A stretch of DNA of 64,000 bases, taken from the NCBI GenBank assembly GCA_963711565.1, contig CAVQEQ010000004.1, positions 212,961 through 276,960 on the forward strand, written 5' to 3'. Shown one piece after another: positions 1 through 64,000 of this stretch. The notes under the pieces were generated by a model. It saw nothing but the letters and a program-made list of their open reading frames with translations. It was not told where the DNA came from and ran no database searches. How positions within the stretch are numbered: position 1 is the stretch's first letter; each line of letters starts with the position of its first letter. The stretch comes from an uncultured delta proteobacterium (GTDB lineage Bacteria > Desulfobacterota > Binatia > Binatales > Binataceae). A program made the translations under genes and the position numbers.

Positions 1-1874
1 TCGGAAGATTGAGAACGATCGACAGCGCGATACGGCTGCGCACCGCTCCGCGCTCGACCACTCGCGCCGCGATCGATGCGGGCTTCGAGATCGGCGCCGA
101 ATCGGCGACCGGATCAAAGTTGTATTCATCGCCGCGATCGCCGTCGTCTTCGAAATAAATCTCAACCGGCTTGCCGTTCTTCAGATCGTCGATTTTCAAA
201 CCGCGCGGCGTCGGGCTCAGCCTGAAATATTCGTTCTCGATCGATTCATTATCGCCAGGCGGACTCTCGACGGCTTCGTCCGCGCGAACGAGGCGATAGT
301 GGCTGAATCCCGCCTGCGCGATCCCGTCGCCGACGAACGTGATTTGCGCCCGCGCCGCTGCCGTCGCTCGTATCCGAAGGATCGCGTCGTCAGGCACTTC
401 GAGCATTCGCCGCCGAAAGCTGTGCGGATCAACGTCGCCCGAGGGAGCGCGGCTGACGAACATGCGCAGCTCGAATCGATTGTTACCGGCGCGTTCGAGC
501 TCGAACCGGTTCACATACTGGCCCATCACCTGCGCCCCGGTGATCAAGCCCTTGAAGTCCGCGCCCTTGAGCTCGATTTCGAATGGGCGCGCCAAGCGTG
601 CAACGTCGATCGCGACGGGAATCCTGCGCCCGTCGCTATCCACCGCGACGTAACTCGCGTGCGGATCCTCGACTTCGGTCTCACCGGTGACGAGCGCGCG
701 GCGCGCGAACGTCGGATTGAACACCGCAGTCGCGGCCTCGCCGCCGTTTCGCGTCGATAGCACCGTGCTCGACGCCCGCCGCGCCACGATCTCGCCGATC
801 ATCGCCGCCTGGTCGAAGCGATAGCGCATGTCCTGATGGACCTGGTCGATCGAGCATCCGCAGATCGAGTCGTGCGGATGGTTCTGAATCTCGGTGCGCC
901 ACGCAACTTCGAGCAGCGCGGTCAGGTCATCGGCTTGATTCAATCGAGAGGCGAGCGCGGTGAGCGGATCGGCAATCCGCTCGAGCAGGTACGAGTTCTG
1001 AAAATCGCGCTGCTTTATCCATGCGCGCGACGAGCTGACGCCGGGCGTGAGATTCGAACGCGCCGGCGATCGCAATTCTCCGCGGACGCGCGGCGTGCCG
1101 TCGAGCGGAAGCTCGCACAGCCGCTTCGCGTATTCGTCAAGCGTGCCGACTTCGGCGCTGAACGGCGCGCGTCCGTCCGCCTCCTTCAGCCGCGCGAAGA
1201 CTGCCGCGTCGGGTTCCGCGTGATCGTTGCCGTTCATCACCAGCATCGGCGCGCCGGCCGCGAATTCGCGTTCCCGCGCCGCAATCTCGCTCACTCGCGC
1301 GATTGTCGCGTCGGCCGAATCTGTGGGCAGGCTGGCACCGTTCGAGTAACCGAACGGCAAAAAGACCATGAACATCGAACTGCCGTCGAGCGCCTCCCAG
1401 ATGAACCGATTGCGCTTCACTTCGCGGCCGACGCCGCGGAAGACTGCCCCGGCCTTCAGCCCGAAGCTCGACAGAATCTGCGGTAGCTGCGCCGCGTGAC
1501 CGAATTGATCCGGCAAATATCCGGTCTCCGCCGACTTGCCGAAGCGCCGCGCGATCCGCGTGCCGATTTCGAGATTCCGAATCAGCGCCTCGCCGCTCGC
1601 GAGGAAGCTGTCCGCGAGCAGGTACCACGGGCCGATTTGCAGCTTGCCGGCTTTGACCAGCTTCGCGATTCGGCGCGCGCTGTCGGGCCGCACTTCGAGG
1701 TAATCCTCAAGCACGATCGTCTGGCCGTCGAAATGAAAGCAGGGGAGGGCGCCGCTCTCGAGCTGCGCGATCATCTTGTCCATCATCGTCAGCAGCCGCG
1801 CGCGCATCCGCTGAAACGGCTGATACCACTCGCGATCCCAATGCGTGTGAACGACGAAATAAAGATGCTCCATG
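1..1874 (-). CDS. Glycoside hydrolase family 38 (alpha-mannosidase / mannosylglycerate hydrolase-like), N-terminal part. The gene runs off the window edge.
   Basis: Reverse-strand translation from the ATG at 1872-1874 gives MEHLYFVVHTHWDREWYQPFQ...LDGQTIVLEDY...GPWY...GYLPDQFGH. These are the conserved GH38 N-terminal motifs and match MngB-type proteins. It is absent from the ORF track because it is truncated at the edge. It sits directly downstream of the ROK kinase on the same strand. Confidence 0.55.
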
Positions 1875-1890
1875 AACCGCGCCTCGCCGC

Positions 1891-2850
1891 TTACAATCCC
1901 ACCGCGACGCACAGCGCCGCAACATCGCCGATACGCTCGCCCAGCGCCGCCGCCACCACTTCGCACGACGCCGCCAACGTCGCCAACGCTTCGCGCATCA
2001 TCACCTCGCGCGCGGGTCCCAGGATCATCTCGCCGGTGCGCATCGCGATCCCGCCAATCACAATGCGCTGCGGATTCAGAACGTCCACGAGGATCGCCAG
2101 CACCTGCCCGAGCCGCTCGCCCGTGGTGCGGACGATTCGCATCGCGACGACGTCGCCATGCTTCGCCGCCGCGCAAACGTCGCGCGCCGTCAGCGTCCCG
2201 CGATGCGCCCTCAGCGTCGTGCTGCGCCCGCGCTTGCGCGCATCCGCGACCGCTCGCATCGCGACCTGCGCCATCCCGCCGCCGCTCGCCCATCCTTCGA
2301 CTGAACCGCGCTTGTGATATCCGATCGGGCCGCCGCGCGTGAGCCGCACGTGCCCGATCTCGCCCGCGAGATCGTCAGTGCCGTGATAGAGCCGCCCATC
2401 GACGATAATTCCCGCGCCGAGTCCCGTGCCCATCGTCAGGAAGATCATGTTGCCGACGCCGCGCCCGGCGCCGTACCGATGCTCCGCGACGGCCCCGGCG
2501 TTCGCGTCGTTCTCGACGTTGCATCGAACGCCGAATTGCCGCTCGAGAATTGCCTTGATTGGAATATCGATCCACGTCGCCAGATTCGGCGGCGCCTGGA
2601 TAGTCCCGCTGATTCGATCGAGCGGCCCGCCGCAACTGACGCCGATTCCGCGGATCGCCGATTTCGCAAGCCCGCGCTTCTTCAGCAGCGTGTCGATTCC
2701 TTTACCGATCAGATCGAGCGCGCGCTCGGGCCCTTTTGCGGGAAGCGTCGCGAACTGAAGCCGCTCGCTGACCTCGGGCAGCCGCCGCGAAACGACGATC
2801 GCCGTCTTCGTGCCGCCGATATCGACACCAATCCATACTTTTGCGGGCAC
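1891..2850 (-). CDS. ROK family sugar kinase (glucokinase / N-acetylglucosamine kinase-like)
   Basis: A 319-aa ORF. The N-terminal WIGVDIGGTKTAIV is the ROK/ASKHA phosphate-1 motif, and the later GIGVSCGGPLD and GLGAGIIVDGRLYHG are typical ROK segments. Confidence 0.75.
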   Translation of the reverse strand: MPAKVWIGVDIGGTKTAIVVSRRLPEVSERLQFATLPAKGPERALDLIGKGIDTLLKKRGLAKSAIRGIGVSCGGPLDRISGTIQAPPNLATWIDIPIKAILERQFGVRCNVENDANAGAVAEHRYGAGRGVGNMIFLTMGTGLGAGIIVDGRLYHGTDDLAGEIGHVRLTRGGPIGYHKRGSVEGWASGGGMAQVAMRAVADARKRGRSTTLRAHRGTLTARDVCAAAKHGDVVAMRIVRTTGERLGQVLAILVDVLNPQRIVIGGIAMRTGEMILGPAREVMMREALATLAASCEVVAAALGERIGDVAALCVAVGL

Positions 2851-2936
2851 GCGCGCTCGCCCTCGACGCTCTAGCAGCGCGCAAGCTGTATCAAACGCCC
2901 GGCTGTTTCACCAGCCGCCGCGGTAGGGTAATCAGC

Positions 2937-4457
2937 ATGGCACTGATGATGCGCGCTTCGCGAAAGATCTCTCGACAGATTGTCGCCGCCGCATCGGCGC
3001 TTTTCTTCAGCGCGCTCACTCCGGTCGCGCACGCGCAGATGACGCCGGCCTGTTCCGCCTCCGAATCGAGCGGCGAATACTGCGTTGGCGCGTCGCGGCG
3101 CGAAATCACTCCGACCTCGCCGGTCTATCTCGGCGGTTACGGCTTCGGTCCCGTCCGGCGCTCGACCGGGGTAATGAGCCCGATCTACGCGCGCGCAATC
3201 GCCATCTCGCGCGGTGACAAGACCGTGGTCTTCTGTGCGATCGATACGCAAGGCCATTTCCTCGCCTACCAGGGGGACGACGCGCCGTATGGCGCCGCGG
3301 ACATTCGCCGCCGCGTGTCGAAAGACACCGGCATTCCCGCAAGCGCGATCATCATCGCCAGCACTCATGATCATTCGGGGCCCGACGACATCGGAGTATG
3401 GGGCGGTCTGCCGCCGGCGTACTTGAACTTCGTCGCCGACCAGGCCGTCGCCGCAATCGAATCCAGTGTGCGTGGCGAACGGTCCGCATCGCTTTACTCA
3501 GGCGAGATTAATACCGCGCCGTCCCATCTCCTGCGGAGCCTGCTGCCGGGCTATCCGATCGACACGAAACTGCGCGTGATATTCGCGAGAGGTTCCGACG
3601 GCGCGCCGTTCGCGACGCTGATTAATTTCAGCGCCCACGTCACCGCGCTCGGCAAGGACAATGCGCAGATTTCGCCGGATTGGCCCGGAGCGGCTCTGGA
3701 AGCCATCGAGAAAGCTAACCCAGGCTCGACGGCGCTCGTGATGGTCGCCTCGGTCGGACGCACCTTGCCCGACCTCAAGGCGATCGGCGCCCGCGGTCCA
3801 TCGGCCGCCCAAACCTACGGCGCGACCGTCGCGAGGCTCGCACTCGTTGCCGAGGCCCTCGCGGTGAAAGTTGACGGCCCGATCGCGACCGCCGAAACCA
3901 TCCTCGAAGAGCCGGCCGAAAATTCCGTGCTCGTGAGCCTGATGACCTCCGGCAAAGTCGGCGTGGACCGCGTGATGCGCTCGAATCGCGAACCTTACAT
4001 GGCCGCCGACAGAAGCAAGGTCCGCACGGTCGTGGGCGCGATACGAATCGGCAATCTCTTCTTCGCCGCCGTGCCGGGCGAGTCCTTTCCCGAAACGCAA
4101 ATGGCGCTCGAGGCCCGCGTCGCCGCGGACGGACACTACCTCTTCTCCCTCGCCGACGATCAGCTCGGCTACGACCCGCCGCCCTACGAATTGGGCATGG
4201 TCGAGTTCGCCAGCCCGCTCGACGAGGGACTGTTCATCATCAATTCTCGTTTCGGTACCGACGTTACGCGCACGCTGCTGGTACAGGCGCGCGCACTCGG
4301 CTTTACAGTTTCCGATACAGGCTATACAGGTGACGAGGCCCGCGAAGCCCGCGGCTTGGTTGATTCAATTGACGGGACGATCGGAATGGTCGAGGAACCT
4401 ATCGCCCGCCGGCTCATCCCGCTGATGCTCTGGCTGGGATACGATCGCTTTCACTGA
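2937..4457 (+). CDS. Secreted neutral/alkaline ceramidase-like hydrolase (family assignment tentative)
   Basis: A 538-aa ORF. The internal Met at 2937 starts a signal peptide (MALMMRASRKISRQIVAAASALFFSALTPVAHAQ). IIIASTHDHSGP resembles the ceramidase SHTHSGP zinc-site motif, and GGYGFGP resembles the N-terminal substrate-loop region. Confidence 0.45.
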   Translation: MALMMRASRKISRQIVAAASALFFSALTPVAHAQMTPACSASESSGEYCVGASRREITPTSPVYLGGYGFGPVRRSTGVMSPIYARAIAISRGDKTVVFCAIDTQGHFLAYQGDDAPYGAADIRRRVSKDTGIPASAIIIASTHDHSGPDDIGVWGGLPPAYLNFVADQAVAAIESSVRGERSASLYSGEINTAPSHLLRSLLPGYPIDTKLRVIFARGSDGAPFATLINFSAHVTALGKDNAQISPDWPGAALEAIEKANPGSTALVMVASVGRTLPDLKAIGARGPSAAQTYGATVARLALVAEALAVKVDGPIATAETILEEPAENSVLVSLMTSGKVGVDRVMRSNREPYMAADRSKVRTVVGAIRIGNLFFAAVPGESFPETQMALEARVAADGHYLFSLADDQLGYDPPPYELGMVEFASPLDEGLFIINSRFGTDVTRTLLVQARALGFTVSDTGYTGDEAREARGLVDSIDGTIGMVEEPIARRLIPLMLWLGYDRFH

Positions 4458-4475
4458 ATTTCGGATTCACGGGGA

Positions 4476-5291
4476 CTATCGGCTCCACCGATGCTGGCGC
4501 TGAAGAGGCGCACTGCGCTGCCGGCTCGACGCCGCGAGCTGGATACTCGCCGGCGCGTGGCCATTCGCGACGTGTGCGACTTCGTTCACCGCCGCCTCGA
4601 TCGTTCCGCCGCGCAGCAGAATATATTTGCGCTCGCGCCGCCCGATCTCTCCGTCTTCGGCCAGTTCCGTCAGTACGCGCCCGACCACCGGCCGCGAGCT
4701 GCCGATCATTTCCGCCAAGTCGGAATGCGTCGGCTCGAACGTGAGCAAAACTCCGTCGCTATCGGCGATGCCGAATTTGCGCCCCAATTCCGCCAGCACC
4801 ATTTCAATTCGTTCGCGATATGAAAGTCCCAGAAACGTCGCGTAGTACTGCACCCATTCCGTCGCCGCCGAATTCATCCGCTCCGTCAGCGCCAGCAGTT
4901 CCTCCGCGTTCATCGCCTTCAGCAGATTGCGCACATGGTCGCGCGTCACGATCGCCAGCACACAGTTGCTAGCCGTCCACGCTTCGAAGCGCCGGACCCA
5001 TTGCCCCTTCTCGTTGAGCTTGTCCGCCAGCCCCAGCACGTCGCCGGCCGTCGCCAGCCTCACCAGCGTCTGCGTGCCCTTCGGATTCGGACAGACTTCA
5101 CGCACGACGCCCTTGACGACCCACATCACGATGTCGGCCGGCGAGCCTTGGCTGAAGATAAGCTTGCCCGATGTGTAGTTGATCTCCGTATGATGCGCGG
5201 TCAACTCCTTCGCGGTCTCCTCCGGAATCCCCCACGAAAAAAGCCCGGCCTCGAACACGTTCGCCCGGTTGAGAATAGAGACCTGATTCAT
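4476..5291 (-). CDS. Crp/Fnr family transcriptional regulator (cNMP-binding domain plus C-terminal HTH)
   Basis: LIFSQGSPADIVMWVVKGVV...AGDVLGL is the cNMP-binding beta-roll. RERIEMVLAELG...LTFEPTHSDLAEMIGSSRPVVGRVLTELAEDG is the Crp-type HTH. The likely start is the internal MNQ at 5291; the track ORF extends to 5480. Confidence 0.65.
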   Translation of the reverse strand: MNQVSILNRANVFEAGLFSWGIPEETAKELTAHHTEINYTSGKLIFSQGSPADIVMWVVKGVVREVCPNPKGTQTLVRLATAGDVLGLADKLNEKGQWVRRFEAWTASNCVLAIVTRDHVRNLLKAMNAEELLALTERMNSAATEWVQYYATFLGLSYRERIEMVLAELGRKFGIADSDGVLLTFEPTHSDLAEMIGSSRPVVGRVLTELAEDGEIGRRERKYILLRGGTIEAAVNEVAHVANGHAPASIQLAASSRQRSAPLQRQHRWSR

Positions 5292-5726
5292 CTTCGACTC
5301 CGCCAGGACAGTCTGCGCCGACTTCGTTTTCACCGTGTGATGCTCCGTGTTGCGAGCGTGAAAAATAAGGCGGCCCGGGGTCCCCCACACCAGCTTGACC
5401 GGCGCTATGTCCCCAGACATCGCGCAGCCAACTCCGCGGGCGGGCCGCCGCTGCACAACATCAGCAAAGGATGTGCCCAAATGAACGCTATCGCGCGCCG
5501 CCTCCGCTCAGAAGTTCCAAGCGCGCGTTATATCGGCGAAATCTCGGTTGGGCGATTTAGCGGTCGATTCGCCCGGCAATGATTCGCGCCAATTTGAATG
5601 GAGCCGGAAGAAGATGTTGGGTCAAAATTCCCCCGCGCACGACGGCATTTCTCCGAAGTAGGACGGAATTCATTCCGTCGCTCCGAGACGTCGCCCATCG
5701 ACAATTCTCAGGAAACTAAAAGATCC

Positions 5727-5897
5727 GGGATTCTTCGCTTCGCTCTAGAATGACACGAACAAAAAGCCCTTGAGAGCAAAATGGCGTCCTCGCCATTTTG
5801 CGATTAACACTGGGTGCAGGGGTCCGCGACGGTGTCGACACCCCCTGCCCAAGGAGGTGCGGAACCCACGGCGGGTTCCGCATTAGATAAAGTGATC
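5727..5897 (+). repeat. Structured intergenic repeat, family 1, copy A (long form, about 170 nt)
   Basis: It contains gggattcttcgcttcgctctagaatgacacgaa (shared with copy B) and an AAAATGGCG-tcct-CGCCATTTT hairpin. The core is ACTGGGTGCAGGGGG...CCCCCTGC with GCGGAACCC-ACGGC-GGGTTCCGC, homologous to the copies at 21393, 35353, 49594 and 54143. Confidence 0.8.
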
Positions 5898-5957
5898 CCC
5901 CAGACCGCCGCCTTAGCCGGAACGCACGCAATCGCATATAACTGACGCGATGACACC

Positions 5958-7463
5958 TTGCGCGCCGCGCTCCCCGATGGAGCACCGACTGTGAAAATCG
6001 GTACTCGCCTGACCCTCGTCCTGATGCTGTGCGTGATGCCGGTGATCGCCGCCTACACTTATTGGAGCGTCGCGCAGTCCAACGTCTATCTGAACGAGTT
6101 GAAGCAATCGGCGCGCGCCGTCAGCTCCGGCACGGCCCCTTCGGTTGACGAAGAAGTCATCGCCAATCAGTTCGACAAAATCGGTGACGCGTTCCGCAAG
6201 ATGGACGCGCAAGGAACGCGCAGCGCGATCCTCCGTAAGGACGGCACGCTATGGTACTCGCTGCCGGACTTCCCCAATGAACTCGTCGACGCGGCCCGGG
6301 TGCAACTCGCGCATTACCAGCCCGTTGAGTTCGGCCCGACCAGCGGCCCGATGAACTGGTTCTGTGAATTGGTCCCGCTGAAAGGAAACGGCGGCGACGT
6401 AATCGGCTATCTGCTCGAAGTCCAGGATTGGACCAAGGTGGCGCGTGATAGCCGCACGCAATCGATCGCGTCGATCGTCGTGGCGCTCTGTCTGCTCGCT
6501 ATCGTCGCGGCGGTCATCCCCGCGATGGTCTATCGGTACGTCTCGCGGCCGCTCGCCGATCTGTCGGCCAAGGTCACGAAATTTTCTTCGAGCGATTCCG
6601 ATCGGCCCGCGGGCAGCGAAGTGGAACTGCTCGGCGAAGAATTCGGCAAGCTCGATCAGCAGCTCAACAAGGCGCGCATCGATCTCGAGGATCGCCATCG
6701 GCGCGAATTGGAACTCGAACGCGAGCTGCAGCGCGCGGACCGGCTCGCCACCATCGGCGCGCTGGCCGCCGGACTCGCGCACGAAATCGGCACCCCGATG
6801 GGCGTGATCCGCGTGCGCGCCGAGTCTCTCCAACAGGACGAGACGATCGCGCCCGACTCGCGCGTCAAGCTCGGCATCATCGTCCGCCAGATCGATCGCA
6901 TCACGCGCATCGTCCGGATGCTGCTCGACTATGCGCGCAAGAGCGAATCGCACAAGGCCATCTGCGACTTGCGCACGATCGCCGAGCGCGCACTGACTCT
7001 GCTCGAGCCGGAAGCCGCGCATCGCAACGTCAGGACAATCGCTCGACTGGGAGACAATCCGCTGATGGTAAATTGCGACGCCGATCAGCTCGAACAGGTC
7101 TTCGTCAACATGATCATGAACGCCTTCGACGCGATGAATCGCAACGGCGGAACCCTGCGCGTCACCGCAAATTCTGAAAAAGGCAACGGCGGCTCGCGCG
7201 TGACAATCGCGTTCGAGGACACCGGCGTCGGCGTCGCCCCCGAGCACGAGAAAAGCCTCTTCGCCCCCTTCTTCACCACCAAGGAGCCGGGCAAGGGCAC
7301 CGGGATGGGCCTCGCCGTGAGCCAGTCTATAGTACGCGAGCACGACGGCGAGATAACCTTCAGCTCGGGCCCGACGGGTTCGCGCTTTGTCGTCGCGATT
7401 CCGATGGCGTCCGCCGAGATAGTCGAACATGAGCATGGACCCCGTGAGCAGCGGCACGCATAG
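5958..7463 (+). CDS. Sensor histidine kinase (NtrB/AtoS-like; TM, HAMP-like linker, HisKA and HATPase_c)
   Basis: The H-box is LATIGALAAGLAHEIGTPMGVI. The N, G1 and G2 boxes are FVNMIMNAFDAM...GTGMGLAVSQSIV. Two N-terminal TM segments are present. Confidence 0.8.
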   Translation: MRAALPDGAPTVKIGTRLTLVLMLCVMPVIAAYTYWSVAQSNVYLNELKQSARAVSSGTAPSVDEEVIANQFDKIGDAFRKMDAQGTRSAILRKDGTLWYSLPDFPNELVDAARVQLAHYQPVEFGPTSGPMNWFCELVPLKGNGGDVIGYLLEVQDWTKVARDSRTQSIASIVVALCLLAIVAAVIPAMVYRYVSRPLADLSAKVTKFSSSDSDRPAGSEVELLGEEFGKLDQQLNKARIDLEDRHRRELELERELQRADRLATIGALAAGLAHEIGTPMGVIRVRAESLQQDETIAPDSRVKLGIIVRQIDRITRIVRMLLDYARKSESHKAICDLRTIAERALTLLEPEAAHRNVRTIARLGDNPLMVNCDADQLEQVFVNMIMNAFDAMNRNGGTLRVTANSEKGNGGSRVTIAFEDTGVGVAPEHEKSLFAPFFTTKEPGKGTGMGLAVSQSIVREHDGEITFSSGPTGSRFVVAIPMASAEIVEHEHGPREQRHA

Positions 7464-8814
7464 CGATCAGGCAATCGTGCTGGTCGTCGACGACGACCAC
7501 GACATGGTCGCCGCGCTCAGCGACATCCTGCGCGAAGCCGGCTACCGTCCGCTGAGCGCGCATTCGGGCAATGAAGCGCTCGCGATCGTCGCGCGCGAAT
7601 CTCCCGACGTGCTGATCTCCGATCTCCGGATGGCCGGGATGAGCGGGCACGGACTGCAAGCCGAGCTGAAGCGAATCGCGCCCGATCTGCCCGTGATCAT
7701 CATCACCGCCTTCGGTTCGATTCAGACGGCGGTCGAGTCGATGAAGCTCGGCGCCTTCGATTACATCACCAAGCCCTTCAGCAACAGCGAGTTGCTGCTG
7801 CTCGTCGCGCGCGCGCTGGAAAATCGCGCCCTCCGAAGTGAAGTGAAGCGCCTGCGCATCGAGCTGGCGCGCAATCACGGCCTCGAAAATATTATCGCGT
7901 CGAGTCCGAAGATGACTGCGATGCTGAGCAAGCTCGCGCAGGTCGCCGACAGCAACGTCAGCGTGCTGATCACCGGCGAGAGCGGCACCGGCAAGGACCT
8001 GCTGGCGCGCGCGCTTCACTTCCAGAGCGCGCGCCACAGCGGCCCGTTCGTGCCCGTCAACTGCGCGGCGATTCCCGAGAGCCTCATCGAGAGCGAGCTG
8101 TTCGGACACGCGCGCGGCGCCTTCACCGACGCCAAGCAGAACAAGGTCGGCCTCTTCGTCGCCGCCAGCCACGGCACTCTCTTCCTCGACGAAATCGGCG
8201 AGATGCTCCCGACAGTCCAGGCCAAGCTGCTCCGAGTCATCGAGGACAAAAAAGTCCGCCCGCTCGGCGCGACCGGCGAGACGACCGTCGACGTCCGCGT
8301 CATCGCCGCCACCAACGCCGATTTGGAGAAAGCGGTCGCCGACGGCCGCTTCCGCTCCGATCTATTTTATCGCATCGCAACCGTCACGATGGCGGTGCCG
8401 CCGCTGCGCGACCGTCCCGAAGACATTCCGCTGCTGATCAAGCACTTCCTGATGCGCGCCGGCGCCGAGGCCGGCAAACCCCCGCCGAATCTCGACGCCG
8501 AAACGACGGATCTTCTCACGCACTATCGATGGCCCGGCAACATCCGCGAGCTGCAAAACGCGATTCAGCAGGCCGTCATCCTCTGCTCCGGCCCGCAGAT
8601 CACCCGCGCCGACCTGCCGAGCAGGATCACCGGCGACCACCACGCCCCGAATCACCTGGAAGAACTCGCGTCACGCCGAATGCCCCTGGAAGAAGTCGAA
8701 CGCCAATACGCCCGCGCCGTTCTGGCGTCGGTCAACAACCACCGCGGCGAAGCCGCCGCAATCCTGGGCGTCGACCGCAAAACCCTAACCCGCAAACTAG
8801 AAGACCCCGACTGA
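7429..8814 (+). CDS. Sigma-54-dependent response regulator (NtrC family: REC, AAA+ sigma54-activator and Fis-type HTH)
   Basis: REC domain: VLVVDDDHDMV...DLRMAGMSG. Walker A: GESGTGKDLLARALH. GAFTDA is present and ELFGHARGAF is the GAFTGA-like region. The C-terminal HTH is AAAILGVDRKTLTRKL. It overlaps the kinase gene by 35 nt. Confidence 0.85.
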   Translation: MSMDPVSSGTHSDQAIVLVVDDDHDMVAALSDILREAGYRPLSAHSGNEALAIVARESPDVLISDLRMAGMSGHGLQAELKRIAPDLPVIIITAFGSIQTAVESMKLGAFDYITKPFSNSELLLLVARALENRALRSEVKRLRIELARNHGLENIIASSPKMTAMLSKLAQVADSNVSVLITGESGTGKDLLARALHFQSARHSGPFVPVNCAAIPESLIESELFGHARGAFTDAKQNKVGLFVAASHGTLFLDEIGEMLPTVQAKLLRVIEDKKVRPLGATGETTVDVRVIAATNADLEKAVADGRFRSDLFYRIATVTMAVPPLRDRPEDIPLLIKHFLMRAGAEAGKPPPNLDAETTDLLTHYRWPGNIRELQNAIQQAVILCSGPQITRADLPSRITGDHHAPNHLEELASRRMPLEEVERQYARAVLASVNNHRGEAAAILGVDRKTLTRKLEDPD

Positions 8815-8883
8815 TTCGCGCTAGATTGGCGCCGCGCCCTCCTGAAGGTGCAGAAGACGCGAGGATGAAACCATTACTGGATC

Positions 8884-10263
8884 CTAAGCGTGTACAAAAT
8901 GCTCGATGACTTTCTTCGCGAACTGATCTACTAAGGGAGTAATTGTTACCGACGCTATCAACGACAAGGCAGCAACAGACGGGGCCCTGAATTTTTCAGC
9001 AGCTTTGATCTGCCGTCTTAGTTCCTCTCTCTGATGGCGGTAGAACTCGGCCCAATCTTTGGCTGTAGTGTTGGCCTTGTCAGGATTTACACTCGTCTCG
9101 AGCTCCCGCATGATATTTGAGGTCTGTCCACTAAACTCATTGAACCATTCTACATGCTGAAAGCGCGGGTCGTAGTCGCGGGTTCCCCTAAAAGCCTCTA
9201 CAGAACCTTCGGTAAACGGAGCTTGCTCGGGAAGCTGCGAAGCATTCTCTACAAGGGCGGTAGCGTCTAAATTCGGCTCGGCGACTGTTTTGCCAGAATC
9301 CTCCGTTTGGCTCATGGTGATGCCCCACAGAAGCATCTTGTCGCTATCCAGAAAATTCTTCCACTTCTCACCGAACCTAGCTATCAAATGTCCTAACTCT
9401 GCTGCATGACTTTTGCCGGTTGGTGCTTCCAGCGTCTTAACCAAATCGGTAAGCCAGCCTTCCTCTTTCTTTAGTAGATCCAACCGCTTGGTTCTGCCGC
9501 GTAGCCAGCCAATCAGATAGGGTATCAAAATGAATGAGGCCAGATAGGAAATGAGGATGATCGGTAATATCAACGGAAATTGAAGTGGAATGTTGGTATT
9601 TAGAAAGCTAGCACTTTCTCTATTCGGGTTAGGAAGAGTCCAGTAGAACAGTGCCAGGTATAAGGCAAAAGGAACCAACCCACCGAATTGCGCTACAAGA
9701 AAACGACTTCGGGTTCCTTCGTCCAAGTTCTCAGACGAAAGAGTTCCGACGATAACAGGCAAAGAAAGCGGCAAGCCCGCGACAGTGGACAAGAGCAGAG
9801 TGAGCTGGATAGTCCTAACCTCAAGCTCAGGCGATGAGATAGGATGTCTGAAGTATAGGATCGCGGCCACGATTGGATAGCCCAAGAAAGCCACGATCGA
9901 AAATAGCAAACCCAAAACCATGGTAATCGGATGCTTTAGTCCGAATTCGTTACCAGCCCACAGCGAGCGCAGTCCCCACTCGGTCTCACTCGAACCAAGA
10001 AATCCCCAGAGAATACCCGTGACGATCACACCCAGCTGAGCGCCGGCGAAAACTAGAGCCATTAGAGCCACACTGCCGAAGCCGCTCAGTAGGTAAATGA
10101 ACGAAAACATCCCGGCTGTCGAAAGCAAGATGGTTAACTCAGTAAAGGCGAAGGCATTGCTGGTCCGCAGGCCGTGTGTCGTGGCCTTCGATGTGAGCCG
10201 CGCGCTTGCGATCGCAAAAACGAAATACGCGAAGCAGAAGACGAGGAATCTAAGTAGATGCAT
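8884..10263 (-). CDS. Orphan integral membrane protein with about 8 TM segments and a ~190-aa soluble C-terminal domain; no family recognised
   Basis: A 459-aa ORF. Its GC content is visibly lower than the flanking DNA. Hydrophobic helices span residues 1-270, followed by a charged C-terminal domain. There is no motif I can assign. Confidence 0.5.
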   Translation of the reverse strand: MHLLRFLVFCFAYFVFAIASARLTSKATTHGLRTSNAFAFTELTILLSTAGMFSFIYLLSGFGSVALMALVFAGAQLGVIVTGILWGFLGSSETEWGLRSLWAGNEFGLKHPITMVLGLLFSIVAFLGYPIVAAILYFRHPISSPELEVRTIQLTLLLSTVAGLPLSLPVIVGTLSSENLDEGTRSRFLVAQFGGLVPFALYLALFYWTLPNPNRESASFLNTNIPLQFPLILPIILISYLASFILIPYLIGWLRGRTKRLDLLKKEEGWLTDLVKTLEAPTGKSHAAELGHLIARFGEKWKNFLDSDKMLLWGITMSQTEDSGKTVAEPNLDATALVENASQLPEQAPFTEGSVEAFRGTRDYDPRFQHVEWFNEFSGQTSNIMRELETSVNPDKANTTAKDWAEFYRHQREELRRQIKAAEKFRAPSVAALSLIASVTITPLVDQFAKKVIEHFVHA

Positions 10264-10441
10264 CTTTTTTTCCGAACAGGCCCCCTTGTTCGCAAAACTG
10301 TCGAGGCGGTAGATTCTACGTTTTATTGTTCAAGTTTGTAAACACCGGTCGCTGCTTCCGTTAACAACCCGATTGCATCTTCGCAACGAATTCTGTCGAC
10401 AGCAAAATCCTGTCCGCAAACTCGAAGACGCCGACACCTAT

Positions 10442-11692
10442 TCAATTATTGGAATAATTCTTACCAATATATAAAGTGAAAGTGCGCATTTTCGAATTTA
10501 GCTCTTTGCCGAGATCGCCGCGTCGCGTTACCTCGATTCGCTCGAGGCCCAGCCACGACGCCATTGTGACCAGCTCGCGCATCAGCGGTTCCGCCACCGC
10601 GCGCGGCCGCACGCCGGGCTCGCTATGCGCGCCCTGCACGAGCAGCGTCCGCGTTGCACGATCGGATTTCAGATCGACGCGCGCGACCAGCCGGTCCCCG
10701 AGCAGGAACGGCAGCACATAGTATCCGTACTTGCGCTTCGCCAACGGAGTGTAGATCTCGATTCGATAATGGAAGCCGAAAATTCTCTCCGTGCGCGCGC
10801 GCTCCCACACCAGCGAGTCGAACGGAGAGAGCAGGGCGCGCGCCTCCAGCCTGCGCGGCGACTTCGCCTCGCGATGGACGTACGCCGGCTCCCGCCATCC
10901 TTCGACCCTAACCGGAGTCAACTCTCCCGTCTCGACGAGTTCCCTGATGCGCTGCCTGCCGGGAGTCAGGCGGATGCGAAAATAATCGCAAAGATCTTTC
11001 TCCGTGCCGACGCCAAGCGCGCGCGCCGCGGTTCGCATCAGCTCGCGCTGGGCGTCTTCGCGCGCGGGAGTCGGCATCGCGAGCACTCGCGCCGGGATAA
11101 CTCGCTCCGGCAGATCGTACAGCCGCTCGAAGCCGCGACGTCCCGCCGCCGCGACTCGACCCGCGGCGAACAGCGCCTCGAGCGCGTGCTTGCCGTCACT
11201 CCATCCCCACCATCCGCCCTTGCTCGCACCCGCGCCGGTAATCTCGCGAGCCGCGAGCGGGCCGCGCTCGCGGATCTCATCGAGCGCCGCCTGCATGAAG
11301 CCGGGGCGGCTGCGATTGAGACGCCCAAAAATGTCCTCGTTCTTGTCAGCCGCCTGCGCCATCCGCCAGCGCAGCAAGGGATGCATTTCGAACGGCATCA
11401 ACGACGCCATGTGCCCCCAATATTCGAACAGCTCGCGCTTGGCCGGCGCGCCGAGCCACGACGAGTCGAGCAGTTCCGGTGCGTAGTTGCCGAGGCGCGA
11501 AAAAAGCGGCATGTAATGCGATCGCACCAGCACGTTGACCGAATCGATTTGCAACAGCCCGATCTGCGCGATGACGCGTCGCAAATGCCGGCGGTCGAGA
11601 CGCCCGGACGGCCGCGGCTCCGCAAACCCCTGCGCCGCAAGCGCAATCCGTCGCGCTTCATCCGCCGAGATTTTCTCGATTCTCCCGCTCAT
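10442..11692 (-). CDS. Winged-helix DNA glycosylase of the YcaQ/AlkZ family (DUF1006; interstrand-crosslink repair)
   Basis: RKYGYYVLPFLLGDRLVARVDLKSDR and WLGLERIEV resemble the C-terminal core of the YcaQ/AlkZ family. The likely start is MSGRIEK at 11692. Confidence 0.6.
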   Translation of the reverse strand: MSGRIEKISADEARRIALAAQGFAEPRPSGRLDRRHLRRVIAQIGLLQIDSVNVLVRSHYMPLFSRLGNYAPELLDSSWLGAPAKRELFEYWGHMASLMPFEMHPLLRWRMAQAADKNEDIFGRLNRSRPGFMQAALDEIRERGPLAAREITGAGASKGGWWGWSDGKHALEALFAAGRVAAAGRRGFERLYDLPERVIPARVLAMPTPAREDAQRELMRTAARALGVGTEKDLCDYFRIRLTPGRQRIRELVETGELTPVRVEGWREPAYVHREAKSPRRLEARALLSPFDSLVWERARTERIFGFHYRIEIYTPLAKRKYGYYVLPFLLGDRLVARVDLKSDRATRTLLVQGAHSEPGVRPRAVAEPLMRELVTMASWLGLERIEVTRRGDLGKELNSKMRTFTLYIGKNYSNN

Positions 11693-11923
11693 AGCGCGGC
11701 CCGTTTCCACGTTCTGTCGCTGACGCAAGCAAAAAGATTAGTCCTAAATGTCCATGGTATCCTTGAAATCCGACGACTTCCCCCGCGAAACTTCAGCCAA
11801 CAAATTCGCCGCAGAGCGTCGTCCCTGAGTGCAAATCAGCGGCGCTTCCAAAAATGTTTCAGTGGGTGGCTACGATCTGTTATGTTTGAGGCCTTCCAAA
11901 CGTAGCGTCACATTGAATGGGAG

Positions 11924-12982
11924 GTGGGTGTCGTGAAGGAATCGGCACGTTTCCAATTTCCAACATCCGGAAGCTTTTTGGGATCGCACTACGCGAGTTT
12001 TTCCCGGGCTGCCGAAATTGCGGCTAGTCTCCAATCGAATATCTCGATAGGCAATTCCATCTTAGCAGCTAAGTATCTTTCTCCCCCCGCGTACTTACGA
12101 AATCTTGATGTCTTCTCGACATTAGGTGCAATGACGGAGTCTTTCGAGGCGACGCGCCGGAGTATTGAGTCCTTTTCCCATGTAGCCGAGATCCCGGCCG
12201 GCCTCCGATCGACTATCTCGATAGGCAATTCCTTTTTAGCAGACAGGTATCTATCGGCCCCTGCATACTTTCAACATCTCGATGTTCTCTCGGCTTTCGA
12301 TGTGGTGACGAAGTCCTTTCATGCGACGCGCCAGATGATCGAGGCCTTTGACAGCTGCAGAAATCTGATGGACGAATTCCGTCAGTACGAAGAAACGATA
12401 GCGACAAATGCCGAAAAGCTGGGATCTCTTGGATGGACGATCCCAATGGACGCCACCATTCCAGATTGTATGCGTCTACTCGAAAGGAGCTCGAATTCCG
12501 AAACAGCGGACACGGCATTTACGGCATTTTATAACGCAGACGAGCGCGCTGCCTATTTGGCATTGAAGGAAAGGCTTCTTGCAGAAACCGAGCTAGCGAT
12601 GTGGCGAGAAGATCTGATCACAGCCCTCGCAAGGTTCGAACACGATGATTACCTCAGCTGCGTAAGCGTACTTCTTCCTAGAGTTGAAGGTTTCTTAGCG
12701 ACCAAAGGCAAGGAACCTAGATTCTACATGAAGGGAGCACGAGAGCGCTTCTTCGCGCAAAAACTGAACACCGCCGATAAGTCGCCGCTAAACGACGCTC
12801 TTTGGTGTTCCGTCAGGGCTTTTGTCGATCGTCTGTACGAGCCTGTAGACTTTACAGATCAGGTTCAGCTCACCAATCGATTGAATAGACATGCTTGTGT
12901 TCATGGACGCGGCAACTACAAACACACGCAAGCAGACTGCTTGCGCCTGTTACAAGCGCTAGACACTTTGTCATCCTTGTGA
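11924..12982 (+). CDS. Orphan protein containing an internal ~58-aa tandem duplication; low GC
   Basis: A 352-aa ORF. Residues ~28-85 and ~86-143 are about 60% identical (EIAASLQSNISIGNSILAAKYLSPPAYLRNLDV versus EIPAGLRSTISIGNSFLADRYLSAPAYFQHLDV). At the nucleotide level the duplication is 11990-12160 versus 12166-12340. No known domain was found. Confidence 0.45.
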   Translation: MGVVKESARFQFPTSGSFLGSHYASFSRAAEIAASLQSNISIGNSILAAKYLSPPAYLRNLDVFSTLGAMTESFEATRRSIESFSHVAEIPAGLRSTISIGNSFLADRYLSAPAYFQHLDVLSAFDVVTKSFHATRQMIEAFDSCRNLMDEFRQYEETIATNAEKLGSLGWTIPMDATIPDCMRLLERSSNSETADTAFTAFYNADERAAYLALKERLLAETELAMWREDLITALARFEHDDYLSCVSVLLPRVEGFLATKGKEPRFYMKGARERFFAQKLNTADKSPLNDALWCSVRAFVDRLYEPVDFTDQVQLTNRLNRHACVHGRGNYKHTQADCLRLLQALDTLSSL

Positions 12983-13023
12983 GCGAGCCGACGCATGACC
13001 TCCATGTACTTCGACGGTCGGTG

Positions 13024-14787
13024 ATGGCCAACGCCTCAAACGATCAGGCCGCCGCTGCGCTCGTTGCGCCCGATTGCCGCGGGATGAACTTTTATCGCAT
13101 CGACCGCGGATTGCGCGACCTGCTCGATCTCCATATGGAGCCGCGGTTGCGCGCCGCGATGGAGCCGCATCTCGATCGCCTCGGCCAGCTCGCGGGCGGC
13201 CGGCTCGACGAGCTTGCGGAAATCGCCGACAAGCATCCGCCGGTGCTCCATTCGCGCGATCGTTTCGGCCGCGACGAGGACTGGGTCGAGTTCCATCCGG
13301 CGTATCGCGAGATGGAGCGGATTGCTTTCGGCGAATTCGGGCTGCATGCGATGGCGCATCGGCCCGGCGTGCTCGGATGGCCCGAGCCGCTCCCGTACAT
13401 CGCGAAGTACGCGTTCCAGTATCTGTTCGTGCAGGCCGAGTTCGGCCTGATGTGCCCGATCAGCGTGACCGACACCGGCGCGGTGCTGGTCGAGAACTAC
13501 GGCAGCGCCGATCTCAAGTCGCGCTACCTCGGCCGCATGCTCTCGCAGAACATGGACGGGATTTTCAAGGGCGCGCAATACATGACCGAGCGCGCCGGCG
13601 GCTCCGATCTCGGCAACAGCGCCGTCGTCGCGAAGCGCGACGGCGATTTCTGGCGGCTCTACGGCGACAAGTGGTTTTGCTCGGCGGTTGACGGCGACGT
13701 CGTACTACTACTCGCTCGGCCCGACGGTGCGCCCAGCGGCTCGAAAGGGCTCGGGCTGTTCCTGATGCCGCGGCGATTGGAAAACGGCGAGCGCAACAGT
13801 TATCGAATCGCGCGGCTCAAGGATAAATTCGGCACGCGGTCGATGGCGAGCGGCGAGGTCGTGCTCGAGGGCGCAATCGCGTTCCAAATCGGCGCGCTCG
13901 ATCGCGGCCTGCGCCAGATGATGGACATGGTGAATCTCAGCCGCATGTCGCACGGCGCGCGCGCCGCCGGCATGATGCGCCGATGCCTCAACGAGTCGCT
14001 CGCGGTCGCGCGTCATCGCGCGGCGTTCGGCAAACCGATCATCGAGCATCCGCTGCTGCGGCGCCAGTTGATGAAACTGATGGTGCCGACCGAGCAGGCG
14101 CTGTCGGTTTTCACTTACGACGCGACGATGATGGACCGGGCGCGCGGCGGTGACGCGGAAGCCGAGCGTGTGCTGCGCATCCTGACCGCGGTGCTGAAGT
14201 TCCGGGCGTGCCGCGACAACATCCGCGTCGCGACGGGCGCGATGGAGGTGCGCGGCGGCAACGGCTACATCGAGGATTGGGTGAACTCGCGGCTCATCCG
14301 CGACGCGCATATCGGCGTGCTGTGGGAGGGCACCAGTAACATCAACGCGCTCGACGTGATCAATCGCGCAGTCGCCAAATCCGGCGGCCACGAGACGCTC
14401 GCGCGCGCGCTGAAAGCCAAGCTCCAGGCCGCAACCGCCGCTCCCGCTGCCTTCCGCGCAGAGATCGCGCAGCTAATCGATCGCGCCGTTACATTCGCGG
14501 GCGAAGTCGCATCCAAGCCGAAGAACGAACGACTGGCGCGCGTGGCGACCGACGCGCTCTACAATGTAGCGAGCGCGGCGCTGATGACGTGGGAAGGTGC
14601 GACGGCAGGCGCCAACGGCCACGACGCTCGCCGCATGATCCTCGCGCGCATGGTCGTCGAGCATCGCCTGCGCCCGGAAGATCCTTTGGCGATAGCAGAG
14701 TCAGACTGGGAAGAAGACGCGATCATCGCGCTACTCGACCCGAGCGCGGTATCCATCGAAAAAGCTGCGCGACTTGTGTCTGGCTGA
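13024..14787 (+). CDS. aidB: AidB-like acyl-CoA dehydrogenase family protein
   Basis: The length (about 590 aa) and the N-terminal extension fit AidB. The acyl-CoA dehydrogenase middle and C-terminal domains are present (YMTERAGGSDLG, GDKWFCS, EVRGGNGYIEDW). The likely start is MANASNDQ at 13024. Confidence 0.7.
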   Translation: MANASNDQAAAALVAPDCRGMNFYRIDRGLRDLLDLHMEPRLRAAMEPHLDRLGQLAGGRLDELAEIADKHPPVLHSRDRFGRDEDWVEFHPAYREMERIAFGEFGLHAMAHRPGVLGWPEPLPYIAKYAFQYLFVQAEFGLMCPISVTDTGAVLVENYGSADLKSRYLGRMLSQNMDGIFKGAQYMTERAGGSDLGNSAVVAKRDGDFWRLYGDKWFCSAVDGDVVLLLARPDGAPSGSKGLGLFLMPRRLENGERNSYRIARLKDKFGTRSMASGEVVLEGAIAFQIGALDRGLRQMMDMVNLSRMSHGARAAGMMRRCLNESLAVARHRAAFGKPIIEHPLLRRQLMKLMVPTEQALSVFTYDATMMDRARGGDAEAERVLRILTAVLKFRACRDNIRVATGAMEVRGGNGYIEDWVNSRLIRDAHIGVLWEGTSNINALDVINRAVAKSGGHETLARALKAKLQAATAAPAAFRAEIAQLIDRAVTFAGEVASKPKNERLARVATDALYNVASAALMTWEGATAGANGHDARRMILARMVVEHRLRPEDPLAIAESDWEEDAIIALLDPSAVSIEKAARLVSG

Positions 14788-14883
14788 TGCGTCCGCGTCG
14801 CTGTGCAAGCCGCGACTCGGCATCGCTCGATTGTGGAGATTGCCCGGGTTCGTTGCGGGTCTTTATAATATTTGTAGTGATTT

Positions 14884-17442
14884 GTGACTGTTAGACGAAC
14901 TGTGACGAGGCTATTGGTTGGCGCGACGGCGCTCGCAGCCTGCGGGTTCCTTTTGGGACAGGCCTCGTACGCCGGTGACGTCCCGCTTCGCGGTAATCAT
15001 CCGGCCGAAGCGGCTACTCTAACCGCGGCGGTGCGCGCGGAGAGCACGCTGCCGCTCCATCTGACGATAGTATTGGGCCTTCGCAATCAGGCTGCGCTCA
15101 CGCAACTGCTCGCCGATCAGCAAAATCCGTCGTCGCCACATTATCGTAAGTGGCTCACGCCCAGGGAGTTCGCCCGCCGCTTCGGGCCGAGCGACAAGCA
15201 GGTGGGACTGGTCACGGACTGGCTGAAAGGGGAGGGCTTCGCCGTCACCTCAATCAATCGCCTCGCGCGCACTATTCAAGCGAGCGGCGACGCCGCGACG
15301 GCAGAGCGCGCATTTTCGACGACGCTGATCACCGACGGCGTGTCGTTTGCCAACACCACCGATCCCGCGATTCCCGCGCGGTTCGACGGCCTCGTCGCTG
15401 CAATCATGGGCTTGGATAACATGCACGCCGCGATGCCCGCGGGATTGCATCGAGTTGCGCCGCCGTCGCACTCGAGTACGCAGCGCAAGCCGGAAATTCT
15501 CGCGCTCGCCGACATGACCGGCAGCCCCGAGAACGCTCCCCAGATGCCGGCCGCCAGAGAAGGTGGCTCGACTGCGTTCGGACCAATCAACGTCGAGACC
15601 TTTTACGACGAGCTGCCTCTTCTCAACGCGGGGAACACTGGTTCGCCCTCGCCGGATTGCGTAGCGGTCGACGAAGATTCCGATTATCTTCCGTCGGCGG
15701 TCACTCTGTACGACAGCACCTTCGGACTCACGCCCGCGCCGATCACGAACGTCTATCCGGACGGCACTTCGCCGGGCATCACCGGCGATGAGGTCGAGAC
15801 ACTGCTCGATATCGAGTATTCCCAGGCGACTGCTCCGGGCACGCCGATTCACCCGTACATCGGCACCAGTCTCTACGATGCGATGTCGCAAAGCGTGACG
15901 GATAATGTCTGCGGCGCGATCAGCGTCAGCTTCATCTTCTGCGGCGAGGAGTCGAGCTTCTACACGACGCTCGATATGCTCTTTCAAACCGCGGCGTCTC
16001 AGGGACAGTCGGTCTTCATCGCCACCGGCGATTGGGGTGCGGCAGGCTTACGGTACGCTGGCGGAACCTGCGTCGTCGGGACGACCAGGAATCCGAGCGA
16101 GATGGCGACCAGCCCGCACGTCACCGCGGTCGGTGGCACGACCTTCAGTCCCCAGTATAATTCGTCGGGCAACGACACCAGCGTGGTCGGCGTCGCGCCG
16201 GGCGGAATCGAGAGCGGATGGAATGCGAGCGGCGGCGGCGAGAGCGCGATCTTCGCGAAACCCATGTGGCAGACCGGACCGGGCGTGCCGGCCGACGGTT
16301 TCCGCGATATCCCCGACGTTGCGATGATGGCGTGGGCGCCTTACGTTTTCATCGGCGCCGACGACGACGGCACTGCGATAATCCAGTGCTGCTGGGGCGG
16401 CACGAGTCTCGCCTCGCCGCTCTGGGCCGGCTATTCGCGAGTCCTCGCACAGGCGTCGAGCAGCGCGCGTCTCGGTCTGCTCAACCCCACGATTTACAAT
16501 ATCGCCGACGCGGGCCTGGCTGCCGACGGCGGCATCGAAGATGTACTCAGCGGAAACAATAATTACAACGGAGTGACCGGCTATACGGCAGGCCCGGGGT
16601 TCGATCAGGTCACCGGATGGGGCAGCGTCGATATGACGCAATTCGCGAGCGCATTCACGAGCGCGCCGCATCCGACGCCTACGGCAACGACCTCGGCGAC
16701 GCCGACGCCGAGCGCCACGCCGACTGCAAGTGCTACATCGACAAGAACTTCAACTCCGACCGCGACCACATCCGCGACGGCGACAACCACCCCAACTCCA
16801 ACCGCCGCAGTCACGGCGACTCGAACAGCAACTGCCACTGCTACCGCGACTGGCACTCCGACTACGACCGCGACTGTCACTGCAACGGCAACTGTCACCG
16901 CAACCATGACTGTGACCGCAACTCCAACGCCCACCTCGATGCCAACCGCCACGGCAACGGCGACTCGAAGCGCAACCGCTACTGCAACTTCAACCACAAC
17001 TGCCACAACTACGCCGACCACGACCATGACCTCGACACCAATAGCCACGGCAACAGCAACTCGAACCGCAATCGCCACTGCAACGCCAACAGCTACGGCG
17101 ACGCCGGTTCCGACCTCGCTCAAATTCGAGCCCGCCAAGATCAAGTTTGGCAAGGTCGCCATGGGCGCGACCAGCGACGTTCAGACGGTCACGCTCTCAA
17201 ATCCGAACAAGAAGAAGGCGATGCCGATAACGCTCGAGGGATGGAATTCAACGGGCGATTTCTCGGTCTCCGAGAGTCAGACGACTTGCGCGACATTTGA
17301 GACCTTAAGCCGCGGACAGAAATGTACGATAGGCCTGACGTTCACGCCTACCGTGACGGGCGCGCGCTCGGGTACGCTCACGATTCAGGACAACGCGAGC
17401 AACAACCGGCAGGTGGTTGAGCTGAAGGGAACCGGGAAATAA
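14884..17442 (+). CDS. Secreted sedolisin (peptidase S53) with a pro-kumamolisin activation domain, a long Thr/Ala/Pro linker and a C-terminal beta-sandwich (choice-of-anchor-D/ASH-like) domain
   Basis: A signal peptide is present. GGTSLASPLWAG is the catalytic Ser motif of S53. Upstream are CGA..D/E and a GDWG-like acid pair. About 150 aa are TATAT low-complexity linker. The C-terminal ~100 aa are homologous to the C-terminus of the NHL protein at 42435. Confidence 0.8.
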   Translation: MTVRRTVTRLLVGATALAACGFLLGQASYAGDVPLRGNHPAEAATLTAAVRAESTLPLHLTIVLGLRNQAALTQLLADQQNPSSPHYRKWLTPREFARRFGPSDKQVGLVTDWLKGEGFAVTSINRLARTIQASGDAATAERAFSTTLITDGVSFANTTDPAIPARFDGLVAAIMGLDNMHAAMPAGLHRVAPPSHSSTQRKPEILALADMTGSPENAPQMPAAREGGSTAFGPINVETFYDELPLLNAGNTGSPSPDCVAVDEDSDYLPSAVTLYDSTFGLTPAPITNVYPDGTSPGITGDEVETLLDIEYSQATAPGTPIHPYIGTSLYDAMSQSVTDNVCGAISVSFIFCGEESSFYTTLDMLFQTAASQGQSVFIATGDWGAAGLRYAGGTCVVGTTRNPSEMATSPHVTAVGGTTFSPQYNSSGNDTSVVGVAPGGIESGWNASGGGESAIFAKPMWQTGPGVPADGFRDIPDVAMMAWAPYVFIGADDDGTAIIQCCWGGTSLASPLWAGYSRVLAQASSSARLGLLNPTIYNIADAGLAADGGIEDVLSGNNNYNGVTGYTAGPGFDQVTGWGSVDMTQFASAFTSAPHPTPTATTSATPTPSATPTASATSTRTSTPTATTSATATTTPTPTAAVTATRTATATATATGTPTTTATVTATATVTATMTVTATPTPTSMPTATATATRSATATATSTTTATTTPTTTMTSTPIATATATRTAIATATPTATATPVPTSLKFEPAKIKFGKVAMGATSDVQTVTLSNPNKKKAMPITLEGWNSTGDFSVSESQTTCATFETLSRGQKCTIGLTFTPTVTGARSGTLTIQDNASNNRQVVELKGTGK

Positions 17443-17457
17443 GGCAGCGCAGTGCGC

Positions 17458-18261
17458 TCAGTTCCGTAGCCAGCTGACGATCCTCTGATGAATCCCGACC
17501 GGGTCTGATGCCTGAAATGCATGGCCCGCGCCCGGGATGATGAACATCTCGGCCTGCGGGATTTTGCTCTTGATGAGATTCGCGTTCTCCGTCGGCACCA
17601 GCACGTCCTTGTCGCCGTGCACAATCAGCACCGGACATTTGATTTGCCCCAATCGATCGTACGCGTTGAACGTCTGGATTCCCGCAAACGCGCGGTCCGC
17701 GGTCTCCGGCGGCGTCGGCGGCGTCACCTTCGCTCCCGCGATCATCATTTGCTTGATCTCGGGATGCGCCGCGACGAACTCCGCGGGCATCAGCGCCGGC
17801 ATCAACAGGTCGAAAGCTTTCTCGGGATCGGTCGCCATGATCTTGTTCGCCGTCATCAGCCGCTCGACGATGTCCGGCGTCGCCATCTTCGCGGTCGTGC
17901 CCCCTGCCATCGTGCATCCGAGCACAACCTTCGTGACCTGCTCGGGATGCCGGAGCGTGAGCTCCTGCGCGATCATCCCGCCCATCGACACGCCAAACAC
18001 TTTCGCCTTTGCGATTCCGAGCGCCTTCAACAGGTTGCTCGCGTCATCGGCCATGCCCTCGACGGTATAGATGCTGTCGGGCTTGTCACTGAGTCCGGTG
18101 CCGCGATTGTCAAAGTAAATGGACTTGAAGCCGCCGAAAAACGGCAGCGACGGAATCCATCCCGCACCCGACATGCCGAATCCCATGATCAGCAGCAGCG
18201 GCTCGCCGTCGCCGAAGGTGTCGTAGCTAATATTGACGTTGCCGGCTTTGATTAGTGGCAT
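17458..18261 (-). CDS. Alpha/beta-fold hydrolase
   Basis: GVSMGGMIAQ is the nucleophile elbow (GxSxG), LLLIMGFG is the oxyanion-hole region, and a GHAF-type C-terminal His is present. A GGGAGGA Shine-Dalgarno lies 9 nt upstream of MPLIK, favouring a start at 18261. Confidence 0.75.
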   Translation of the reverse strand: MPLIKAGNVNISYDTFGDGEPLLLIMGFGMSGAGWIPSLPFFGGFKSIYFDNRGTGLSDKPDSIYTVEGMADDASNLLKALGIAKAKVFGVSMGGMIAQELTLRHPEQVTKVVLGCTMAGGTTAKMATPDIVERLMTANKIMATDPEKAFDLLMPALMPAEFVAAHPEIKQMMIAGAKVTPPTPPETADRAFAGIQTFNAYDRLGQIKCPVLIVHGDKDVLVPTENANLIKSKIPQAEMFIIPGAGHAFQASDPVGIHQRIVSWLRN

Positions 18262-18357
18262 CGCGGAAAGATCCTCCCGATTGAAACGTGACAAATTAAA
18301 ACGGACGCGGCTCCTTAGCGAGCTGCGTCCGCTGTTGCGCGCATTTACAGGTCTCTA

Positions 18358-18969
18358 TCAGGCGAGCTTCAGGATGCTCTCGGGATGCTGCTCGTTGGGA
18401 TCGACGCCGGGTTCCATCGTGTAGATGACCGACTTGTCGACCACCAATTGTCCGTCGTCGCCGACGTAGATCTTGAAGCGATCCATCGGACGCGGCGCCG
18501 GCCCCTCGAAATTCATCCCGCTGATGTAATAGCCGGAGCCATGGCACGGGCACTTGAACTTTTGCTCCGTCTTCAGCCATCGCGGCGTGCATCCGAGATG
18601 AGTGCACTTGGCGAAGATCGCGTAGAAGCCCGCCTTGGTGCGGATGATCCAGGTGCGAAAATCCTGTTTGTATTTTTCGCTGACCTCGCCAATGACGTAG
18701 TCATCGGGAAAGCCGGCCTTGAACTTCGATGGCGGCAAAAAGAGCACGCGCGGAAACGCCGAACGAACGGCGGCGAGCAATCCGATCAGCGAGAAGGCGC
18801 CGAAGCCCGCCCATCCGAGCACGCCCAGAAAGTCGCGACGGCTCCACAAGGTGCCGAGCTCGGATTTTTCCTTGTCGCGTTTCGCGCGTTCTTTTGCCTG
18901 CTCGTCTTCGCGCCACTTCTTGAGTTCGGCGGGATCGGTCGGGGCTTTCTCTTTGAGTGCAACAGCCAT
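18358..18969 (-). CDS. Rieske [2Fe-2S] iron-sulfur protein with a Tat signal
   Basis: CTHLGC...CPCHGS are the two Rieske boxes. RRDFLGVLG is a twin-arginine motif with a TM anchor. No cytochrome b gene is adjacent. Confidence 0.8.
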   Translation of the reverse strand: MAVALKEKAPTDPAELKKWREDEQAKERAKRDKEKSELGTLWSRRDFLGVLGWAGFGAFSLIGLLAAVRSAFPRVLFLPPSKFKAGFPDDYVIGEVSEKYKQDFRTWIIRTKAGFYAIFAKCTHLGCTPRWLKTEQKFKCPCHGSGYYISGMNFEGPAPRPMDRFKIYVGDDGQLVVDKSVIYTMEPGVDPNEQHPESILKLA

Positions 18970-19151
18970 CTAAGTGACGCAACCTCCCAGCTTGGGACGA
19001 GCCTGCATTAGCTCACCCACATCTCATTGGACGTAATCGATTAGTAAAAATTCTATTACTCAAAGATACGCAACATTCAAGGGCGAAGATAACCCTCGAA
19101 GGCTTGGCAATATTGCGACGATTGCGATGTTTCCCGGCGAGATGCGAAAAT

Positions 19152-19592
19152 TCAGTGAAGCGTCGGCTGGCCGCTCGACGGGGGCAGCGGCGCTGCCGGT
19201 GGTACGGCCTGTCTGACCACGGTCGCATTGGTCGTGAGGGGCTTGCGCGTCGGGGACCAATCCTGCGGTGTCGTCAACGTCGTGACCTCGTCCATCGTGT
19301 TGTCGGGGATTATCGGAACCGGCGGCGGTGGTGACATATCGTCGCCGCCCACGGGCCGGAAGATCGGCGCCGCGGAACTGTTGTGCGACAGGTAGTGCAT
19401 CGGACGCGCTATAGCCCACTCCAGCGCGTATCCAACCGGATAGAGGATGTCGGCGAAGAGCTCGAGCGGCTGCGAATCCTCGTCGGTATATTCTTTAGGG
19501 TTCTGTTGATCGTTGTCGTTGTACTGCGCGTGCGAAACCGTCGGCAGTCCAACAAACAGCGCGGCGCAGAAAATAATTGCAACTTTGCGCAT
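19152..19592 (-). CDS. Secreted hypothetical protein, Pro-rich at the C-terminus
   Basis: The signal peptide is MRKVAIIFCAALFVGLPTVSHA. No family was recognised. Confidence 0.4.
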   Translation of the reverse strand: MRKVAIIFCAALFVGLPTVSHAQYNDNDQQNPKEYTDEDSQPLELFADILYPVGYALEWAIARPMHYLSHNSSAAPIFRPVGGDDMSPPPPVPIIPDNTMDEVTTLTTPQDWSPTRKPLTTNATVVRQAVPPAAPLPPSSGQPTLH

Positions 19593-19682
19593 GCCGACAA
19601 CTTTGCGCGTTCGCCCGCCGCCGTGTCAACAGATCGCGGTCGTTCTTGCGCTGGCGTCTTTGCAGGCGCAATTCTAAACGCG

Positions 19683-21038
19683 ATGACCGTATCAGCCATG
19701 CGCTCCATCCGTGCATGCTTGCAAATTTCCACCGCCGCGGCGGTCCTCCTGATATTCGCATTCGGATCCATCGCACATGGCGCGCCGCCGCCCGGCGAGA
19801 TTGCTTTCGTCGGCACTGACTCCAACATCTACTACTGCGACACGAAGTGCGCGGAGCCAAAATGTATCACGTGCAAAGCGGCCGCGATTCACGTCCGCCG
19901 CGATGACGCGGTCATGCCGGTCGCGCTCGCCGACAATGCCCCCGACGCGGTCCCCTCAGCCGGCGGCGGCACCGATTACGGATGGCCGGTGTTCTCGCCC
20001 GACGGTAAGCGCATCGCTTATTTTGCCGAGACGCACAAGCAAGCCGAGGATTCGTTCGCCGTGTGGGTCTACGATCTCGCGCGCGGCCAGGCGATGCTGA
20101 TCTTTGAAAGCCGCTCCGAGCGCATCGTCTACCTGGTCTGGACGCCCGACGGGCAGCACCTTTCATTTCTGCTCGGCGAACCGCACGGACTCAGCCTGGT
20201 GCTCGCCGAGGTCAAGGAATCCACGCCCGTCAGAATCGTCACGACCGGGATGCCGCTGTACTTCGATTGGGGCGCGCGCGCCGACGAAGTTGCGTTGCAC
20301 ACGCTCGCGCTCGACTCCGATCGCACCGAGCAGGTCTCTCTGATGAGCCTGACGCCGACCAGCCAGAACGTCATCAAAGTGCTGTCGCACGGCCGCACGC
20401 CGTTCAAGACCCCAGCCTGGTCGGCCGACGGCAAGCATCTCGCGTACGTCGAGAACTACAACGCCGAATCGAACATCGTGGTTGCCGACGCCGACGCCAG
20501 TCATCCGCGCTCGGTCGTGAGCTTGCCGGTGGGAGAGACCAGCTTCATCTGGGCGCCCGACTCAGCGCATCTGGCATATTCGACAGCGATCGATCCCCAG
20601 GATCCGACCTATCACGGCATCAAGCTGGTCAACATCGCCACCGCGAATTCGAAGTGGCTGACCAAGGACGACGTCGCCGCATTTTTCTTCGCGCCCGACT
20701 CGCGCCATGTCGCGTTCATCGGCGTTCCCGCGGAGAAGCCGTACTACAGCTGGTCGGTCGTCAACGTTAAGAGCGGCGCCCAGAAAGCGCTCGGCAATTT
20801 TCTCGCGACTCCCGACGAATCGATCGCCTATCGTTACTTCGATCAGCTCGCCGTGTCGCACACGATCTGGTCGCCCGATTCGTCGTCATTTGTGTACGCG
20901 GGCGTACACCTGGAAGGGGCCCCGGACAAGGCGCTCGGCTATGCGCCGCCGCCGTCGGTCTGGATTGTGCCCATCGACGGCAAAGCGCCGCGCGCTCTCT
21001 CAAACGCAGTGCTCGCGTTCTTCTCCCCGGCGAAGTAG
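19683..21038 (+). CDS. Secreted TolB-like PD40 (WD40-like) beta-propeller repeat protein
   Basis: A signal peptide starts at the Met at 19683. Repeated PD40 motifs are present: FSPDGKRIAY, WTPDGQHLSF, WSADGKHLAY, WAPDSAHLAY, FAPDSRHVAF and WSPDSSSFVY. Confidence 0.7.
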   Translation: MTVSAMRSIRACLQISTAAAVLLIFAFGSIAHGAPPPGEIAFVGTDSNIYYCDTKCAEPKCITCKAAAIHVRRDDAVMPVALADNAPDAVPSAGGGTDYGWPVFSPDGKRIAYFAETHKQAEDSFAVWVYDLARGQAMLIFESRSERIVYLVWTPDGQHLSFLLGEPHGLSLVLAEVKESTPVRIVTTGMPLYFDWGARADEVALHTLALDSDRTEQVSLMSLTPTSQNVIKVLSHGRTPFKTPAWSADGKHLAYVENYNAESNIVVADADASHPRSVVSLPVGETSFIWAPDSAHLAYSTAIDPQDPTYHGIKLVNIATANSKWLTKDDVAAFFFAPDSRHVAFIGVPAEKPYYSWSVVNVKSGAQKALGNFLATPDESIAYRYFDQLAVSHTIWSPDSSSFVYAGVHLEGAPDKALGYAPPPSVWIVPIDGKAPRALSNAVLAFFSPAK

Positions 21039-21068
21039 GGCGGTCTCTCGTTAGCCGAAAGGGCGTGT

Positions 21069-21353
21069 ATGGACAAGCTCGAACGGATTGGCCATCTTAT
21101 AGTCGAGGCGCGATCGAAGGCCAGATTGTTAGCGACTTTCGCACTCAAGCCGGAACTCAGAGTAAAGGCAGCGGATCTAATGAAACGTGTAAACGGGAGC
21201 CATCAGAAGCTTCAGACTTTGAGCCGAGCCTCTCAGGGAAATGGAAAGGGGTTGGATCAGGCGAAGCTCGATCATGCCCTCGACGATTTGATCAAAACGT
21301 TTGAGGACGTCAACAGGAAGCTCGACGAGCTGATCGCCGAAGCCAAGGAATAA
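21069..21353 (+). CDS. Small hypothetical protein (94 aa, coiled-coil-like)
   Basis: Based on ORF integrity only. Local GC is lower than the surroundings. Confidence 0.3.
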   Translation: MDKLERIGHLIVEARSKARLLATFALKPELRVKAADLMKRVNGSHQKLQTLSRASQGNGKGLDQAKLDHALDDLIKTFEDVNRKLDELIAEAKE

Positions 21354-21392
21354 AGCCGGCGAGGGTTCGGCCCTTCGCCTGACAAGTTCCAA

Positions 21393-21514
21393 CAGGGACG
21401 AAGAGCCGGGATTCTTCGCTTCGCGCTGAATGACACGAAAATACTGGGTGCAGGGCTCAGCCCTGCCGAAGGAAGCGTGAAACCCACCGCGGGTTTCACA
21501 TTCGATAAAGCGAT
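21393..21514 (+). repeat. Structured intergenic repeat, family 1, copy B
   Basis: cagggacgaagagccgggattcttcgcttcgcgctgaatgacacgaaaatACTGGGTGCAGGGCTCAGCCCTGCCGAAGGAAGCGTGAAACCCACCGCGGGTTTCACATTCGATAAAGCGATT. The first hairpin carries a compensatory GGGG/CCCC to GGGC/GCCC change. Confidence 0.8.
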
Positions 21515-22680
21515 TATGCCTTGCTACAAACGTAAATCGCCGCCGGCTGGCCGAGTACCGATACGCGAATGATCTTGCTCGGCGCGATCTTGCGCGTGCG
21601 CTCGAGCTCGCGCATCAGCCGCCACTCCAACGTCAGCATCACCATCATGCCGCCGCTCCTGAGCACCCGCGCGAACTCTTTGAACCACAGTGGATACAGC
21701 TTTCGATTCTCGCCGTGCGAGCCGTAGCGCAGTCCCCACGGCAAGTTGGTGACGATTTTACTTACACTCGCGTCGCCGAGCGGCAGCGCCCCAGCGTCCC
21801 AGTTTTCGAGCTGGATTGGCTTGTAGCGCGTGCCGACGTTGACGCGCGCCGCCGCGAGCGCCGCATGATCGCGATCGCTGCCCAGCAGCATTGCGTACCG
21901 TCCCAGATGGGCCCGCTCGATCAATATCGTGCCCGCGCCGCAGAACGGATCGAGCGCCACGTCGTCCTCGCGCGGCCCGGACAGCCACGCGAGCGCCGCC
22001 GCACTCGACGCGCGGAGCGACGCCGGGCGATGGGCACTCTTGTACTCGCGATGCCGCATCTTGTCGTCGCTGAGCCGCACGGTAAGAAAAAACTCGGCGT
22101 CGATCATCGTCGCCCACAACTCAACGTCGGCGTCCTCTTCTTCCAGCCGCCAGGTGTGATCGCTGCGCTCGAGAATCCCGCGCTCGACCGCGCGCTGAAA
22201 ATCGACGCGCCGATATTCATGCTCACCGGCCATCCTGGCGATCACGCGGAACTTGAGCCTGCGGCCCGCGCGCGTCCCCGGCGAGACTTTGACGCGCGCC
22301 GCCAGCGCCGCCTCGACCAGCGGCGCCTCGCGCGACGCGCCGCGAATCTTGTCCAGTTCTTTGTTCTCCGGCCCGATAGCGGCGCGGTAGCCGGCCAGTC
22401 CGAACAGATCTTCAGCCGTGCGCAGTACGGCCAGCTTCTCGGCCGCCGGCGCGAAAAAAATCGTCATCCCGGCGCGATCGGGCACCACGCGCCGCGTGAT
22501 CTCTCTCGCGCCGCTGATTCGGCCCGCTATCTCGTCAGCCGCGATTCCCTCGAACCCCGGCTGCGTATGCGCGATGTAGAGATTAGGGCCAAAGCGTAGC
22601 GGATGCGGATGCGCGCGCTCGGGCGACGCCGCCTTGCGATCGCGCCCGGTATTTCGATACGTCTGGCGCGCGCTAATCAA
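21514..22680 (-). CDS. THUMP-domain class I SAM-dependent RNA methyltransferase (RlmL/Trm14-like)
   Basis: DPFCGAGTILIERA is the SAM-binding motif I. NLPWG is motif IV of N6-A/N2-G methyltransferases. The N-terminal region is THUMP-like. Confidence 0.65.
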   Translation of the reverse strand: MISARQTYRNTGRDRKAASPERAHPHPLRFGPNLYIAHTQPGFEGIAADEIAGRISGAREITRRVVPDRAGMTIFFAPAAEKLAVLRTAEDLFGLAGYRAAIGPENKELDKIRGASREAPLVEAALAARVKVSPGTRAGRRLKFRVIARMAGEHEYRRVDFQRAVERGILERSDHTWRLEEEDADVELWATMIDAEFFLTVRLSDDKMRHREYKSAHRPASLRASSAAALAWLSGPREDDVALDPFCGAGTILIERAHLGRYAMLLGSDRDHAALAAARVNVGTRYKPIQLENWDAGALPLGDASVSKIVTNLPWGLRYGSHGENRKLYPLWFKEFARVLRSGGMMVMLTLEWRLMRELERTRKIAPSKIIRVSVLGQPAAIYVCSKA

Positions 22681-22691
22681 TTCTCAACCCG

Positions 22692-23255
22692 CTACTTCGA
22701 GCGTGACAGGTACTCGTGCGTCTCGGTGTTGATCGTGATCATGTCGCCCTCGGCGACGAAATGCGGCACGTTGATTACCATCCCGGTCTCGAGCGTCGCG
22801 GGCTTCAGCGTGTTGTTCACCGCCGCCGTCTTCATCCCCGGGTCGGTCTGCACCACCTTGAGCGCGACCGTCTTGGGCAGAGTCACGTTGAGGGGAGTCG
22901 TCTCGTAGAACTCGACTTCGACTTCGAGGTTCGGCGTCAGGAATCCGACCACGTCCTCGATCAGTTCCTTGGGAATCGTAATCTGCTCGTAGTTCTCGGT
23001 GTTCATGAAATGGAAATCGTCGCCGTCCTGGTAGAGGAACTGCATCTTGCTCTGATTCAGGATGACCCGCTCGACGCGGTCTTCCGAGCGGAACCGGTTC
23101 TCGGTCTGCGAGCCCGTCTTGACGTTGCGCAGCTTGGTCTGCACCATCCCGCGCCAGTTACCGGGGGTGATATGCGTGATCGTCATTATCCGCCACAGGT
23201 CCTTGTTGTATTCGACAATCATACCAGGGCGCAGTTGCGTCGCTTGAATCAGCAT
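22692..23255 (-). CDS. efp: Translation elongation factor P
   Basis: A 187-aa ORF. GMIVEYNKDLWRI... KTGSQTE... has the conserved Lys in the KPG-loop region and the typical EF-P three-domain length. Confidence 0.95.
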   Translation of the reverse strand: MLIQATQLRPGMIVEYNKDLWRIMTITHITPGNWRGMVQTKLRNVKTGSQTENRFRSEDRVERVILNQSKMQFLYQDGDDFHFMNTENYEQITIPKELIEDVVGFLTPNLEVEVEFYETTPLNVTLPKTVALKVVQTDPGMKTAAVNNTLKPATLETGMVINVPHFVAEGDMITINTETHEYLSRSK

Positions 23256-23340
23256 CGTGTGAACACTCTCGATAAAGAACGAAGGTTAAGAAGCGAATAT
23301 TACGCAACCCCGCCGCGCGCGGCAAGTTCGCGCCGGCGCC

Positions 23341-23410
23341 GGGTACTGTCTAAATTTGAGGCTGAGTATCTGAATTTGAAAACGCGAGTGTCTTATTTTG
23401 ATTTGAGGCG
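23341..23410 (-). promoter_or_regulatory. R1: ~68-bp element made of three direct sub-repeats (YTCAAAT-N3-9-GAYACTC), upstream of efp
   Basis: The reverse complement reads cgcCTCAAATcaaaataaGACACTCgcgttTTCAAATtcaGATACTCagcCTCAAATttaGACAGTACCc. It is paralogous to R2 at 23958. Confidence 0.5.
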
Positions 23411-23749
23411 GGGATCGTCGGTCGAAATGCAGAGCGCTTCCGTCGCGTATTCGAATTGGTCAGCGACCAGAAACTCTGAATCCGAGAAGTTATCGGGCGA
23501 GAGGCCCTGACGTTGCTCCGCTAGATGATGCTGTTCATCCATATTCGTCGTCGCTGTATCCAGATTTTTCTTTTTGGCAGCTTCACACGCCTGCGCTGAA
23601 TCGTAAGAATTCCGAATTGTCCACTGATTGAGTGGCGCGTTGTCATTCGGTGGCGCGGTGCTGGCGCCGATCGAACGTGGCGGACCTGGTGGCGGCGCTA
23701 TCAGAACCCAGCCCACAAGCGCGAGCGCGGCAACGTGACAGGGTTTCAT
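23393..23749 (-). CDS. Small secreted hypothetical protein (118 aa)
   Basis: The N-terminal signal-like segment is MKPCHVAALALVGWVLIAPP. A Cys pair is present. Local GC is lower. Confidence 0.35.
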   Translation of the reverse strand: MKPCHVAALALVGWVLIAPPPGPPRSIGASTAPPNDNAPLNQWTIRNSYDSAQACEAAKKKNLDTATTNMDEQHHLAEQRQGLSPDNFSDSEFLVADQFEYATEALCISTDDPRLKSK

Positions 23750-23759
23750 AACCCATGAT

Positions 23760-24023
23760 TTAACCGTAATGCTCTGCGGTGTTCCATAGGCGCATCAGGC
23801 TTTTACGGTCATCATCATGGAATGCTGCACGCAGCTTGTCGAATAGTCCCGGCTCGAAGCGATAAAGCGCTTCCTTCCTGAAGCCGACTGAATCGCGGTC
23901 GCCCTCCCTACGTACCTCAACCGCACGACCCCAATCCGAAATGGAAACGAGCTTGATCGGTTGGTACTGTCTTAATTCGGGTCTGAGTGTCGGAATTTGA
24001 AATCGCGAGTGTCGTAATTTCAA
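23760..24023 (-). CDS. Hypothetical ORF (87 aa); its first ~22 codons, including a TTG start, lie inside repeat R2, so it may be spurious
   Basis: Based on ORF integrity only. Confidence 0.2.
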   Translation of the reverse strand: MKLRHSRFQIPTLRPELRQYQPIKLVSISDWGRAVEVRREGDRDSVGFRKEALYRFEPGLFDKLRAAFHDDDRKSLMRLWNTAEHYG

Positions 24024-24025
24024 GG
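23958..24025 (-). promoter_or_regulatory. R2: second copy of the three-sub-repeat element
   Basis: The reverse complement reads cgcCTTGAAATtacGACACTCgcgatTTCAAATtccGACACTCagacccgaaTTAAGACAGTACCaa. It also contains the palindrome TTGAAAT-N13-ATTTCAA. Confidence 0.5.
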
Positions 24026-24304
24026 CGCAGGGTAAATGCGATTCCTGCTACTGTCTTGCAGCAGAGGGTCGAGCAATGTCGGGTGAATAGTCAGCAATCC
24101 GCAGAGAATGCACACCGCACCTAAGAAATACGTGAATAGAACGACTGCCCTTTTGCCGAACATCTCTTTGAGACAGGCCTGTGAGTACCATAGGTCAAGC
24201 GGCCTCTTGATCGGGGGATCGACCAACCAGCGCCAGCGAAAGAACGCCCCACACCAAAGGAAGACGCCTACAGCGATGAGAAACATATTTTCACCAGACC
24301 ACAA
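24020..24304 (-). CDS. Small membrane protein (94 aa, 2 TM)
   Basis: Hydrophobic helices: FLIAVGVFLWCGAFF and VVLFTYFLGAVCILCGLL. Confidence 0.4.
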   Translation of the reverse strand: MWSGENMFLIAVGVFLWCGAFFRWRWLVDPPIKRPLDLWYSQACLKEMFGKRAVVLFTYFLGAVCILCGLLTIHPTLLDPLLQDSSRNRIYPAP

Positions 24305-24343
24305 GCGCGAGCGCGGTTGCGTGGCGGGGCCTCATCGCGCGCA

Positions 24344-25765
24344 CTAAGGAAGCAGCTTGCTGTACCACGGCCTCGACGGCGGAGTCGTGGCGTATGGCGG
24401 CGGGTATCCATACGGATTCGGCGCGTAGTAGGGCGAGTGCAGATACGCCGGGTCGGTTCCGTACGGCGCTGGGTACATCGGCGGATTGCGATACTCGGTC
24501 ATCCCGCTGCCGCCGCCGACCGTATCCACCGACGCCTCGACGAAATCAGTGCCGTTGCCGTATGCGCGAATCCTCGCGTCGCTGCCCGCCGGCATCGGGA
24601 ACGTCACGTCGAACGCGCTGTAGCCGGTGGGGCTGATCGCGATCGGCTCGGCCAGCCGCCCGTTGACGTAAACCCCCGCATGACGCACGCCGGGCCCCGC
24701 AACCTGCCCGACCACTTCGACGTTGCCTGGCGCCGCCATCGATTCTTCGGCGTCGATAATGTTGATCTGCACGTTCGTCAGCGGTCCGAGCGACGAGTTC
24801 GCGTCGATATGACGGCGCGACGGCGAATCTTCGTCATCCGCGCCTGGAATCTCGGCCGTGTTGTCGCCCCGCGAGGGACCCGCCGACGCGATCGGGCTGT
24901 CCGCCAACGGCCCCGCCTCGCCCGACGACGCGCTCGCGCCCGGCTCGACTTCAATCAGCTCCTCGCTCCCGCGCATCGCGCCGACCCCTTCCGGGTCGGG
25001 CGAGACCAGTGCCTGCGCCTCGCGGCCGTAAACGTCCTCGACGCGAATCGCCTGCGTCAGCGTCGGCTGGTCAATCGAAAAATCGAAATTGAGTCGCTGC
25101 TCGCCGGGCGTACTCGCGACGTCGATATCCTTGCTCTTCGTGTCGCCGTCGAAAATTCCCGCCGACTTGAGATCGGTGCCTTCCAGGTAGCCCTTCACCC
25201 GCACCATTGCGCCCACGAAGACCCGCGATTCGATTTTGACCTTCGGAGCAGCCGGCATCGCTTCTCCGGCCGGCGGCGAGACCGACGAGTGCGACGCGGG
25301 CATCTCGCTGCTCGCTACAGACCCCTTCGCTGCGGGCACCTGCTTTTCGAGCGCCGCAATCTTCTCGCGGATTGAGGTCCACTGCTCAGGATACTGGCCG
25401 CCCGCAATCTTCGCCGCCGCTTCTATCTTGTCGCGATCGCCGAGCACCGCCGCCATCGCATTTGCCGCCGCGGCGCTGTCATTTGCACCCAGCGCGGTGG
25501 ACAGCGTTTGCGCATCGCCCGCAAGGCTGGCGGCAGGAGCCAGGATTGGACCGGAGTTACCGGACGCGTTGATGGCATTGAGCATCGAGAAGGCATGATC
25601 GCTCAACTCGAGCGCCTGCGATTGTGCGTCCTGCGCGCAGGATTGCCGCGGTCCGATTCCCACCGCAAACAGCGCACAGACAAAAATCGTCGCCGCGATC
25701 CGTCCGCCGACGGACCCGATTCGCGCCACGAGCGCGCCGCTTCGATGCGCGACGAAATCGATCAC
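24344..25765 (-). CDS. Hypothetical exported protein with a Pro/Tyr-rich C-terminal tail
   Basis: A 473-aa ORF. The N-terminus is an anchor or signal. The C-terminus is ...PMYPAPYGTDPAYLHSPYYAPNPYGYPPPYATTPP. No family was recognised. Confidence 0.45.
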   Translation of the reverse strand: MIDFVAHRSGALVARIGSVGGRIAATIFVCALFAVGIGPRQSCAQDAQSQALELSDHAFSMLNAINASGNSGPILAPAASLAGDAQTLSTALGANDSAAAANAMAAVLGDRDKIEAAAKIAGGQYPEQWTSIREKIAALEKQVPAAKGSVASSEMPASHSSVSPPAGEAMPAAPKVKIESRVFVGAMVRVKGYLEGTDLKSAGIFDGDTKSKDIDVASTPGEQRLNFDFSIDQPTLTQAIRVEDVYGREAQALVSPDPEGVGAMRGSEELIEVEPGASASSGEAGPLADSPIASAGPSRGDNTAEIPGADDEDSPSRRHIDANSSLGPLTNVQINIIDAEESMAAPGNVEVVGQVAGPGVRHAGVYVNGRLAEPIAISPTGYSAFDVTFPMPAGSDARIRAYGNGTDFVEASVDTVGGGSGMTEYRNPPMYPAPYGTDPAYLHSPYYAPNPYGYPPPYATTPPSRPWYSKLLP

Positions 25766-25783
25766 CCCTCTCGACCTGCGGGG

Positions 25784-25921
25784 CTACGGCGATTGCCGGT
25801 AGCGTTCAGCCGTTTGCTTTATCTGGCGAGAGAGCTTCAGGAATATCTCTCCCTCGTCGTAGATGAAGAGTGCGAGAGCGCCGCCGGCGCCGACAATCAG
25901 ACCGAGGATAAACGCGCCCAT
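25784..25921 (-). CDS. Unannotated small single-TM protein (45 aa)
   Basis: MGAFILGLIVGAGGALALFIYDEGEIFLKLSRQIKQTAERYRQSP. A GGAGGAG Shine-Dalgarno lies 8 nt upstream of the ATG. It ends 18 nt before the start of the 473-aa gene on the same strand. Confidence 0.4.
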   Translation of the reverse strand: MGAFILGLIVGAGGALALFIYDEGEIFLKLSRQIKQTAERYRQSP

Positions 25922-25989
25922 AAGTTCGCTCCTCCGGTAGCCCGAATTATATTCAAATTCGCGCAGTTACGCCTACCGGAAAAAACCTC

Positions 25990-26045
25990 GTCCTAATCCT
26001 CCTAATCCGGTTCCCCTTGCAGGGGAAGCGATTAGGTTCCCTGGG
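25990..26045. repeat. Family-2 element, site 1: TTAGGG-like motif plus hairpin
   Basis: cctaatcctcctaatcc, then TTCCCCT-tgc-AGGGGAA, then gcgattaggttcc. Confidence 0.5.
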
Positions 26046-26199
26046 TACTGGCTGAATTCAGTTGATGGGCTTACTGTCGGCGTGAGGTGCGTCGCGCGCC
26101 GCTTGACGACGATCCGCAATGAAAAGTAGTTAATTGAATGACATCGCATCGAAAAATCCCCAGGACTACGGCAAGGAAATTGTGAAAGCAACCACGATC

Positions 26200-26553
26200 A
26201 TGTTCCTGGCGCTCGCGATTACGATTTCGGGGTGCAGCGACGCCGCGGAAGACAATCAAGCGATGCAGGCTGCTGCGGAAAATAATCAGGCGCGCAGCGA
26301 CATGATACAGGCGAAAGACGCTTACACTAAATGCCTACAAGAAAACAGCGCGGAGACGCAGAAGTGCGCTGGATTCAAGGAGGCGTACGAGGTCAACTTA
26401 CAGGCATATCGAGCGACTTCGGGGGAGGGGGGAGGCGCGAGCGTCATTTTTAACGGACCTACCGTGAACTCAAACCAACCTTCAAAACCTCAACAATTGG
26501 AAGAACAGCGTCAGCAGATCCAGCAATTGAAAGAACAACAGGAAACTGAATAG
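26200..26553 (+). CDS. Lipoprotein, Gln/Glu-rich, hypothetical
   Basis: MFLALAITISGCS is a signal with a lipobox (ITISGC). The C-terminus is a QQ-rich coiled-coil. Local GC is lower. Confidence 0.45.
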   Translation: MFLALAITISGCSDAAEDNQAMQAAAENNQARSDMIQAKDAYTKCLQENSAETQKCAGFKEAYEVNLQAYRATSGEGGGASVIFNGPTVNSNQPSKPQQLEEQRQQIQQLKEQQETE

Positions 26554-26623
26554 CTCAGACTGTCCTACCGTTCCTTGCCGCGCAGTACGCAACGCCGCCA
26601 CTTTCCAGTATCTTGATTCTATC

Positions 26624-27562
26624 GTGCCGCATTCCGAATCTACCGACATCCCGCCAGCTGGCGTTCTCGCCCTCGACGGCCGCATCGTCGTCCGCGTGAC
26701 CGGCGACGATCGCGCGTCGTTTTTCCACGGGATGTGCACTGCCGACGTGAAGGGCGCGCGCTTCGGTTCAATCCTGCCGGCGCTTTTTCTCACCGAGCAT
26801 GCGCACGTAATCGCCGATGCGTTCATCTGGGTGACGCCTGCCGCGCTCCTGCTCGACATCGACGCCGACGCATGGACGCGCACGCGCGCGCATCTCGAAA
26901 AATTACTCGTCGCCGACGATGTGGAATTCGAAGACGCCGCAGACCTCGCCGTCATCAACGTCGAAGGACCTGCCGCCCTCGATGCAACCGCCAAATCGCC
27001 GCGCACGCCCTGGAGCTTCATCAAGGCCGGCAGCTCGCTGGTCGGCAACCTGCCACGCTACGGCGGCTCCGCGGTATCTGTCATCGCTCCGCGCGATTCG
27101 ATTGATTCGACTATCGCCGCAATTCTCGCGAAGGTGCCGCATTCGCGCCGCAGCGATCTCGCGATGCTCGAGACCATTCGCATCGAAAACGGCATCGCCC
27201 GCGTCGGCGTCGATACCACCGACAAAACCATCGCGCTCGAAGCGCGCCTCAATCGCTCGATCTCGTTCAACAAGGGATGCTACCTCGGCCAGGAAACCAT
27301 CGAGCGCGCGACCGCCCGCGGCGGTTTGAAAAAACGGATGTTCGGACTTAAGTTCAATACTGCGGACGTGCCGAACGCCGGTGCGGTCCTCAGTCTGGAC
27401 GGCAAGGAAGTCGGCCGCGTGAGCAGCAGTGTGCGTTCGCCGCGCTTCGGCGCGATCGGGCTTGCGATCCTGCATCACAGTGCATGGACGCTCGGCATCG
27501 AGCTGAAAGTGGGCGAGGGCGGCGGTGCAATCGTAACCGAGTTGCCGTTCGCGCAGAGTTGA
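26624..27562 (+). CDS. ygfZ: YgfZ-like folate-binding protein (aminomethyltransferase/GcvT fold)
   Basis: KGCYLGQETIERATARG is the KGCYxGQE signature of the YgfZ/GcvT family. Confidence 0.65.
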   Translation: MPHSESTDIPPAGVLALDGRIVVRVTGDDRASFFHGMCTADVKGARFGSILPALFLTEHAHVIADAFIWVTPAALLLDIDADAWTRTRAHLEKLLVADDVEFEDAADLAVINVEGPAALDATAKSPRTPWSFIKAGSSLVGNLPRYGGSAVSVIAPRDSIDSTIAAILAKVPHSRRSDLAMLETIRIENGIARVGVDTTDKTIALEARLNRSISFNKGCYLGQETIERATARGGLKKRMFGLKFNTADVPNAGAVLSLDGKEVGRVSSSVRSPRFGAIGLAILHHSAWTLGIELKVGEGGGAIVTELPFAQS

Positions 27563-27600
27563 AGTGATACTTTGATTTTATTTTCAAGGGAGTTCAGAAG

Positions 27601-27744
27601 ATGGCTAACGTGCTCGGCAAGCGTTACATGTGCGAACACTGCGGCACCGAGGTGCTCTGCAACAAGGCCGGCACCGGCGGCCTCGAATGTTGCGACGTCG
27701 AGATGAAGATCAAGGAAGCCAAACCGCTTCCGAGTTCCGACTAG
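27601..27744 (+). CDS. Desulforedoxin-like Cys4 small metal-binding protein (47 aa, unannotated)
   Basis: MANVLGKRYMCEHCGTEVLCNKAGTGGLECCDVEM matches the desulforedoxin pattern M-A-N-x5-Y-x-C-x2-CG ... L-x-CC-x3-M. A GGGAG Shine-Dalgarno is upstream. It lies 9 nt upstream of the amidohydrolase gene. Confidence 0.6.
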   Translation: MANVLGKRYMCEHCGTEVLCNKAGTGGLECCDVEMKIKEAKPLPSSD

Positions 27745-27753
27745 GACGACTCG

Positions 27754-29313
27754 GTGGTAAGCGCGCCCGGGAAAGCAGACCTGGTTCTGCACGAGGGTCT
27801 CGTCCTCGGCCACCCCGGCAGCGACTCGGTTGCAATCTCGCGCGGCTCGATTGCCGCGCACGGTGCATTCGCTGATCTGAAACCGCTGGTCGGTCCGCGA
27901 ACTCATCTGATCAAGCTCGCCGGCCGCACCGTCGCCCCCGGCTTCATCGATTCGCATCTCCATTTTCGCGAGGCCGCCGCCGCTGCCACCGGAATTTCCG
28001 TGCAGCGATGCCGCACTGTCGGCGATCTGCTGGCCGACCTGCGGCTTGCCGCAGGCAAGACTCCGCCCGGCAACTGGATGCGCGCGTTCGGATGCGACGA
28101 AGCGTTGCTGCTGGACAGGCGCGGACCCACGCGCGCCGAGCTCGACGAATCGTTACCCAAGAATCCCCTGCGTCTCCGCCATCAGACCCTCCACGCCACG
28201 TGGCTGAATTCGCGCGCGATCGCACTGCTGGGCCTCGAGGCTCCCGGCTTCACTCCGCCGCTCGGCGCCAACATGGTCCGCGACGCTGCGGGTAAGCTCA
28301 CCGGCCTTCTGGTCGGGATGGAGACGTGGCTGTCGGATCATCTACCGCCCGTGACCGCGGCGGAAGCGGAATCGCGCGCGCGCATCATGAGCCGCGAGAT
28401 GGCTGCGGCCGGAGTCACCGCGTTTACCGATGCCACCACGCGCAACGGTCCCGTCGAAGTCGAACAGTTCGCCAAGCTCGCGCAATCGAACGCGATATGC
28501 CAGCGCGTCGGGGTGATGATTGGCGGCCAGCATCTCGACTCCGCCGATCGATGCGAGCAGCTTGCTCGCGCCGCCGGGATCGCTCTTGCCGGCGCCAAGT
28601 TCATGCCCGGTTATCAGTACGACCCCGCCGGCCTGTCGCGGCCCGTCCTCCGCGCGCTCGAGCGCGGATTCGATTGCGCGTTCCACGTCACGGAAATCGA
28701 AGAGCTGGAAGAGTCGATTGCCGCTATCGAAGCTGCCAAAGCGCAGTTTTCCGGCGCACACGAGATCCCGCGCTTTCGGATCGAGCACGGCGGGATCATC
28801 ACGCCCAACTACATCGACCGGCTGATGGCCGCCGGCGTGTGGGTCGTCACCAATCCCGGCTTCATCCACTTCCGCGGTCCCAAGTACGCCGCCGAGCCCG
28901 GCCTCGTCGCTCATCTGTATCGCGCGCGCAGTCTCAAAGATGCCAATGTCCACCTGGTCGGCGCGACCGACGCGCCGGTGACGCCCGCGAAGCCGCTCGC
29001 TGCGATTGCCGCCGCCGTTTCGCGCACCTCGATCGACGGCGTCGAGCTCGCACCCGCCGAGGCGCTCTCGATGCATGACGCCTTCGCGCTCTTCACATCC
29101 GAAGCGGCGCGCCTCGCCCGTCTCGAGGCCGGCGTTATCGAGCCCGATCACCTGGCCGATCTGATCGTGCTGCCGCGCGACCCGTTCTCGCTGAATGCCG
29201 CCGATCTGATGAACCTCGTCGTCAACATAACCATCGTCGGCGGCCGTGTCGTTTACGAGCGCGGCCGTCCCGCCATCGCCAGCAGCGACAGCGCCGACCT
29301 GCGCTCCACCTGA
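27754..29313 (+). CDS. Metal-dependent amidohydrolase (amidohydrolase-3 family)
   Basis: GFIDSHLHF is the HxH metal site. A C-terminal VGATDAP...D motif is present. The length is 519 aa. Confidence 0.8.
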   Translation: MVSAPGKADLVLHEGLVLGHPGSDSVAISRGSIAAHGAFADLKPLVGPRTHLIKLAGRTVAPGFIDSHLHFREAAAAATGISVQRCRTVGDLLADLRLAAGKTPPGNWMRAFGCDEALLLDRRGPTRAELDESLPKNPLRLRHQTLHATWLNSRAIALLGLEAPGFTPPLGANMVRDAAGKLTGLLVGMETWLSDHLPPVTAAEAESRARIMSREMAAAGVTAFTDATTRNGPVEVEQFAKLAQSNAICQRVGVMIGGQHLDSADRCEQLARAAGIALAGAKFMPGYQYDPAGLSRPVLRALERGFDCAFHVTEIEELEESIAAIEAAKAQFSGAHEIPRFRIEHGGIITPNYIDRLMAAGVWVVTNPGFIHFRGPKYAAEPGLVAHLYRARSLKDANVHLVGATDAPVTPAKPLAAIAAAVSRTSIDGVELAPAEALSMHDAFALFTSEAARLARLEAGVIEPDHLADLIVLPRDPFSLNAADLMNLVVNITIVGGRVVYERGRPAIASSDSADLRST

Positions 29314-29326
29314 TGGCTTCGTGCTG

Positions 29327-30073
29327 ATGCAATCGAAGGCGAACGCTTCCAGCGCAGTGCTCTACGCCAGGCGCGGTCCCGTCGCATGGGTCACGCTCAA
29401 TCGTCCCGCGCAATTCAACGCGTACAACGTGGCGATGCGCGACGACCTCTTTCAAATCCTCGCCGCCATCCACGACGACCGCGACGTGCGCGCGATGGTC
29501 CTGCGCGGCGCCGGCCAGGCCTTTTCGACCGGCGGCGATCTCGTCGAGTTCGGGATGGCGCCGTCGCCAATCGTCGCGCGATGGGTCCGCTTTCGCCGCG
29601 ATGTGTGGGGGATGCTCCGCGCGCTGCCGATTCCGACCATCGCCGCTATTCACGGTTACACAGTAGGCGGCGGACTCGAGATGGCGCTGTTGTGCGACCT
29701 CGCAATCGCCGCCGACGACACCCGCCTGTCCCTGCCCGAGACCGGCGCCGGCATGATTCCCGGCGTCGCCGGCACGCAGACCGCCGCGCGCCGCCTTGGC
29801 CTCGGTCGCGCGCTGGACCTTTGCCTCACGGGCCGTTGGATTGACGCCCAAGACGCGTTACTTGTAGGTATGGTCGCCGAAGTGGTCCCGCTGGCTGATC
29901 TGGATCGCCGCGCGCTGACGATCGCCCGCGCGTTTGCACGCGTCAGTCGCGAGCGTTCCGCGCTACTCAAGCTGGCGGTCTGGGGAGGCCTCGATTTGCC
30001 GCTGCGACAAGGACTCGAACTCGAACGCCGGCTCTGGAGGCGTTTACCCGCTGGGAGGAATCGCGCGCAGTGA
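29327..30073 (+). CDS. Enoyl-CoA hydratase/isomerase (crotonase) family protein
   Basis: VAWVTLNRPAQFNA...LRGAGQAFSTGGDL...GYTVGGGLEMALLCD is a canonical crotonase fold. Confidence 0.8.
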   Translation: MQSKANASSAVLYARRGPVAWVTLNRPAQFNAYNVAMRDDLFQILAAIHDDRDVRAMVLRGAGQAFSTGGDLVEFGMAPSPIVARWVRFRRDVWGMLRALPIPTIAAIHGYTVGGGLEMALLCDLAIAADDTRLSLPETGAGMIPGVAGTQTAARRLGLGRALDLCLTGRWIDAQDALLVGMVAEVVPLADLDRRALTIARAFARVSRERSALLKLAVWGGLDLPLRQGLELERRLWRRLPAGRNRAQ

Positions 30074-31617
30074 ACACGGTTAACTTCGTCACGATCCCTG
30101 CTTCGATCGTGCCCGACCAGGAAATCCTGGTCTTCGGCTCGCGACGCCTTACCTATGCGGATCTGAACGACCAGGTCGCCTGCCTGTGCGCGGTCTTCAA
30201 GCAGTTCGGCCTCGCGCATGGCGACGTCATCGCCGTCCTCGACACCAACTCCGACCTCTACATCGAATGCTACTACGCCGCCGCCAAGGCCGGTCTCACG
30301 TTCCTGCCGCTGAACTATCGCGCCAAGGATGCCGAGCTCGAATACATGATCAACACCGCCGACGCCAAGGTGTTGCTCGTCGGCGATCGCTATCTCGAAT
30401 TGATCGCGAAGATTCAGCCGCGGCTGCGCGCGAGCAAAGTCGTCGCGCTTGGCGACGGCGCCCGCGGATTGCCGCGCCTCGCCGATCTCATCGCCAAGGC
30501 CGAGCCCGACGAGGCCGAAGCTGAAGTCGAAGACGAGGACATTTCCATCCTCATGTACACCAGCGGCACCACCTCTCTACCGAAAGGCGTGCAGCTTCGC
30601 TTCCGCGATTTCGCCGCCTACGTCACCGCCAACGTCGAGATGGCCGACGGCACCGACCGCGGCGTCGCGCTGGTGTGCGTGCCGTTTTACCACATCGCCG
30701 GAACCACCGCGTACATGACCACCATCTGGACCGGCCGCAAACTGGTCATCATGCCGCAGTTCGACGCCAAGGCTTGGCTCGATCTCGTCGCGCGCGAGCA
30801 CGTAACCCACGCCTTCGTCGTACCCACGATGATGAAACAGATCATCGACGAGCCCGCATTCGCGAAAACCGATCTCTCCACGCTGACCAACCTCGCCTAC
30901 GGCGGCGCGGCGATGCCGGTGCAGGTGATTCGCCGCGCGATCGAGGTCTTCCCGAAAAAAGTCGGCTTCGTGAACGCCTACGGCCAGACCGAGACTACGT
31001 CATCGCTGACCGTGCTCGGTCCCGACGATCATCGAATCGAAGGCACGCCTGAGGAGGTCGAGCTAAAGCTCAAGCGCCTGAACTCGATCGGCAAGCCGCT
31101 GCCCAACGTCGAGATTCGCGTCCGCGACGAGGACGGCAAGTTCCTCCCGCACGGCCAGGTGGGCGAAATCATTATCCGCACCCCGCGCATCATGAAGGGC
31201 TACGCCGGCCGCGACGACGACGCGCGATTGCCCGATGGATGGCGCGCGACCGGCGACCTCGGATGGCTCGACGACGACGGCTACGTCTTCTTCGCCGGGC
31301 GCAAGGACGACATGATCATCCGCGGCGGCGAAAATATAGCGCCCGCCGAAATCGAAACGGTCCTCATGAGCCATCCGGCGGTCGACGAATGCGCCGTTAT
31401 CGGCGTGCCGTCCGTCGAATGGGGGCAAACCGTCAAGGCCTTCGTCGTCCCGCGCACGGGAATGAAGGTGGCCGAGTCCGAGCTCGAGGAATTCTGCCGC
31501 TCGCGTCTGGCGAGCTTCAAGCGTCCCGAGCGCATCGAGTTCATCGACGCGCTGCCGAAAAATCCGCTCGGCAAAATCCTGCGCAAAGATCTGCGCGCGC
31601 CCGCTGGAGGCGTCTGA
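30070..31617 (+). CDS. AMP-dependent acyl-CoA synthetase/ligase
   Basis: YTSGTTSLPKGV is the AMP-binding motif. YGQTETT and the C-terminal PKNPLGKILRKDL are present. Confidence 0.85.
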   Translation: MNTVNFVTIPASIVPDQEILVFGSRRLTYADLNDQVACLCAVFKQFGLAHGDVIAVLDTNSDLYIECYYAAAKAGLTFLPLNYRAKDAELEYMINTADAKVLLVGDRYLELIAKIQPRLRASKVVALGDGARGLPRLADLIAKAEPDEAEAEVEDEDISILMYTSGTTSLPKGVQLRFRDFAAYVTANVEMADGTDRGVALVCVPFYHIAGTTAYMTTIWTGRKLVIMPQFDAKAWLDLVAREHVTHAFVVPTMMKQIIDEPAFAKTDLSTLTNLAYGGAAMPVQVIRRAIEVFPKKVGFVNAYGQTETTSSLTVLGPDDHRIEGTPEEVELKLKRLNSIGKPLPNVEIRVRDEDGKFLPHGQVGEIIIRTPRIMKGYAGRDDDARLPDGWRATGDLGWLDDDGYVFFAGRKDDMIIRGGENIAPAEIETVLMSHPAVDECAVIGVPSVEWGQTVKAFVVPRTGMKVAESELEEFCRSRLASFKRPERIEFIDALPKNPLGKILRKDLRAPAGGV

Positions 31618-31649
31618 CGCCGCGGCCCGCTAAAAAATCCCGACCGCGC

Positions 31650-32402
31650 CGCGCCGCGCGCTCCACGCCCGCCGGCGTAATCGAAGTTTCCTTCGCCAGC
31701 GGATGCGTTAACGCTACCCTTCGATTCCCCGGCGCGCGCGCGATTGTCACGCCCGCGATGGCCGTCCGCTTGCTCGAGCTGTTCGAGCACGTTGAGGACG
31801 ACGACGCCGCCCACATGCTCGCGATCACGGGCGCCGGTTCCGCGTTCTGCATCGGCTTGGACGACGCCGTCGATCCGCGCCTCGTCGAATCGCTCGCCGT
31901 GCTCTCGAAGCCCACCGTCGCGATCATCAACGGCGACGCCTTCGATGAAGGATTGGAACTCGCGATGGCCGCCGACATTCGCGTCGCGATTTCATCCGCT
32001 CGTTTCGCGATCACGCAAATCAAACGCGGCACGATGCCCCATTTCGGCGCGACTCAGCGCCTCCCGCGCCTTATCGGCGCGGCCAACGCTATCCGCCTGA
32101 TGCTGACCGGGACGGCCCTGGGAGCCGACGACGCGATGCGCACGGGACTCGTCACTTATCTTGCTGACAGGCCCGCCGAACTCGCCGCTACCAGCGGCCG
32201 CGTCGCCGAGGCTATTCTGAGCCGCGCGCCGCTCGCCGCGCGCCTGGTCAAGGACGCGGTGCTCAAGGGTTACGACATGACTTTGGACCAGGGCATCAGG
32301 CTTGAGGAGGATCTATACGCCCTGCTACAAACGACTTCCGACCGCGCCGAAGGCGTCCGCGCTTTTCTCGAGAAGCGCAAACCGCTGTTCAGGGGCGCGT
32401 GA
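31650..32402 (+). CDS. Second enoyl-CoA hydratase/isomerase family protein; the 5' end is uncertain
   Basis: VIEVSFASGCVNATLRF...ITGAGSAFCIGLD...INGDAFDEGLELAMAADIRV. There is no ATG, GTG or TTG between the ligase stop and the conserved first beta-strand. Confidence 0.65.
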   Translation, partial: RAARSTPAGVIEVSFASGCVNATLRFPGARAIVTPAMAVRLLELFEHVEDDDAAHMLAITGAGSAFCIGLDDAVDPRLVESLAVLSKPTVAIINGDAFDEGLELAMAADIRVAISSARFAITQIKRGTMPHFGATQRLPRLIGAANAIRLMLTGTALGADDAMRTGLVTYLADRPAELAATSGRVAEAILSRAPLAARLVKDAVLKGYDMTLDQGIRLEEDLYALLQTTSDRAEGVRAFLEKRKPLFRGA

Positions 32403-32457
32403 ACTCTCGGCGCAAAATTTTAAGCGACAACGCGACTGAAAGGATCAGGATCCACGA

Positions 32458-32577
32458 ATGGCAAATCAGCTCGGCAAAGTTTATATCTGCGGCAACTGCA
32501 AATCGCAGGTCATCGTCACCAAGGCCGGCAACGGCCAGCTCAAGTGTTGCGGCGTTCCGATGGAACAAAAAAAGTAA
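32458..32577 (+). CDS. Second desulforedoxin-like Cys4 small protein (39 aa, unannotated)
   Basis: MANQLGKVYICGNCKSQVIVTKAGNGQLKCCGVPMEQKK is a paralogue of the ORF at 27601. Confidence 0.55.
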   Translation: MANQLGKVYICGNCKSQVIVTKAGNGQLKCCGVPMEQKK

Positions 32578-32631
32578 CGACCGCGCTCTTTCGTTCGGGC
32601 GCTGTCGCGACAACGCGATGAGGGGTCCACG

Positions 32632-32871
32632 ATGCTCTACTGGATTATAGTCGGAATAATCGCAGGCTGGTTGGCCGGGAAGCTGGTGCGCGGCGCGGGC
32701 TTCGGCTTGATCGGCGATCTCATCCTCGGCCTCGTCGGTGGCCTTGTCGGCGGATGGATCTTCGGCGCACTCGGTATTGCGGGACCCAACGGCCTGATCG
32801 GCGGCATCATCATCGCTACCGTCGGCGCCGTCATCCTGGTCTGGATCTCGCATATGATTCGCGAGGCCTGA
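32632..32871 (+). CDS. GlsB/YeaQ/YmgE family transglycosylase-associated stress membrane protein
   Basis: IVGIIAGWLAGKLVRGAGFGLIGDLILGLVGGLVGGWIFG is the family signature. Confidence 0.75.
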   Translation: MLYWIIVGIIAGWLAGKLVRGAGFGLIGDLILGLVGGLVGGWIFGALGIAGPNGLIGGIIIATVGAVILVWISHMIREA

Positions 32872-32890
32872 GCAACCCCGCGCGCCGCGC

Positions 32891-33280
32891 TCACCCGCTA
32901 GCGCGGATGCGCAGCTCTTCGGCCTGCTTGCGAATCGGCTCCGGCAGCCTCACTTCCTGCGCGTCGATCCAGTTGCTCACGAGCCGGTAGAACTCGCGCG
33001 CCGGTTCGTAGAACACGTGGATCACGACGTCGTCGTAGTCGAGCACCACCCAGTGCGCATGGTGCATCCCCTCGACCGACAGTGCCCGTTGCCCGGCCTT
33101 GCCCAGCGCCTCCTCGATTCCGCGCGCAATCGCCTGCACCTGCACGTCGGAGCGCCCGGTCGCCACCAGGAAATAATCCGCCACCGATTTCAGATGCTCG
33201 GCTTCGAGCACGACCAGGTCGTAGGCCTTTTTCTCCAGCGCCGCTTCGGCCGCGACGAATGCCTTCTTCAGCGCCGTCAA
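32891..33280 (-). CDS. rsfS: Ribosomal silencing factor RsfS (Iojap)
   Basis: A 129-aa ORF. DYFLVATGRSDVQVQAI...HAHWVVLDYDDVVIHVF is present. Confidence 0.85.
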   Translation of the reverse strand: MTALKKAFVAAEAALEKKAYDLVVLEAEHLKSVADYFLVATGRSDVQVQAIARGIEEALGKAGQRALSVEGMHHAHWVVLDYDDVVIHVFYEPAREFYRLVSNWIDAQEVRLPEPIRKQAEELRIRASG

Positions 33281-33371
33281 GAAATCTGACCGCGATTGGC
33301 CGGCGGGTTCGCCGTTTGTCGATGGTTCGATCGGGATTGAAATGAACGCGAGATTTTAAGCAGAGAAATCC

Positions 33372-34010
33372 TCAATACAGCGCGTGGCGCTGGATATAAT
33401 CGACGACATCGATCGGCATCAGGTACCGGACCGATTCACCGTGTTGCAGTTTGCCGCGAATTTCAGTCGCTGAAATGGGGAAGAACGTGGTGTCGACGAA
33501 AGATAGCGTTTGTCCGCTCGAATGCACGTAGTGATCGTCTGCCTGAGTGTAGCCAAACCGTTTGAGCGCGGCAACTGAAATTCGCGGCGGACCGTCTTGC
33601 CCTTCGGTTAACCTTGTATGAACGGCGAAATTGCACAGCCGCGCCAGTTCATCGGGCTCCTTCCACGATTCCAGCTCGGCAAACTGATCCGCGCCCATCA
33701 GCAGGTACAGCGTCGCCGGCTGCCTCAAGGTAGCCAGGAAGTAGCGCACCGTCTCTATCGTGTACGATCGCCCGGCGCGCTGAATCTCCACGTCGGAGGT
33801 CATGAAATGCCGGTTGCCCTTGGTCGCCAGCCGCACCATCGCCAGCCGATGCACCGCCGGGGCCAATTCGCCTTCCGCCTTATGCGGCGGCGATGCGGCC
33901 GGGATGAAATACACGAGGTCCAGTTGGAGCGCCTCGCGAACCTCCTCGGCCGCGCGCAAATGCCCGAGATGAATCGGATTGAAACTGCCGCCGAACAATC
34001 CTACCCGCAT
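33372..34010 (-). CDS. nadD: Nicotinate-nucleotide adenylyltransferase
   Basis: GLFGGSFNPIHLGHL is the (H/T)xGH motif, in the conserved position after proA. Confidence 0.85.
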   Translation of the reverse strand: MRVGLFGGSFNPIHLGHLRAAEEVREALQLDLVYFIPAASPPHKAEGELAPAVHRLAMVRLATKGNRHFMTSDVEIQRAGRSYTIETVRYFLATLRQPATLYLLMGADQFAELESWKEPDELARLCNFAVHTRLTEGQDGPPRISVAALKRFGYTQADDHYVHSSGQTLSFVDTTFFPISATEIRGKLQHGESVRYLMPIDVVDYIQRHALY

Positions 34011-34049
34011 TTTTCTTCACTGCGCCCCCGTCGCAACGGGTCGCCGCGT

Positions 34050-35336
34050 TCAGGCGCGGACTTGTCCAGTCCCGCGAAGGACGTACTTATAGGTGGTCAA
34101 CTCGTTGAGTCCCATCGGCCCGCGCGCGTGCAGCCGATTAGTCGAAATTCCCGTTTCCGCCCCGAATCCAAATTCGAAACCGTCGGTGAAACGCGTCGAC
34201 GCGTTGACGTAAACCGTAGCCGAATCGACTTCACGTTCAAAGCGCGCGGCAGTTTCCGCGTCATCGGTAACGATCGCGTCGGCAAGATGCGATCCATGAC
34301 GTGCGATAAACGCGATCGCCTCTTCAACCGAATCCACAACTTTCACCGCCAGGATCAGGTCGAGATATTCCGCGTCCCAGTCTTCGTCGGTCGCCGCGCG
34401 CACCGCCGGCACGATTTTTCGCGTCGCGTCGTCGCCGCGAAGCTCAACGCCGGCCGCGGTCAATCGCGCGGCCACCGCCGGGAGGAATTTCTCCGCGACC
34501 GCGTGATGTACCAATAATTTCTCCATCGAATTGCAGACCGACGGCCGCGAGCATTTCGCATTGACGCAGATCTCCTCGGCCATCTTCAGATTCGCCGCCC
34601 GATCGACGTAGGTGTGGCATTTGCCGTCGAAATGCGGCAACAGAGGCACCTCCGATCCGTCCAACGCGTCCTTCAACGACTTGCCCCCGCGCGGAATTAT
34701 CAGGTCGATCAACTCGCGGCTCAGCTTCATCACCTGGATCACTTCGCGATCCGGATCGCGAATGAATGTCGCCGCATCAGCCTCGAGCCCCGCATCCTTC
34801 AACGCGCGCGAGATCAATCCTGCCAGGAATCCATTGCTGCTGAGCGCCTCGCTGCCTCCGCGTAGTACCACGGCGTTGCCGGCTTTGAGCGTCAGCGCGG
34901 CCGCATCGACGGTGACGTTGGGCCGCGACTCGTAAATCATCGCGATCAGGCCGATCGGCACTCTGATCTTTTCGATCTTCAACCCGTTGGGCCGCGTCCA
35001 CTTCTCGATCGCAGTGCCGACCGGATCGTGGAGCGCCTCGACTTGAAGCACACCCGCAGCCATGGCCTCGATTCGCTTGTCATCGAGCGTCAGCCGCTCG
35101 ACGAACGCACCGCCGCGTCCGCTGTTGCGCGAGCGCTCGAGGTCGATCGCGTTGGCGCGAATAATTTCCGCGCGCGACTCGCGTATCGCGCTGGCCAGCC
35201 GCCGCAGAAAATCGTTTTTCTGCGCCGTAGTCACGATCGCCATCCCCGGCGCCGCCGCCCGCGCCCGCCGCAGCGCGGCAACAGTATCAGCTTCAACCGT
35301 CATCGAACTTCGAGAATATATCCCGAGGCCAGTCAA
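34050..35336 (-). CDS. proA: Glutamate-5-semialdehyde dehydrogenase (gamma-glutamyl phosphate reductase)
   Basis: A 428-aa ORF of the aldehyde dehydrogenase family with the typical ProA C-terminal HTD..V and the C..E catalytic pair. It is adjacent to proB. Confidence 0.9.
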   Translation of the reverse strand: MTGLGIYSRSSMTVEADTVAALRRARAAAPGMAIVTTAQKNDFLRRLASAIRESRAEIIRANAIDLERSRNSGRGGAFVERLTLDDKRIEAMAAGVLQVEALHDPVGTAIEKWTRPNGLKIEKIRVPIGLIAMIYESRPNVTVDAAALTLKAGNAVVLRGGSEALSSNGFLAGLISRALKDAGLEADAATFIRDPDREVIQVMKLSRELIDLIIPRGGKSLKDALDGSEVPLLPHFDGKCHTYVDRAANLKMAEEICVNAKCSRPSVCNSMEKLLVHHAVAEKFLPAVAARLTAAGVELRGDDATRKIVPAVRAATDEDWDAEYLDLILAVKVVDSVEEAIAFIARHGSHLADAIVTDDAETAARFEREVDSATVYVNASTRFTDGFEFGFGAETGISTNRLHARGPMGLNELTTYKYVLRGTGQVRA

Positions 35337-35352
35337 ATAAACCGCACGCCGA

Positions 35353-35430
35353 GAATACTGGGTGCAGGGGTCACCCCTGCCGAAGGAAGCGTGAAACCCA
35401 CCGCGGGGTTCACATTCAATAAAGTGGACG
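35353..35430 (+). repeat. Structured intergenic repeat, family 1, copy C (core only), in the proB-proA spacer
   Basis: aatACTGGGTGCAGGGGTCACCCCTGCCGAAGGAAGCGTGAAACCCACCGCGGGGTTCACATTCAATAAAGTGGAC. Confidence 0.8.
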
Positions 35431-36576
35431 CTACGCGATCTCTTTGATCAGCACGAAGTTGTCGCGATGGATAATCTCATCGGCAACTTTGTAACCAAGC
35501 AGAGCAGGAATCTCAGTCGAACGCCGCCCAGCCACCTTCAACACATCCGACGCCGGATAATTCACCAACCCGCGGCCGAACTCGACGCCGTCGGGATCGA
35601 GCAGGCTCACGCAGTCGCCGCCGCCGAAATCTCCGCGCACCTCGCGCACGCCCGAGGGCAGCAGCGACCGGCCGCGATTGCGGAGCGCGTCGGCCGCGCC
35701 CTTGTCGACGGCGAGCGATCCTGCCGGCCGCAGCGCGAACGCGATCCAATGCTTTCTGCTCTTGAGCCGCACTCCCGCCGGCACGATCAGCGTGCCCGCT
35801 TCGCGCGCCGGATCGAGCGCGGCGGTAACGATTCCCGCCTCGCGCCCGCGCGCGATAATCACGGCGATTCCCGCGCGTGCCGCCTGCCGCGCCGCTTTCA
35901 ACTTGGTCGCCATCCCGCCGACACCCAGCGGCCCCGCGTTCTCGGCGACCAGCCCGTGCATCTCGGCCTCCGGATCGCTGATCACAGGAATCAGCCGCGC
36001 GTCGGTACGCTCGCGCGGGTCGCCAGTCAGCACGCCGTCAACATCGCTCAAAATAATCAGAAGCTGCGCCTGCACGAGGCTCGCGACCAGCGACGACAGC
36101 ACGTCGTTGTCGCCGAGCCGGATTTCCTCGACCGCGACCGTGTCGTTCTCGTTGACGATCGGAATCACGCCCGCGCCGAGTAACTCGGTGACGGTTTGAT
36201 TCGCGTTCTGACGGCGACGGCGTTCCGCCAAATCCTGATGGGTCAGCAAGATTTGCGCGACGCTTCGATCGTGGCCGCCGAATGCATGCGCCCACGCCGA
36301 CATCAGCTCGATTTGCCCGGTGGCGGCGGCCGCCTGCCGCGCTGCGATCGTTGCGCCGTGAAGCTTCGAGAGTCGCGCACGTCCCGCGGCTACAGCGCCA
36401 GACGTGACGATCACGATTTCCTGGCCGGCCTGCACCGCCGACTCGATCTGTGACGTTAGCTGTTCGATCACATCGACGCGCAGGCCGTCGGCGTCGGACA
36501 GCACAGCGCTGCCGACCTTGATCACGATCCGCCGCGCGCGCGCGACGGTCGATTCCTTATAGTTCAGTTGGGACAT
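35431..36576 (-). CDS. proB: Glutamate 5-kinase with a C-terminal PUA domain
   Basis: The N-terminus RIVIKVGSAVL is amino-acid-kinase family. It lies between obg and proA. Confidence 0.9.
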   Translation of the reverse strand: MSQLNYKESTVARARRIVIKVGSAVLSDADGLRVDVIEQLTSQIESAVQAGQEIVIVTSGAVAAGRARLSKLHGATIAARQAAAATGQIELMSAWAHAFGGHDRSVAQILLTHQDLAERRRRQNANQTVTELLGAGVIPIVNENDTVAVEEIRLGDNDVLSSLVASLVQAQLLIILSDVDGVLTGDPRERTDARLIPVISDPEAEMHGLVAENAGPLGVGGMATKLKAARQAARAGIAVIIARGREAGIVTAALDPAREAGTLIVPAGVRLKSRKHWIAFALRPAGSLAVDKGAADALRNRGRSLLPSGVREVRGDFGGGDCVSLLDPDGVEFGRGLVNYPASDVLKVAGRRSTEIPALLGYKVADEIIHRDNFVLIKEIA

Positions 36577-37576
36577 GCGCCGGCTGATCCATCGTGTGAA
36601 GCATGCGCGCGATCGCCGCGACCAGCGGTGCGAGTTTCTCGCCCTTGTCAGCCGAAATCGGAAACACTTCGAGACCGGTGAGCTTGCGCAGCTTGCGCGC
36701 GGTCTTTGTCACTTCGGCCGCATCGAGCAGATCGATTTTGTTGAGCGCGACAATCGCGAGGCGCTCCGTCAGCACCGGATCGAACGCCGCGATCTCACCG
36801 CGCACAGTCGTAAACGCGGCCGCGGGATCGTCCGCAGCGTCGAGTACGTAAACGATCATCTGCGTGCGCATGATATGCCGCAGGAAACGAATCCCAAGCC
36901 CGTGTCCCTCGTGTGCTCCTTCGATCAGCCCGGGAATATCGGCGAGCGTGAAGCTCTCCTGATCGCCAATCGACACGCGGCCGATATTCGGCGCCAGCGT
37001 CGTGAACGGGTAGGGCGCGATCTTGGGCCGCGCCGCGCTGAGCGCGGTCAGCAGCGTCGATTTGCCCGCATTGGGAAGTCCCACGAGGCCCGCCTCCGCG
37101 ACCAGCCGCAACTCCATGCGGACCCATCGCTGCTCGCCCGCGGTTCCCGGCGTCGCGATTCGCGGCGAGCGCCGAGTCGACGACGCGAAATGCATGTTGC
37201 CGCGGCCGCCTTCGCCACCCTGCGCGATTACCGCCGTGTCACCCGGCATCACAAGGTCCGCGAGCGTCTTGCCGCTCTCGTCATCAAATACGATCGTGCC
37301 GGGCGGCACTCGCACGACAACGTCGTCGGAGCCGTGGCCGTACTGTTCCTTGCCGCGGCCGGACTCGCCGTCCTTCGCGATCAGACGCGGCTGATATTTG
37401 AAATCGAGCAGCGTCGACAAGCCTTCATCGACCTGGAAGATGACGCTGCCGCCGCGCCCGCCGTTGCCGCCCGCCGGTCCGCCGAACGGCCGATACTTCT
37501 CGCGCAGAAACGCGATTGCACCGTCGCCGCCCTTCCCGGCGTGCACGAATACCCTGGCTTCATCGATAAATCGCAT
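36557..37576 (-). CDS. obg: GTPase Obg/CgtA
   Basis: MRFIDEARVFVHAGKGGDGAIAFLREKYRPFGGPAGGNGGRGG is the Obg fold. GLPNAGKST is the G1 motif. Confidence 0.9.
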   Translation of the reverse strand: MRFIDEARVFVHAGKGGDGAIAFLREKYRPFGGPAGGNGGRGGSVIFQVDEGLSTLLDFKYQPRLIAKDGESGRGKEQYGHGSDDVVVRVPPGTIVFDDESGKTLADLVMPGDTAVIAQGGEGGRGNMHFASSTRRSPRIATPGTAGEQRWVRMELRLVAEAGLVGLPNAGKSTLLTALSAARPKIAPYPFTTLAPNIGRVSIGDQESFTLADIPGLIEGAHEGHGLGIRFLRHIMRTQMIVYVLDAADDPAAAFTTVRGEIAAFDPVLTERLAIVALNKIDLLDAAEVTKTARKLRKLTGLEVFPISADKGEKLAPLVAAIARMLHTMDQPAHVPTEL

Positions 37577-37618
37577 GGCGGCGTGATCACGTCAGTCTCT
37601 GCGCTGTGCTCGATTCGA

Positions 37619-37658
37619 GCAACCTAACCCCTAATCCCCTTCCCATAGTGGGAAGGGG
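37619..37658. repeat. Family-2 element, site 2: TTAGGG-like motif plus an 11-bp-stem hairpin
   Basis: caacctaacccctaatCCCCTTCCCAtagTGGGAAGGGG. Confidence 0.5.
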
Positions 37659-37684
37659 AACAATCGCGCTTGGATTTAGTCTTC

Positions 37685-38713
37685 TTACAGACAAATCTCC
37701 GCTAGCGCGCGGACCGTGTTGATGTCGCCGGTGCCGATCAGCATCGTCTTGACCGGTGACGCCTTCCACACCTTGAGCTGGTCCGCGATTCGCTCGCGAT
37801 TACCGACCAGCGCGACCTCATCGACCAGCTTGTCCGGCACCAGCGCCATCGCCTCGGCCTTCTTGCCGGCGAGGAACAGGTCCTGGATTTTCCCCGCAAC
37901 GTCTTCATAGCCGAGCCGCTTGGCGTAGTCGTTGTAGAAATTTTTCGCGCGCGCGCCCATCCCGCCGATGTACAGCGCGAGCATCCCCTTCACCGGCATC
38001 CGGCACTTCTCAACGTCCGGTCCCATGATGCAGGTGACGAACGGCGCGACGTCGAAATTGTCGAGGCTCTTTTTGCCGCCGGTCTTCGCGAAGCCTTCCT
38101 TCAGCGGCGCATCATAGATGTCCCAGCGCTCCGGATTCATCCAGACCGGAATCACGCCGTCCGCGATTTCCCCCGCGAGCGCGATTCCCTTGGGGCTGAT
38201 CGACGCGGTGTAGATTGGCATGTCCTTGCGCCCGTGCAGGATGCTCTTGAGCGGCTTGCCCAGGCCCGAGGCGCCGGGTCCGGTATACGGGATGTCGAAT
38301 TCCTTGCCGTGATGCTCGACGGGAACTTCGCGCGCGAGAATCGTGCGAACGATCTCGATGTACTCGCGCGTGCGCTGCAGCGGTTTGCCGTACGACACGC
38401 CGTGCCAGCCCTCGACCACCTGCGGACCCGACGGCCCGATACCGAGGATGAAGCGGCCGCCCGACAGCGCGTCGATCGTCATCGCGGTCATCGCAGTCAT
38501 GGCGGGAGTGCGTCCCGGCATCTGCATGATACCGGTGCCGAGCCGGATCTTTTTGGTCAGCGCGCCGATCCACGCCAGCGGCGCGATCGCGTCGGAGCCG
38601 TACGCCTCAGCCGTCCACACCGAGTCGAAGCCAACGCGCTCGGCCTCGAGGATCGTGTCCATCGGCAGGCCCATCTGCGCGCCCGAATAGCCTGAGAGTA
38701 AACCTAGTCGCAT
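37685..38713 (-). CDS. LLM-class F420-dependent oxidoreductase (luciferase-like monooxygenase family)
   Basis: A 342-aa [14 protein letters not shown]...[15 protein letters not shown]...[17 protein letters not shown] is a TIM-barrel LLM signature. It interrupts the canonical obg-rpmA linkage. Confidence 0.75.
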
Positions 38714-38768
38714 CGAAATTCCTCCCGTCGCGGAAGAGTCCGCGACACGTGTCGATTAAAGTCGCGTC

Positions 38769-38804
38769 AAAAAAAGAAGCCCCACGGCATTGCCGCAGGG
38801 CTTC
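38769..38804 (-). terminator. Rho-independent terminator downstream of rpmA
   Basis: On the minus strand the hairpin GAAGCCC-TGCGGCAaTGCCGtg-GGGCTTC is followed by TTTTTTT. Confidence 0.6.
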
Positions 38805-38827
38805 AGCTCAATTACGTTCCAAACGAT

Positions 38828-39115
38828 CTACGCAGACGCCCCTGCGGTGTTTTCGCTGCCGGCGGGGAGCGGCTCGACGCTCACTTGCCGCTTCTCACCC
38901 TTCGGCTCGTACTTAACCACACCGTCGATGAGCGCGTAAATCGTATAGTCGCGGCCAAGGCCGACGTTGCGTCCCGGATGCACGCGCGTGCCGCACTGGC
39001 GGACGAGGATATTGCCGGCCTTGACGGTCTGGCCCGCGTAAATTTTGATACCACGGCGCTGGCCCGGACTATCGCGGCCATTGCGCGTCGAACCCTGGCC
39101 TTTTTTGTGCGCCAC
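38828..39115 (-). CDS. rpmA: 50S ribosomal protein L27
   Basis: [16 protein letters not shown]...IYAGQ...GNILVRQ is L27. Confidence 0.95.
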
Positions 39116-39178
39116 GCAGTGTCTCCTGGGATGAGCGGCCTTCCGGGCCGCAGTTCAATTAGAAATCGCGCGACGCGA

Positions 39179-39493
39179 TTATGCGCCCGCGGAAATTTCC
39201 TCGATTTTGAGAACGGTCAGCTCCTGCCGATGCCCGCGTTTACGGCGGTAATTCTTGCGGCGCTTTTTCTTGAACACGATTATCTTCGTGCCGCGCGGCT
39301 GCTGAACGATCTTCGCCGTCACCGACGCGCCCGCGACGACCGGTGTGCCGACCTTGGGCGCGTCGCCGCCGACCGCCAGCACCTGGTCAAGTGATATAGC
39401 CGCGCCCACGTCGCCTTCGAGCCGCTCGACCGTAATCTGGTCGCCGACGCCGACGCGGTACTGTTTTCCGCCTGTCTTTACTATTGCAAACAT
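39179..39493 (-). CDS. rplU: 50S ribosomal protein L21
   Basis: [14 protein letters not shown]...[11 protein letters not shown] is L21. Confidence 0.95.
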
Positions 39494-39537
39494 CGCTTAT
39501 GTCGAACGAACACAATTATCGGACGCAGTCTGGCAAG

Positions 39538-39792
39538 TCAACGCGGCGCGTGTTCCTGATTCAAGGAACTAGCGACAGATCGACGAAGAGGAATTCCCAG
39601 CCACAAACAGGTTAGAAAGCCGACTCCGACAAAGATGAAGGCCTTTATGAATATTCGCTCAAACTCAGAAAAAGTGTTCCAAAATACAAAATCGAATAGA
39701 CAATCGAGACCAAAGGACACCGTAGCGACGACAAAAATCCAGTATAGACCCAGTCCAGTTCCAGTTCGCTTTATGGAGTGTTGATCAATCAA
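39538..39792 (-). CDS. AT-rich small membrane ORF (84 aa), questionable
   Basis: Two hydrophobic helices. GC is much lower than the neighbouring DNA. Based on ORF integrity only. Confidence 0.25.
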   Translation of the reverse strand: MIDQHSIKRTGTGLGLYWIFVVATVSFGLDCLFDFVFWNTFSEFERIFIKAFIFVGVGFLTCLWLGIPLRRSVASSLNQEHAPR

Positions 39793-40327
39793 TGCCGAGT
39801 CTCTCGCGCCCCTCTGGCGAGATCATCTGCGGCGTCCATGGCGGATCCCAGACCAGATCGACATCCGCCTCCGACACTCCCGGCAGGCTCATGATTTTGT
39901 AGCGCGCGTCGGTTGCGATCGACGCGCCCATCCCGCAGCCCTGCGCCGTCAGCGTCATCTTCACTTCGACTTTCTTGGTGCCGTCGTCGGCGTCCTTCAC
40001 TTCCATTCCATAGACGAGGCCGAGGTCCACGATGTTGACGGGAATCTCCGGATCGAAGCAGGTCTTGAGCTGCTCCCAAACCATCGCTTCGAGGTCGCCG
40101 CCGCCGGACGCCGACACTGCGCCCGCATCCGCAGGAGTTTTGCCGAGCGCGTCGGCGTCTTTGCCGGCGACGCGGAAGAGGCCGCCGTATGCGGGAATCT
40201 GCAACGTGAAGGTTCCGCCGAGCGATTGCGTGATAAAGGCTTCGAGCCCCTTTTCGAGCATCATCTTGTTCCCGGCCGGGACCTGCACGCCTTCGCATTC
40301 GCGGGCCAACTCAACGCGTTCCATCAT
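39785..40327 (-). CDS. DUF59 (MIP18/SufT-like) Fe-S cluster assembly protein with an N-terminal extension
   Basis: The C-terminus DPEIPVNIVDLGLVYGMEV...LTAQGCGMG...DPPWT matches the DUF59/SufT fold. Confidence 0.55.
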   Translation of the reverse strand: MMERVELARECEGVQVPAGNKMMLEKGLEAFITQSLGGTFTLQIPAYGGLFRVAGKDADALGKTPADAGAVSASGGGDLEAMVWEQLKTCFDPEIPVNIVDLGLVYGMEVKDADDGTKKVEVKMTLTAQGCGMGASIATDARYKIMSLPGVSEADVDLVWDPPWTPQMISPEGRERLGID

Positions 40328-40517
40328 CGGCTAATACCTTCCTTGTCAGAGCCACTATTCTAACCACCGAATCTCCTCGTGTCATCACGGCGAGAGCATG
40401 GCATGGCGCGCATGGAATGGCGGGCACGGCGGCCCGCCCCACTGCATTCAATTCGATGAGTTGCTCGCGCGCGTTGCGGTCGCGAGGTGCTCCTGCTAAA
40501 GCGAAGGAAGGACGAAG

Positions 40518-42407
40518 GTGCGGGTGGTGGAAGAGGCGGGAATACCGGGCGCGAATCAGCCTCATTTCGGCGTTTCGGCCAAGCAGAAGCTCTACGAGTT
40601 TCTGTGCTCGCGGCCGGCGGGCGCCGATGCGGGCGAGCTGATCGGTTTGCTGCTTAGCGGAGTCGGCTCGGATCCCGAACTCGGCGCGCGATTGGTTCGC
40701 CAACTCATCGGCGACGATCCGAATTTTATTTTCGATAACGACGCTGCGCAGTGGCGGCTCGCGCAAAGCGATCGGCTCCGCGTCGGGCTTGACGCGGCCG
40801 AGTTTACTGTCGTCGATCTCGAGACTACGGGCGGACGCGCCGGTCCGGGCACGATCATCGAGATCGGCGCTTACCGAATGGTTGGTAAGCGGCTCACCGA
40901 ATCATTCTCGCAGCTCGTTCGCCCGCATGGCGGCGTCGTGCCGCGCTTTATCACCGGGCTCACGTCGATCACGACCGAGATGGTTCGCGAGGCGCCACCG
41001 ATCGAGGACGTGCTGCCCGCGTTTCGCGAGTTTATGGGCGACCGCGTGATGGTCGCGCACAACGCGGCCTTCGATTTCGGATTTCTCGACTTCGAATATC
41101 GGCGCATCTTCGGCATCGGACTCGCCAATCCCGTCCTGTGCACGCTGCGGATGGCGCGCCGCTTCATGCCGTCGCTCAAGCGCCGCCGGCTCGACTTGCT
41201 CGCGACGCATTTCGGGCTCTCGCTCGAAGGACGGCATCGCGGCCTCGGCGACGCGCGGATGGCCGCGGAGATTCTTTCTATTTTTCTCGAGATGGCGCAC
41301 CGGATGGGCATCACGCGGCTCGACCGCCTGCTCGACGACCATCATCGCGGAATCGCCGGCAAACGAATCGAGCGTCACGTGCCGCCCGAGGAAATCGCGG
41401 CACTGCCGCATGCGCCGGGCGTTTACCTGATGCGCAATGAGCGCGGCGATTTGCTCTACATCGGCAAGGCGCGGCGGCTCCGGGAGCGGGTCAGCTCATA
41501 CTTCTCCGCGTCGGTGAAGGCGAAGACGGCGGAGCTCGTCTCGCACGTTTACAAAATCGAGACGCGGGTGACGCGCTCGCCGCTCGAGGCGGCGCTCGAC
41601 GAGGTGCGGCTCATCCGCGAACTGAAACCGCCGTACAACAGGATGCTCAAGTCGGCGGCGCCGGCGTATTTCATCAAGCTCGACCTGATGGACGAATTTC
41701 CGCGCGTGACGCTCTCCACCAGGATGAGCGCGCGGCGCGGCGTGATGCATCTCGGGCCGTTCATCGGCCGCCGCGGTATCGAGCATTCAGTTCGCGCGCT
41801 GTCGCGAATCCTCGGCCTGCGCACCTGCGGCGGGAAACTAGCGCCGAGCGAAGAAATCTCGCCATGCATCTACGGCCAGATGGGCCACTGCACCGCGCCA
41901 TGTAACGTCAGCATCGGCGAAGAAAAATACGCGGAGCGGGTTCGACGCGCGGTTGGTTTTTTACGCGGGCGCAGCGGCCCTATCCTCGGCGAGCTGGCGC
42001 GGGCGCGCGACCAGGCCGCGGCCGCGATGCGCTTTGAAGAGGCGGCGCGCTTTCGGCGTTATCTCGAAGAGCTGACCACGCTGGCGCATCGCGCGAGCCG
42101 TCTCAGCGAGGTCGTGACGGAAAACAATCTGGTGATCGTGACCGGCAACAATGGAGATCGCGCGGCGCACGTCGTGCTGTCGGGACGGCTTGCGATGACG
42201 ATCAAGCTCGAGGGTTGCGAGGCAGCGTGTGAGGTGGTTCAGTTCGTCGCGGACAATTACGAGCGGTACAAGTTGAAGGCCGTCGAGCGCGGAGAGTTGG
42301 AACAGATGACGATCGTCGCGCGATGGCTTCGGGAGCGCACGCCCGACGAGGGCCGGCTTTTCCATCTCGCCGGCCCACATCTGGATCCCCTCGCGCTGGC
42401 GCATTGA
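40518..42407 (+). CDS. Fusion protein: DnaQ-like 3'-5' exonuclease (DEDDh) plus a GIY-YIG/UvrC-homology (Cho-like) nuclease
   Basis: FTVVDLETTG..., HNAAFDFGFL and HRGLGDARMAAE are the Exo I-III motifs. GVYLMRNERGDLLYIGKARRLRERVSSYF is GIY-YIG. CIYGQMGHCTAPC resembles the UvrC Cys cluster. Confidence 0.75.
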   Translation: MRVVEEAGIPGANQPHFGVSAKQKLYEFLCSRPAGADAGELIGLLLSGVGSDPELGARLVRQLIGDDPNFIFDNDAAQWRLAQSDRLRVGLDAAEFTVVDLETTGGRAGPGTIIEIGAYRMVGKRLTESFSQLVRPHGGVVPRFITGLTSITTEMVREAPPIEDVLPAFREFMGDRVMVAHNAAFDFGFLDFEYRRIFGIGLANPVLCTLRMARRFMPSLKRRRLDLLATHFGLSLEGRHRGLGDARMAAEILSIFLEMAHRMGITRLDRLLDDHHRGIAGKRIERHVPPEEIAALPHAPGVYLMRNERGDLLYIGKARRLRERVSSYFSASVKAKTAELVSHVYKIETRVTRSPLEAALDEVRLIRELKPPYNRMLKSAAPAYFIKLDLMDEFPRVTLSTRMSARRGVMHLGPFIGRRGIEHSVRALSRILGLRTCGGKLAPSEEISPCIYGQMGHCTAPCNVSIGEEKYAERVRRAVGFLRGRSGPILGELARARDQAAAAMRFEEAARFRRYLEELTTLAHRASRLSEVVTENNLVIVTGNNGDRAAHVVLSGRLAMTIKLEGCEAACEVVQFVADNYERYKLKAVERGELEQMTIVARWLRERTPDEGRLFHLAGPHLDPLALAH

Positions 42408-42434
42408 TCGCCAACTGTCGCCGCCGCGCGCGCG

Positions 42435-44924
42435 CTATTTCTTCGGGTGCGTTCCCTCGCCGGTCAAGCCGACAGAACTCGGCGAGTTGCTCGCGTTGCT
42501 GTCGATCGTCAGGGTGCCGTCGCGCGCGCCGAGCGCGGTGGGCGAGAACCGGACCTTCACGGTGCATTTGGCCTTGGGCCTGATGCTCGCGCCGCAGCCG
42601 TTTACTATCGCGAAATCGCCGCCGGCAGCGATGCTCGAAAAGGTGACCGCCGTGGTCTTGCTCTTATTCTGAATCGTGACCTTGCGGGGCTTGCTGACGC
42701 CGTCATTTCCGAACACGACCTTGCCGAGCTTGAGAGCGTGCGGTGAGACCTTCAGCGTGGCGGGGACCGGCGTGACCGTGGGAGTCGCCGTAGGAGTCAA
42801 AGTCGCGGTGGCAGTCGCCGTGGGGGTTGCGGTCGCCGTCACGGTCGTAGTGGTAATCGGCGTGCCGGTAGCAGTCACGGTCGATGTCGGCGTGCCGGAT
42901 GGGGTCGCGGTCGGCGTCTGAGTCGCAGTGACAGTACTAGTCGGCGTCGCTGTTACAGTTGCAGTGTTTGTCGCGGTTGCGGTCGGGGTGCCGGTCGCCG
43001 TGACGGTCGGCGTGCCGGTTGCCGTTGCGGTTTGAGTTGCGGTCGCAGTCGGAGTTGGCGTCGCGGTGCCGGTTGCAGTTGTCGTCGCAGTGTCGGTCGC
43101 GGTCGGAGTAGCCGTTGGAGTCGCGCTGGCGGTGGCGGTCGATGTTGGCGTCTCTGTGGTAGTCGCGGTCGTCGTTGCGGTGCCGGTCGGCGTCGCCGTT
43201 GCGGTATCAGTCACCGTCGCAGTTGCGGTGCCGGTTGCCGTGACAGTTGATGTCGGAGTGTTGGTAGCCGTCACGGTCGCAGTCTGAGTCGCAGTTGGCG
43301 TATCGGTAGGTGTGGCCGTTGCGGTTGCGGTATCAGTTGTAGTCGCAGTTGCACTATCGGTAGCCGTGACAGTTGATGTCGGAGTGTCGGTAGCCGTTGC
43401 GGTCGCGGTCTGAGTCGCAGTTGGCGTTGCCGTGGCAGTATCCGTGGCAGTCGCGGCTGGCGTGCCGGTCGGCGTGGCCGTTGCGGTTGCGGTGTCAGTC
43501 GCTGTTGCGGTCGCAGTGACGGTTGGTGTCGGAGTATCGGTAAGTGTTGCAGTCGCGGTCTGAGTCGCAGTCGGGGTATCGGTCGCGGTTGTGGTTGCCG
43601 TGGCAGTATCCGTGGCAGTCGCGGCTGGCGTGCTGGTCGGCGTGGCCGTCGCGGTATCAGTCGCTGTCGCAGTGGCAGTATCGGTAGCCGTGGCAGTTGA
43701 TGTCGGAGTGTCGGTAGCCGTTGGGGTCGCGGTCTGAGTCGCGGTGGGGGTATCGGTAGACACCGCGGTATCGGTTGCGGTCGCGGTTGCGGTCGCCTTG
43801 GCCGTCGGCGTTGGACTCGAGGACGGTATCATGGGGTTGTCGAAAACTAGCACGCGATTGTTCGCCTGGTCGGCGGTGTACAGGTTGCCCGCCGGATCCA
43901 TCGCTACGCCGGCCGGATGGCACATCGCGCTGGCGCTGGGCGCGGGATCGCCGGGTGCGGAGTCGGCGCAGAAGCTGTCGGCGAAATCGGTGCCGCTCGC
44001 ACCTTGTCCAAGGACCAGGTCGGCCGTGACGTTGCCTGTCGCCACGGGCTGGTTGTATTCGAGCACGCGATTGTTGGCTTGGTCGGCGACGATCAGGTCC
44101 CCGAAACTGTCGAGGCTGACACCGACGGGATTGCAAATTCCGGTGGCACTCGGCGGCGGCCCCGCCGAGCTCGAGCATACGTCGGTCGTTAAGCTCGCAG
44201 CGGTGCCGGCGGCGCCCTGGCCGAAAACCAGGTCCGCGGTCGTGTCACCCGCGCCAGTGATTGGATTGAACAAAGCCAGCGGTTGATTGAACTCGAGCAC
44301 GCGTGAGTTGCCCGAGTCGGCGACAAACAGGTCGCCCGACGGATCGGTAAGCAGCCCGCGCGGAGTGCATAGCGTGTTCGCGGTCGGACCGCTGCCACCG
44401 TTGCATTGGCCGGTGGTGAAAATTCCGCTCTGTCCGAACACGTTGTCGGCGATCGTGTCGCCGGCGTTGAATTCGAGGACGCGATTATTGTTCGTATCGG
44501 ATACGTACAGATTTCCCAGCCCATCTACCGTCAGACCTTCCGGCATGCACATCGTCGAGGCGTTGATAGTGCCCGGGTCCGTGCCGAGGTCGCATACGTT
44601 GGTCGTGAAACTGCCGCCTTGTCCGAACACCCGAATTGCGCTCAATCCGACGGGCGGCGAACCGCCGGCAAACGGAGCGGCGTATTCGAGCACGCGATTG
44701 TTGTCGGCGTCGGCCACATACAGATCGCCCGAAGCGTCCACCGCCACGTCGATCGGATCGCATAGGCTGGCCGCGCCGATTCCGCCGTCGTTGCATCCGA
44801 TCGAGAGGGCATCTGGCTGCCCGATGACGAGAGTGGCGGGCTCGTCGTTGGCGAATGCGCCGACGTCGGCCCATCCGAGCACGCGATTGTTGAGCGAGTC
44901 GGCGACGTAGAGGCGGTACGGCAA
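42435..44924 (-). CDS. NHL-repeat surface protein, C-terminal part: NHL repeats, a Thr/Ala/Pro linker and a choice-of-anchor-D/ASH-like beta-sandwich. It is probably continuous with the ORF at 44950-46423 via a frameshift.
   Basis: Repeated ...[13 protein letters not shown]... units are followed by ~300 aa of TATAT linker. The C-terminal domain is homologous to the S53 protease C-terminus. Confidence 0.65.
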
Positions 44925-44949
44925 GCCGCCGCTGGGATCGATCGCGAGT

Positions 44950-46423
44950 CCGGCCTGCCCTGCAGCGCGGACGCCGTCGGGTTGTTGACGCCGTTATGAG
45001 ACAAGTCCGCTTCGCCGAGCACCAGGCTCGCCACCGGCGGAGACGCTTGCGGAGCCGTGTACTCGAGCACCCGGTTGTTCGATGCGTCCGCGACAAACAC
45101 GTCGCCCAGACTGTCCAGCGCAACTCCGTCCGGCTGACAGAGAACTGATCCGCTCGGCGCGATCTCGGTGGTGCCGCCGCAGACGCCGGTGGTGAAGCTG
45201 CCGCTCTGGCCGAAGACAACGTCCGCCGTCACGTCGCCGCTACCGCCGGGCGTGCCGGGCGTTCCGCCGCCGGCGGCGAGCGGGGTCAGATATTCGAGCA
45301 CGCGGCTGTTACTGATATCGGTCACGAACAAGTCGCCCGCAGCGTCGAGCGCGATTCCGCTCAAGTTGCAGAGGCCGTCCGCGCTCGTCGGATCGCCGTT
45401 GCCGTCGTAGCAGATGGAGTCGGTGAAATCGGTTCCACTCGAGCCCTGGCCGAAGACCAGGTCGGCGGTGACGTTGCCGTCGCTGCTGGTGACAGGATTG
45501 AAGGTTGTGAGCGGCTGATTGAACTCGAGCACGCGATGATCGCCATCGTCCCCGACGTAAACATTCGCCGCGCCGTCGACGGCAACTGACAAGGGGTTGC
45601 ACATCCCGACGTTGGTCGCGCTGCCGTTGTCCAGCACGCAACTATTGTCGGTAAAGTCGATGCCGCTCGCGCCTTGTCCAAAGACGAGGTCCGCGATGGT
45701 GTCGCCCGCGCCCGTGACGGGATTGAACACTCCCAACGGCTGATTGTATTCGAGCACGCGGCTATTGCCCGCGTCGGCGACGTAAAGATTGTTGTTCGAA
45801 TCGGATGCGACGCCCTGCGGAGAACACAGGCCCGCCGCCGTCTGCGCACATACGGTCTGGGTGAAGCTGCCGCCTTGACCGAACACGACATTGGCCGCAA
45901 AGCCGGCGCTGATCGCCTGCGTGAACGGCAGATTGTATTCGAGCACGCGATTGTTGCTCGTGTCCGCAACGTAGAGATTGCCCGCGCTATCGACCGCAAC
46001 TCCGCCGGGCAGGCACAGACTGTCCGCGCCAAGGCCCGCGACGTCGGCGAGCGCGGTGCCGCTATTGCACCGCGTGGTCTGAAAATCGGGTTGGCCGATC
46101 TCGATGTCCGCATTCTGGCCGTTGGTGAAGCTGTTGGCGTCATTCCAGCCCAGCACGCGGTTGTTGCTGCCGTCTACGACATACAGATGCTCGGGCGAGC
46201 TGTTCAGATCGACCGCCATCTGGCTCGGCGAATTGAGACTCGCCGCGCCGGGGTTGTTGATTCCGTTGTGCGCGAAGTCGATTTGTCCGAGCACCGCATC
46301 CGCGATGTAATCGCCGGTCGCCGCCGGCAACGCCGTCACCATGAACAGGGCGACGATTGATACGACCGCGATAGTGCCGAGACGGATGCTGGAAAATGTG
46401 CGCGACGGTTTTCGTGCGGGCAT
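44950..46423 (-). CDS. NHL-repeat surface protein, N-terminal part (signal peptide plus NHL repeats), interrupted by an apparent -1 frameshift near 44950
   Basis: The signal peptide is [35 protein letters not shown]. Units [14 protein letters not shown] and [14 protein letters not shown] are present. The frame switches inside a repeat unit (ALQGRPD | [18 protein letters not shown]). Confidence 0.6.
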
Positions 46424-46665
46424 GCTGTTCTCCATCAGTCGCCGCACGATCGATTCGACCTGCCGCAGCGAGACGACATTCAAGCAGTGTCGTGCCCGCG
46501 CAATAGCGAGGTAAGTGGGATGACAATTTGTGCCTAAACATACTGCCGCGCGAACGCCGCGGCGCGTCGCGGAGCGGAGCCACCTTCGTTAGCGTGGAGT
46601 AGGGCGAGGAGATTCGGCGGGCGCATCTTGATGGGTCGAAAAGCGCCCGTCACCGCGACATTCTG

Positions 46666-48183
46666 CTACCCGCCGGTGGGAAGGGGAGATGCTCGCACCG
46701 CACGTTCGAACGCCCAGCCGCGAATGTGGTTGATCTGTTCCTTCATGGTTTGCGCCAGCGGAACCACCTCGCCGGCGGCCTGGAAAAGATCCTGCTCCGT
46801 AACCTCGAGGTCCTTCAGGCGTGCCTTGGTCAGTGCCGATACTACAGCCTGCTCGATCTCGGCGCCGGTCCAGCCCTTCATAAAGGCCGCCAACCGTTCG
46901 AGATTAAACTTGGACGCGTCGATTTCACGGCGGCCCAGGTGAATCTTCAGGATATCGACCCGTTCAGGAACCAGCGGCAGGTCGACGAAGAAAACCTCGT
47001 CGAAGCGTCCTTTGCGAATCATCTCGGCCGGCAGCAGGTCGATTCGGTTTGCGGTGGCGGCGACAAACAGCCCGCGCGCCTTCTCCTGCATCCAGGTCAG
47101 AAAGAAAGCGAAGATACGGCCCTGCTCGCCGCCCGGGTCTCCCGAAGTAATCCCCATCTCGATCTCGTCGAACCAGACCACGGCGGGCGTCATGTCCTCG
47201 AGCGTCTTGCAGGCCTGGACGAATGCGCCCTCGGGCTGCCCATGCCTGCCGGAGAAGACCTCGATCATGTCGATTCGATAGAGCGGCAGCTCGAAGCTCG
47301 AGGCGATAGCTTTGACGCACAGGCTCTTGCCACAGCCCGGGATGCCCATGATGAGCACGCCCTTGGGCACGATGTCGGTGCTCAGGCTCTCGCGCAGCTG
47401 AAATAGTTTGCGCCGTTCGAGCAGCCACTGCTTGAGGCGATCGAGGCCGCCGACCTCCCCGATATTCGTGCCGTCGGCAAAGTATTCGATGACGCCGCCG
47501 CGATTGACCAGCAGGCGCTTCTCCTCGAGCAAGGCGGGCAACGACTCGCGGCCGAGGCTTCGGTTCACTGCAAGAGCGCGGCGTATCGCATGTCGCGCCT
47601 CCTGCAGCGTTACTCCCTGCAGGGCTCGCGCGAGCGTGTGCAAGGTTTCGTCGCCCACCTCGGGCGCCGAGAGTTGCTGAGCCTCGCTCCGCAGAAGCTC
47701 GACCAGTTCGATCAGATCAGGCGGCCGGAGTTCGAGATATAAAATGTCCCGCTCGATTTCCTCGGGAACGAATCGCACCGGCGAGCTGATGACGACGAAC
47801 TTCCGTTGATAGAGACAGCTTTCGTACAGGTCTCGAAGACGGCGCCTGACCTCCGGCGATTCGCGCAACGGCTCGTGAAAGTCCTTGAGATGGAAGATGG
47901 CGGCGTCCGTGTGGGCGGCGATGAAGTCCAGAGCCTCGCGAGGCTCCAGCGTGCCGGCCTGCGCCACGCCGTCATCGCGAAGCAATCCTTGGGTGAGGCT
48001 CCAGGTCCAAACCGGCACCGGTGCGGATTCTTGCAACGTCCGGCCGACCTCGCGCAGCACCCTTGCGATTCGCTGCTCTTCGGCGGATCGGATGTAAATA
48101 AGCGGCCGTCCGGATTGGAAGACCTCGCGCAGCAACTTTACCGTGCGGCTCTCAACCGGCTGAGACTTTATAGAATCATTCAT
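46666..48183 (-). CDS. Stand-alone AAA+ family ATPase (single AAA domain with an N-terminal domain of unknown function)
   Basis: Walker A: GIPGCGKS. Walker B: VVWFDEIE. Sensor/arginine-finger region: ATANRIDLLPAEMIRKGRFD. Confidence 0.8.
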   Translation of the reverse strand: MNDSIKSQPVESRTVKLLREVFQSGRPLIYIRSAEEQRIARVLREVGRTLQESAPVPVWTWSLTQGLLRDDGVAQAGTLEPREALDFIAAHTDAAIFHLKDFHEPLRESPEVRRRLRDLYESCLYQRKFVVISSPVRFVPEEIERDILYLELRPPDLIELVELLRSEAQQLSAPEVGDETLHTLARALQGVTLQEARHAIRRALAVNRSLGRESLPALLEEKRLLVNRGGVIEYFADGTNIGEVGGLDRLKQWLLERRKLFQLRESLSTDIVPKGVLIMGIPGCGKSLCVKAIASSFELPLYRIDMIEVFSGRHGQPEGAFVQACKTLEDMTPAVVWFDEIEMGITSGDPGGEQGRIFAFFLTWMQEKARGLFVAATANRIDLLPAEMIRKGRFDEVFFVDLPLVPERVDILKIHLGRREIDASKFNLERLAAFMKGWTGAEIEQAVVSALTKARLKDLEVTEQDLFQAAGEVVPLAQTMKEQINHIRGWAFERAVRASPLPTGG

Positions 48184-48282
48184 ATGACAATAGCGGAGAG
48201 TGGCGAACCTGCGAGCGACCCTTCGGCAATCCTCAGATTATATATGTAACTCGCGCCGATTACTCCGCGGCCGCCACCTGCG

Positions 48283-48561
48283 TCACGCCGGCGGCGGATG
48301 AGCTGGTGGATGCCCTTCTTGCGGAGGGGCGCCGCCCCAGATCAAAACGTCGGGGCAGAGGTCGGCACCGTTTGGCCATACCACCGTTCCTCCCTCTACT
48401 CGGACTTTCGCGAAGTCCGCCTGCTCCTTTCGGATAGGCTCAAATACTGGGCCGACCAGCAACTGCGACACATCGCGCTCGATGACAGAGCCATCGGTCA
48501 GCGTCAGCCTTAATTTGAAGTCTCCAGGAACTTCCACCTCGCGAATACGCAAAAGCGCCAT
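48283..48561 (-). CDS. DUF2442 family small protein
   Basis: MALLRIREVEVPGDFKLRLTLTDGSVIERDVSQLL...VRVEGGTVVWPNGADLCPDVL matches the DUF2442 pattern. It is flanked by the 18-bp direct repeat tactccgcggccgccacc at 48261-48278 and 48624-48641. Confidence 0.5.
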   Translation of the reverse strand: MALLRIREVEVPGDFKLRLTLTDGSVIERDVSQLLVGPVFEPIRKEQADFAKVRVEGGTVVWPNGADLCPDVLIWGGAPPQEGHPPAHPPPA

Positions 48562-48622
48562 ATACTTCCACCTTAAGCTGAATCGCGCGCTTGAATAATG
48601 TGTCACCAAGTTCGCCTCGCAT

Positions 48623-49516
48623 CTACTCCGCGGCCGCCACCGGGATGAAGCCGATCGTGCCATTCTTGAGTTTGATCTGCAGATAGTCGCCCGCGATGCC
48701 CGTCACGTGGACGTATTTCTTGCGGCGCACCTGGCCGACGGTTGAGCTGGTCGTGTCGGGATTCTGATACACCGGCGAATTTTTGGTCAGCAGGAAAAGC
48801 TTGTTGAGCGGCTTGACCTGCGGCGCTGCCGCTCCGGCTGCCGACGCCGTTGTCGTCGCGGGCGCCTCCGCCGGCAGTGTGGCAGCGGTGGTCGCGACGG
48901 GCGCGGGCAGCAGCTTGACGTTGAGTGCTCGCACCTCGTCGAATTCAGCGTTGGCTTCGGCCGCGCGATCCGGCTCCGTCGCCAGCAGATTCGCCAAGGC
49001 CAGATGGGCCTTCGCGTTTTTGGGACTTAGCCCGATTGCGGTGCGAATTTGATCCTCGGCCTCTGCCGTCTTGCCTTCCTGTCTTAGCACCTCACCTAAA
49101 TCGAGATGGTAGCTGTCGCGGTCCGGCTCGAGCGCGACTGCGGCGCGGTATTGATTCTCCGCGAGTCCGCGCTGGCTCTGATCGTTGTACAGGTTGCCGA
49201 GCGCGACATGGGTCGCCGCGTTTTTGGGATCGATCTCGAGCACCTTCATGAACTCGACTTGCGCGTCGCCCGGCTTGTGCTCGAAGATGTAGAGGTTTCC
49301 GAGCGCAATATGGACTCGCGGGTCGTTCGGCGCGATTTTCACCGCCTGTTGGTAAGCTGTCTCCGCGTCGGCCAGCTTGGTCGCCTGCATATCAGCGTCG
49401 CCCTCGGCCAGAAGATCGTCGGGGGACGTGTGATGGCATCCCGCAACTATCAGGATCATCGCTCCGGCCACGATCATGGCGCCGCTCTGGTTGATTAGGC
49501 TTCGCTTCCCCATCAT
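48623..49516 (-). CDS. Secreted tetratricopeptide-repeat protein
   Basis: A signal peptide is followed by at least six TPR units (AYQQAVKIAPNDPRVHIALGNLY and related). Confidence 0.7.
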   Translation of the reverse strand: MMGKRSLINQSGAMIVAGAMILIVAGCHHTSPDDLLAEGDADMQATKLADAETAYQQAVKIAPNDPRVHIALGNLYIFEHKPGDAQVEFMKVLEIDPKNAATHVALGNLYNDQSQRGLAENQYRAAVALEPDRDSYHLDLGEVLRQEGKTAEAEDQIRTAIGLSPKNAKAHLALANLLATEPDRAAEANAEFDEVRALNVKLLPAPVATTAATLPAEAPATTTASAAGAAAPQVKPLNKLFLLTKNSPVYQNPDTTSSTVGQVRRKKYVHVTGIAGDYLQIKLKNGTIGFIPVAAAE

Positions 49517-49593
49517 CGTTGAGATTCCTCCAGGAAACAGTCCAACTATTCTACCGCGTACTGAGATTCAGCGCCTCTTCCCCAAAACTTCCT

Positions 49594-49697
49594 AACAGGG
49601 ACGAAGTCCCGCATCTTAGTACTGAGTGCAGGGGTCACCCCGGCCCAGGGAAGCGTGAAACACACGGTGGGTTTCACAATAAATCAAGTGATTTCAC
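49594..49697 (+). repeat. Structured intergenic repeat, family 1, copy D
   Basis: acagggacgaagtcccgcatcttagtACTGAGTGCAGGGGTCACCCCGGCCCAGGGAAGCGTGAAACACACGGTGGGTTTCACAATAAATCAAGTGATTTCAC. Confidence 0.8.
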
Positions 49698-49750
49698 TTG
49701 CCGAGATGCCCTTTGGATTGCTCGCGCTCGTTGGGCTATAAAGAAACGCC

Positions 49751-50395
49751 GTGCGCTTTATCCTGATTGCCGCCAAGCAGCTCGAATTTGCCAAGACCCG
49801 GCTCGCGCCGCTCCTGCCTCCCGGCGAGCGCCGCGCTCTGGCCGAGGCGATGTTTCGCGACGTGCTGGCCGCCGCGCTCGGCGCCACCGCTCCAGACCAC
49901 GTCGCCGTAGTGACTTCCGACGCCGGGATGCTTGCGATGGCGCGCTCGGCCGGCGCTCTGCTGATCGACGAGGAATTTCCACGCGGCCTCAACGTTGCCG
50001 TCGCGCTCGGCACCTCCGCCTTGATTGCCCAGGGCGCGCAGACCGTCTGCACCCTGCTGTCCGACATCCCGCTCGTTGTCGCCGAAGATATCGACGCGGT
50101 CTTTGCCGCGATGCCCGCCGGACGCGGCGCGGTGCTGGTTCCCTCGCGCGACTTCTCCGGCACCAACATTATATGCCGCTCACCCGCCGACGCCGTGCCA
50201 ACTCGCTTCGGCCGCATGAGCCTGGTGCGCCATCTGGACGATTGCCGCACTGCCGACGTTCCAGCTAGAGTGCTGCGACTTACGCGGCCCGCGCTGGATC
50301 TCGACGTGATCGCCGATCTCGCCGAGTTCGAGCGTGCAGCGTCCGGCACCCATACTCAAAACCAGTTGGCCCGGCTCGGGATTGCTCACCACTAA
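49751..50395 (+). CDS. cofC: 2-phospho-L-lactate / PEP guanylyltransferase (CofC/FbiD-like, F420 biosynthesis)
   Basis: MRFILIAAKQLEFAKTRL...DVLAAAL...VAVVTSD...GLNVAV...LSDIPLV...AVLVPSRDFSGTNI follows the CofC pattern. It is consistent with the LLM F420 oxidoreductase in this window. Confidence 0.55.
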   Translation: MRFILIAAKQLEFAKTRLAPLLPPGERRALAEAMFRDVLAAALGATAPDHVAVVTSDAGMLAMARSAGALLIDEEFPRGLNVAVALGTSALIAQGAQTVCTLLSDIPLVVAEDIDAVFAAMPAGRGAVLVPSRDFSGTNIICRSPADAVPTRFGRMSLVRHLDDCRTADVPARVLRLTRPALDLDVIADLAEFERAASGTHTQNQLARLGIAHH

Positions 50396-50398
50396 AAA

Positions 50399-51190
50399 TT
50401 GAAAAACGGACTGATGTCGATCGTTGGAATGATTGAGCGGCTCGGCGCGCTTGTGCTCGACGGCATCGTCCGCCTCGGCGCGTTCGTGCTCTTTCTGCTC
50501 AACGCGGTGTTCTACGTGTTCCTGCCGCCCTTCAAGCCGCGCCTGTGGATCAGGCAGATACGGATCATCGGTGCCGATTCGCTTTTTCTGATCATCTTGA
50601 TCGGCGGATTCACCGGCATGGTGCTCGGCCTGCAGGGCTACAACACGCTGCGCCGCTTCGGCTCGGACGGCGCGCTCGGCACGGTCGTCGCCCTCGTGCT
50701 GGTGCGCGAGCTTGGTCCCGTGCTGGCCGCCATCATGATCACGGCGCGCGCCGGTTCCGCGATGGCCGCCGAGCTCGGCTCGATGCAGTCCACGGAACAA
50801 ATCGACGCGCTCACCGTCATGGCCATCAACCCCGTGCAGTACCTGGTCTCGCCGCGGATGCTGGCGGGGGTGATCAGTTTCCCGCTGCTGACCTCGATCT
50901 TCGACGTGGTCGGAATCTTCGGTGGTTACATGGTCGGCGTCGGCCTGATGGGCGCGCCGTCGGGGGCCTACTTCAACGGTATCGCCGCCAACATGAGCGG
51001 CCACGACATCATGACCGGCCTCTACAAAGCGCTGCTGTTCGGCGTGATCGTAATGTGGGTCTGTTGCTACAAGGGATATCACGCCGAGCGGATGGCGACC
51101 GGGGTCAGCCGCGCCACCACTGAAGCGGTCGTACTGTCGAGCGTGCTGATTCTTGCTTTCGACTATTTTCTCACGTCGATACTTTTGTGA
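50399..51190 (+). CDS. mlaE: Phospholipid ABC transporter permease MlaE
   Basis: A 263-aa ORF of the MlaE/YrbE family (multiple TM segments; ...LVRELGPVLAAIMITARAGSAMAAELGSM...). Confidence 0.85.
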   Translation: MKNGLMSIVGMIERLGALVLDGIVRLGAFVLFLLNAVFYVFLPPFKPRLWIRQIRIIGADSLFLIILIGGFTGMVLGLQGYNTLRRFGSDGALGTVVALVLVRELGPVLAAIMITARAGSAMAAELGSMQSTEQIDALTVMAINPVQYLVSPRMLAGVISFPLLTSIFDVVGIFGGYMVGVGLMGAPSGAYFNGIAANMSGHDIMTGLYKALLFGVIVMWVCCYKGYHAERMATGVSRATTEAVVLSSVLILAFDYFLTSILL

Positions 51191-51219
51191 TAACGCGTAT
51201 CGATTCGATTTGATGAATC

Positions 51220-52014
51220 ATGAGCCAACCTGAGACCAACCATACTGACGGCAACGCGATCGAAGTGCGCGATCTTCGCCGCCGCTTCGGCCACCAGCAG
51301 GTGCTCGAAGGCGTCACCCTCGATTTTCCCGCCGGCAAGATTACGACCATCGTCGGCCCCAGCGGCTCCGGCAAGACCGTCCTGCTCAAGCATCTTAACC
51401 TGCTGCTGCGGCCCGATTCCGGCACAATCGTGTTCGACGGCATCGACGTAACGAAGCTGGGCTCGACCGGCCTGGACGCGGTGCGCGAGAAGTTCGGGAT
51501 GCTCTTTCAGGCCGGCGCGCTGTTCGACTCGATGTCGGTATTCGACAACGTCTCGTTCCCGCTGGTCGAGAAAACAAAACTCTCACGCGTCGAGATCGCC
51601 GAGCGCGTGCATGAAACGCTCAAGGCGGTCGGGCTCGAAGGCATGGAAGCCAAGTTCCCGTCCGAAATGAGTGGCGGGATGCAGAAACGCGCGGCTCTCG
51701 CGCGCGCATTGGTGCGCCGTCCGAAGATTCTCATGCTCGACGAGCCGACCACCGGCCTCGATCCCTCGCGGACCGGCGCGATTCACGACCTCATCCGCCG
51801 CACGCAGGAGAATTTTCATCTGACCGCTGTCATGGTCAGTCACGACGTGCCCGCCGTCTTCCAGGTTTCCGACCGGGTCGCGTTTCTCCATAATGGCCGC
51901 ACTCATCTCAATGGCACCGTGGCTGAGGTGATGGCGTCCGGCGACAACGTCTTCAAGCGCTTTCTGGCTGGCAAAGCATCCGGCGAGGAGAATGAATTAG
52001 CCTCCGCGGGCTGA
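51220..52014 (+). CDS. mlaF: Phospholipid ABC transporter ATP-binding protein MlaF
   Basis: Walker A: GPSGSGKT. ABC signature: LSGGMQKRAALARAL. Walker B: ILMLDEPTTGLD. Confidence 0.9.
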   Translation: MSQPETNHTDGNAIEVRDLRRRFGHQQVLEGVTLDFPAGKITTIVGPSGSGKTVLLKHLNLLLRPDSGTIVFDGIDVTKLGSTGLDAVREKFGMLFQAGALFDSMSVFDNVSFPLVEKTKLSRVEIAERVHETLKAVGLEGMEAKFPSEMSGGMQKRAALARALVRRPKILMLDEPTTGLDPSRTGAIHDLIRRTQENFHLTAVMVSHDVPAVFQVSDRVAFLHNGRTHLNGTVAEVMASGDNVFKRFLAGKASGEENELASAG

Positions 52015-52025
52015 AACGAACACTT

Positions 52026-52535
52026 ATGTACGCAAGTCGAACCACGCAGTTTATCGTCGGGATCTTCGCCATTCTCGGGATTGCCGCGCTCGCGGTTTTG
52101 TCTCTGTCGCTGGGCAAGATCTCAATCTTCCCCGCGCCCGGCTACACCCTCTACGCAAGTTTCGATAATATTTCAGGCTTGAAGACCGGTGATCAGGTTC
52201 AGCTCGACGGCGTGCAGATCGGCAAAGTGGTGCATATAGGTCTCAAGGACATGCGCGCGCGGGTTGCCCTGCGGGTGGACCAGGGCGTGCAGATCGACAC
52301 GGACGCGATCGCTTCCGTCAAGACCAGCGGAATAATCGGCGACAAGTACATCTCCATCGCGCTCGGCCCCAGCGAACACATCCTCGGCAACGGTGATACG
52401 ATTCGGCAAACCCAGTCGGCATTCGTGCTCGAGGACGCCATCGGCCAGCTAATCAACAATTCCGGCAGTAGCGGAGACAAGGATAAATCCTCAGATTCAG
52501 ACAAGGACCAGAAGCCCGCAAAATCGGAGAAGTAA
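52026..52535 (+). CDS. mlaD: MCE-domain protein MlaD
   Basis: An N-terminal TM anchor is followed by an MCE domain (GLKTGDQVQLDGVQIGKV...). Confidence 0.8.
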   Translation: MYASRTTQFIVGIFAILGIAALAVLSLSLGKISIFPAPGYTLYASFDNISGLKTGDQVQLDGVQIGKVVHIGLKDMRARVALRVDQGVQIDTDAIASVKTSGIIGDKYISIALGPSEHILGNGDTIRQTQSAFVLEDAIGQLINNSGSSGDKDKSSDSDKDQKPAKSEK

Positions 52536-52541
52536 CCGCGA

Positions 52542-53210
52542 ATGAAACTTATGATGACGCCACGTTCCATCCCTCGAATTCCGCAACGACGCTCGCTCGC
52601 GATACTCACGTTGACCGCCGCGCTGCTCGTCAGCCTCGCCCCGTCCCGCTTCATCGCACCCGCGTGGGCCGACGATCCAATGAGCGTCGTGCAGGGCACC
52701 GTCAATGAGGCCCTCGCCGTGCTCCGCGACACTCAAACGCCGCTGGCCCAGCGCCAGGACAAGCTCCGGCAGATCGTCTCCGGCACCTTCGATTTCACCG
52801 AGATGGCCAAGTCGGCACTCGGCTATCATTGGAAGCAGATCACCCCCGCTCAGCAGCAGGAGTTCACCGCCGCTTTCGTCGCCTTCATCGAGGATTCCTA
52901 CCTGAGCAAAATTAACGAGTACAACGGCCAGCAGGTGAACTTCCTGCGAGCCACCAACGACGGCGCGCAATATTCCGAGGTCAATACCGACATCACGCAG
53001 CCCAAGGGCGAACCGATCCACGTGAACTACCGCCTGCTGCAGGAGGGCGGCACCTGGAAGATCTACAACGTCACCGTTGACGCCATCAGTATCATCGCGA
53101 ACTACCGCAACCAGTTTAATCGCGTCATGAACAACAGCGGCTACGAGACTCTTATCAGTGATTTGAAGAGTAAGCAGGCCGCCCTTGCCGCAAGTCTGGC
53201 GAATCACTAA
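52542..53210 (+). CDS. mlaC: Phospholipid-binding periplasmic protein MlaC (Ttg2D)
   Basis: A signal peptide is present. The family call rests on the position after mlaD and on Tgt2/MlaC-like length and composition. Confidence 0.7.
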   Translation: MKLMMTPRSIPRIPQRRSLAILTLTAALLVSLAPSRFIAPAWADDPMSVVQGTVNEALAVLRDTQTPLAQRQDKLRQIVSGTFDFTEMAKSALGYHWKQITPAQQQEFTAAFVAFIEDSYLSKINEYNGQQVNFLRATNDGAQYSEVNTDITQPKGEPIHVNYRLLQEGGTWKIYNVTVDAISIIANYRNQFNRVMNNSGYETLISDLKSKQAALAASLANH

Positions 53211-53275
53211 CAGGTATGGATTCCTCGCGGACGGACAGCTACCCTTCTACCGAAGATTCTAGAGGCGACCACGCC

Positions 53276-54064
53276 ATGGAGAGGCAAATGAGATCTGGTT
53301 CGAAACAAATCGAAAGGACAGGCGCGCGCTGGATGATGCTCGCATCGTCTCTGCTTGCGGTCATTTCGTTTGCTACCCCGGCGTTGAGCCAGGCCGGCAA
53401 TCCGCAGACCCCTCCGGGCGAAAACCAGGCCGTCACCGCCGATCCCTTGTCGGGATTCAACGAGCCGATGTTCACCTTCAACCTCAAGCTCGACGACTGG
53501 GTGCTACGCCCCGTCGCCAGCGGCTACTCGTTCATCGCGCCGCAGCCCGTGCGCGAAGGCGTCGGCCGATTCTTTGACAACGCCCGCGTCATCCCGCGTT
53601 TCGCCAACAACCTGTTCCAGCTCAAGCTGGCCGAGGCCGGCACTGAAGTCGCGCGCTTCGGCATCAACACGACGATTGGGTTGGCGGGCTTTTTCGATCC
53701 GGCCGATGAGTTGTTCGGACTCGAAGAGCATCCCAACGATTTCGGCCTCACCATTCGCTATTACAACATCCCCACAGGTCCGTACCTGATGCTGCCGTTC
53801 TTCGGACCTTCGACGATTGGCGACACTGTCGGCCTGGTGGCGGACGGTGCGATGGACCCGATCAGCTACTTCGTTCCGTGGTGGGTATCGATCACAGTCG
53901 CTACCGGCCAGCGCGCGGTTGAAGCCGTAAACTATCGCTCGCTCCACATGAACCAGTTCGAGGAAGCCGACCGCTACGCGATCGATCTCTATGGCGCCGT
54001 GCAGGACGCGTACCTGCAAACGCGCGACCACGAGGTCAAGAAGCTCCACGAGGAAGAGTGGTAA
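53276..54064 (+). CDS. mlaA: VacJ-like outer-membrane lipoprotein MlaA
   Basis: GFNEPMFTFNLKLDDWVLRPVA...FFDNARVIPRFANNLFQ is the MlaA/VacJ signature. The start is at the internal Met at 53276, giving a signal peptide. Confidence 0.75.
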   Translation: MERQMRSGSKQIERTGARWMMLASSLLAVISFATPALSQAGNPQTPPGENQAVTADPLSGFNEPMFTFNLKLDDWVLRPVASGYSFIAPQPVREGVGRFFDNARVIPRFANNLFQLKLAEAGTEVARFGINTTIGLAGFFDPADELFGLEEHPNDFGLTIRYYNIPTGPYLMLPFFGPSTIGDTVGLVADGAMDPISYFVPWWVSITVATGQRAVEAVNYRSLHMNQFEEADRYAIDLYGAVQDAYLQTRDHEVKKLHEEEW

Positions 54065-54098
54065 GCCGAACGTAGTACCAGTGTAATTTGCCGACCAA

Positions 54099-54140
54099 GC
54101 GCGCCGCGGAACCAAAATTCCGCGGCGCGTTTCTTTTTCT
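54099..54140 (+). terminator. Rho-independent terminator of the mla operon
   Basis: CGCGCCGCGGAAccaaaaTTCCGCGGCGCG is followed by TTTCTTTTTCT. Confidence 0.7.
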
Positions 54141-54142
54141 GA

Positions 54143-54220
54143 ACACTGGGTGCAGGGGTCACCCCTGCCGAAGGAAGCGTGAAACCCACCGCGGGTTTCA
54201 CATTCAATCAAGTGATTTCA
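54143..54220 (+). repeat. Structured intergenic repeat, family 1, copy E
   Basis: ACACTGGGTGCAGGGGTCACCCCTGCCGAAGGAAGCGTGAAACCCACCGCGGGTTTCACATTCAATCAAGTGATTTCAC. Confidence 0.8.
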
Positions 54221-55081
54221 CTGCACATGCTCCCACGCATGATACGAACTCCTCACCAGCGGCCCCGATTCCACATGATGGAACCCCATCGCGAGCGCGA
54301 CCGTCTTGATCTCCGCGAACTCCGCCGGCGGCACGTATCGCGCCACTGGAATATGCTCCGCTGACGGCCGCAGATACTGCCCGAGAGTCAGGATGTCACA
54401 CTCGACAGTGCGCAAATCGCGGATCACGTCGAGGATTTCGGCGTTGGTCTCGCCCAGCCCAAGCATCACGCCTGCCTTGGTGAACATCGGCTTGCCGATC
54501 TCGCGCGCAACGTCCTTCGCATGACGGATCACGTCGAGCGAGCGCTGGTAGTTTCCGCCCGGCCGCACCGCGCGATAAAGACTCGGCACCGTTTCTATAT
54601 TGTGGTTGTAAATGTCGATTGGCGATTCCACCACCGTCCTGACGCTGGCGAACGCTCCCTGAAAATCCGGCACCAGCACCTCGACCCGCGCCGGCGACGG
54701 ATTCGCTTTGATCGCATGCGCCGTGGCCGCGAAATGCGCCGCGCCGCCGTCCGGCAAATCGTCGCGATCGACAGACGTGACGACTACATGCTGCAATCCC
54801 AGCCGCGCTACCGCCTCCGCGATCCGGCGCGGCTCGTCGGCATCCAGCGGCCGCACCTTGCCGTGCGCGACCGCGCAGTACGGGCAATTGCGCGTGCACA
54901 CGTCGCCCATCAGCATGAAAGTGGCCGTGCGATGAGAAAAGCATTCGCCGATATTCGGGCAGCACGCCTCCTGGCAAACCGAATGCAGTTTCAGCTCGCC
55001 GAGGATCGCCTTGGTGCGAAAGTATTCGGGCGACACCGGCGCACGCACCTTAATCCAATCAGGATGCTTCCGTTCAGCCAT
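54218..55081 (-). CDS. lipA: Lipoyl synthase
   Basis: CQEACCPNIGEC is the auxiliary cluster. CTRNCPYC is the radical-SAM CxxxCxxC motif. Confidence 0.9.
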   Translation of the reverse strand: MAERKHPDWIKVRAPVSPEYFRTKAILGELKLHSVCQEACCPNIGECFSHRTATFMLMGDVCTRNCPYCAVAHGKVRPLDADEPRRIAEAVARLGLQHVVVTSVDRDDLPDGGAAHFAATAHAIKANPSPARVEVLVPDFQGAFASVRTVVESPIDIYNHNIETVPSLYRAVRPGGNYQRSLDVIRHAKDVAREIGKPMFTKAGVMLGLGETNAEILDVIRDLRTVECDILTLGQYLRPSAEHIPVARYVPPAEFAEIKTVALAMGFHHVESGPLVRSSYHAWEHVQ

Positions 55082-55760
55082 CGCTTGCCATCAACTCAGG
55101 CGTCGAAGCGCCGGCTAAAATTATCTCATCGTAGTTGAACACGCGCGCGAAACTCTCGCGCATCGTTTCGGCAAACTCGCGCACCGACACCGCGCGATTC
55201 GTGATTTCGCACACCAACGTCATCCGGCATCCCTCGATCCCGCACGGCACGATCGAATCGAAGTAGCTGAGGTCGGTGGATACGTTCAGCGCGAACCCAT
55301 GCCACGTCGTCCAGCGCCGAATCCCGATGCCGATCGACGCGATCTTCCGCCCGCCGACCCACACGCCAGTCATCTTCTCGCGCCGCCCCGCGTCGATTCC
55401 AAATTTTGCGAGCGCGTCGATCATCGCCGTCTCGAGACACCGCAGATACTTCGTAACGTCGCGGTCGCGCCCTTCAAGCTTGAGAATCGGATAACCGATC
55501 AGTTGCCCGGGCCCGTGATACGTCACCTGCCCGCCGCGCGACACGCGCCGAACCGGCACAGTTTTCGTGTTACTAACTATGAAGCCCTCATCCGCCCCGC
55601 GCCCAAGTGTAAACACATGTGGATGCTCCATCATCAGCATCGTATCGCCGACCCTCCCGTCGATCCGCGCCGCAAGCATCTCGCTCTGCATCGCGAGCGC
55701 CGCGTCATAATCCAAGACGCCCAAATTCGCTACGGTAAGTGCGCCGCGCGCATCCAACTG
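55074..55760 (-). CDS. lipB: Octanoyltransferase LipB; the track ORF extends to 55838 but the true start is probably near 55760
   Basis: EHPHVFTLGRGA...RGGQVTYHGPGQL...HGFALNV are LipB motifs. The first ~25 codons of the track ORF are encoded by the family-2 repeat and are unlikely to be real. Confidence 0.8.
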   Translation of the reverse strand, partial: QLDARGALTVANLGVLDYDAALAMQSEMLAARIDGRVGDTMLMMEHPHVFTLGRGADEGFIVSNTKTVPVRRVSRGGQVTYHGPGQLIGYPILKLEGRDRDVTKYLRCLETAMIDALAKFGIDAGRREKMTGVWVGGRKIASIGIGIRRWTTWHGFALNVSTDLSYFDSIVPCGIEGCRMTLVCEITNRAVSVREFAETMRESFARVFNYDEIILAGASTPELMASDG

Positions 55761-55775
55761 ACTCTCGCGATTGTT

Positions 55776-55822
55776 CCCCTTTCCCGCGAGGGCCCGAAAA
55801 AAGGGGTTAGGGGTTAGGTTCC
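55776..55822. repeat. Family-2 element, site 3: hairpin plus TTAGGG-like motif
   Basis: CCCCTTTcccgcgagggcccgaAAAAGGGGttaggggttaggttcc. Confidence 0.45.
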
Positions 55823-55842
55823 GCTCATCCACGAGCATCGCA

Positions 55843-57255
55843 CTAGAAGTCTATCGCTTCCCCATCCGCCGCCAAAGCCGCCTGCATGATCGCCTCCGAC
55901 ATCGTCGGATGCGGATGCGCGGTCTTCCCAATTTCCGTCACCGTCGTCTCGAGCGCCTTCCCAAGCACGACCTCCGAAATGATATCGGTCGCCGCGTGTC
56001 CGATTATCTGGCATCCGATCACTTCGCCGTATTGCTTGGTCGCGACGATCTTCACAAATCCCGCCGTCTCGCCAATCGCCACCGCCTTGCCCATAGCACG
56101 AAACGGAATCTTGCCGACCTTTACCTCGATTCCGCGCGCCTTCGCCTCCGCCTCGCTCAGTCCCACCGTCGCCACTTCCGGCTCGCAGTAGATACACGCC
56201 GGAATCGCGAGCAGGTCGAAGCTCGGCTCGCGTACGCCCGCCATTATTTCCACCGCCGCGATTCCCTCCGAGCTCGCCTTATGCGCCAGCAGCGGCGGCC
56301 GGATCACGTCGCCGATCGAGTAGATACTCGGCACTTTGGTCTGGAACGAATCGTTCACCTTGATAAACCCGCCGCGCTCCAGCTCGATCCCAAGTTTCTC
56401 CAGCCCGACGTTCATGCTGAGCGGCGTCCGCCCAACGGCGACCAGCACCACCTCTGCCTCGACCGATTTTTCCCCGCCGTCGGCCGAGACCGTGACCGAC
56501 CACAACTCGCCCTTGCGCGCCATCGACTTGTATCCATGCCCAAGCATTACGGTGATTCCGCGTTTGACGAACGCGCGCCGCAACTCCTCGGCGACCTCCA
56601 CGTCCATGCCCGGCAGCATCTGCTTTTCCAGCTCGACGATCGTGACCTTGGCCCCGAACGCGCTGTAGAAATATCCGAACTCGGCCCCTATCGCGCCCGC
56701 CCCGATCACGACGACGCTCGCCGGCATCTTGTCGAGCACCAGCGCCTCGTGGCTGGTAACGACGCCGTCGCCGACTTTCATCCCGGGAAACAGTTTCTCC
56801 CCAGACCCGGCCGCAATCAGAATCCTCTCGCCCTCGAGCACGCCCACGGATGGCGCCGCCTTGCCCTCGACCTGTTTGAGGGTGACGGAATGCGGCCCGG
56901 TGATCGTCGCATCAGCCTCGAAGTAATCGATCTTGTTTTTCCGAAAAAGATAAAGCACGCCCTTGGACAGCTTCTCCGCCGCCGCCCGCGAGCGCGCAAT
57001 CACTTTCGCAAAATCAAACCGAACCTCGCCAACTTCGATCCCATGCTCCTTGGAAGCCCCGCGAATCGTATCCATCGCGCCGGCGGAGCTAAGCAGCGCC
57101 TTCGACGGGATGCATCCCCAGTTGAGGCATACGCCCCCAGGCCGATCCCGCTCAATCACCGCGACGCGCATCTTCAACTGCGCCGCCCGAATCGCCGCAA
57201 CATACCCGCCAGGCCCGGAACCAATCACAACAAGGTCATACCGAGAATTTTCCAA
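55843..57255 (-). CDS. lpdA: Dihydrolipoyl dehydrogenase (E3)
   Basis: GSGPGGYVAAIRAAQLG is the FAD motif. The redox-active disulfide GVCLNWGCIPSKAL and the C-terminal HAHPTMSEA are present. Confidence 0.9.
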   Translation of the reverse strand: MENSRYDLVVIGSGPGGYVAAIRAAQLKMRVAVIERDRPGGVCLNWGCIPSKALLSSAGAMDTIRGASKEHGIEVGEVRFDFAKVIARSRAAAEKLSKGVLYLFRKNKIDYFEADATITGPHSVTLKQVEGKAAPSVGVLEGERILIAAGSGEKLFPGMKVGDGVVTSHEALVLDKMPASVVVIGAGAIGAEFGYFYSAFGAKVTIVELEKQMLPGMDVEVAEELRRAFVKRGITVMLGHGYKSMARKGELWSVTVSADGGEKSVEAEVVLVAVGRTPLSMNVGLEKLGIELERGGFIKVNDSFQTKVPSIYSIGDVIRPPLLAHKASSEGIAAVEIMAGVREPSFDLLAIPACIYCEPEVATVGLSEAEAKARGIEVKVGKIPFRAMGKAVAIGETAGFVKIVATKQYGEVIGCQIIGHAATDIISEVVLGKALETTVTEIGKTAHPHPTMSEAIMQAALAADGEAIDF

Positions 57256-57371
57256 GATGAAGTCCTTCCAAATAATTTACTCATTATTGTCCGAATGTGG
57301 GTACCGAGTAAGGGCGGGCCACTATGGACCAACCGGCAAAGTTCGGTGAAGATACCACTTGAGGTTAGGTA

Positions 57372-58244
57372 ATGACCGACTTCGTAATTCGTTCCATCGA
57401 GGACGTACAAAGACTGTGGCTCAAGGTTCGGGAAGTGCCAAGTCGAACCGAGGGACGCAAGCATCACCATGAAGAGGAGTACTGCCTGGGAGTTTATCTG
57501 TCGGCCCTTGGCCGGAATGGGTTTTTGAATTACCCGTTCACACTGAAGCGGGGTGAGTCGTCGAACCACTTCGTTCTGAAAGCGAAATCTGGCGAGGTCG
57601 TCGGGCTGCAGGTAACAAGTGCCTCCGAACCGTGGCTTCAGGGCGAAATGTCCAGCGCCATTAGAAAGTATCTGCGTGCGGAATTCACCACTCGCACTTT
57701 CGGATGGGTTGGCGACGAAGCGGAAAAGCAGTGGTGCGGTCTTATCCGCGGCGCGATTGAACTAGCGAAATTACGCCGGTTCGCGCCGGCTGCGCGTCAC
57801 GATCTGCTCGTCTATGACGATACGCCGCTAGCCGCAGTCGATCGTCGCAAGGTCATTGCCGCCCTCGATCCCTGGGTCAGAGAACTAAAATCCGATACTC
57901 CCACGCTGGGTCGAATCTCGATCATAGTTTCGCTCGACGTGCTTTTCGACGTTGGCGGACTATCCCGGATTCTGCCCTATGTTCATTGGTCCGCTCCTGA
58001 TCTTGACGAGACTCCGATGCAGAGTTTTTCTGAACGAGTCGAGTTGGCGGGTAGGGTGGAAGTAGAGCGAGCCATCAGAGAGCCATCGGAAGATCGCATT
58101 CCCGCAGCGAAAAATTCAGCGCCCGCCTACTACGTCAGCAGCAACGGCCGCATCGTAAAACGAACCGCTGAAGGTCGCCGCTTTGAGGTGCGAATCAAGG
58201 AGAACGGGGGCGAAATCATAGTTCGAGAACTGCACTCCGCATGA
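57372..58244 (+). CDS. Orphan 290-aa protein, possible partner or antitoxin of the downstream zeta-like kinase
   Basis: Based on ORF integrity only. GC is lower. Its stop directly abuts the zeta-like ORF in the same frame. Confidence 0.4.
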   Translation: MTDFVIRSIEDVQRLWLKVREVPSRTEGRKHHHEEEYCLGVYLSALGRNGFLNYPFTLKRGESSNHFVLKAKSGEVVGLQVTSASEPWLQGEMSSAIRKYLRAEFTTRTFGWVGDEAEKQWCGLIRGAIELAKLRRFAPAARHDLLVYDDTPLAAVDRRKVIAALDPWVRELKSDTPTLGRISIIVSLDVLFDVGGLSRILPYVHWSAPDLDETPMQSFSERVELAGRVEVERAIREPSEDRIPAAKNSAPAYYVSSNGRIVKRTAEGRRFEVRIKENGGEIIVRELHSA

Positions 58245-58841
58245 CGCAAAGCCCCCTGGCTGTGGCTGATAGCAGGCCCGAACGGAAGCGGGAAAAGCAC
58301 CTACGCTCCGAACCTAACGTCAGTAGTCGAAGAAATCGTAAGGCCGGACGAACTCGCCTACGAACTGTCCCCGGATAAGCCTGAAAGTGTCGCGCTGAAA
58401 GCTGGACGGCTGGCGATCAACCGTATCGAGAGCCTGCTCGAACAGAAGCGGAGTTCCGCCGTTGAAACGACTCTTTCCGGTCGATTCCATCTCGACGCTG
58501 CACAGCGGGCCAAATCCGGAGGCTGGAACGTCGGGATTGTCTATATCGGACTCAGCAGCCCAACGGTGGCGATGAAACGCGTGCTCCTGCGGAAGCTCAG
58601 AGGCGGTCATTACGTGCCACCGGAGGACGTTCGACGCCGCTATCGGAGGAGCCTCGCGAACTTGGCGGTCATTTCCAAGATCGCTGACAGGCTTGTGGTC
58701 CTGGATAACTCTTCTTCGCGAACGCCAATGAAACGACTGTTTGAGACAGACCGCGGACAGATCGTCTTCCGGCATCGGTCTCTGCCGAAGTGGCTGATCG
58801 GCGCCTTGAATCCAATTCTGACAAGTCAACCAAAGAGGTAG
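58245..58841 (+). CDS. Zeta-toxin-like P-loop kinase (COG4185 'predicted ABC-type ATPase' family); start codon unresolved
   Basis: The frame continuing after the upstream stop encodes WLWLIAGPNGSGKSTYAPNL (P-loop), then ...ETTLSG... and ...IVYIGLSSPTVAMKRVLLRKLRGGHYVPPEDVRRRYRRSLANL, the zeta-toxin C-terminal region. The 58320-58829 minus-strand track ORF is the antisense artefact of this gene. Confidence 0.55.
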   Translation, partial: RKAPWLWLIAGPNGSGKSTYAPNLTSVVEEIVRPDELAYELSPDKPESVALKAGRLAINRIESLLEQKRSSAVETTLSGRFHLDAAQRAKSGGWNVGIVYIGLSSPTVAMKRVLLRKLRGGHYVPPEDVRRRYRRSLANLAVISKIADRLVVLDNSSSRTPMKRLFETDRGQIVFRHRSLPKWLIGALNPILTSQPKR

Positions 58842-59036
58842 AACTCGAGCTTTATTTCAAAAGGCTCAGGGATGGACTGTTTAGCGTGAAGCTTTCGCGC
58901 CCGCCGTACTAACAATCCGGTACGGTTACCCAGGACACTCCTCAATCGCCGGCCGCGCCCGCAACTCAACTGGCGACAACCAGACCTATAGTCGCGGTAC
59001 AAGCATGCCAGCTAAACTCGCCGCGAGGTTTGCAAA

Positions 59037-59519
59037 ATGAATCCTAACGGCTTGGGCAGCTGGATCGGCGACTGGGTGTGGAGCCTGCCGTTGATCGTGC
59101 TAACCGTCGTCATCCACGTATGCGGCCTGGCGGTCATCGGCGAAAGAGTTGTCGTTGCTGTGGGCGAGTCCGTCGATCGCCGCCGCTTCATGCTCAAATT
59201 CGCCGTCGTGATGGGCGCGACCTCGTTGCTTGCCACCCTCCTGCATGCAATTGAGGGAGGCATTTGGGCGGCCGCGTACCGTTTCCTTGGCGCCCTGCCG
59301 GACAACAGGACGGCGATGCTCTATTCGATCAGTGCGATGACGACCTATGGCCACGCGAACCTGTACCTGGAAAATCGCTGGCAATTGATGGGCGCGTTGG
59401 AGGCGCTGAACGGGGTGCTGCTCTTCGGCCTGACCACGGCGTTTCTGTTCTCGATGATCCAAACGATATGGCCGCTTCGCAGTAGAGAACTACACCGGGA
59501 TAGGAGCACGATTCAATGA
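59037..59519 (+). CDS. Small membrane protein with a pore-loop-like segment; possible minimal 2-TM ion-channel-like protein
   Basis: TM1 is WVWSLPLIVLTVVIHVCGLAVIG. A re-entrant-like segment SISAMTTYGHANL is loosely similar to the K-channel TxGYG filter. TM2 is GVLLFGLTTAFLFSMIQTIW. Confidence 0.4.
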   Translation: MNPNGLGSWIGDWVWSLPLIVLTVVIHVCGLAVIGERVVVAVGESVDRRRFMLKFAVVMGATSLLATLLHAIEGGIWAAAYRFLGALPDNRTAMLYSISAMTTYGHANLYLENRWQLMGALEALNGVLLFGLTTAFLFSMIQTIWPLRSRELHRDRSTIQ

Positions 59520-60550
59520 GTAAGCCGATCGTCAACCTTTGTCGAATCGTGGCCGCGGCAGTATTGATGCTTTGCGTGCTGAGTCTAACCGCTCATGCGC
59601 AAGCCGCGGCTGACCCGTTGCCGTCATGGAACGAAGGACCCGCCAAAAATGCAATCATCAAATTGGTTACTGCCACTACTACAGCGGGCAGCGCAGACTT
59701 CGTCGCTCCTGGCGATCGATTTGCCACATTCGATCAGGACGGCACCCTGTGGGTCGAGCAACCTGTCTATACGCAAGTCGTATTTTCGCTGGATCGAGTC
59801 GTCGCGCTGGCGCCGGATCATCCGGGATGGAAGACGGTTGAGCCGTTCAAGTCGGTGATCGCCGGCGATCGCGCGGCGATGGCGAAGTTCACTACCAGGG
59901 ACCTCGAGAAAATCGTCTTCGCCACTCATACCGGGATGACTACTGGCGATTACACGGCACTCGTAAAGGACTGGATCGCGAAAGCGCGCGACCCGCGCTG
60001 GCATCGACCGTTCACCGACCTGGTTTACCAACCGATGCTCGAACTGATGCGCTATCTGCGCGCCAATGGTTACAATACCTACATCGTCACCGGCGGCGGT
60101 CAGGACTTTGTCCGCGCCTACGCCGATCATACCTACGGAATCCCGCCCGAACAAATCATAGGATCGGCGCTCGACACCGACTTCACTTACAATGATGCCG
60201 GCAAGGCGATACTCATGCGCCCGCCGAAGCTTCTGCTCAACAACAACTTCTCTGGCAAGCCCGAAGACATCTACCTGTTTATAGGACGCCATCCCCAAGC
60301 GGCGTTCGGCAACTCAACGGGTGACCGCGAGATGCTCGAATACACTCAGGCAGGCGGCAAAGGCGCACTCATGATGCTGGTGTTACACGACGATCCGGCG
60401 CGTGAGTACGCTTACGGCCCGGCTGAAGGATTGCCCGCGAGCAAGGTCGGCACCTTTACTCAAGCGCTCTACGACGAAGCTATGAGCAAAGGCTGGAACG
60501 TGATCAGTATGAAGAAGGACTGGAAGCGGATTTTCAGCTTCGAGAAGTAG
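59516..60550 (+). CDS. Secreted HAD-superfamily hydrolase
   Basis: A signal peptide is present. FDQDGTLW is HAD motif I (DxDGT). A motif II Thr follows and the C-terminal GNSTGDREML is motif IV. Confidence 0.7.
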   Translation: MSKPIVNLCRIVAAAVLMLCVLSLTAHAQAAADPLPSWNEGPAKNAIIKLVTATTTAGSADFVAPGDRFATFDQDGTLWVEQPVYTQVVFSLDRVVALAPDHPGWKTVEPFKSVIAGDRAAMAKFTTRDLEKIVFATHTGMTTGDYTALVKDWIAKARDPRWHRPFTDLVYQPMLELMRYLRANGYNTYIVTGGGQDFVRAYADHTYGIPPEQIIGSALDTDFTYNDAGKAILMRPPKLLLNNNFSGKPEDIYLFIGRHPQAAFGNSTGDREMLEYTQAGGKGALMMLVLHDDPAREYAYGPAEGLPASKVGTFTQALYDEAMSKGWNVISMKKDWKRIFSFEK

Positions 60551-60559
60551 GGTGCTGCT

Positions 60560-61948
60560 TCAAAGCAGCAGGCTCGAGGGGTTCTCAAGGAAGCGCTTCA
60601 GTTCTTGCAGGAATCTTCCCGCTACTACGCCATCGACTATGCGATGGTCGAACGATCCCGTCATCATCATCGTCTTGCCGACGGCTAGCTGGCCATTGCG
60701 AACTACCGGGCGATCCTTGATAGCACTTACAGCCAGAATCGCGGCTTGCGGCGGAACGATCACGGCGGCGAAGTGCTCGATGCCCAGCATTCCCATGTTA
60801 GAGATTGAAAACGTCGCGCCCGACAGCTCATCCGACGTGAAACCGCCGCGGCTCGACTTCGCGACCAGTCGATGCGCCGTGCGTGAGATCTCCAGCAGCG
60901 ACAACCGCTCGCATTCGCGAATCACCGGCAGGATCAACCCCTCCTCGACCGCGACTGCCACTCCTATGTTGACGTTGGGATGAATGACGATGCCTTCGTC
61001 CTCGTAGCTCGCGTTGATCCGCGGATAGCGGCCGAGGGCGAGCGCGCACGCCTTCACGATGACATCGTTGTAGGTGATCGCCTCTTCGAACATCTCGGTC
61101 GCTTCGAGCGAGTCCTTCAAGCGCACCGCATCTTCCATCGCCACTTCGACGGTGACATAGAAATGCGGAATCTCGCGCTTCGACTGGGCCATCCGCTTGG
61201 CAATCGTCTTGCGCATCGCCGACAGTTCTTCGCGCGAACCGGGCGCGCCCTCGCGCGGCGACACCAGCCGGCGGAACTTGAAGAGTTGCTGCTCGCGGAT
61301 AAAGTTGTCGATGTCGCGCTTGGTCACTCGCCCTTCGGGTCCGCTGCCGCGCACGTGAGCGATATCGACTCCCGCCTCCTCGGCCGCGCGGCGCGCAAGC
61401 GGAGACGCGCGCAGCTTGTGCCCGTCGCCCGCTTCGGAGTCAGCCGCGGGGGCCGGCGGCTCAGGCTCCGGCGGCGCGGCGATCGCGGTCGGTGCGGCAC
61501 TCGGATTCGCGGACATCGCCGGATGCACGTGTAAATCGCGGGCGGAGCCGTCGGTCACGACGGCGGCCGGCGCGATCGACTTCTTCGGCGCGGCTTTCGG
61601 TTTTATCGCGATCGGCTTTGGAGGCTGCTCGGTTGCTGCGGCTTCAGCGCCCGGATCTTCCATCGCCGCGGCCGAAACCGGCTTGGCCTCGCCCTTGGCT
61701 TCCTTCGCGCCCGCCGATTTCATCAGTGCGATTACGGCGCCGACCGGCGCGCTCTCGCCCTCGTTCAGTTTGATCTGGTCGAGCACGCCTTCTTCGAACG
61801 ACTCGAGCACCATGTCGGCCTTGTCGGTCTCGACTTCGGCGATCGCTTCGCCGCGCGCGATCTTGTCGCCGGGATGCTTGAGCCAGCGGAGGATCTTGCC
61901 TTCCTCCATCGTGTCCGAGAGCTTGGGCATCGTTATTTCGTTGCTCAT
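60560..61948 (-). CDS. pdhC: Dihydrolipoamide acetyltransferase (PDH E2)
   Basis: The lipoyl domain is EVETDKADMVLES. A PSBD (PLARRAAEEAGVDIAHVRGSGPEGRV) and the catalytic C-terminus DHRIVDG follow. Confidence 0.9.
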   Translation of the reverse strand: MSNEITMPKLSDTMEEGKILRWLKHPGDKIARGEAIAEVETDKADMVLESFEEGVLDQIKLNEGESAPVGAVIALMKSAGAKEAKGEAKPVSAAAMEDPGAEAAATEQPPKPIAIKPKAAPKKSIAPAAVVTDGSARDLHVHPAMSANPSAAPTAIAAPPEPEPPAPAADSEAGDGHKLRASPLARRAAEEAGVDIAHVRGSGPEGRVTKRDIDNFIREQQLFKFRRLVSPREGAPGSREELSAMRKTIAKRMAQSKREIPHFYVTVEVAMEDAVRLKDSLEATEMFEEAITYNDVIVKACALALGRYPRINASYEDEGIVIHPNVNIGVAVAVEEGLILPVIRECERLSLLEISRTAHRLVAKSSRGGFTSDELSGATFSISNMGMLGIEHFAAVIVPPQAAILAVSAIKDRPVVRNGQLAVGKTMMMTGSFDHRIVDGVVAGRFLQELKRFLENPSSLLL

Positions 61949-61968
61949 GATTTCCCGCCCGATGACAT

Positions 61969-62943
61969 TCAGGTCAACTCTTCCGCCGCTTTGACGATAT
62001 CACCCGCGCTCGGCAGCGACGCGTGCTCGAGATGCTTGTTATATGGCATCGGTGAATCGAGCGCGGCGACGCGGACGACGGGCGCGTCCAGCGAATCGAA
62101 GGCGGCCTCGTGAATCTGCGCGGCAATCTCGGCAACGGCGCCGCCCGTGCGCCATCCTTCGTAAGCGACGATCGCCCGTCCGGTCTTTTTCACCGACGCG
62201 ATCACCGTCGCCATGTCGAGCGGGTTCAGCGTTCTGAGATCAACTATCTCGGCGTCGATGCCCGAGTTCTCGAGCACTTCCGCCGCGGCGATCGCGTCGT
62301 ACACGCACTTCGAGTAAGTGACTATAGTCACATCCTTACCTTCGCGGATTACATTCGCCTTGCCGAACGGCACCATGAACTCTGGATCCTCAGGCACTTC
62401 GCCCTTCACGCCGTACAGCGACTCGTGTTCGAGGAACATCACTGGATCGACCTGTCGAATCGCGGTTTTCAGCAATCCCTTGGCATCGGCGGGTGTGGCC
62501 GGGATGACCACGCGCAGCCCGGGGCAGTGCAGAAAGTACGCTTCGAGGCTCTGGCTGTGCTGCGCGCCAAGCTGATGGCCTCCGCCCTGCGGCGCGCGGA
62601 TAACCAAAGGCACATTAGCCTTGCCACCGAACATGAAGTGTATTTTGGCCGCGCTATTGACTATTTGGTCTATAGCCAGAAGCGCAAAGTTGATAGTCAT
62701 CAATTCGACTATTGGCTTGAGCCCGCCCATCGCAGCGCCGATGCCCGCGCCGACTATCGTCAGTTCCGAGATTGGAGTGTCGCGCACGCGCTTCTCGCCA
62801 TACACCGCCAGCAGTCCGTCGGTGACCTTGAACGCGCCGCCGAAGTAGCCGACCTCCTCGCCCATGATGAAGACGCGCTCGTCGCGATCGAGTTCCTCGC
62901 GCAAGGCCTGGTTCAACGCTTCGCGGTAAGTGATCTGCGCCAC
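61969..62943 (-). CDS. pdhB: Pyruvate dehydrogenase E1 beta subunit
   Basis: Transketolase-like pyrimidine-binding and C-terminal domains (FMGEEVGYFGGAFKVT...). Confidence 0.9.
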   Translation of the reverse strand: MAQITYREALNQALREELDRDERVFIMGEEVGYFGGAFKVTDGLLAVYGEKRVRDTPISELTIVGAGIGAAMGGLKPIVELMTINFALLAIDQIVNSAAKIHFMFGGKANVPLVIRAPQGGGHQLGAQHSQSLEAYFLHCPGLRVVIPATPADAKGLLKTAIRQVDPVMFLEHESLYGVKGEVPEDPEFMVPFGKANVIREGKDVTIVTYSKCVYDAIAAAEVLENSGIDAEIVDLRTLNPLDMATVIASVKKTGRAIVAYEGWRTGGAVAEIAAQIHEAAFDSLDAPVVRVAALDSPMPYNKHLEHASLPSAGDIVKAAEELT

Positions 62944-63993
62944 TCACTTTTCCTCGGAAGCGTAAACGCCCTTGCCGAGTTCATCCATCGACGGCTCGGG
63001 GCTCTCGTCGGCGAACTTGATCGCATCATCGACAGTCGCGGCGACTTCACGCTCGATTTCGTCGAGCTTCGCGTCGGTCGCGCGCTTCTCGGCGATCAGG
63101 CGACGGTGCAGATTCTTAATCGGGTCGCGTTCCTGCCAGATTCTTTCCTCGCGCTTGGACCGGTACTCCGCCGGATCGGACATCGAATGGCCGCGGAAGC
63201 GGTAGGTGACGGCCTCGATCAACGACGGCCCGTCTCCCGCGCGCGCGCGGGCGACCGCTTCCATCGTGGCGCCGTAAACGTCGAGCACGTCCATCCCGTC
63301 CACGCGCACGCCCGGCATCTTGTACGGCTCGGCGAAGCGGTAGAGTTCCTCCTGGCTGATCGCATTCTGGACGAGCGTGCCCATCCCGTAAAAGTTGTTC
63401 TCGCAAATGAAAACCAGCGGCAGCTTCCACAGCGACGCCATGTTGAGCGTCTCGTGAAAGGCGCCCTGCGGCAGCGCGCCGTCGCCGAAGAAGCAGCAGA
63501 CGACTTCCGGGCCTTCGTTGTAACTGACCGCGAGCGCGAGGCCGCATGCGATCGGCAAGCCGCCGCCGACGATCGCGTAGCCGCCCATGAAGCGCAAATC
63601 CTGGTCGAACAGATGCATCGAGCCGCCGCGCCCGTGCGAGATGCCCGTCGCCTTGCCGAACAACTCGGCCATCACGACGCGCGGGTCGGCGCCCTTGGCG
63701 AGGCAATGGCCGTGCTCGCGATAGGTCGAGACGACGTAGTCCTTGTCGTACAGCGCATAGATAGCCCCGACCGCCACGGCCTCCTCGCCGGCATAGAGAT
63801 GGCAGAAGCCAGTGATCTTGCCGCGGCTGTACATCTCGGCGGTCTTCTCTTCGAAGCGGCGGATGAGCGTCATGCGGCGATAGAGGTCGAGGAGCTGGCT
63901 CTCGTGGAGCGTCAGCAGCGCGTGCTGAGCGGTATGCTTGTCGCGTTCGAGCGCCATGAACTTAATTGTAGTGCAACCCGTCGTTTGTTTCAC
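62944..63993 (-). CDS. pdhA: Pyruvate dehydrogenase E1 alpha subunit (the start may be the ATG at 63957 or the upstream GTG at 63993)
   Basis: The TPP-binding motif is GDGALPQGAFHETLNMA. YRFRGHSMSDP is the phosphorylation-loop equivalent. Confidence 0.85.
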   Translation of the reverse strand: MKQTTGCTTIKFMALERDKHTAQHALLTLHESQLLDLYRRMTLIRRFEEKTAEMYSRGKITGFCHLYAGEEAVAVGAIYALYDKDYVVSTYREHGHCLAKGADPRVVMAELFGKATGISHGRGGSMHLFDQDLRFMGGYAIVGGGLPIACGLALAVSYNEGPEVVCCFFGDGALPQGAFHETLNMASLWKLPLVFICENNFYGMGTLVQNAISQEELYRFAEPYKMPGVRVDGMDVLDVYGATMEAVARARAGDGPSLIEAVTYRFRGHSMSDPAEYRSKREERIWQERDPIKNLHRRLIAEKRATDAKLDEIEREVAATVDDAIKFADESPEPSMDELGKGVYASEEK

Positions 63994-64000
63994 GCTGCGG

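Follow-up and report, generated by a model that had tools for sequence, protein, structure and literature searches.

REP and BIME sequences of the Enterobacteria and Pseudomonas, which are mobilized by RAYT (TnpA-REP), are high-copy, extragenic, GC-rich hairpins with 7–9 bp stems and 3–5 nt loops that form mosaics with other motifs, are often found at gene 3' ends and between convergent genes, are specific for groups of species and turn over rapidly. RIME elements (Rhizobium) and pneumococcal BOX elements are modular, noncoding intergenic repeats in which hairpin-forming boxes occur in a fixed order and some modules are optional. The ends of IS200/IS605 elements and of PATEs, their derivatives without genes, contain subterminal hairpins and pairing between nucleotides outside the hairpin stems, lack inverted terminal repeats and target duplications, and have an orientation that is tied to the replication strand. 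MITEs (Correia/NEMIS, Nezha) are short, noncoding, multicopy and intergenic, sometimes extend over gene ends and vary in presence between strains.

A repeat family of Binatus, represented by five full copies in the 64,000-nt stretch of DNA analyzed here (the window), shares each of these sets of features with the respective elements, and a single-strand mechanism is plausible for both this family and the REP/BIME sequences. As in REPs, the hairpins have fully paired stems within 7–20 nt and loops of 2–5 nt, are extragenic and occur in many copies; as in BIME, RIME, and BOX mosaics, conserved motifs are arranged in a fixed order and orientation in noncoding, intergenic DNA. Unlike REP/BIME sequences, the Binatus unit consists of two dissimilar hairpins joined by a covarying tertiary pair, its copies are mostly singlets and not inverted doublets (REPINs), and no RAYT was found in the DNA sampled. 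Canonical REPs carry a guide tetranucleotide, GT[AG]G, 0–2 nt 5' of the hairpin foot (PMC6006769). This guide is absent from the Binatus repeat, in which an invariant TGGGT precedes hairpin 1 and AAGYG precedes hairpin 2 (TGAAT and CTTSG on the reverse strand). Compared with RIME and BOX elements there is no sequence similarity, the host phylum is another one, and the Binatus repeat has a documented pseudoknot-type pair and replication-strand bias. The left-end and right-end hairpins of IS200/IS605 elements and PATEs are alike, insertion occurs 3' of a fixed tetra- or pentanucleotide and a TnpA (PF01797) is encoded somewhere in the genome, whereas the two Binatus hairpins differ, no conserved target tetranucleotide could be derived for the repeat and no TnpA was found in the 938-kb sample.

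A search pattern that fixed only hairpin 1 and the linker identified the same core in at least 117 stretches from at least 31 genomes, almost all labeled Binatus, Binataceae (phylum Binatota) or "uncultured delta proteobacterium". Only 2 of 2.9 million viral contigs contain it. A profile search (nhmmer) gave 182 matches in 938 kb. The density was approximately one extra copy per 19 kb in the ascertained loci and five copies per 64 kb in the window. The Binatota are an uncultured phylum of soil and peat, for which no account of repeat biology was found in the literature, nor was a description of such a mosaic repeat family in Binatus/Binataceae. No part of the window matched Rfam 15 at gathering thresholds (best E 0.3–1 on copies A and B, to unrelated miRNA models), in line with the original prediction, which had recognized no described family. 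The repeats are best described as a new family of mosaic intergenic repeats of Binatus/Binataceae that is, in kind, closest to REP/BIME, RIME, and BOX elements.

Copies and Modules of the Repeat

A covariance model (R1, filters off) identified exactly five full copies (A to E) in the window with 81–101 bits (E 1e-24 to 1e-31), and all remaining matches were palindromic reverse readings of the same hairpins. Copy A, with its two swapped pairs, was recovered by both nhmmer and the covariance model, and a 25-nt hairpin-2 motif with at most three mismatches matched the window four times compared with zero matches expected. The features are as follows:

5725–5759, + strand: copy A, module M1 (CCGGGATTCTTCGCTTCGCTCTAGAATGACACGAA); this repeat, here a solo unit, is found on the flanks of 99-aa GIY-YIG genes in relatives
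5772–5805, + strand: copy A, module M3 hairpin (GAGAGC-AAAATGGCG-tcct-CGCCATTTT-GCGATT)
5806–5897, + strand: copy A, core (R1 82.5 bits, E 1e-24)
5816–5822/5842–5848, + strand: copy A, hairpin 1 with an enlarged 19-nt loop
C5849–G5871 and C5850–G5870, + strand: copy A, predicted pseudoknot pairs
5859–5867/5873–5881, + strand: copy A, hairpin 2 (GCGGAACCC/GGGTTCCGC)
5882–5896, + strand: copy A, tail
21390–21405, + strand: copy B, 5' half only of module M2 (caacagggacgaagag), cut short by M1
21406–21439, + strand: copy B, module M1
21440–21515, + strand: copy B, core (R1 95.9 bits)
21450–21466, + strand: copy B, hairpin 1 with the innermost pair swapped to C-G
C21467–G21489 and G21468–C21488, + strand: copy B, predicted pseudoknot pairs
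21477–21485/21491–21499, + strand: copy B, hairpin 2
35354–35429, + strand: copy C, core between proB and proA, in antisense orientation to the operon (R1 92.9 bits)
35364–35380, + strand: copy C, hairpin 1
35391–35399/35405–35413, + strand: copy C, hairpin 2 with one A.G mismatch
40440–40470, + strand: site filled by a full element in two relatives (L011 and L049), here only CACTG followed by CATTCAATtcgatgAGTT
49592–49617, + strand: copy D, module M2 (cctaaca-GGGAC-gaa-GTCCC-gcatctt)
49618–49693, + strand: copy D, core
49628–49644, + strand: copy D, hairpin 1 with one mismatch
49655–49663/49669–49677, + strand: copy D, hairpin 2 with one mismatch
54097–54132, + strand: intrinsic terminator of the MlaA gene, outside the repeat and common to relatives; left edge of the copy E insertion
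54143–54215, + strand: copy E, core without a 5' module (R1 101 bits)
54152–54168, + strand: copy E, hairpin 1
C54169–G54191 and G54170–C54190, + strand: copy E, predicted pseudoknot pairs
54179–54187/54193–54201, + strand: copy E, hairpin 2
63960–64000, − strand: degenerate sixth copy, truncated by the end of the window (nhmmer E 0.005)

The five copies had been predicted at these positions and all on the + strand; the claim of a single orientation is limited to the five full copies because the sixth lies on the − strand. This degenerate copy comprises hairpin 2 (GTGAAACAA-acgac-GGGTTGCAC) and the tail TACAATTAAGTTC, which is located directly 5' of the ATG of a gene at 62944–63993 (− strand). 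The site at 40440–40470 joins the 5' edge of a core to tail-like sequence and is either a site that was never filled or one from which the two-hairpin unit has been lost. The compensatory changes first noticed in copy B (GCAGGGC-tca-GCCCTGC) and copy A (GCGGAACCC..GGGTTCCGC, together with the enlarged hairpin-1 loop) are real, and copies C and D each contain uncompensated mismatches. A terminal GTGA-tt-TCAC hairpin, previously counted as part of the core, is no feature of the family: the usual tail is AAGTGATTTCCCCTTCCC or AAGTTC.., and the final TCAC of copy E is flanking sequence from the LipA stop region that is common to relatives. The mixed contexts were borne out by Pfam annotation, with copies A and D between divergent genes, B and E between convergent genes and C in the proB-proA spacer. 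The tail of copy B contains the stop codon of the converging methyltransferase gene (21514–22680, − strand), and copy E lies between the T-tract of the MlaA terminator and the LipA stop codon.

The 5' pieces described as shared between copies recur throughout the family as M1 (A and B), M2 (D, with the 5' half in B) and M3 (A). The order of the unit is M1, then the M2 or M3 hairpin with a pyrimidine run, then core and tail, and the 5' modules are optional. M2 was found upstream of a core on the same strand in 45 out of 51 cases and M3 in 39 out of 46, and M1 preceded 16 out of 165 cores in a fixed orientation, including copies A and B. Hairpin 1 was also found with other second hairpins. The sequence cTAAaagat in front of M1 in copy A resembles the stop codon and aaaaagat in front of M1 in the GIY-YIG units described below. 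Among ten close pairs of cores, eight were arranged head-to-head with the tails toward the genes (spacers of 105–323 nt). A classification as REPINs was rejected since these pairs account for only 16 of 169 copies and the rest are singlets.

Fold and Covariation of the Core

The 75-base core consists of hairpin 1 (7 bp, 3-nt loop) and hairpin 2 (9 bp, 5-nt loop), connected by a purine-rich linker, AAGGARG, that does not vary. Pairing and covariation were scored over 150 distinct copies. Stem positions were paired in 98.4% of cells compared with 93.3% in shuffled alignments, the covariation score was 0.135 compared with 0.050 (0/500 shuffles reached the observed value in either case), and pairing reached at most 59% in a slid-partner control. 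Compensated changes were found in four stem pairs, the innermost pair of hairpin 1 (GC 131, CG 12, UA 3) and three pairs of hairpin 2 (UA 130, CG 14; AU 125, GC 22; GC 138, AU 3, UA 3). The fold has been kept up through compensated changes. An intrinsic terminator was rejected as an identity for the element: a T-run directly follows neither hairpin 1 (next bases CSAAGGA) nor hairpin 2 (ATTCAAT).

The highest mutual information of the whole alignment (0.77 bit) was found between core positions 29 and 49 (GC 72, CG 69, GU 2, other 7), both of which were left unconstrained by the search pattern. Neither of the two has more than 0.29 bit in common with any other column, even with positions 3, 37, and 64, which display 50:50 polymorphisms. 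The adjoining C28-G50 pair is near-invariant (143/149). Position 29 is the base after hairpin 1 and position 49 is the center of the hairpin-2 loop, and their covariation therefore implies a small pseudoknot, in which a predicted 2-bp bridge would connect the bases after hairpin 1 with the hairpin-2 loop. Since the swap occurs at equal frequency on shuffled backgrounds, it shows epistasis within a repeat family in unusually clean form. Fourteen columns are invariant, several of them unpaired (G32, G33, A34, G36), and position 35 tracks pair 41–57 (A with A-T in 130 copies, G with G-C in 24) in the register of a major-groove triple, a signal that comes mostly from one subfamily and is tied to T at position 37. 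The two strands do not differ in how well they fold, and G.T and A.C mismatches are about equally frequent (approximately 18 compared with 22).

Gain, Loss, and Overwriting of Copies

Filled and empty versions of a site were identified in four comparisons (L011/window, L039/L056/L107, L056/L039/L107, and L092/L082). The core was absent from the site of copy D in nine relatives (L049 and L120–L127) and from the site of copy E in eight, and eight unselected syntenic loci (166 kb) contained only two full cores, none of them at site D or E. Copies are gained and lost between close relatives. Copy E is a plain insertion between the shared terminator and the LipA stop codon, and most of the "empty" sites are replacements and not simple gaps. 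The compared sites yielded no clean junctions with a conserved target, and neither terminal inverted repeats nor target-site duplications were found at the copy E site or the other filled-versus-empty sites. Together with the unrelated ends of the element (ACTGGG.. and ..AAGTGATT), the missing duplications led to the rejection of a classification as MITE, a class defined by terminal inverted repeats and target-site duplications. As a lineage marker the family outpaces point substitution and is of use in strain typing; it also points to positions at which short-read assembly and binning will fail.

Variants of the family overwrite one another at a given site (concerted evolution). The flanks of the site in L039 and L107 are approximately 97% identical, yet about 11 differences fall within 40 nt around hairpin 2; in L017 and L117 a whole hairpin (M3 or M3b) was swapped in an otherwise identical context; and among 14 orthologous pairs, positions 29 and 49 have changed together in four, while in no pair has just one of them changed. 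The original prediction had taken the compensatory changes as the signature of selection on the fold. This needs qualification because orthologous copies differ by wholesale segment swaps, which indicates that the compensatory changes spread by copy replacement or gene conversion instead of arising locus by locus through point mutation. It is probably the propagating copies, and not each inserted copy, that are under constraint.

Template switching during replication is an established mechanism within quasi-palindromes and could transfer a change between the arms, in which case the hairpins would be self-perpetuating palindromes and compensation a product of mutation. Most compensated changes do lie inside perfect inverted repeats, and the hairpin swap in L017/L117 is of the expected kind. 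This explanation is very improbable: it does not account for pair 29–49, whose two bases belong to no palindrome and have the 5' arm of hairpin 2 between them, nor for the invariant unpaired linker bases and the fixed order of the modules.

Genomic Context and Orientation

The majority of copies (156 out of 169) lie outside gene calls, and the neighboring genes are unrelated, housekeeping genes or members of large metabolic families, with no link between the copies and any gene family among them. The tail was found near the stop codon of a converging gene in 90 out of 157 copies (at a distance of 2–44 nt in 80% of these cases). Approximately one-third of the converging genes terminate within the tail, and therefore the repeat reshapes protein C-termini and gene callers will misplace stops.

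The top strand of the element lies on the C-rich strand in 89 copies compared with 39 on the opposite strand after removal of the coding-strand skew (p 1e-5), and in 66 compared with 18 copies where the absolute value of R exceeds 0.03, a bias (approximately 70:30) that was derived from the GC skew of 8-kb pieces and not from mapped origins. The copies have no constant orientation to genes (<E< 44, >E< 38, >E> 29, <E> 28, where E is the element), and the bias holds across all four of these gene contexts. Copies that share a locus are not co-oriented (36 same, 34 opposite). The orientation follows replication-type GC skew and not transcription.

The core might be a functional structured RNA that is kept by the host, either as a pseudoknot in the 3' UTR or between cistrons that acts as a block to exonucleases or an insulator of transcription units, or as a multicopy trans-acting RNA. 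REP hairpins stabilize upstream mRNA in E. coli, and the proximity of the tail to a converging stop codon would place the reverse strand of the repeat in the 3' UTR of that gene. The covarying pseudoknot-type pair, the 14 invariant columns and the linkage of position 35 to pair 41–57 agree with this explanation, as does the higher conservation of the core relative to noncoding flanks at orthologous sites (in L077/L115, for instance, one difference in 76 nt compared with approximately 16 in 150 nt). The latter is accounted for by the observed overwriting, and the position 35 signal by largely one T37-linked subfamily. Furthermore, the orientation relative to genes is not constant and tracks the replication-type skew, the same sites are empty in close relatives without any sign of an equivalent replacement, and there is no excess of G.U over A.C on either strand. 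A scan for sigma-70-type promoters found none for the element and the terminator scan called only the MlaA terminator beside copy E. A host RNA is judged unlikely on balance. The alternative proposal of a dispersed small-RNA gene family is not supported on the same grounds, since the element shows no sigma-70-like promoter or terminator of its own and no constant orientation to its neighbors, and sites D and E are empty in eight relatives.

Mobilization and the M1-Flanked GIY-YIG Gene

The favored reading, which is held to be likely, is a new REP/BIME-like selfish mosaic repeat that needs its fold for spread. The suggestion of a REP/MITE-like selfish element stands for REP/BIME-type behavior (gain and loss between close relatives, no gene-family link) and not for a strict MITE, and the first interpretation is partly supported overall; it did not include the pseudoknot-type pair, the bias toward one replication strand, the constant order of the modules or the assignment of M1 to a separate GIY-YIG-linked repeat. 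The element would be non-autonomous and selfish, its fold recognized on a single strand by a trans-acting enzyme. The recognized strand would most likely be ssDNA exposed at the replication fork, as for IS200/IS605 ends and for REPs with Y1/HUH transposases. The family offers a natural experiment on how a selfish repeat keeps its fold. Canonical REPs go with a cognate tnpA-REP/RAYT gene that the repeats flank (a REPtron). No Y1 transposase was found with phmmer and approximate IS200 and IS608 TnpA queries among all six-frame ORFs of the 938 kb, and the ORFs beside repeat clusters are ordinary, with no mobilizing gene among them.

An ORF of 99 aa encoding a putative GIY-YIG nuclease was identified at four independent loci with a reverse M1 located 13 nt upstream of the ATG. 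Past the stop codon, two of the four loci have a forward M1 at a distance of 7–8 nt and the other two a degraded forward copy. Tandem arrays of M1 are also present in L128 and L129. With at least 7964 relatives at E ≤ 1e-10, this is a very large protein family, and it is multicopy (two copies on one 4.58-Mb contig). In a REPtron-like arrangement, the nuclease could drive the repeat family by breaks or nicks at the folded modules, with repair from other copies spreading and homogenizing them. Homogenization through copy replacement is observed, M1 has a fixed orientation upstream of 16/165 cores, and units of hairpin 1, M3c and hairpin 1 were found approximately 800 nt from the ORF in L130–L132. 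The demonstrated link of the nuclease is with M1 only: 149 of the 165 cores lack M1, four relatives (L120–L123) have the gene together with M1 yet lack a core across 83 kb, and the window, with its cores and solo M1 units, does not contain this ORF. The chance that this nuclease drives the family is slim.

A more specific version of the favored reading, which is rather unlikely in its full form, takes the core as a folded single-strand module (hairpin, 2-bp pseudoknot, hairpin and perhaps a linker base triple) that would be the specific substrate of an undescribed mobilization system, for which a REPtron-like partnership with the M1-flanked multicopy GIY-YIG gene is the best lead; a new multicopy catalytic or protein-binding RNA is less likely. 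Such a partnership would possibly represent a second kind of REPtron, with a GIY-YIG instead of an HUH nuclease paired with its own repeats.

Copies of the Repeat in the Window

The five repeat copies of the original prediction (copies A to E) all contain the common core and all lie on the + strand. The core consists of hairpin 1, a linker, hairpin 2, and a tail. A scan of the whole window with filters off, using a covariance model built from 150 related copies, gave exactly five complete hits, which score 81-101 bits (E 1e-24 to 1e-31), and the other matches were the same palindromes on the opposite strand. A profile search (nhmmer) added a degenerate sixth copy that is truncated at the window end.

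Copies of the repeat in the window and neighbouring genes
5727-5897, +, copy A, next to a Crp-type regulator and a histidine kinase
21393-21514, +, copy B, next to an RlmKL-like methyltransferase
35353-35430, +, copy C, next to proB and proA
49594-49697, +, copy D, next to a TPR protein and CofC
54143-54220, +, copy E, next to MlaA and LipA
63960-64000, -, degenerate sixth copy, its tail directly abutting the ATG of the gene at 62944-63993

The uniform orientation claimed for the family holds for the five full copies but not for the degenerate copy on the minus strand. A 25-nt hairpin-2 motif has four matches at ≤3 mismatches in the window against zero expected from shuffles; copy A diverges from this motif by its two swapped pairs. 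The swapped stem pairs described as compensatory were confirmed, but copies C and D each also carry uncompensated mismatches. The terminal GTGA-tt-TCAC hairpin, described as a shared feature, is restricted to copies D and E, and in copy E its last four bases are flanking sequence that is common to relatives. Overall, the predicted family is real and was well described; it is of a more ordinary kind than "structured RNA family" implies and richer in detail.

Host Range

The window has a G+C content of ~62% and is syntenic with several core-bearing genomes (84-93% nucleotide identity). Among the nearest homologues of the window proteins (identity up to 94%) are some that NCBI labels Candidatus Binatus sp., and an exact-match lookup of the window ProB gave no record. 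One genome per species was scanned for hairpin 1 plus part of the linker, with the rest of the core left unconstrained, which identified at least 117 stretches with the core pattern in at least 31 metagenome-assembled genomes. Nearly all of these genomes are named Candidatus Binatus (a member of the candidate phylum Binatota), Binataceae, or "uncultured delta proteobacterium" and they come from Danish (MFD) soils, SPRUCE peat, and Stordalen palsa. A profile search of 938 kb gave 182 matches, 162 of them distinct near-full cores. A phage origin was rejected as the motif was found in only 2 of 2.9 million viral contigs. Rfam 15 returned nothing for the window at gathering thresholds or for copies A and B at permissive E-values, and a full-text literature search found no description of Binatota repeats, which agrees with the initial view that this is not a described family.

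Modular Organization

The repeat family is a mosaic. The core (consensus ACTGGGT-GCAGGGG-tca-CCCCTGC-CSAAGGARGY-GYGRAACCC-acsgy-GGGTTYCRC-ATTCAATNAAGT) can be preceded by M2 or M3 and, further upstream, by M1. Based on blastn-short over 165 hairpin-1 matches, M2 (ttctaaca-GGGAC-gaa-GTCCC-gcatctt) is located upstream in 45, an M3-type hairpin (gagagc-AAAATGGCG-tcct-CGCCATTTT-gcgatt, and variants) in 39, and M1 additionally further upstream in 16. The strand of the upstream modules is always that of the core, and only 6 of 51 M2 and 7 of 46 M3 modules lack a downstream core. Hairpin 1 and its TGGGT leader can also stand alone, form tandem arrays, or be combined with different second hairpins (stretches L030, L036, L093, L098, and L100 from related genomes). 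Cores less than 500 nt apart are arranged head-to-head in 8 out of 10 pairs; the tail is therefore the outer, gene-facing end and the 5' modules form the inner side. M2 and M3 resemble a hairpin followed by a pyrimidine run, but they do not pass the terminator rule.

A second dispersed repeat, CTAACCCCTAACCCCTTCCC-n4-GGGAAGGGGAAC, gives a CCCCTTCCC/GGGAAGGGG hairpin and often adjoins the core family.

Occurrences of the second repeat in stretches from related genomes
L122:~12990-13400, where it builds a long palindromic block
L049:1487-1525
L013, near 4950-5050
L069
L078

A GIY-YIG Gene Associated with M1

The 5' extension noted in copies A and B is indeed shared by them but is not part of the core family: M1 is a separate repeat. 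In the MlaA-LipA spacer of relatives, a 99-aa GIY-YIG nuclease ORF is located between inverted M1 copies within a 389-bp unit, and three more independent loci (L128, L129, and L130-L132) carry the ORF together with M1.

Units of GIY-YIG ORF and M1 in stretches from related genomes
L121:13014-13402, the 389-bp unit
L123:13043-13426
L128:2884-3520
L129:2729-3694
L132:223-708

The reverse M1 lies 13 nt upstream of the GIY-YIG ATG, and the forward M1 lies 7-8 nt past the stop codon where it is intact (L121, L123, L129, and L132); in L128, L130, and L131 the forward M1 is degraded. L128 and L129 contain tandem arrays of 3-4 extra M1 units, and at some GIY-YIG loci M1 variants are split by ~40-nt inserts. 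The GIY-YIG gene is tied to M1 and not to the core: there are relatives that have the gene with M1 and lack cores, and the window, which has cores and solo M1 units, lacks the gene. The 99-aa family is very large (at least 7964 relatives at E ≤1e-10) and is present several times in a genome; NCBIfam contains no model for it and literature searches found no description of a GIY-YIG gene bracketed by repeats. The layout resembles a REPtron (a transposase gene with its flanking REP repeats) except that a GIY-YIG protein takes the place of the HUH enzyme.

In L125, an inserted IS110-family transposase element of ~1.3 kb (L125:17055-18005) separates an M1 unit from a core composite and adjoins another GC-rich hairpin; the orthologous site in L126 is without the element. 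It lies next to the composite and is not an insertion in the core.

Fold and Covariation

The fold was analyzed in an alignment of 150 distinct copies, with the two hairpins and a two-pair bridge counted as pairs. An absence of covariation among further copies had been named as evidence against the original prediction; the covariation score is 0.135 compared with 0.050 in shuffled alignments, and none of 500 shuffles reach the observed value. Standard pairs occupy 98.4% of cells (93.3% shuffled, 0/500 shuffles as high), and pairing falls to 36-59% when partners are slid by 1-3 columns. Compensated swaps were identified at four stem pairs.

Compensated stem pairs in the 150 copies
Hairpin 1, innermost pair: GC 131, CG 12, UA 3
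Hairpin 2: UA 130, CG 14
Hairpin 2: AU 125, GC 22
Hairpin 2: GC 138, AU 3, UA 3

The top signal of the whole alignment is a pair outside the stems, formed by core positions 29 (after hairpin 1) and 49 (middle of the hairpin-2 loop), both of which were left free by the pattern used to collect loci. The pair is found as GC in 72 copies, CG in 69, GU in 2, and other combinations in 7, and adjoins a near-invariant C28-G50 pair. Mutual information is 0.77 bit between the two columns and at most 0.29 bit between either of them and a third column. Such a signal might also arise from the hitch-hiking of two clonal subfamilies, but both states are found on several backgrounds and the two columns are in equilibrium with the 50:50 polymorphic positions 3, 37, and 64 on both sides; the covariation is therefore epistasis. 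A rarer variant carries CCGCGG in both linker and loop, again complementary (L038 and L063). The predicted topology is an H-type pseudoknot in which hairpin 1 would be lengthened by two pairs formed with the hairpin-2 loop, with the 8-nt purine linker lying alongside hairpin 2; RNAalifold alone recovers the hairpins only. Linker position 35 tracks pair 41-57 (A with A-T in 130 copies, G with G-C in 24), a register that would fit a base triple 35.41-57, which is kept as a hint since the G (G.G-C) state is nearly one subfamily; 34.42-56 and 36.40-58 are further candidate triples. Neither mismatches (G.T ~18, A.C ~22) nor folding energies (top strand -29.5, bottom strand -29.0 kcal/mol) point to the folding strand or to RNA versus DNA.

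The linker shows a possible resemblance to SRP RNA (CCGGAAGGAAGC) and to a Shine-Dalgarno site (AAGGAGGTG), with no Rfam support for either. The invariant linker of the GCGGAACCC subtype (e.g., window 5851-5859) is AAGGAGGTG and matches a Shine-Dalgarno site in full; its complement, CACCTCCTT, is identical to the 16S rRNA 3' end. The main subtype has AAGGAAGCG instead.

Gain, Loss, and Overwriting of Copies

Site occupancy differs between relatives (L011 and L049 vs the window at 40444; L039 vs L056 and L107; L056 vs L039 and L107; L092 vs L082). Where L011 and L049 carry a full element, all that the window shows at 40440-40470 is CACTG running into CATTCAAT..AGTT, an arrangement that looks like the element without its two-hairpin unit. 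No second case of this footprint (ACTG joined to CATTCAAT) was found when it was looked for elsewhere; being confined to window site 40444, it is not a general signature of excision.

Eight syntenic 20.8-kb stretches were chosen through homologues of the MlaF-like protein of the window and thus independently of the repeat. These 166 kb contain only two full cores, which are mutually orthologous, so that cores are about sevenfold denser in the window, at 5-6 per 64 kb (about 1 per 13 kb), than in the eight relatives (about 1 per 83 kb). None of the eight has a core at site D or E, and two of the eight genomes carry the family elsewhere. At site E, L124 and L127 contain only the MlaA terminator, which they share with the window, followed by a short spacer; in the window, a 71-nt core has been inserted after the T-tract of the terminator and ahead of the LipA stop codon, and no duplication is seen.

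A total of 14 core pairs were identified at orthologous sites. L039 and L107 have flanks that are ~97% identical, yet ~11 differences are crowded around hairpin 2 with the GTGAAACCC type in one copy and the GCGGAACCC type in the other. Furthermore, L017:3627-3790 and L117:2424-2590 (surroundings ~98% identical) differ solely in the hairpin at the M3 position, where AAAATGGCG-tcct-CGCCATTTT is exchanged for AAAGTAGTGCGC-tgcg-CGCAACTTT with the same outer bases. Positions 29 and 49 both differ in 4 of the 14 pairs, and in none does just one differ. These segment-wise differences show that variants replace each other wholesale, by gene conversion or re-insertion, which explains the conservation of the core above that of the surrounding noncoding DNA.

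Gene Context and Strand Bias

Based on rough gene calls, 156 of 169 copies are located outside genes, and all four arrangements of neighbouring genes were found (44, 38, 29, and 28 copies). Clustering of the neighbouring proteins revealed no recurrent partner gene, only large metabolic families (e.g., SDR, acyl-CoA dehydrogenase, enoyl-CoA hydratase, ABC transporters, and amidase). The downstream gene converges on the repeat in 90 out of 157 cases; its stop codon lies 2-44 nt past hairpin 2 in 80% of these and within the tail in about one third. In the window, the stop codon at copy B falls within the tail, and those at copies C and E are at the tail edge. Scans around copies A, D, and E identified no sigma-70-like promoter and no hairpin-plus-T-run belonging to the element.

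In 117 of 169 copies, the strand with the local C excess is the top strand of the repeat as written here; at |skew| >0.05 the count is 47 of 52. After the coding-strand skew was separated out, leaving the mean of the + gene and - gene skews, the ratio was 89:39 (p 1e-5), or 66:18 where this remainder exceeds 0.03. The same preference is seen in all four gene contexts (22:10, 22:5, 23:9, and 13:8), and in a regression the gene-strand excess contributes almost nothing to orientation. The window agrees with this: the skew is negative over nearly all of it, and its five full copies are all on the + strand. The leading strand is G-rich in most bacteria; if this applies here, the reverse complement of the written consensus would lie on the lagging-strand template. 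The strand bias itself amounts to ~70:30 and was derived from 8-kb pieces, not from mapped origins. Copies at a single locus share no common orientation (36 same, 34 opposite), to which the head-to-head pairs contribute.

Classification and Potential Mechanism

The repeat is most likely selfish and non-autonomous, a mosaic element of the same kind as REP/BIME, RIME, and BOX: it combines a covarying fold, gain and loss, overwriting, and a strand bias with no association to a gene. The hairpin-pseudoknot-hairpin fold is most likely needed for propagation, probably as a single strand on which a trans-acting enzyme works at the replication fork; that this strand is DNA, and which type of enzyme acts on it, is inferred. 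A phmmer search for a Y1 transposase in the sampled 938 kb, with IS200 and IS608 TnpA as queries, gave no match, which is a weak negative. No Y1 transposase was found beside repeat clusters, where the gap ORFs encode a D-Ala-D-Ala ligase, ParA-like, DndB-like, or unassigned proteins.

Canonical REPs are defined by a GT[AG]G guide and REPINs by a doublet rule (PMC6006769). The Binatus repeat lacks such a guide and does not follow the doublet rule, which places it outside both groups. MITEs have inverted repeats and target duplications; the Binatus repeat has neither, so that of the suggested REP/MITE-like selfish element only the REP-like part is retained. A minority reading, a new mobilisation system or a functional pseudoknot, is improbable and would be interesting if true.

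Other Features of the Window

The ORF at 11924-12982, which has no Pfam match, contains a tandem duplication of 174 nt (11999-12346, 74% identity). A sedolisin-like (pro-kumamolisin) protease (14884-17442, +) carries a linker with a 6-nt period (16600-17120) and a C-terminal ASH/Cep192-type domain. The same combination, a low-complexity linker of 6-nt period and a C-terminal ASH/Cep192-type Ig domain, is found in a giant NHL-repeat protein (42435-46483, -). The coding sequence of this protein is split between overlapping ORFs at 42435-44924 and 44642-46483, pointing to a frameshift or an assembly error. The block at 42.4-48.6 kb is absent in L049 and varies in size and content among L120-L127.

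Follow-up and report, generated by a model that had tools for sequence, protein, structure and literature searches.

Upstream of the translation gene efp, the window (the whole 64-kb stretch of DNA analysed here) carries two copies, R1 and R2, of a short direct repeat. The locus raises the question of what such an element does beside both a housekeeping gene and a set of small secreted-protein genes. An initial annotation had read the repeats as a binding platform for a regulator. The features concerned are:

22692..23255, minus strand: efp (elongation factor P), 187 aa; Pfam EFP_N/EFP/Elong-fact-P_C
23297..23325, minus strand: putative efp promoter; -35 TTGCCG (23325-23320), 17-nt spacer, -10 TAATAT (23302-23297)
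23342..23402, minus strand: R1, copy of the ~59-bp element R; nhmmer profile E=5e-17, and repeat and motif searches
23398-23386, minus strand: R1 unit 1, AAATAAGACACTC; includes the TAA stop of the 118-aa gene
23376-23364, minus strand: R1 unit 2, AATTCAGATACTC
23356-23342, minus strand: R1 unit 3, AATTTAGACAGTACC
23393..23749, minus strand: 118-aa member of a hypervariable secreted family (MKPxHxAALALVGW...C-x3-DDPRLKSK-stop); 5' module at 23749-23692
23760..24023, minus strand: 87-aa ORF, unlikely to be a gene in this form; R2, read in frame, supplies its first ~20 codons; GC3 0.53
23963..24025, minus strand: R2, second copy of R; nhmmer profile E=6e-17, and repeat and motif searches
24019-24007, 23997-23985 and 23977-23963, minus strand: the three R2 units
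24020..24286, minus strand: 88-aa membrane ORF from ATG 24286 (94 aa from TTG 24304); interior of the upstream cassette
24291..24335, minus strand: 5' module of the family in truncated form (MRPRHATALALVVW, then a stop); the upstream cassette begins here
24344..25765, minus strand: 473-aa gene, C-terminus rich in Pro/Tyr; a conserved neighbour upstream of efp that bounds the variable slot on the left

The two copies of R and the cassettes that carry them

A repeat search of the window aligns R1 (23342-23399) with R2 (23963-24020) over 58 nt, ungapped and 84% identical, with a start-to-start distance of 621 bp. The direct repeats of the initial annotation are thus real, and their identity is above the ~70% estimated there. 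The 21-nt core GAATTTGAAANCGCGAGTGTC occurs at only these 2 sites in the 64 kb, where shuffled sequences give an expectation of 0. Three AATTMAGACAS units make up each copy, at spacings of 20 and 22 bp. Scanning the window with the pattern AATTMAGACASTM, with up to 2 mismatches tolerated, gave 11 matches against 2.4 expected, among them 23344-56, 23364-76 and 23386-98 in R1 and 23965-77, 23985-97 and 24007-19 in R2, which bears out the three tandem sub-repeats previously described for each copy. The nhmmer profile was built from 63 metagenomic copies; the consensus of the ~59-bp element is CAAATTAAGACACTCGCGATTTCAAATTCAGACACTCAGCCCCGAATTAAGACAGTACC. A palindrome noted in R2 is present, with 12-nt arms that are 83% complementary, but other copies of R do not have it and it gives no significant fold. 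Nor did either strand of R1, R2 or the consensus fold significantly as RNA (z-scores -0.8 to +1.4), and the sense strand of R is nearly unstructured (MFE -0.4 kcal/mol, z=+1.4).

The genetic setting agrees with the earlier description. R1 ends 86 nt 5' of the efp ATG (~85 nt in that description), the 87-aa ORF begins within R2 and is followed by the 118-aa ORF, and the region was rightly called low in GC, at 0.50-0.58 over 23.2-24.3 kb vs 0.62-0.73 in the flanks. R lies in low-GC islands. The 118-aa gene opens with a conserved 5' module, its first ~58 nt, and the TGA stop of the 88-aa ORF lies at the 5' edge of R2. This ORF has a weak Pfam Imm17 match (E=1.7e-4, 21.9 bits, under the cut-off of 25). 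A second repeat, D2, absent from the initial annotation, pairs 23708-23749 with 24294-24335 at 81% identity. Since D2 corresponds to the 5' end of the small ORFs, what has been duplicated in tandem is an entire cassette of ~600 bp. Candidate homologues of the 87-aa ORF were rejected: matches cover only the ~20 residues encoded by R, and longer tblastn matches in two contigs (L130 and L163) were spurious once aligned.

The 118-aa protein belongs to a very large family of small secreted proteins, which forms 4,251 clusters at 50% identity and matches neither a Pfam domain nor a known fold. Its AlphaFold2 prediction reaches a pLDDT of 78.6 with five models that disagree, and a Foldseek search of the model against the PDB returned no match at E<1. 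The 58-nt 5' module of the family is conserved at the DNA level, with 85-93% conservation at third codon positions among 59 non-redundant genes. At many loci genes of the '...DDPRLKxK' family run straight into the 5' side of R, with their stop codon always in the same register, and tandem gene-plus-R arrays like that of the window are common. R1 and R2 are more aptly seen as the 3' ends of the cassettes that come before them. The fusion of R to the stop codon in one register, together with its conserved spacers, argues for descent or mobility and against independently evolved operators.

Dispersal of R and its distance to promoters

Copies of R were gathered by an exact-pattern scan of metagenomes, which returned 83 contigs with ~60 distinct flanks, only 2-3 of which adjoin efp. 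R is a previously undescribed dispersed element of the uncultured soil genus Candidatus Binatus, present at dozens of unrelated loci and in most cases where a small hypervariable secreted-protein gene ends. The initial annotation had proposed looking for further copies and for conservation in relatives; more copies were found, and R is kept in related species. The role of an efp-specific operator does not hold, since most copies lie at other loci and about half of the Binatus species have no R at efp. Past a sharp 3' border at GTACC the flanks are unrelated, and the genes that follow R include rpsB (9 contigs), ffh, mreB, plsY, efp and members of the secreted family. More than one copy is found in 15 of the 83 contigs, with 2-3 copies each, 450-950 nt apart. 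No match came from searching plasmids and phages with the consensus by BLAST, nor from scanning viral contigs with the pattern, and the locus in the window is chromosomal, between conserved genes.

Among R copies outside the search-pattern selection, the unit cores are better conserved than the spacers between units. These spacers are also fairly conserved, which counts against a regulator platform. The unit is found elsewhere as the palindrome GTGTCTTAATTCAGACAGTACC, and in one contig (L022) GGTACTGTCC-N9-GGACAGTACC replaces R at efp. Such palindromic and other arrangements are expected of a protein recognition site. Some copies have an optional array of 10-nt repeats, (GATCCCGCTT)n, 5' of R; the window copies do not.

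The distance from R to the next promoter is fixed in a large share of copies. In 22 of 60 non-redundant downstream flanks, TTG stands exactly 16 nt past R (offset +19), where ~0.92 would be expected (binomial P~1e-24). TTT, of the rpsB type, occupies this -35 position in 7 further flanks, and no other offset among the 60 is enriched for TTG. A -10-like T-A signal follows 17 nt beyond the -35-like position. The promoters so placed are those of efp, rpsB, ffh, mreB and the large small-secreted-protein family, and their hexamers differ between loci (TTGCCG at efp, TTTCCT at rpsB, TTGACA at ffh). A phased array at a fixed 16 nt just 5' of -35-like hexamers fits the regulator-binding platform first suggested. 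Roughly one copy in two lacks a -35-like hexamer at this distance, which counts against that reading; R2, L098 (start codon 4 nt past R) and L112 are examples. R2 had been described as lying upstream of two small ORFs; the hexamer 16 nt downstream of it is TTCCAT with no -10 after it, and no promoter is recognisable, so R2 probably does not drive one. At rpsB, family genes that have no R likewise end 12-15 nt from the -35, so the spacing could partly reflect the positions at which cassettes are tolerated or inserted.

The efp locus allows R and its promoter to be compared across species. The efp -35 begins exactly 16 nt past the end of R1. The promoter TTGCCG-N17-TAGAAT is kept in ~30 Binataceae species, with or without R; a promoter scan detected it in contig L034, and in the window it falls below the scan threshold. 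A full R occupies the same position in 9 Binatus species and the window, and partial copies do so in 2 more. The core Binatus clade has R, whereas L036, L038, L041, L045 and more distant genera do not. In the alignment R is well conserved, the ~9 nt beyond it are random, the promoter and 5' UTR are near-invariant and the upstream DNA is unalignable. The rpsB locus shows the same pattern, with R kept across species while the adjoining spacer and the preceding genes are not. Contigs L001-L016 are of the same species, at least 98.4% identical to the window over this region, and are uninformative here. Since the efp hexamers are identical with and without R, the element would appear to be dispensable for efp expression, a further point against a regulator platform. 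A sigma-54 promoter for efp was also considered and rejected: its GG-to-GC spacing is 9 nt and not 10, and other copies have no conserved GG upstream of the TTG.

Possible roles of R

We propose, with a little more doubt than conviction, that R is a positioned protein-binding upstream module, lying at about -52 to -110, that has spread with a cassette-like gene family. R would be a ~59-bp cis-acting module with three tandem sites for a sequence-specific DNA-binding protein. The sites recur about every two helical turns, which puts all three on the same side of the helix. Where the end of R is 16 bp from a sigma-70-type -35, as in about half of the copies, the sites fall at about -59, -80 and -102, as they do in upstream activating regions of the class-I type or in regions otherwise coupled to RNAP. 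R1 stands in this position at the efp promoter. R did not originate at efp. It is a dispersed Candidatus Binatus element that would have been carried with a large family of fast-evolving small secreted-protein cassettes, of which it forms the 3' end, and R2 closes, on the 3' side, a second and partly replaced cassette that arose by the ~600-bp tandem duplication. The architecture of the repeats, their dispersal and cross-species conservation, the constant distance to -35-like hexamers and the joining of R to the ends of cassette genes are observed; from these patterns we infer that a protein binds R, that transcription responds and in which direction it does so.

The regulator types named in the initial annotation do not match R. 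OmpR/PhoB sites are tandem direct repeats every 10-11 bp, whereas the period of R is 20-22 bp. The LytTR consensus, [TA][AC][CA]GTTN[AG][TG], is unmatched on either strand of the R consensus, R1 and R2. An iteron-like role is contradicted by the chromosomal locus, the dispersed copies, the lack of plasmid, phage or viral matches and the lack of any sign of an origin. Response regulators encoded nearby had been suggested as binders, but a Pfam scan of the 20 window ORFs of 95-428 aa found no response regulator (receiver, LytTR, Trans_reg_C) and no HTH regulator, and when the ORFs up to 4 kb from the 83 R copies were clustered, no regulator recurred. R has neither the attC core or inverse core nor the IHF consensus, inverted arms of the MITE or IS kind were found neither within nor between R copies, and R borders inspected by eye showed no target-site duplications. 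In addition, an Rfam scan of the whole window gave 0 matches and a terminator scan of 22600-24500 gave no intrinsic terminator.

Alternatively, R might chiefly serve to bound or recombine the cassettes of a mobile gene-cassette system, in which the three repeats would bind a recombinase or transposase and not a transcription factor. Cassettes would then run from the 58-nt 5' module, with its start codon and signal peptide, to R and be moved or exchanged site-specifically or by homologous gene conversion, and this process would leave each cassette a set distance upstream of a promoter ('promoter docking'). Much of the architecture speaks for this. The borders are sharp, with ATG on the 5' side and GTACC on the 3' side, and the interiors are unrelated: the window holds the Imm17-like membrane ORF between intact ends, and other cassettes hold lipoproteins or two genes. 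The 15 of 83 contigs with 2-3 copies of R fit as well, as do slots (p473|efp and rho|rpsB) that are empty, singly or multiply filled depending on the species, deletion scars in L025, L032 and L022, and 3' fragments of family genes that abut the end of R in L121, L135 and L143. Cassette ORFs have a GC3 of 0.53-0.64 vs 0.79-0.87 for host genes, and the cassettes without R that end 12-15 nt from the rpsB -35 are in line with docking. However, no recombinase, integrase or transposase recurs near R; family genes and rpsB alone do so. Neither terminal inverted repeats nor target-site duplications were found, attC-like symmetry and the GTTRRRY core are missing, and plasmids, phages and viral contigs contain no match. 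No clean pair of empty and filled sites was obtained to show precise insertion, and a neighbour-joining tree of efp and the downstream gene was too star-like for gains and losses to be counted. We judge this account rather unlikely. A Tn7/Mu-like end (a terminal TGT and three ~22-bp sites) was also considered, and inverted R copies flank two divergent cassettes in contig L166. It was rejected as a separate candidate: there is no target-site duplication, GGTAC is conserved outside the TGT and every R is tied to its own gene, so the idea survives only as part of such a cassette system. Both functions could also be combined, in a new gene-cassette system of Candidatus Binatus whose leaderless cassettes, from the 58-nt 5' module to the 59-nt R, are inserted or exchanged ~16 bp upstream of resident -35s, those of housekeeping genes (efp, rpsB, ffh, mreB) among them, and whose R serves as recombination end and as an upstream activating region that keeps the displaced promoter working; we regard this as distinctly unlikely.

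R may also act in RNA, as a 3' end common to cassette transcripts: an unstructured Rho-utilisation or 3'-UTR element, richer in C than in G, would block read-through into the downstream promoter. Its fixed-register overlap with the upstream stop codon, its unusually unstructured sense strand (z=+1.4), a C/G ratio of 2.1 in a genome of ~63% GC, its place at operon ends before promoters and the lack of an intrinsic terminator would all suit such a role. But a rut site or 3' UTR predicts neither the exact 16-nt distance to the next -35, nor phased 20-22-bp repeats, nor inverted and palindromic unit arrangements, and R is only ~59 nt long with few YC dimers, so that we find this quite improbable. 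It is very improbable that R acts through its shape, with phased AT tracts that bend as UP-like DNA or nucleate a nucleoid or silencing protein and so modulate promoters non-specifically. AAATTAA, CAAATTC and GAATTAA do recur ~21 bp apart, or two helical turns, in a GC-rich genome, and R lies directly upstream of the RNAP footprint and within low-GC islands. However, AGACAC and CAGTACC equal or exceed the AT tracts in conservation, which bending alone would not need, and the AT tracts lie at -62 and further upstream, whereas UP elements act at -40 to -60. A neutral leftover of local tandem duplication is scarcely conceivable as the meaning of R1 and R2. The similar spacings of the two repeats (621 and 586 bp) do indicate that a duplication occurred; as a full explanation it is already refuted by the dozens of copies at unrelated loci, the persistence of R across species amid randomised flanks and the fixed promoter spacing.

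If R is a positioned regulator platform, it would give the uncultured phylum Binatota its first candidate regulon and cis-code and would link efp, rpsB-tsf and ffh to a very large uncharacterised small secreted-protein family. R would then also show clearly how a ready-made upstream module, and not a whole promoter, can be reused before unrelated genes. If R is instead chiefly a cassette end, it would belong to a gene-cassette mechanism distinct from integrons that targets promoter-proximal DNA. On either reading, R provides a precise 59-bp bait and search key.

Comparison with known systems

Promoters of pheromone and bacteriocin systems under LytTR control (the AgrA, ComE and PlnC/D class) carry ~21-22-bp direct repeats just upstream of the -35. 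R resembles them in the spacing of its direct repeats, in its fixed position upstream of the -35 and in being repeated before operons of small secreted and membrane 'immunity-like' proteins. It differs in having three units and not the usual two, in an AATTMAGACAS unit that is off the consensus, in its fusion to the 3' end of the upstream gene and in also preceding housekeeping genes. No LytTR regulator or kinase was found near R copies or among the scanned window ORFs, and a further difference is that the host of R is diderm (the Mla system is present). Class I and other upstream activating sites include CRP at -61.5 and the Fis sites of rrn P1. Like these, the units of R occupy one helical face at about -60 to -100 of sigma-70 promoters that include those of translation-apparatus genes (efp, rpsB-tsf, ffh). 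In contrast to these, the entire 59-bp block is conserved between loci, spacers included, and is missing from the orthologous promoters of sister species, where the core promoter is unchanged.

The cassettes recall those of integrons with their attC sites ('59-base elements'): small co-oriented ORFs of atypical composition are each followed by a taxon-similar repeat of ~60 bp, and the cassettes present in a fixed chromosomal slot differ from strain to strain. However, R consists of direct and not inverted repeats, with no R''/L''-L'/R' symmetry, no GTTRRRY and no stable single-strand fold. No integrase was seen, and the cassettes share a 5' module that is missing in integron cassettes. Neisseria pilE/pilS, with the 3' Sma/Cla repeat, and the Borrelia erp/UHB paralogues have conserved ends and variable middles that are diversified by recombination. 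The R-associated family is similar in its conserved 5' region, its hypervariable mature part, the short repeat 3' of the gene and the partial 'silent' 3' gene fragments beside that repeat. It differs from them in that its copies are dispersed beside housekeeping promoters and its host is a free-living soil organism.

Putative mobile promoters are near-identical upstream regions, core promoter included, that precede non-homologous genes of one genome (PMC3575422). R shares with them a highly similar upstream sequence before non-homologous genes, the copies of R being on metagenomic contigs that are not assignable to one genome. Unlike in putative mobile promoters, the conserved block of R ends 16 nt before the -35. 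The core hexamers belong to the resident gene, which points to the reuse of an upstream module and not of a whole promoter.

Repeat architecture between the p473 gene and efp

The repeat search of the window recovered a pair (D1) at 23342-23399 and 23963-24020, 58 nt long, 84% identical without gaps and 621 bp apart. This bears out the duplicated direct repeat proposed in the initial annotation and also its three sub-repeats, since both window copies of the ~59-bp element R, R1 and R2, hold three units matching AATTMAGACASTM at spacings of 20 and 22 bp. The window has 11 AATTMAGACASTM matches against 2.4 expected, 6 of them within R1 and R2, and a 21-nt core has only two sites in the 64 kb, both in R1/R2, with none expected by chance. 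The low GC noted earlier was confirmed for 23.2-24.3 kb. The palindrome noted in R2 is absent as a conserved feature from other R copies, and the LytTR consensus was not found in R. The 5' ends of the small ORFs form another repeat pair, D2 (23708-23749 and 24294-24335, 81% identical), which makes the whole arrangement a tandem duplication of a ~600-bp cassette. The gene order is as follows.

24344-25765, minus: the 473-aa p473 gene
24291-24335, minus: truncated 5' module of the small secreted-protein gene family
24020-24304, minus: Imm17-like membrane ORF (94 aa from TTG, 88 aa from ATG)
23963-24025, minus: R2
23760-24023, minus: 87-aa ORF (doubtful), beginning inside R2
23393-23749, minus: 118-aa gene
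23342-23402, minus: R1
Between R1 and efp: efp promoter
22692-23255, minus: efp

At efp, R1 is typical of the promoter-coupled copies. At the canonical offset after R2 we read TTCCAT, without an acceptable -10, and R2 most plausibly forms the 3' end of the upstream, partly replaced cassette. The Imm17-like ORF, with a weak Pfam match to Imm17, a polymorphic-toxin immunity protein (E=1.7e-4, under the gathering score), lies between the intact remnant of the 5' module and R2, as though it had displaced the original interior of the cassette. The N-terminus of the 87-aa ORF is indeed encoded by R2, as annotated, and no homologues were found for the part beyond the repeat. A solitary unit-like AATTCAGCCAGTACC stands in intergenic DNA at 26046-26058 (minus), upstream of a conserved 45-aa membrane ORF (25784-25921); one compared contig, L137, has another lone unit nearly identical to it.

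R at efp across species

Same-species contigs match the window to at least 98.4% over the efp region and were uninformative, and 80 Binataceae species representatives were compared. The order p473 gene then efp is widespread among them, and the two genes lie from about 80 to about 1,800 bp apart. All species have in common the 5' UTR and the core promoter of efp, TTGCCG-N17-TAGAAT. A promoter scan found this promoter in locus L034; the window version, with TAATAT as -10, falls just under the scan threshold and is therefore inferred from conservation. Nine core Binatus species and the window have R directly upstream of the efp promoter, and two more species have partial copies; the efp loci of the remaining representatives, and of every other genus, have none. 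Where R is missing, the p473 stop codon comes as close as 15 nt to the -35 (L027, L031), or the gap holds other DNA. The efp promoter does not need R. In the efp-locus alignment (A1), R is well conserved. On its 3' side come ~9 random nt and then the nearly invariant promoter and UTR; on its 5' side the DNA is unalignable. R at efp has thus been retained by selection through the turnover of the DNA around it.

Two loci carry palindromes at this position. In L019 (about 5900-5960), the site of R in other species is occupied by a 31-nt palindrome, GGTAGTGGGTCA-TTCAAAC-TGACCCACTACC, flanked by an 11-nt direct repeat, GCCGGCGATTC, and resembling a small MITE/REP-type insertion. In L022 (5886-5914), R is replaced by GGTACTGTCC-N9-GGACAGTACC, made of its last 10 nt and located ~15 nt ahead of the efp -35, perhaps as the scar of a deletion or as a different arrangement of the operator.

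Dispersal of R with a hypervariable gene family

An exact-pattern scan found R in 83 metagenome contigs, an underestimate because near-perfect units 2 and 3 were demanded, with about 60 non-redundant flank contexts and only 2-3 efp loci. A profile built from these copies found only efp-proximal copies in about 1 Mb of efp-centred Binataceae loci and no match in the window beyond R1/R2. The 3' border is sharp, at ...AGACAGTACC. Two or three copies lie 450-950 nt apart, mostly in direct orientation, in 15/83 contigs, which is the arrangement of the window. R copies sit in low-GC islands, with GC slightly higher downstream than upstream.

The only recurrent neighbours of R are rpsB and the hypervariable secreted-protein family, members of which lie within 4 kb of R in 45/83 contigs. 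An ORF with the ending ...C-x3-(D/N)DPRLK-x-(K/N)* runs into R in about 40% of the non-redundant copies, its stop codon overlapping unit 1 in one register throughout. Just upstream of unit 1, after the stop codon of a family gene, eight contigs (L099, L110, L119, L127, L137, L153, L163, L177) carry 3-6 tandem 10-nt repeats (GATCCCGCTT / TGGTCCGGCT), optional arrays that are absent from the window copies.

At their 5' ends, family genes share ATGAAGCCCCGCCACGCnGCCGCGCTCGCGCTTGTGGGCTGGTAyCTGATG, with an abrupt border at ATG; conservation at third positions is 76-93% over codons 4-13, leaving out codon 6. This second dispersed module covers the first ~58 nt of genes (window 23692-23749 and 24291-24335, minus; L097-L179 generally) and is kept at the DNA level, synonymous positions included (59 non-redundant genes), in lipoproteins and non-lipoproteins alike. 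The interiors are hypervariable or unrelated, including lipoproteins, two-gene cassettes and, with both cassette ends intact, the Imm17-like ORF of the window. GC3 is atypically low in cassette ORFs. The family is very large, with 4,251 clusters at 50% identity when the whole library was searched with a profile (E<=1e-3); no Pfam domain scored above threshold in the family, and no fold match was found for the AlphaFold model of a member. More distant members lack R, and one has a two-unit variant, so R joined the family late, after the family itself was established.

The rho|rpsB interval is a second variable slot, with four states: empty, an R-less family gene, a Y1 transposase with a family gene, or two family genes with R. 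In L188/L189, where the slot carries a Y1 (IS200/IS605 or RAYT-type) transposase gene at 1418-1864, GC-rich REP-like palindromes lie on either side of that gene; other Binatus genomes have family cassettes and R in this slot. Elsewhere in the window, an AlkZ-like DNA glycosylase gene (10442-11728, minus) has on its two sides further low-GC islands (0.47-0.53; about 8700-10400 and about 11600-12800) in which no ORF has host-like GC3.

Promoter spacing and possible roles of R

TTG starts exactly 16 nt after GTACC in 22/60 non-redundant downstream flanks, against 0.92 expected (binomial P~1e-24), with no enrichment at neighbouring offsets. Seven further flanks have TTT at this position, and a weak T-A signal appears beyond a 17-nt spacer. 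At least 17 R-coupled promoters are unrelated in sequence, and the hexamers follow the resident gene: TTGCCG at efp, TTTCCT with an extended -10 at rpsB, TTGACA at ffh and TTGCCT at mreB. Across seven distinct rpsB sequences, R and the promoter are conserved and the spacer is variable, as at efp. With standard promoter spacing, R would span about -52 to -110, its units centred near -59, -80 and -102. Family genes have TTGTCG-N17-CTAACT, and just 7-9 nt separate the -10 from the ATG, which suggests that many are transcribed as leaderless or near-leaderless mRNAs. A shared version, ctgtccgccaTTTGTCGg-N16-tgCTAACT, precedes family genes in L138, L143, L179, L102 and others.

R might be a protein-binding module that acts with RNA polymerase at the downstream promoter. 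We favour this reading, at somewhat under an even chance, with both binding and effect inferred from several features: the units are phased at two turns, their cores are better conserved than the spacers in unbiased copies, the unit recurs elsewhere in palindromic arrangements, and R is conserved across species and stands at an exact distance from the -35 hexamers of unrelated genes. No candidate binder was identified near R copies or among the window ORFs scanned, and the IHF consensus was not found in R. An RNA-level role, in Rho loading or as a 3'-end element, would be compatible with the composition and position of R, but leaves the exact spacing and phased repeats unexplained, and we consider it very unlikely. 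R matched no Rfam family and has no terminator-like hairpin; both its strands fold no better than shuffled sequence, and the sense strand of the consensus is almost without structure.

R was passed on by descent along with cassette-like genes instead of arising anew at each promoter, because the whole block is conserved, spacers included, it is fused to gene ends in one register, its borders are sharp, its arrays tandem and its slots variable, there are deletion scars, and gene fragments are joined to its end. A dedicated mechanism targeting promoter-proximal DNA might have carried R and the cassettes. In its favour, the ends of family genes lacking R at rpsB likewise fall 12-15 nt from the -35. 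Against it, no recombinase recurs near the R copies, and neither inverted repeats nor target duplications were seen. We regard such a mechanism as unlikely, and its strong form, in which R would be both the recombination end of the cassettes and an upstream activating region, as very unlikely. The plasmids, phages and viral contigs searched held nothing similar to R, and R lacks attC core motifs.

None of the papers we retrieved describes repeats or regulatory elements in Binatota. We class R as a putative dispersed cis-regulatory repeat or cassette-boundary element, and the finding is directly testable. The nearest published concept is promoter reuse (mobile promoters; PMC3575422), from which R differs because only the upstream module is common to its sites, not the core promoter.

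Follow-up and report, generated by a model that had tools for sequence, protein, structure and literature searches.

The two mini-proteins encoded in the window (the whole stretch of 64,000 nucleotides analysed here) represent a widespread, undescribed two-part desulforedoxin-fold protein, whose parts we call type A and type B. Comparison of their sequences assigns mini2 (39 aa, type A) and mini1 (47 aa, type B, with a fifth cysteine and a ...KPLPSSD tail) to distinct subfamilies, and not to simple duplicates. In most lineages the A gene is followed directly by the B gene, or the two are fused into a single protein, and their position next to genes for a ligase, crotonases and an amidohydrolase is kept in at least five phyla though the gene order is shuffled. 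We propose, with a probability of roughly 0.45, that A/B is a heterodimeric desulforedoxin-fold protein acting as a dedicated, non-catalytic accessory of a CoA-ligase/crotonase pathway. Its task is probably to assist the ligase pathway, not to carry electrons. We found no paper on its function in the literature.

The first-pass annotation of this DNA had reported two short open reading frames, mini1 and mini2, and both are present exactly as it claimed, sequences and lengths included (Table 1). Each is preceded by the Shine-Dalgarno sequence it had seen: AAGGGAG, 8 nt 5′ of the mini1 start, and AGGA, 7 nt 5′ of the mini2 start. The 9-nt gap between the mini1 stop and the amidohydrolase GTG is likewise as described, as is the placement of mini2 between crotonase-2 (55 nt away) and the GlsB/YeaQ (Transgly_assoc) gene (54 nt away); this last gene probably lies outside the A/B module. 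The run of 4-nt overlaps that it had described holds in part. Crotonase-1 and the ligase overlap in GTGA (30070-30073), the ligase and crotonase-2 overlap only if a CTG start is accepted, and the amidohydrolase and crotonase-1 are separated by 13 nt. The last distance follows from the most likely crotonase-1 start, ATG 29327; the start of the mechanical open reading frame, GTG 29246, overlaps the amidohydrolase. For crotonase-2, the start analysis found no canonical start codon 3′ of the ligase stop; translation probably begins at the non-canonical CTG 31614, which would overlap that stop as CTGA (31614-31617). The upstream in-frame peptide of crotonase-2 and the string GTCTGAC are conserved in four related loci (L011, L013, L014 and L020). 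The closest solved relatives of the ligase are the feruloyl-CoA/fatty-acyl-CoA synthetases 8wev and 8weu and FadD13, and the PDB relatives of the amidohydrolase are uncharacterised hydrolases only.

Table 1. Genes of the A/B locus in the window.
Feature	Position	Strand	Evidence or sequence
YgfZ/CAF17-like folate-binding protein (GCV_T fold)	26624..27562	+	Pfam GCV_T, GCV_T_C; NCBIfam TIGR03317, 78 bits vs cutoff 49; synteny
mini1, type-B desulforedoxin-fold mini-protein, 47 aa, ATG start	27601..27744	+	MANVLGKRYMCEHCGTEVLCNKAGTGGLECCDVEMKIKEAKPLPSSD
Amidohydro_3 metal-dependent hydrolase, 519 aa, GTG start	27754..29313	+	Pfam PF07969, E=9e-65
Crotonase/enoyl-CoA hydratase family protein 1	29327..30073	+	Pfam ECH_1, E=1.3e-48; start analysis
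AMP-forming acyl-CoA ligase (ANL superfamily), 515 aa, GTG start	30070..31617	+	Pfam AMP-binding, AMP-binding_C; NCBIfam PRK06187, 479 bits
Crotonase/enoyl-CoA hydratase family protein 2	31614..32402	+	Pfam ECH_1, E=6.4e-39; start analysis
mini2, type-A desulforedoxin-fold mini-protein, 39 aa, ATG start	32458..32577	+	MANQLGKVYICGNCKSQVIVTKAGNGQLKCCGVPMEQKK
Transglycosylase-associated (GlsB/YeaQ-type) small membrane protein	32632..32871	+	Pfam PF04226

Mini1 and mini2 are genuine, selected genes with a desulforedoxin (Dx) motif and a predicted Dx fold. The two proteins are 51% identical and place their ligand cysteines at the same positions (11, 14, 30 and 31), including the neighbouring Cys-Cys pair that is specific to Dx. 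Mini1 has in addition the conserved Cys20 and an LGKRY motif, and it finishes in the invariant tail KEAKPLPSSD; mini2 ends in ...PMEQKK, without this tail. The Pfam model PF06397 (Desulfoferrod_N) recognizes mini2 (28.7 bits; gathering score 23) and leaves mini1 slightly under this threshold (21.4 bits, E=2e-4), while both fall below the cutoff of NCBIfam TIGR00319. A profile of both families retrieves desulfoferrodoxin 1vzg (E=1.8e-5) and desulforedoxin 1cfw (E=7.8e-5) from the PDB. The AlphaFold model of mini1 superimposes on Dx (1dxg) at 1.1 Å and on the centre-I domains of desulfoferrodoxin (Dfx) at 1.2-1.3 Å, with a Foldseek probability of 1.00 in both cases, and one half of a fused relative, compared in the same way, fits 1dxg at 0.9 Å over all 36 residues. 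A fused A-B protein is modelled as a single compact unit (pLDDT 90.8, pTM 0.76) with a less confident tail, and the type-B tail has low pLDDT. The desulforedoxin assignment of the first-pass annotation is upheld by profile and by predicted structure.

Selection within Binataceae is strongly purifying, with a median dN/dS of 0.10 for mini1 and 0.10 for mini2. Close homologues number 98 clusters for mini1 and 26 for mini2, and both genes stand in the same block in 74 of 88 related sequences; the peptides are conserved in orthologous operons. The neighbours in the block fall to 34-36% identity across the family; mini1 holds at 79%. The description of the genes as unannotated is true in a relative sense: public data do contain homologues (named hypothetical protein, desulfoferrodoxin-like iron-binding protein or desulforedoxin), and the type-A gene is frequently missed by gene callers. 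At the borders of the block, YgfZ is encoded 5′ of mini1 in all Binataceae relatives, and the gene 3′ of mini2 is GlsB/YeaQ in most of them, BolA-Grx in L005-L008 and CoA_transf_3 in L001.

Beyond this family the layout is different, and the picture of paralogous copies framing an operon does not generalize. In 73 of the 75 metagenome loci with room to judge, A and B share a strand and A is the gene directly 5′, with a median gap of about 40 nt; these loci belong to a set of 80 that scored best against a single query, which is a biased sample. The same A-then-B order appears in L092/93, L096, L097/98 and L180-L182, and A-linker-B fusions account for about 30 of the 150 top-ranking representative clusters. 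Because the two parts are so consistently adjacent or fused, A and B most likely form a heterodimer. The order of the window (B, four genes, A) is a rearrangement specific to Binataceae, kept in the 74 related sequences, which would have arisen when a block [B-amidohydrolase] moved ahead of [crotonase-ligase-crotonase-A].

The association with CoA ligase, crotonase and amidohydrolase genes, as first perceived in the window, proves genuine and reaches far beyond Binataceae. It extends over Binatia, Chloroflexota, Acidobacteriota, Deltaproteobacteria MAGs and Actinomycetota, with variable order and strand. Judged by gene neighbourhoods, the most constant companion of A/B is the CoA-activating enzyme, and not the amidohydrolase. 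In 54 metagenome cases the gene directly 5′ of A is a ligase orthologue 38 times, a class-I CoA-transferase seven times and a family-III CoA-transferase once, and two crotonases are found farther 5′. The mean identity of the ligase orthologues is 51% over 44 metagenome loci; the value is 52% in the Chloroflexi locus L182 and 36-40% in actinobacterial plasmids; the crotonase-1 orthologues of L097 and L182 are 45-53% identical. Fused A-B abuts an ANL ligase in eight of nine plasmid loci of Rhodococcus, Mycobacterium and Streptomyces. In L181 (Acidobacteria) and L096 (Deltaproteobacteria) A-B follows other CoA-activating enzymes, and at least ten loci, some Acidobacteria and Deltaproteobacteria among them, carry a CoA-transferase or an ADP-forming CoA ligase in place of the ligase. 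Amidohydro_3 homologues (30-34% identity) occur in ten metagenome loci and in L182, whose order is ECH-CoAT3-PIN-ECH-ligase-A-B-Amidohydro_3 with the B stop touching the amidohydrolase start; the amidohydrolase is dispensable in L087, in L181 and in the actinobacterial loci. A-B also occurs with no CoA gene nearby, in Chloroflexi fusions beside lexA, in Dehalococcoidia L180, in L092 and in R. gordoniae.

On the accessory reading, mini2 and mini1 would be two subunits that pair as Dx pairs with itself, each with one predicted Cys4 metal site (Fe or Zn) in the organism of the window, the metal being structural where present. The pathway served would turn a carboxylic acid into the CoA thioester, to be processed by two crotonase-family enzymes, often together with an Amidohydro_3 hydrolase. 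With the flexible B tail and the LGKRY surface, A/B may dock onto one of the pathway enzymes, of which the ANL acyl-CoA ligase is the likeliest, and its function would be comparable, by analogy, to that of MbtH-like partners or of the DUF35/BbsA zinc-ribbon subunits of thiolases. As non-homologous CoA-transferases and an ADP-forming ligase can replace the ligase, ligase-specific binding cannot be the whole story.

The conserved metal ligands raise the question of electron transfer. A/B could be a two-centre Fe(Cys)4 protein of the rubredoxin type, like the Dx dimer or the two-domain rubredoxin AlkG, that carries electrons to or from an oxidoreductase acting in the acyl-CoA pathway, or that keeps a metallo-hydrolase reduced. 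Its nearest solved relatives are iron proteins (39-42% identity to Dfx centre I), it retains the Cys-Cys pair of Dx, and none of its Cys ligands varies in Binataceae or in any of the metagenome loci; given this constancy, a metal-dependent, possibly redox, role is conceivable in the clade of the window and in the organisms of those loci. Possible redox links are also seen: an FMN-dependent flavoenzyme gene of the NMO family lies 3′ of A-B in 17 metagenome loci (about a third) and in L097 and L181, a ferredoxin gene (fdxA) lies 5′ of the ligase in two Rhodococcus clusters (DK17 and GD02), and one protein (P0187) joins a mini1-like domain to a superoxide-reductase domain. We nevertheless consider electron transfer unlikely, since neither the conserved core (two crotonases with a ligase or a transferase) nor the Binataceae block contains a redox enzyme, and since the ligands are lost in some loci where the association persists. 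The ligase-adjacent fusions of Rhodococcus, Mycobacterium and Streptomyces have two to four cysteines in about 100 aa and no complete Cys4 site, yet they retain LGKRY, TKxGxG and KPLPS(S/A)D; therefore the association is independent of a metal redox centre. Chloroflexi fusions are likewise depleted in cysteine, the fourth ligand of type B is elsewhere C, H, D or N, and the features conserved across the whole family, LGKRY and the tail, are no metal ligands. The idea of the first-pass annotation, that the mini-proteins deliver electrons to or protect a metallo-amidohydrolase, loses its footing for the same loss of Cys4 sites beside the ligase, for the dispensability of the amidohydrolase in some loci and for the steadier company of the CoA-activating enzyme.

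Three other roles are harder to reconcile with the data. A/B as a metal- or thiol-dependent modulator of pathway activity or expression, for example by titrating a regulator or by holding the ligase or hydrolase inactive pending a signal, would accord with the GntR or TetR regulators of several actinobacterial clusters, with the extra conserved Cys20 of type B and with the position beside lexA, away from CoA genes, in Chloroflexi; we regard it as improbable, as none of the regulators recurs as a constant neighbour, DNA-binding features were not seen, and a tight operonic place among enzyme genes is what one would rather expect of a subunit. Somewhat more remote is the possibility that the ...PLPSSD-COOH terminus of B is itself the substrate, with its Asp activated by the adenylate-forming ligase, an intermediate attached as on LysW and a hydrolase releasing it. 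The C-terminal Asp is the sole invariant column across 72 diverse type-B sequences, the tail is modelled with low pLDDT, a small metal-ribbon globule with an acidic tail is the architecture of LysW, and no feature is more constant than the neighbouring adenylating enzyme. A hydrolase often stands directly 3′ of B as well (Amidohydro_3 in Binataceae and L182; among 65 metagenome loci, HDAC-like in 12, MBL in six and alpha/beta hydrolase in five). But the CoA-transferases and ADP-forming CoA ligase of the loci described above are implausible activators of a protein C-terminus, the accompanying crotonases and family-III CoA-transferases work on CoA thioesters, no ATP-grasp or E1-like enzyme is present, and for an HDAC-like gene adjoining an acyl-CoA synthetase another explanation is known, AcuC-type deacetylation of the synthetase. 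The least probable role is that of a general small metalloprotein for oxidative stress or iron and Fe-S handling, placed near CoA genes by inherited synteny or chance; the constant YgfZ beside the Binataceae block, the BolA and glutaredoxin genes of L005-L008, and the housekeeping contexts of A/B in several lineages, would suit it. YgfZ, BolA and Grx are however absent from every non-Binatia A/B locus, and the same CoA-related families accompany A/B in all the lineages listed; as order and strand differ among phyla, inherited synteny fails to explain this company.

Several known systems resemble A/B in part. Desulfovibrio gigas desulforedoxin (1dxg, 1cfw) shares the ~36-residue fold and the C-x2-C ... 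C-C ligands in identical spacing, and works as a dimer, as A/B is predicted to do. While Dx is a homodimer from one gene, A/B comprises two subfamilies that have diverged and whose genes lie side by side or are fused; type B adds the fifth Cys, LGKRY and the invariant 10-residue C-terminal tail, many members lack metal ligands, and the genes keep company with acyl-CoA metabolism, mostly in lineages that do not reduce sulfate. The N-terminal domain (centre I, PF06397; 1dfx, 1vzg, 2ji1) of desulfoferrodoxin/2Fe-superoxide reductase gives the best sequence and structure matches; mini1 and mini2 differ in standing alone, with a partner subunit and a tail, and neither they nor their neighbours in the window carry a superoxide-reductase domain. 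The amino-group carrier protein LysW/ArgW resembles A/B as a small Cys4 ribbon with a flexible tail and invariant acidic end, encoded among enzymes that include a ligase and a release hydrolase, but the LysW sequence terminates in EDWGE and its loading enzyme is the ATP-grasp ligase LysX, whereas the neighbours of A/B use CoA thioesters, and LysW HMM models give only sub-threshold noise against A/B. MbtH-like proteins are small, non-catalytic and encoded beside adenylate-forming ANL enzymes, and offer a functional analogy only: they are unrelated to A/B in sequence and fold, carry no metal, and have NRPS adenylation domains as partners instead of acyl-CoA ligases. The rubredoxin-like DUF35/BbsA/ChsH2-type subunits, known from thiolase and hydratase complexes, combine a zinc ribbon with an OB fold, a different fold family, partner thiolases rather than ligases and give no HMM match to A/B, but they too are small Cys4 ribbon proteins that act as structural subunits in beta-oxidation-like operons, and their genes co-occur with A/B in clusters of L096, R. 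opacus, M. branderi and Streptomyces.

The two small ORFs, mini1 and mini2, lie in the window exactly where the first-pass annotation had placed them, and they are real genes. Close homologues of mini1 form 98 clusters and those of mini2 form 26 (the query for mini2 was the 39-aa peptide with one added upstream codon), from Candidatus Binataceae MAGs and from soil or peat metagenomes. The median pairwise dN/dS across the Binataceae and soil relatives is 0.10 for each gene.

Features of the gene block that contains mini1 and mini2 (window coordinates)
Feature	Position	Length	Placement	Sequence
YgfZ/CAF17-like gene	26624-27562		upstream of mini1	
mini1 (type B)	27601-27744	47 aa		MANVLGKRYMCEHCGTEVLCNKAGTGGLECCDVEMKIKEAKPLPSSD
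Amidohydro_3 hydrolase	27754-29313		between mini1 and mini2	
crotonase 1	ends 30073		between mini1 and mini2	
AMP-forming acyl-CoA ligase	30070-31617		between mini1 and mini2	
crotonase 2	ends 32402		between mini1 and mini2	
mini2 (type A)	32458-32577	39 aa		MANQLGKVYICGNCKSQVIVTKAGNGQLKCCGVPMEQKK
Transgly_assoc membrane protein	32632-32871		downstream of mini2	

A scan of positions 26000-33600 found no promoter-like sites, and terminator-like sites in the same stretch occur at the shuffled expectation; co-transcription of the block is thus neither supported nor opposed. For the second crotonase there is no in-frame ATG, GTG or TTG from the ligase stop (31615-31617) to the ATG at 31758, and the in-frame peptide encoded 5' of 31758 is kept in relatives and matches a normal crotonase N-terminus. 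The sole candidate start is a CTG at 31614 that overlaps the ligase stop as CTGA (region 31596-31760), and the sequence GTCTGAC at this junction is common to four related loci (L011, L013, L014 and L020). This arrangement suggests a CTG start with termination-reinitiation coupling, a frameshift fusion appearing less likely. The ligase resembles generic feruloyl- and fatty-acyl-CoA synthetases and the amidohydrolase resembles only uncharacterised structures, which point to no particular substrate.

Both peptides carry the desulforedoxin (Dx) ligand motif C-x2-C...C-C, with cysteines at positions 11, 14, 30 and 31 and 19 residues from the first to the third, and the four ligand columns are invariant in an alignment of 24 close relatives. 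Against PF06397, the Pfam model of the desulfoferrodoxin N-terminal domain (cutoff 23), mini2 scores 28.7 bits and mini1 21.4 bits (E=2e-4), so that the curated threshold places mini2 only and leaves mini1 just short; both fall below the more stringent cutoff of the NCBIfam model TIGR00319 (26.4 for mini2 and 16.0 for mini1, cutoff 36.05). When a profile of the two families was searched against the PDB, the only meaningful matches were desulfoferrodoxin (Dfx) and desulforedoxin (E=1.8e-5 to 7.8e-5). The AlphaFold model of mini1 (pLDDT 78) has the Dx fold, and it superimposes on desulforedoxin (1dxg) with an rmsd of 1.1 Å and on the centre-I domains of Dfx (2ji1, 1vzg and 1dfx) with 1.2-1.3 Å, at a Foldseek probability of 1.00 throughout. 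By motif and predicted fold, mini1 and mini2 belong with desulforedoxin and centre I of Dfx, in agreement with the desulforedoxin-like nature that had been claimed for them.

Other identities were considered for the two peptides and rejected. They are not rubredoxins, as the second cysteine pair is an adjacent C-C in place of C-P-x-C-G and no rubredoxin HMM matches. A LysW/ArgW identity was discarded for want of an EDWGE-type tail and of any match of the window peptides to LysW models; one fused relative gave E=0.009-0.08 with these models, which is noise only, and an ATP-grasp LysX-like gene is absent from every Binataceae block. An MbtH-like identity has no Pfam or NCBIfam match, the likeness being a functional analogy only. 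Readings as a RiPP precursor or a toxin were set aside because the whole peptide is conserved and is predicted to fold as Dx.

A scan that covered one genome per species returned 457 matches, and the best 80 loci are all from Binataceae or Binatia MAGs. These best 80 of 457, together with eight loci from an exact protein look-up, gave a set of 88 onto which the window proteins were mapped. The order YgfZ, mini1, amidohydrolase, crotonase, ligase, crotonase, mini2 is kept in 74 of the 88, and the 14 sequences without the full block are mostly truncated contigs. L005-L008 represent the deepest lineage of the sample; identity to the window counterparts there is only 34-36% for YgfZ and the amidohydrolase, compared with 79% for mini1 and 66% for mini2. 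A Binatia MAG (L087) has lost the amidohydrolase and keeps the rest of the block. The peptides are thus conserved in orthologous operons, and this conservation together with the HMM match leaves the original finding unrefuted.

A YgfZ/CAF17-like Fe-S repair factor stands upstream of mini1 in all Binataceae loci, and in L005-L008 (13216-13878) mini2 is followed by BolA and glutaredoxin genes, so that three Fe-S trafficking genes flank the block in this one clade. None of the three was seen in the loci of other phyla; as they are confined to Binatia, a partnership of mini1 with YgfZ in Fe-S repair fails as a general explanation. A solitary type-A gene, 77% identical to mini2, occurs in L009 (8001-8120) on a 704-kb contig between pentapeptide-repeat and DJ-1/PfpI genes, with no type-B gene within 8 kb.

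The framing of mini1 and mini2 as paralogues that bracket an operon did not hold up, as they represent two distinct subfamilies whose members elsewhere are adjacent or fused. In the alignment, type A (mini2-like) ends in ...CCGxPMEQKK, and type B (mini1-like) is set apart by a fifth conserved cysteine (VLC[N/T]K) and by an extended C-terminus with KPLPSSD as its last residues. Among 72 diverse type-B sequences the sole invariant column is the C-terminal Asp, with G6, K7, R8, the Cys ligands, G24 and M35 conserved in at least 90%. A profile searched exhaustively against 1.84 billion cluster representatives gave 1287 matches at E<=1e-3 and 258 at E<=1e-10. In some 30 of the best 150, one protein of 80-120 aa has a type-A domain joined by a linker to a type-B domain that bears the tail. 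Metagenome contigs were searched with a non-Binatia type-B profile and 80 loci, the best matches to this one query, were kept. Of the 75 loci long enough to hold it, 73 have a type-A gene immediately upstream of type B and co-directional with it, at a median gap of about 40 nt. The same A-then-B pair is found in MAGs of Deltaproteobacteria (L096), Acidobacteria (L181), Dehalococcoidia (L180) and Chloroflexi (L182), and in L092/93 and L097/98. The predicted structure of a fused A-B member is a single compact unit (pLDDT 90.8, pTM 0.76; rmsd 0.9 Å to 1dxg over 36 columns) in which only the tail is less confident. Desulforedoxin is a homodimer; given that A and B are co-encoded or fused and that the fused model is compact, the evidence points in a straightforward way to an A-B heterodimer rather than a homodimer of identical chains.

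The 39-aa type-A gene was uncalled by annotation pipelines in L092/L093 (6831-6947), L097 (6397-6513) and L098 (711-827), and pair counts from annotation alone are therefore too low. The fifth cysteine of type B (Cys20, window 27658-27660, in VLCNK) is not a Dx ligand. It is conserved in at least 90% of type-B sequences, is kept in many variants that lack metal ligands (Chloroflexi fusions and several Rhodococcus fusions), and is replaced by Val or Ala in L184, L186, L188 and L190. Among the proteins from the representative search, P0187 (80 aa, probably truncated) runs from a mini1-like domain of the VLCNK type into the first part of a superoxide-reductase domain (PF01880; TIGR00320, 81 bits), an architecture that places type-B-like domains in true desulfoferrodoxins too. 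Seven others (P0172, P0195, P0207, P0214, P0224, P0266 and P0267) are type-B proteins extended at the N-terminus by a further domain of some 60 aa (...LGNRPDxW...G...YDK..L.AE.E.G...), which matched no Pfam family.

We define the A/B module as a type-A gene and a type-B gene with a [KR]x[LI]PS[SA]D-COOH tail, with a CoA-activating enzyme alongside, in one neighbourhood. The window has mini2, mini1 (tail KPLPSSD) and the acyl-CoA ligase in one co-directional block, and the set is also present in other phyla. Of the metagenome loci, 54 extend 600 nt or more upstream of A, and in 38 of these the adjoining gene is an orthologue of the window ligase (mean identity 51%). In 7 others it encodes a class-I CoA-transferase B subunit, and in 1 a family-III CoA-transferase. 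The ligase is usually preceded by two crotonases, and both crotonase types of the window have orthologues at 42-53% identity in other lineages. Recurrent genes downstream encode an HDAC-like deacylase, a TPR protein, MBL-fold and alpha/beta hydrolases, an NMO-family flavoenzyme and family-III CoA-transferases. Ten of the metagenome clusters have homologues of the window Amidohydro_3 (30-32% identity, E=1e-59 to 1e-68) at the far end on the opposite strand. Upstream of A-B stands an ADP-forming, succinyl-CoA-synthetase-like ligase in L096 and a class-I CoA-transferase in L097 and L181, so that, with the AMP-forming ligase, three non-homologous routes to a CoA thioester occupy the same slot. The recurrence of the ligase, crotonase and amidohydrolase set with A/B across phyla bears out the dedication to a CoA operon that the first-pass annotation had proposed.

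In Chloroflexi L182 the order is crotonase, CoA-transferase III, PIN, crotonase, ligase (52% identity to that of the window), A, B, Amidohydro_3 (34% identity), and the stop of B adjoins the start of the amidohydrolase. As L182 and the window have this B-amidohydrolase junction in common, one possible reading of the Binataceae layout is a cyclic permutation, in which the block [B-amidohydrolase] would have been put ahead of [crotonase-ligase-crotonase-A]. The amidohydrolase often recurs; its absence from L087, L181 and the actinobacterial loci rejects it as the specific partner or primary link. In one metagenome locus, L106 (2212-4765), two HGD-D genes (2-hydroxyacyl-CoA dehydratase D-component or benzoyl-CoA-reductase-like) lie directly 5' of crotonase-crotonase-ligase-A-B. 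A second, housekeeping-like setting of the family is seen in Chloroflexi-type loci (L090, L091, L094, L095, L099 and L092/L093), where fused or paired A/B is convergent to lexA and near rpsT, relA and hisS, and no gene of CoA metabolism lies within 7 kb of it.

When the plasmids of PLSDB were searched by tblastn with a generic type-B query, 12 records matched (Rhodococcus 9, Streptomyces 2, Mycobacterium 1). Eight of the nine records inspected, R. gordoniae being the exception, have a fused A-B "hypothetical protein" of 98-103 aa at 2-60 nt from an acyl-CoA ligase of the adenylate-forming (ANL) superfamily, on the same strand and on either side of it. These adjacent ligases are 36-40% identical to the window ligase, compared with 29% for a non-adjacent paralogue in the same locus, and the genes around them include acyl-CoA dehydrogenases, thiolase/DUF35 pairs, CaiB/BaiF transferases and crotonases. 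The plasmid fusions have 2-4 cysteines in total and a complete Cys4 site in neither half, and they keep LGKRY, TKxGxG and KPLPS(S/A)D-COOH. The Chloroflexi fusions are likewise depleted in cysteine, and the fourth ligand of type B is C, H, D or N in other lineages. This loss of ligands in ligase-adjacent relatives shows, at the level of sequence, that neither iron binding nor redox activity would be required family-wide.

The tie to the ligase outlasts the metal site, and the residues conserved family-wide are not ligands, which makes electron transfer unlikely as the core function of the module and speaks against the redox role proposed at first pass. The most likely reading, to which we give a probability of about 0.45, is that A/B acts, as a partner without catalytic activity, in the step or pathway that forms the acyl-CoA. 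Where present, the metal would be structural, and the B tail and the LGKRY surface would be the interaction elements. In a variant to which we give nearly as much weight, A/B would be a subunit on which one subfamily of acyl-CoA ligases depends as its partner, and would form a class of such subunits that has so far gone unrecognised. Neither the Binataceae nor the 80 metagenome loci have lost any Cys ligand, and a redox role restricted to Cys-complete lineages, the window organism included, is a rival that we consider rather unlikely.

Mere coincidence of A/B with CoA genes is unlikely as well, since gene order and strands vary among phyla and the gene families stay constant. A regulatory role of A/B seems to us improbable. 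The invariant C-terminus of type B (...PLPSSD-COOH) could also be the part that does the work in a new carrier or tag system borne on a protein: its flexible end would be activated or loaded by the adenylate-forming ligase next to it, and the intermediate would be processed while attached and then freed by the neighbouring hydrolase. This would follow a LysW- or ThiS-like logic, but on a desulforedoxin fold and with an ANL enzyme, and we hold it to be a long shot. Should A/B instead be a partner of ANL acyl-CoA ligases, it would be a new kind of accessory protein for one of the largest superfamilies in catabolism and biocatalysis, and it could explain the poor behaviour of some of these ligases when expressed alone.

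To our knowledge, desulforedoxin, with its still unclear role, has so far been regarded as an oddity of sulfate reducers. In the loci described here the fold recurs as a module, either of two subunits or fused, in no fewer than five phyla (Binatia, Chloroflexota, Acidobacteriota, Deltaproteobacteria-type MAGs and Actinomycetota), and the module is linked to clusters of acyl-CoA ligase and crotonase genes even where the metal site is gone. A/B is a widespread small-protein module with a mechanism that we infer, and it is directly testable, as members reside on plasmids of cultivable Rhodococcus, Mycobacterium and Streptomyces. It is apparently undescribed: no description was found in the full-text literature, in which coverage of subscription papers is limited, so that absence is not proven. 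Its recognition is of value to annotation, as the 39-aa type-A gene is often missed and the Cys-less fusions match no family model. By the tests run, A/B belongs to none of the rubredoxins, LysW, MbtH-like or DUF35 proteins, which are functional analogies only. Compared with desulforedoxin itself, A/B consists of two differentiated subunits or their fusion, adds the B tail and a fifth cysteine, includes many members without ligands, and is found in an acyl-CoA context.
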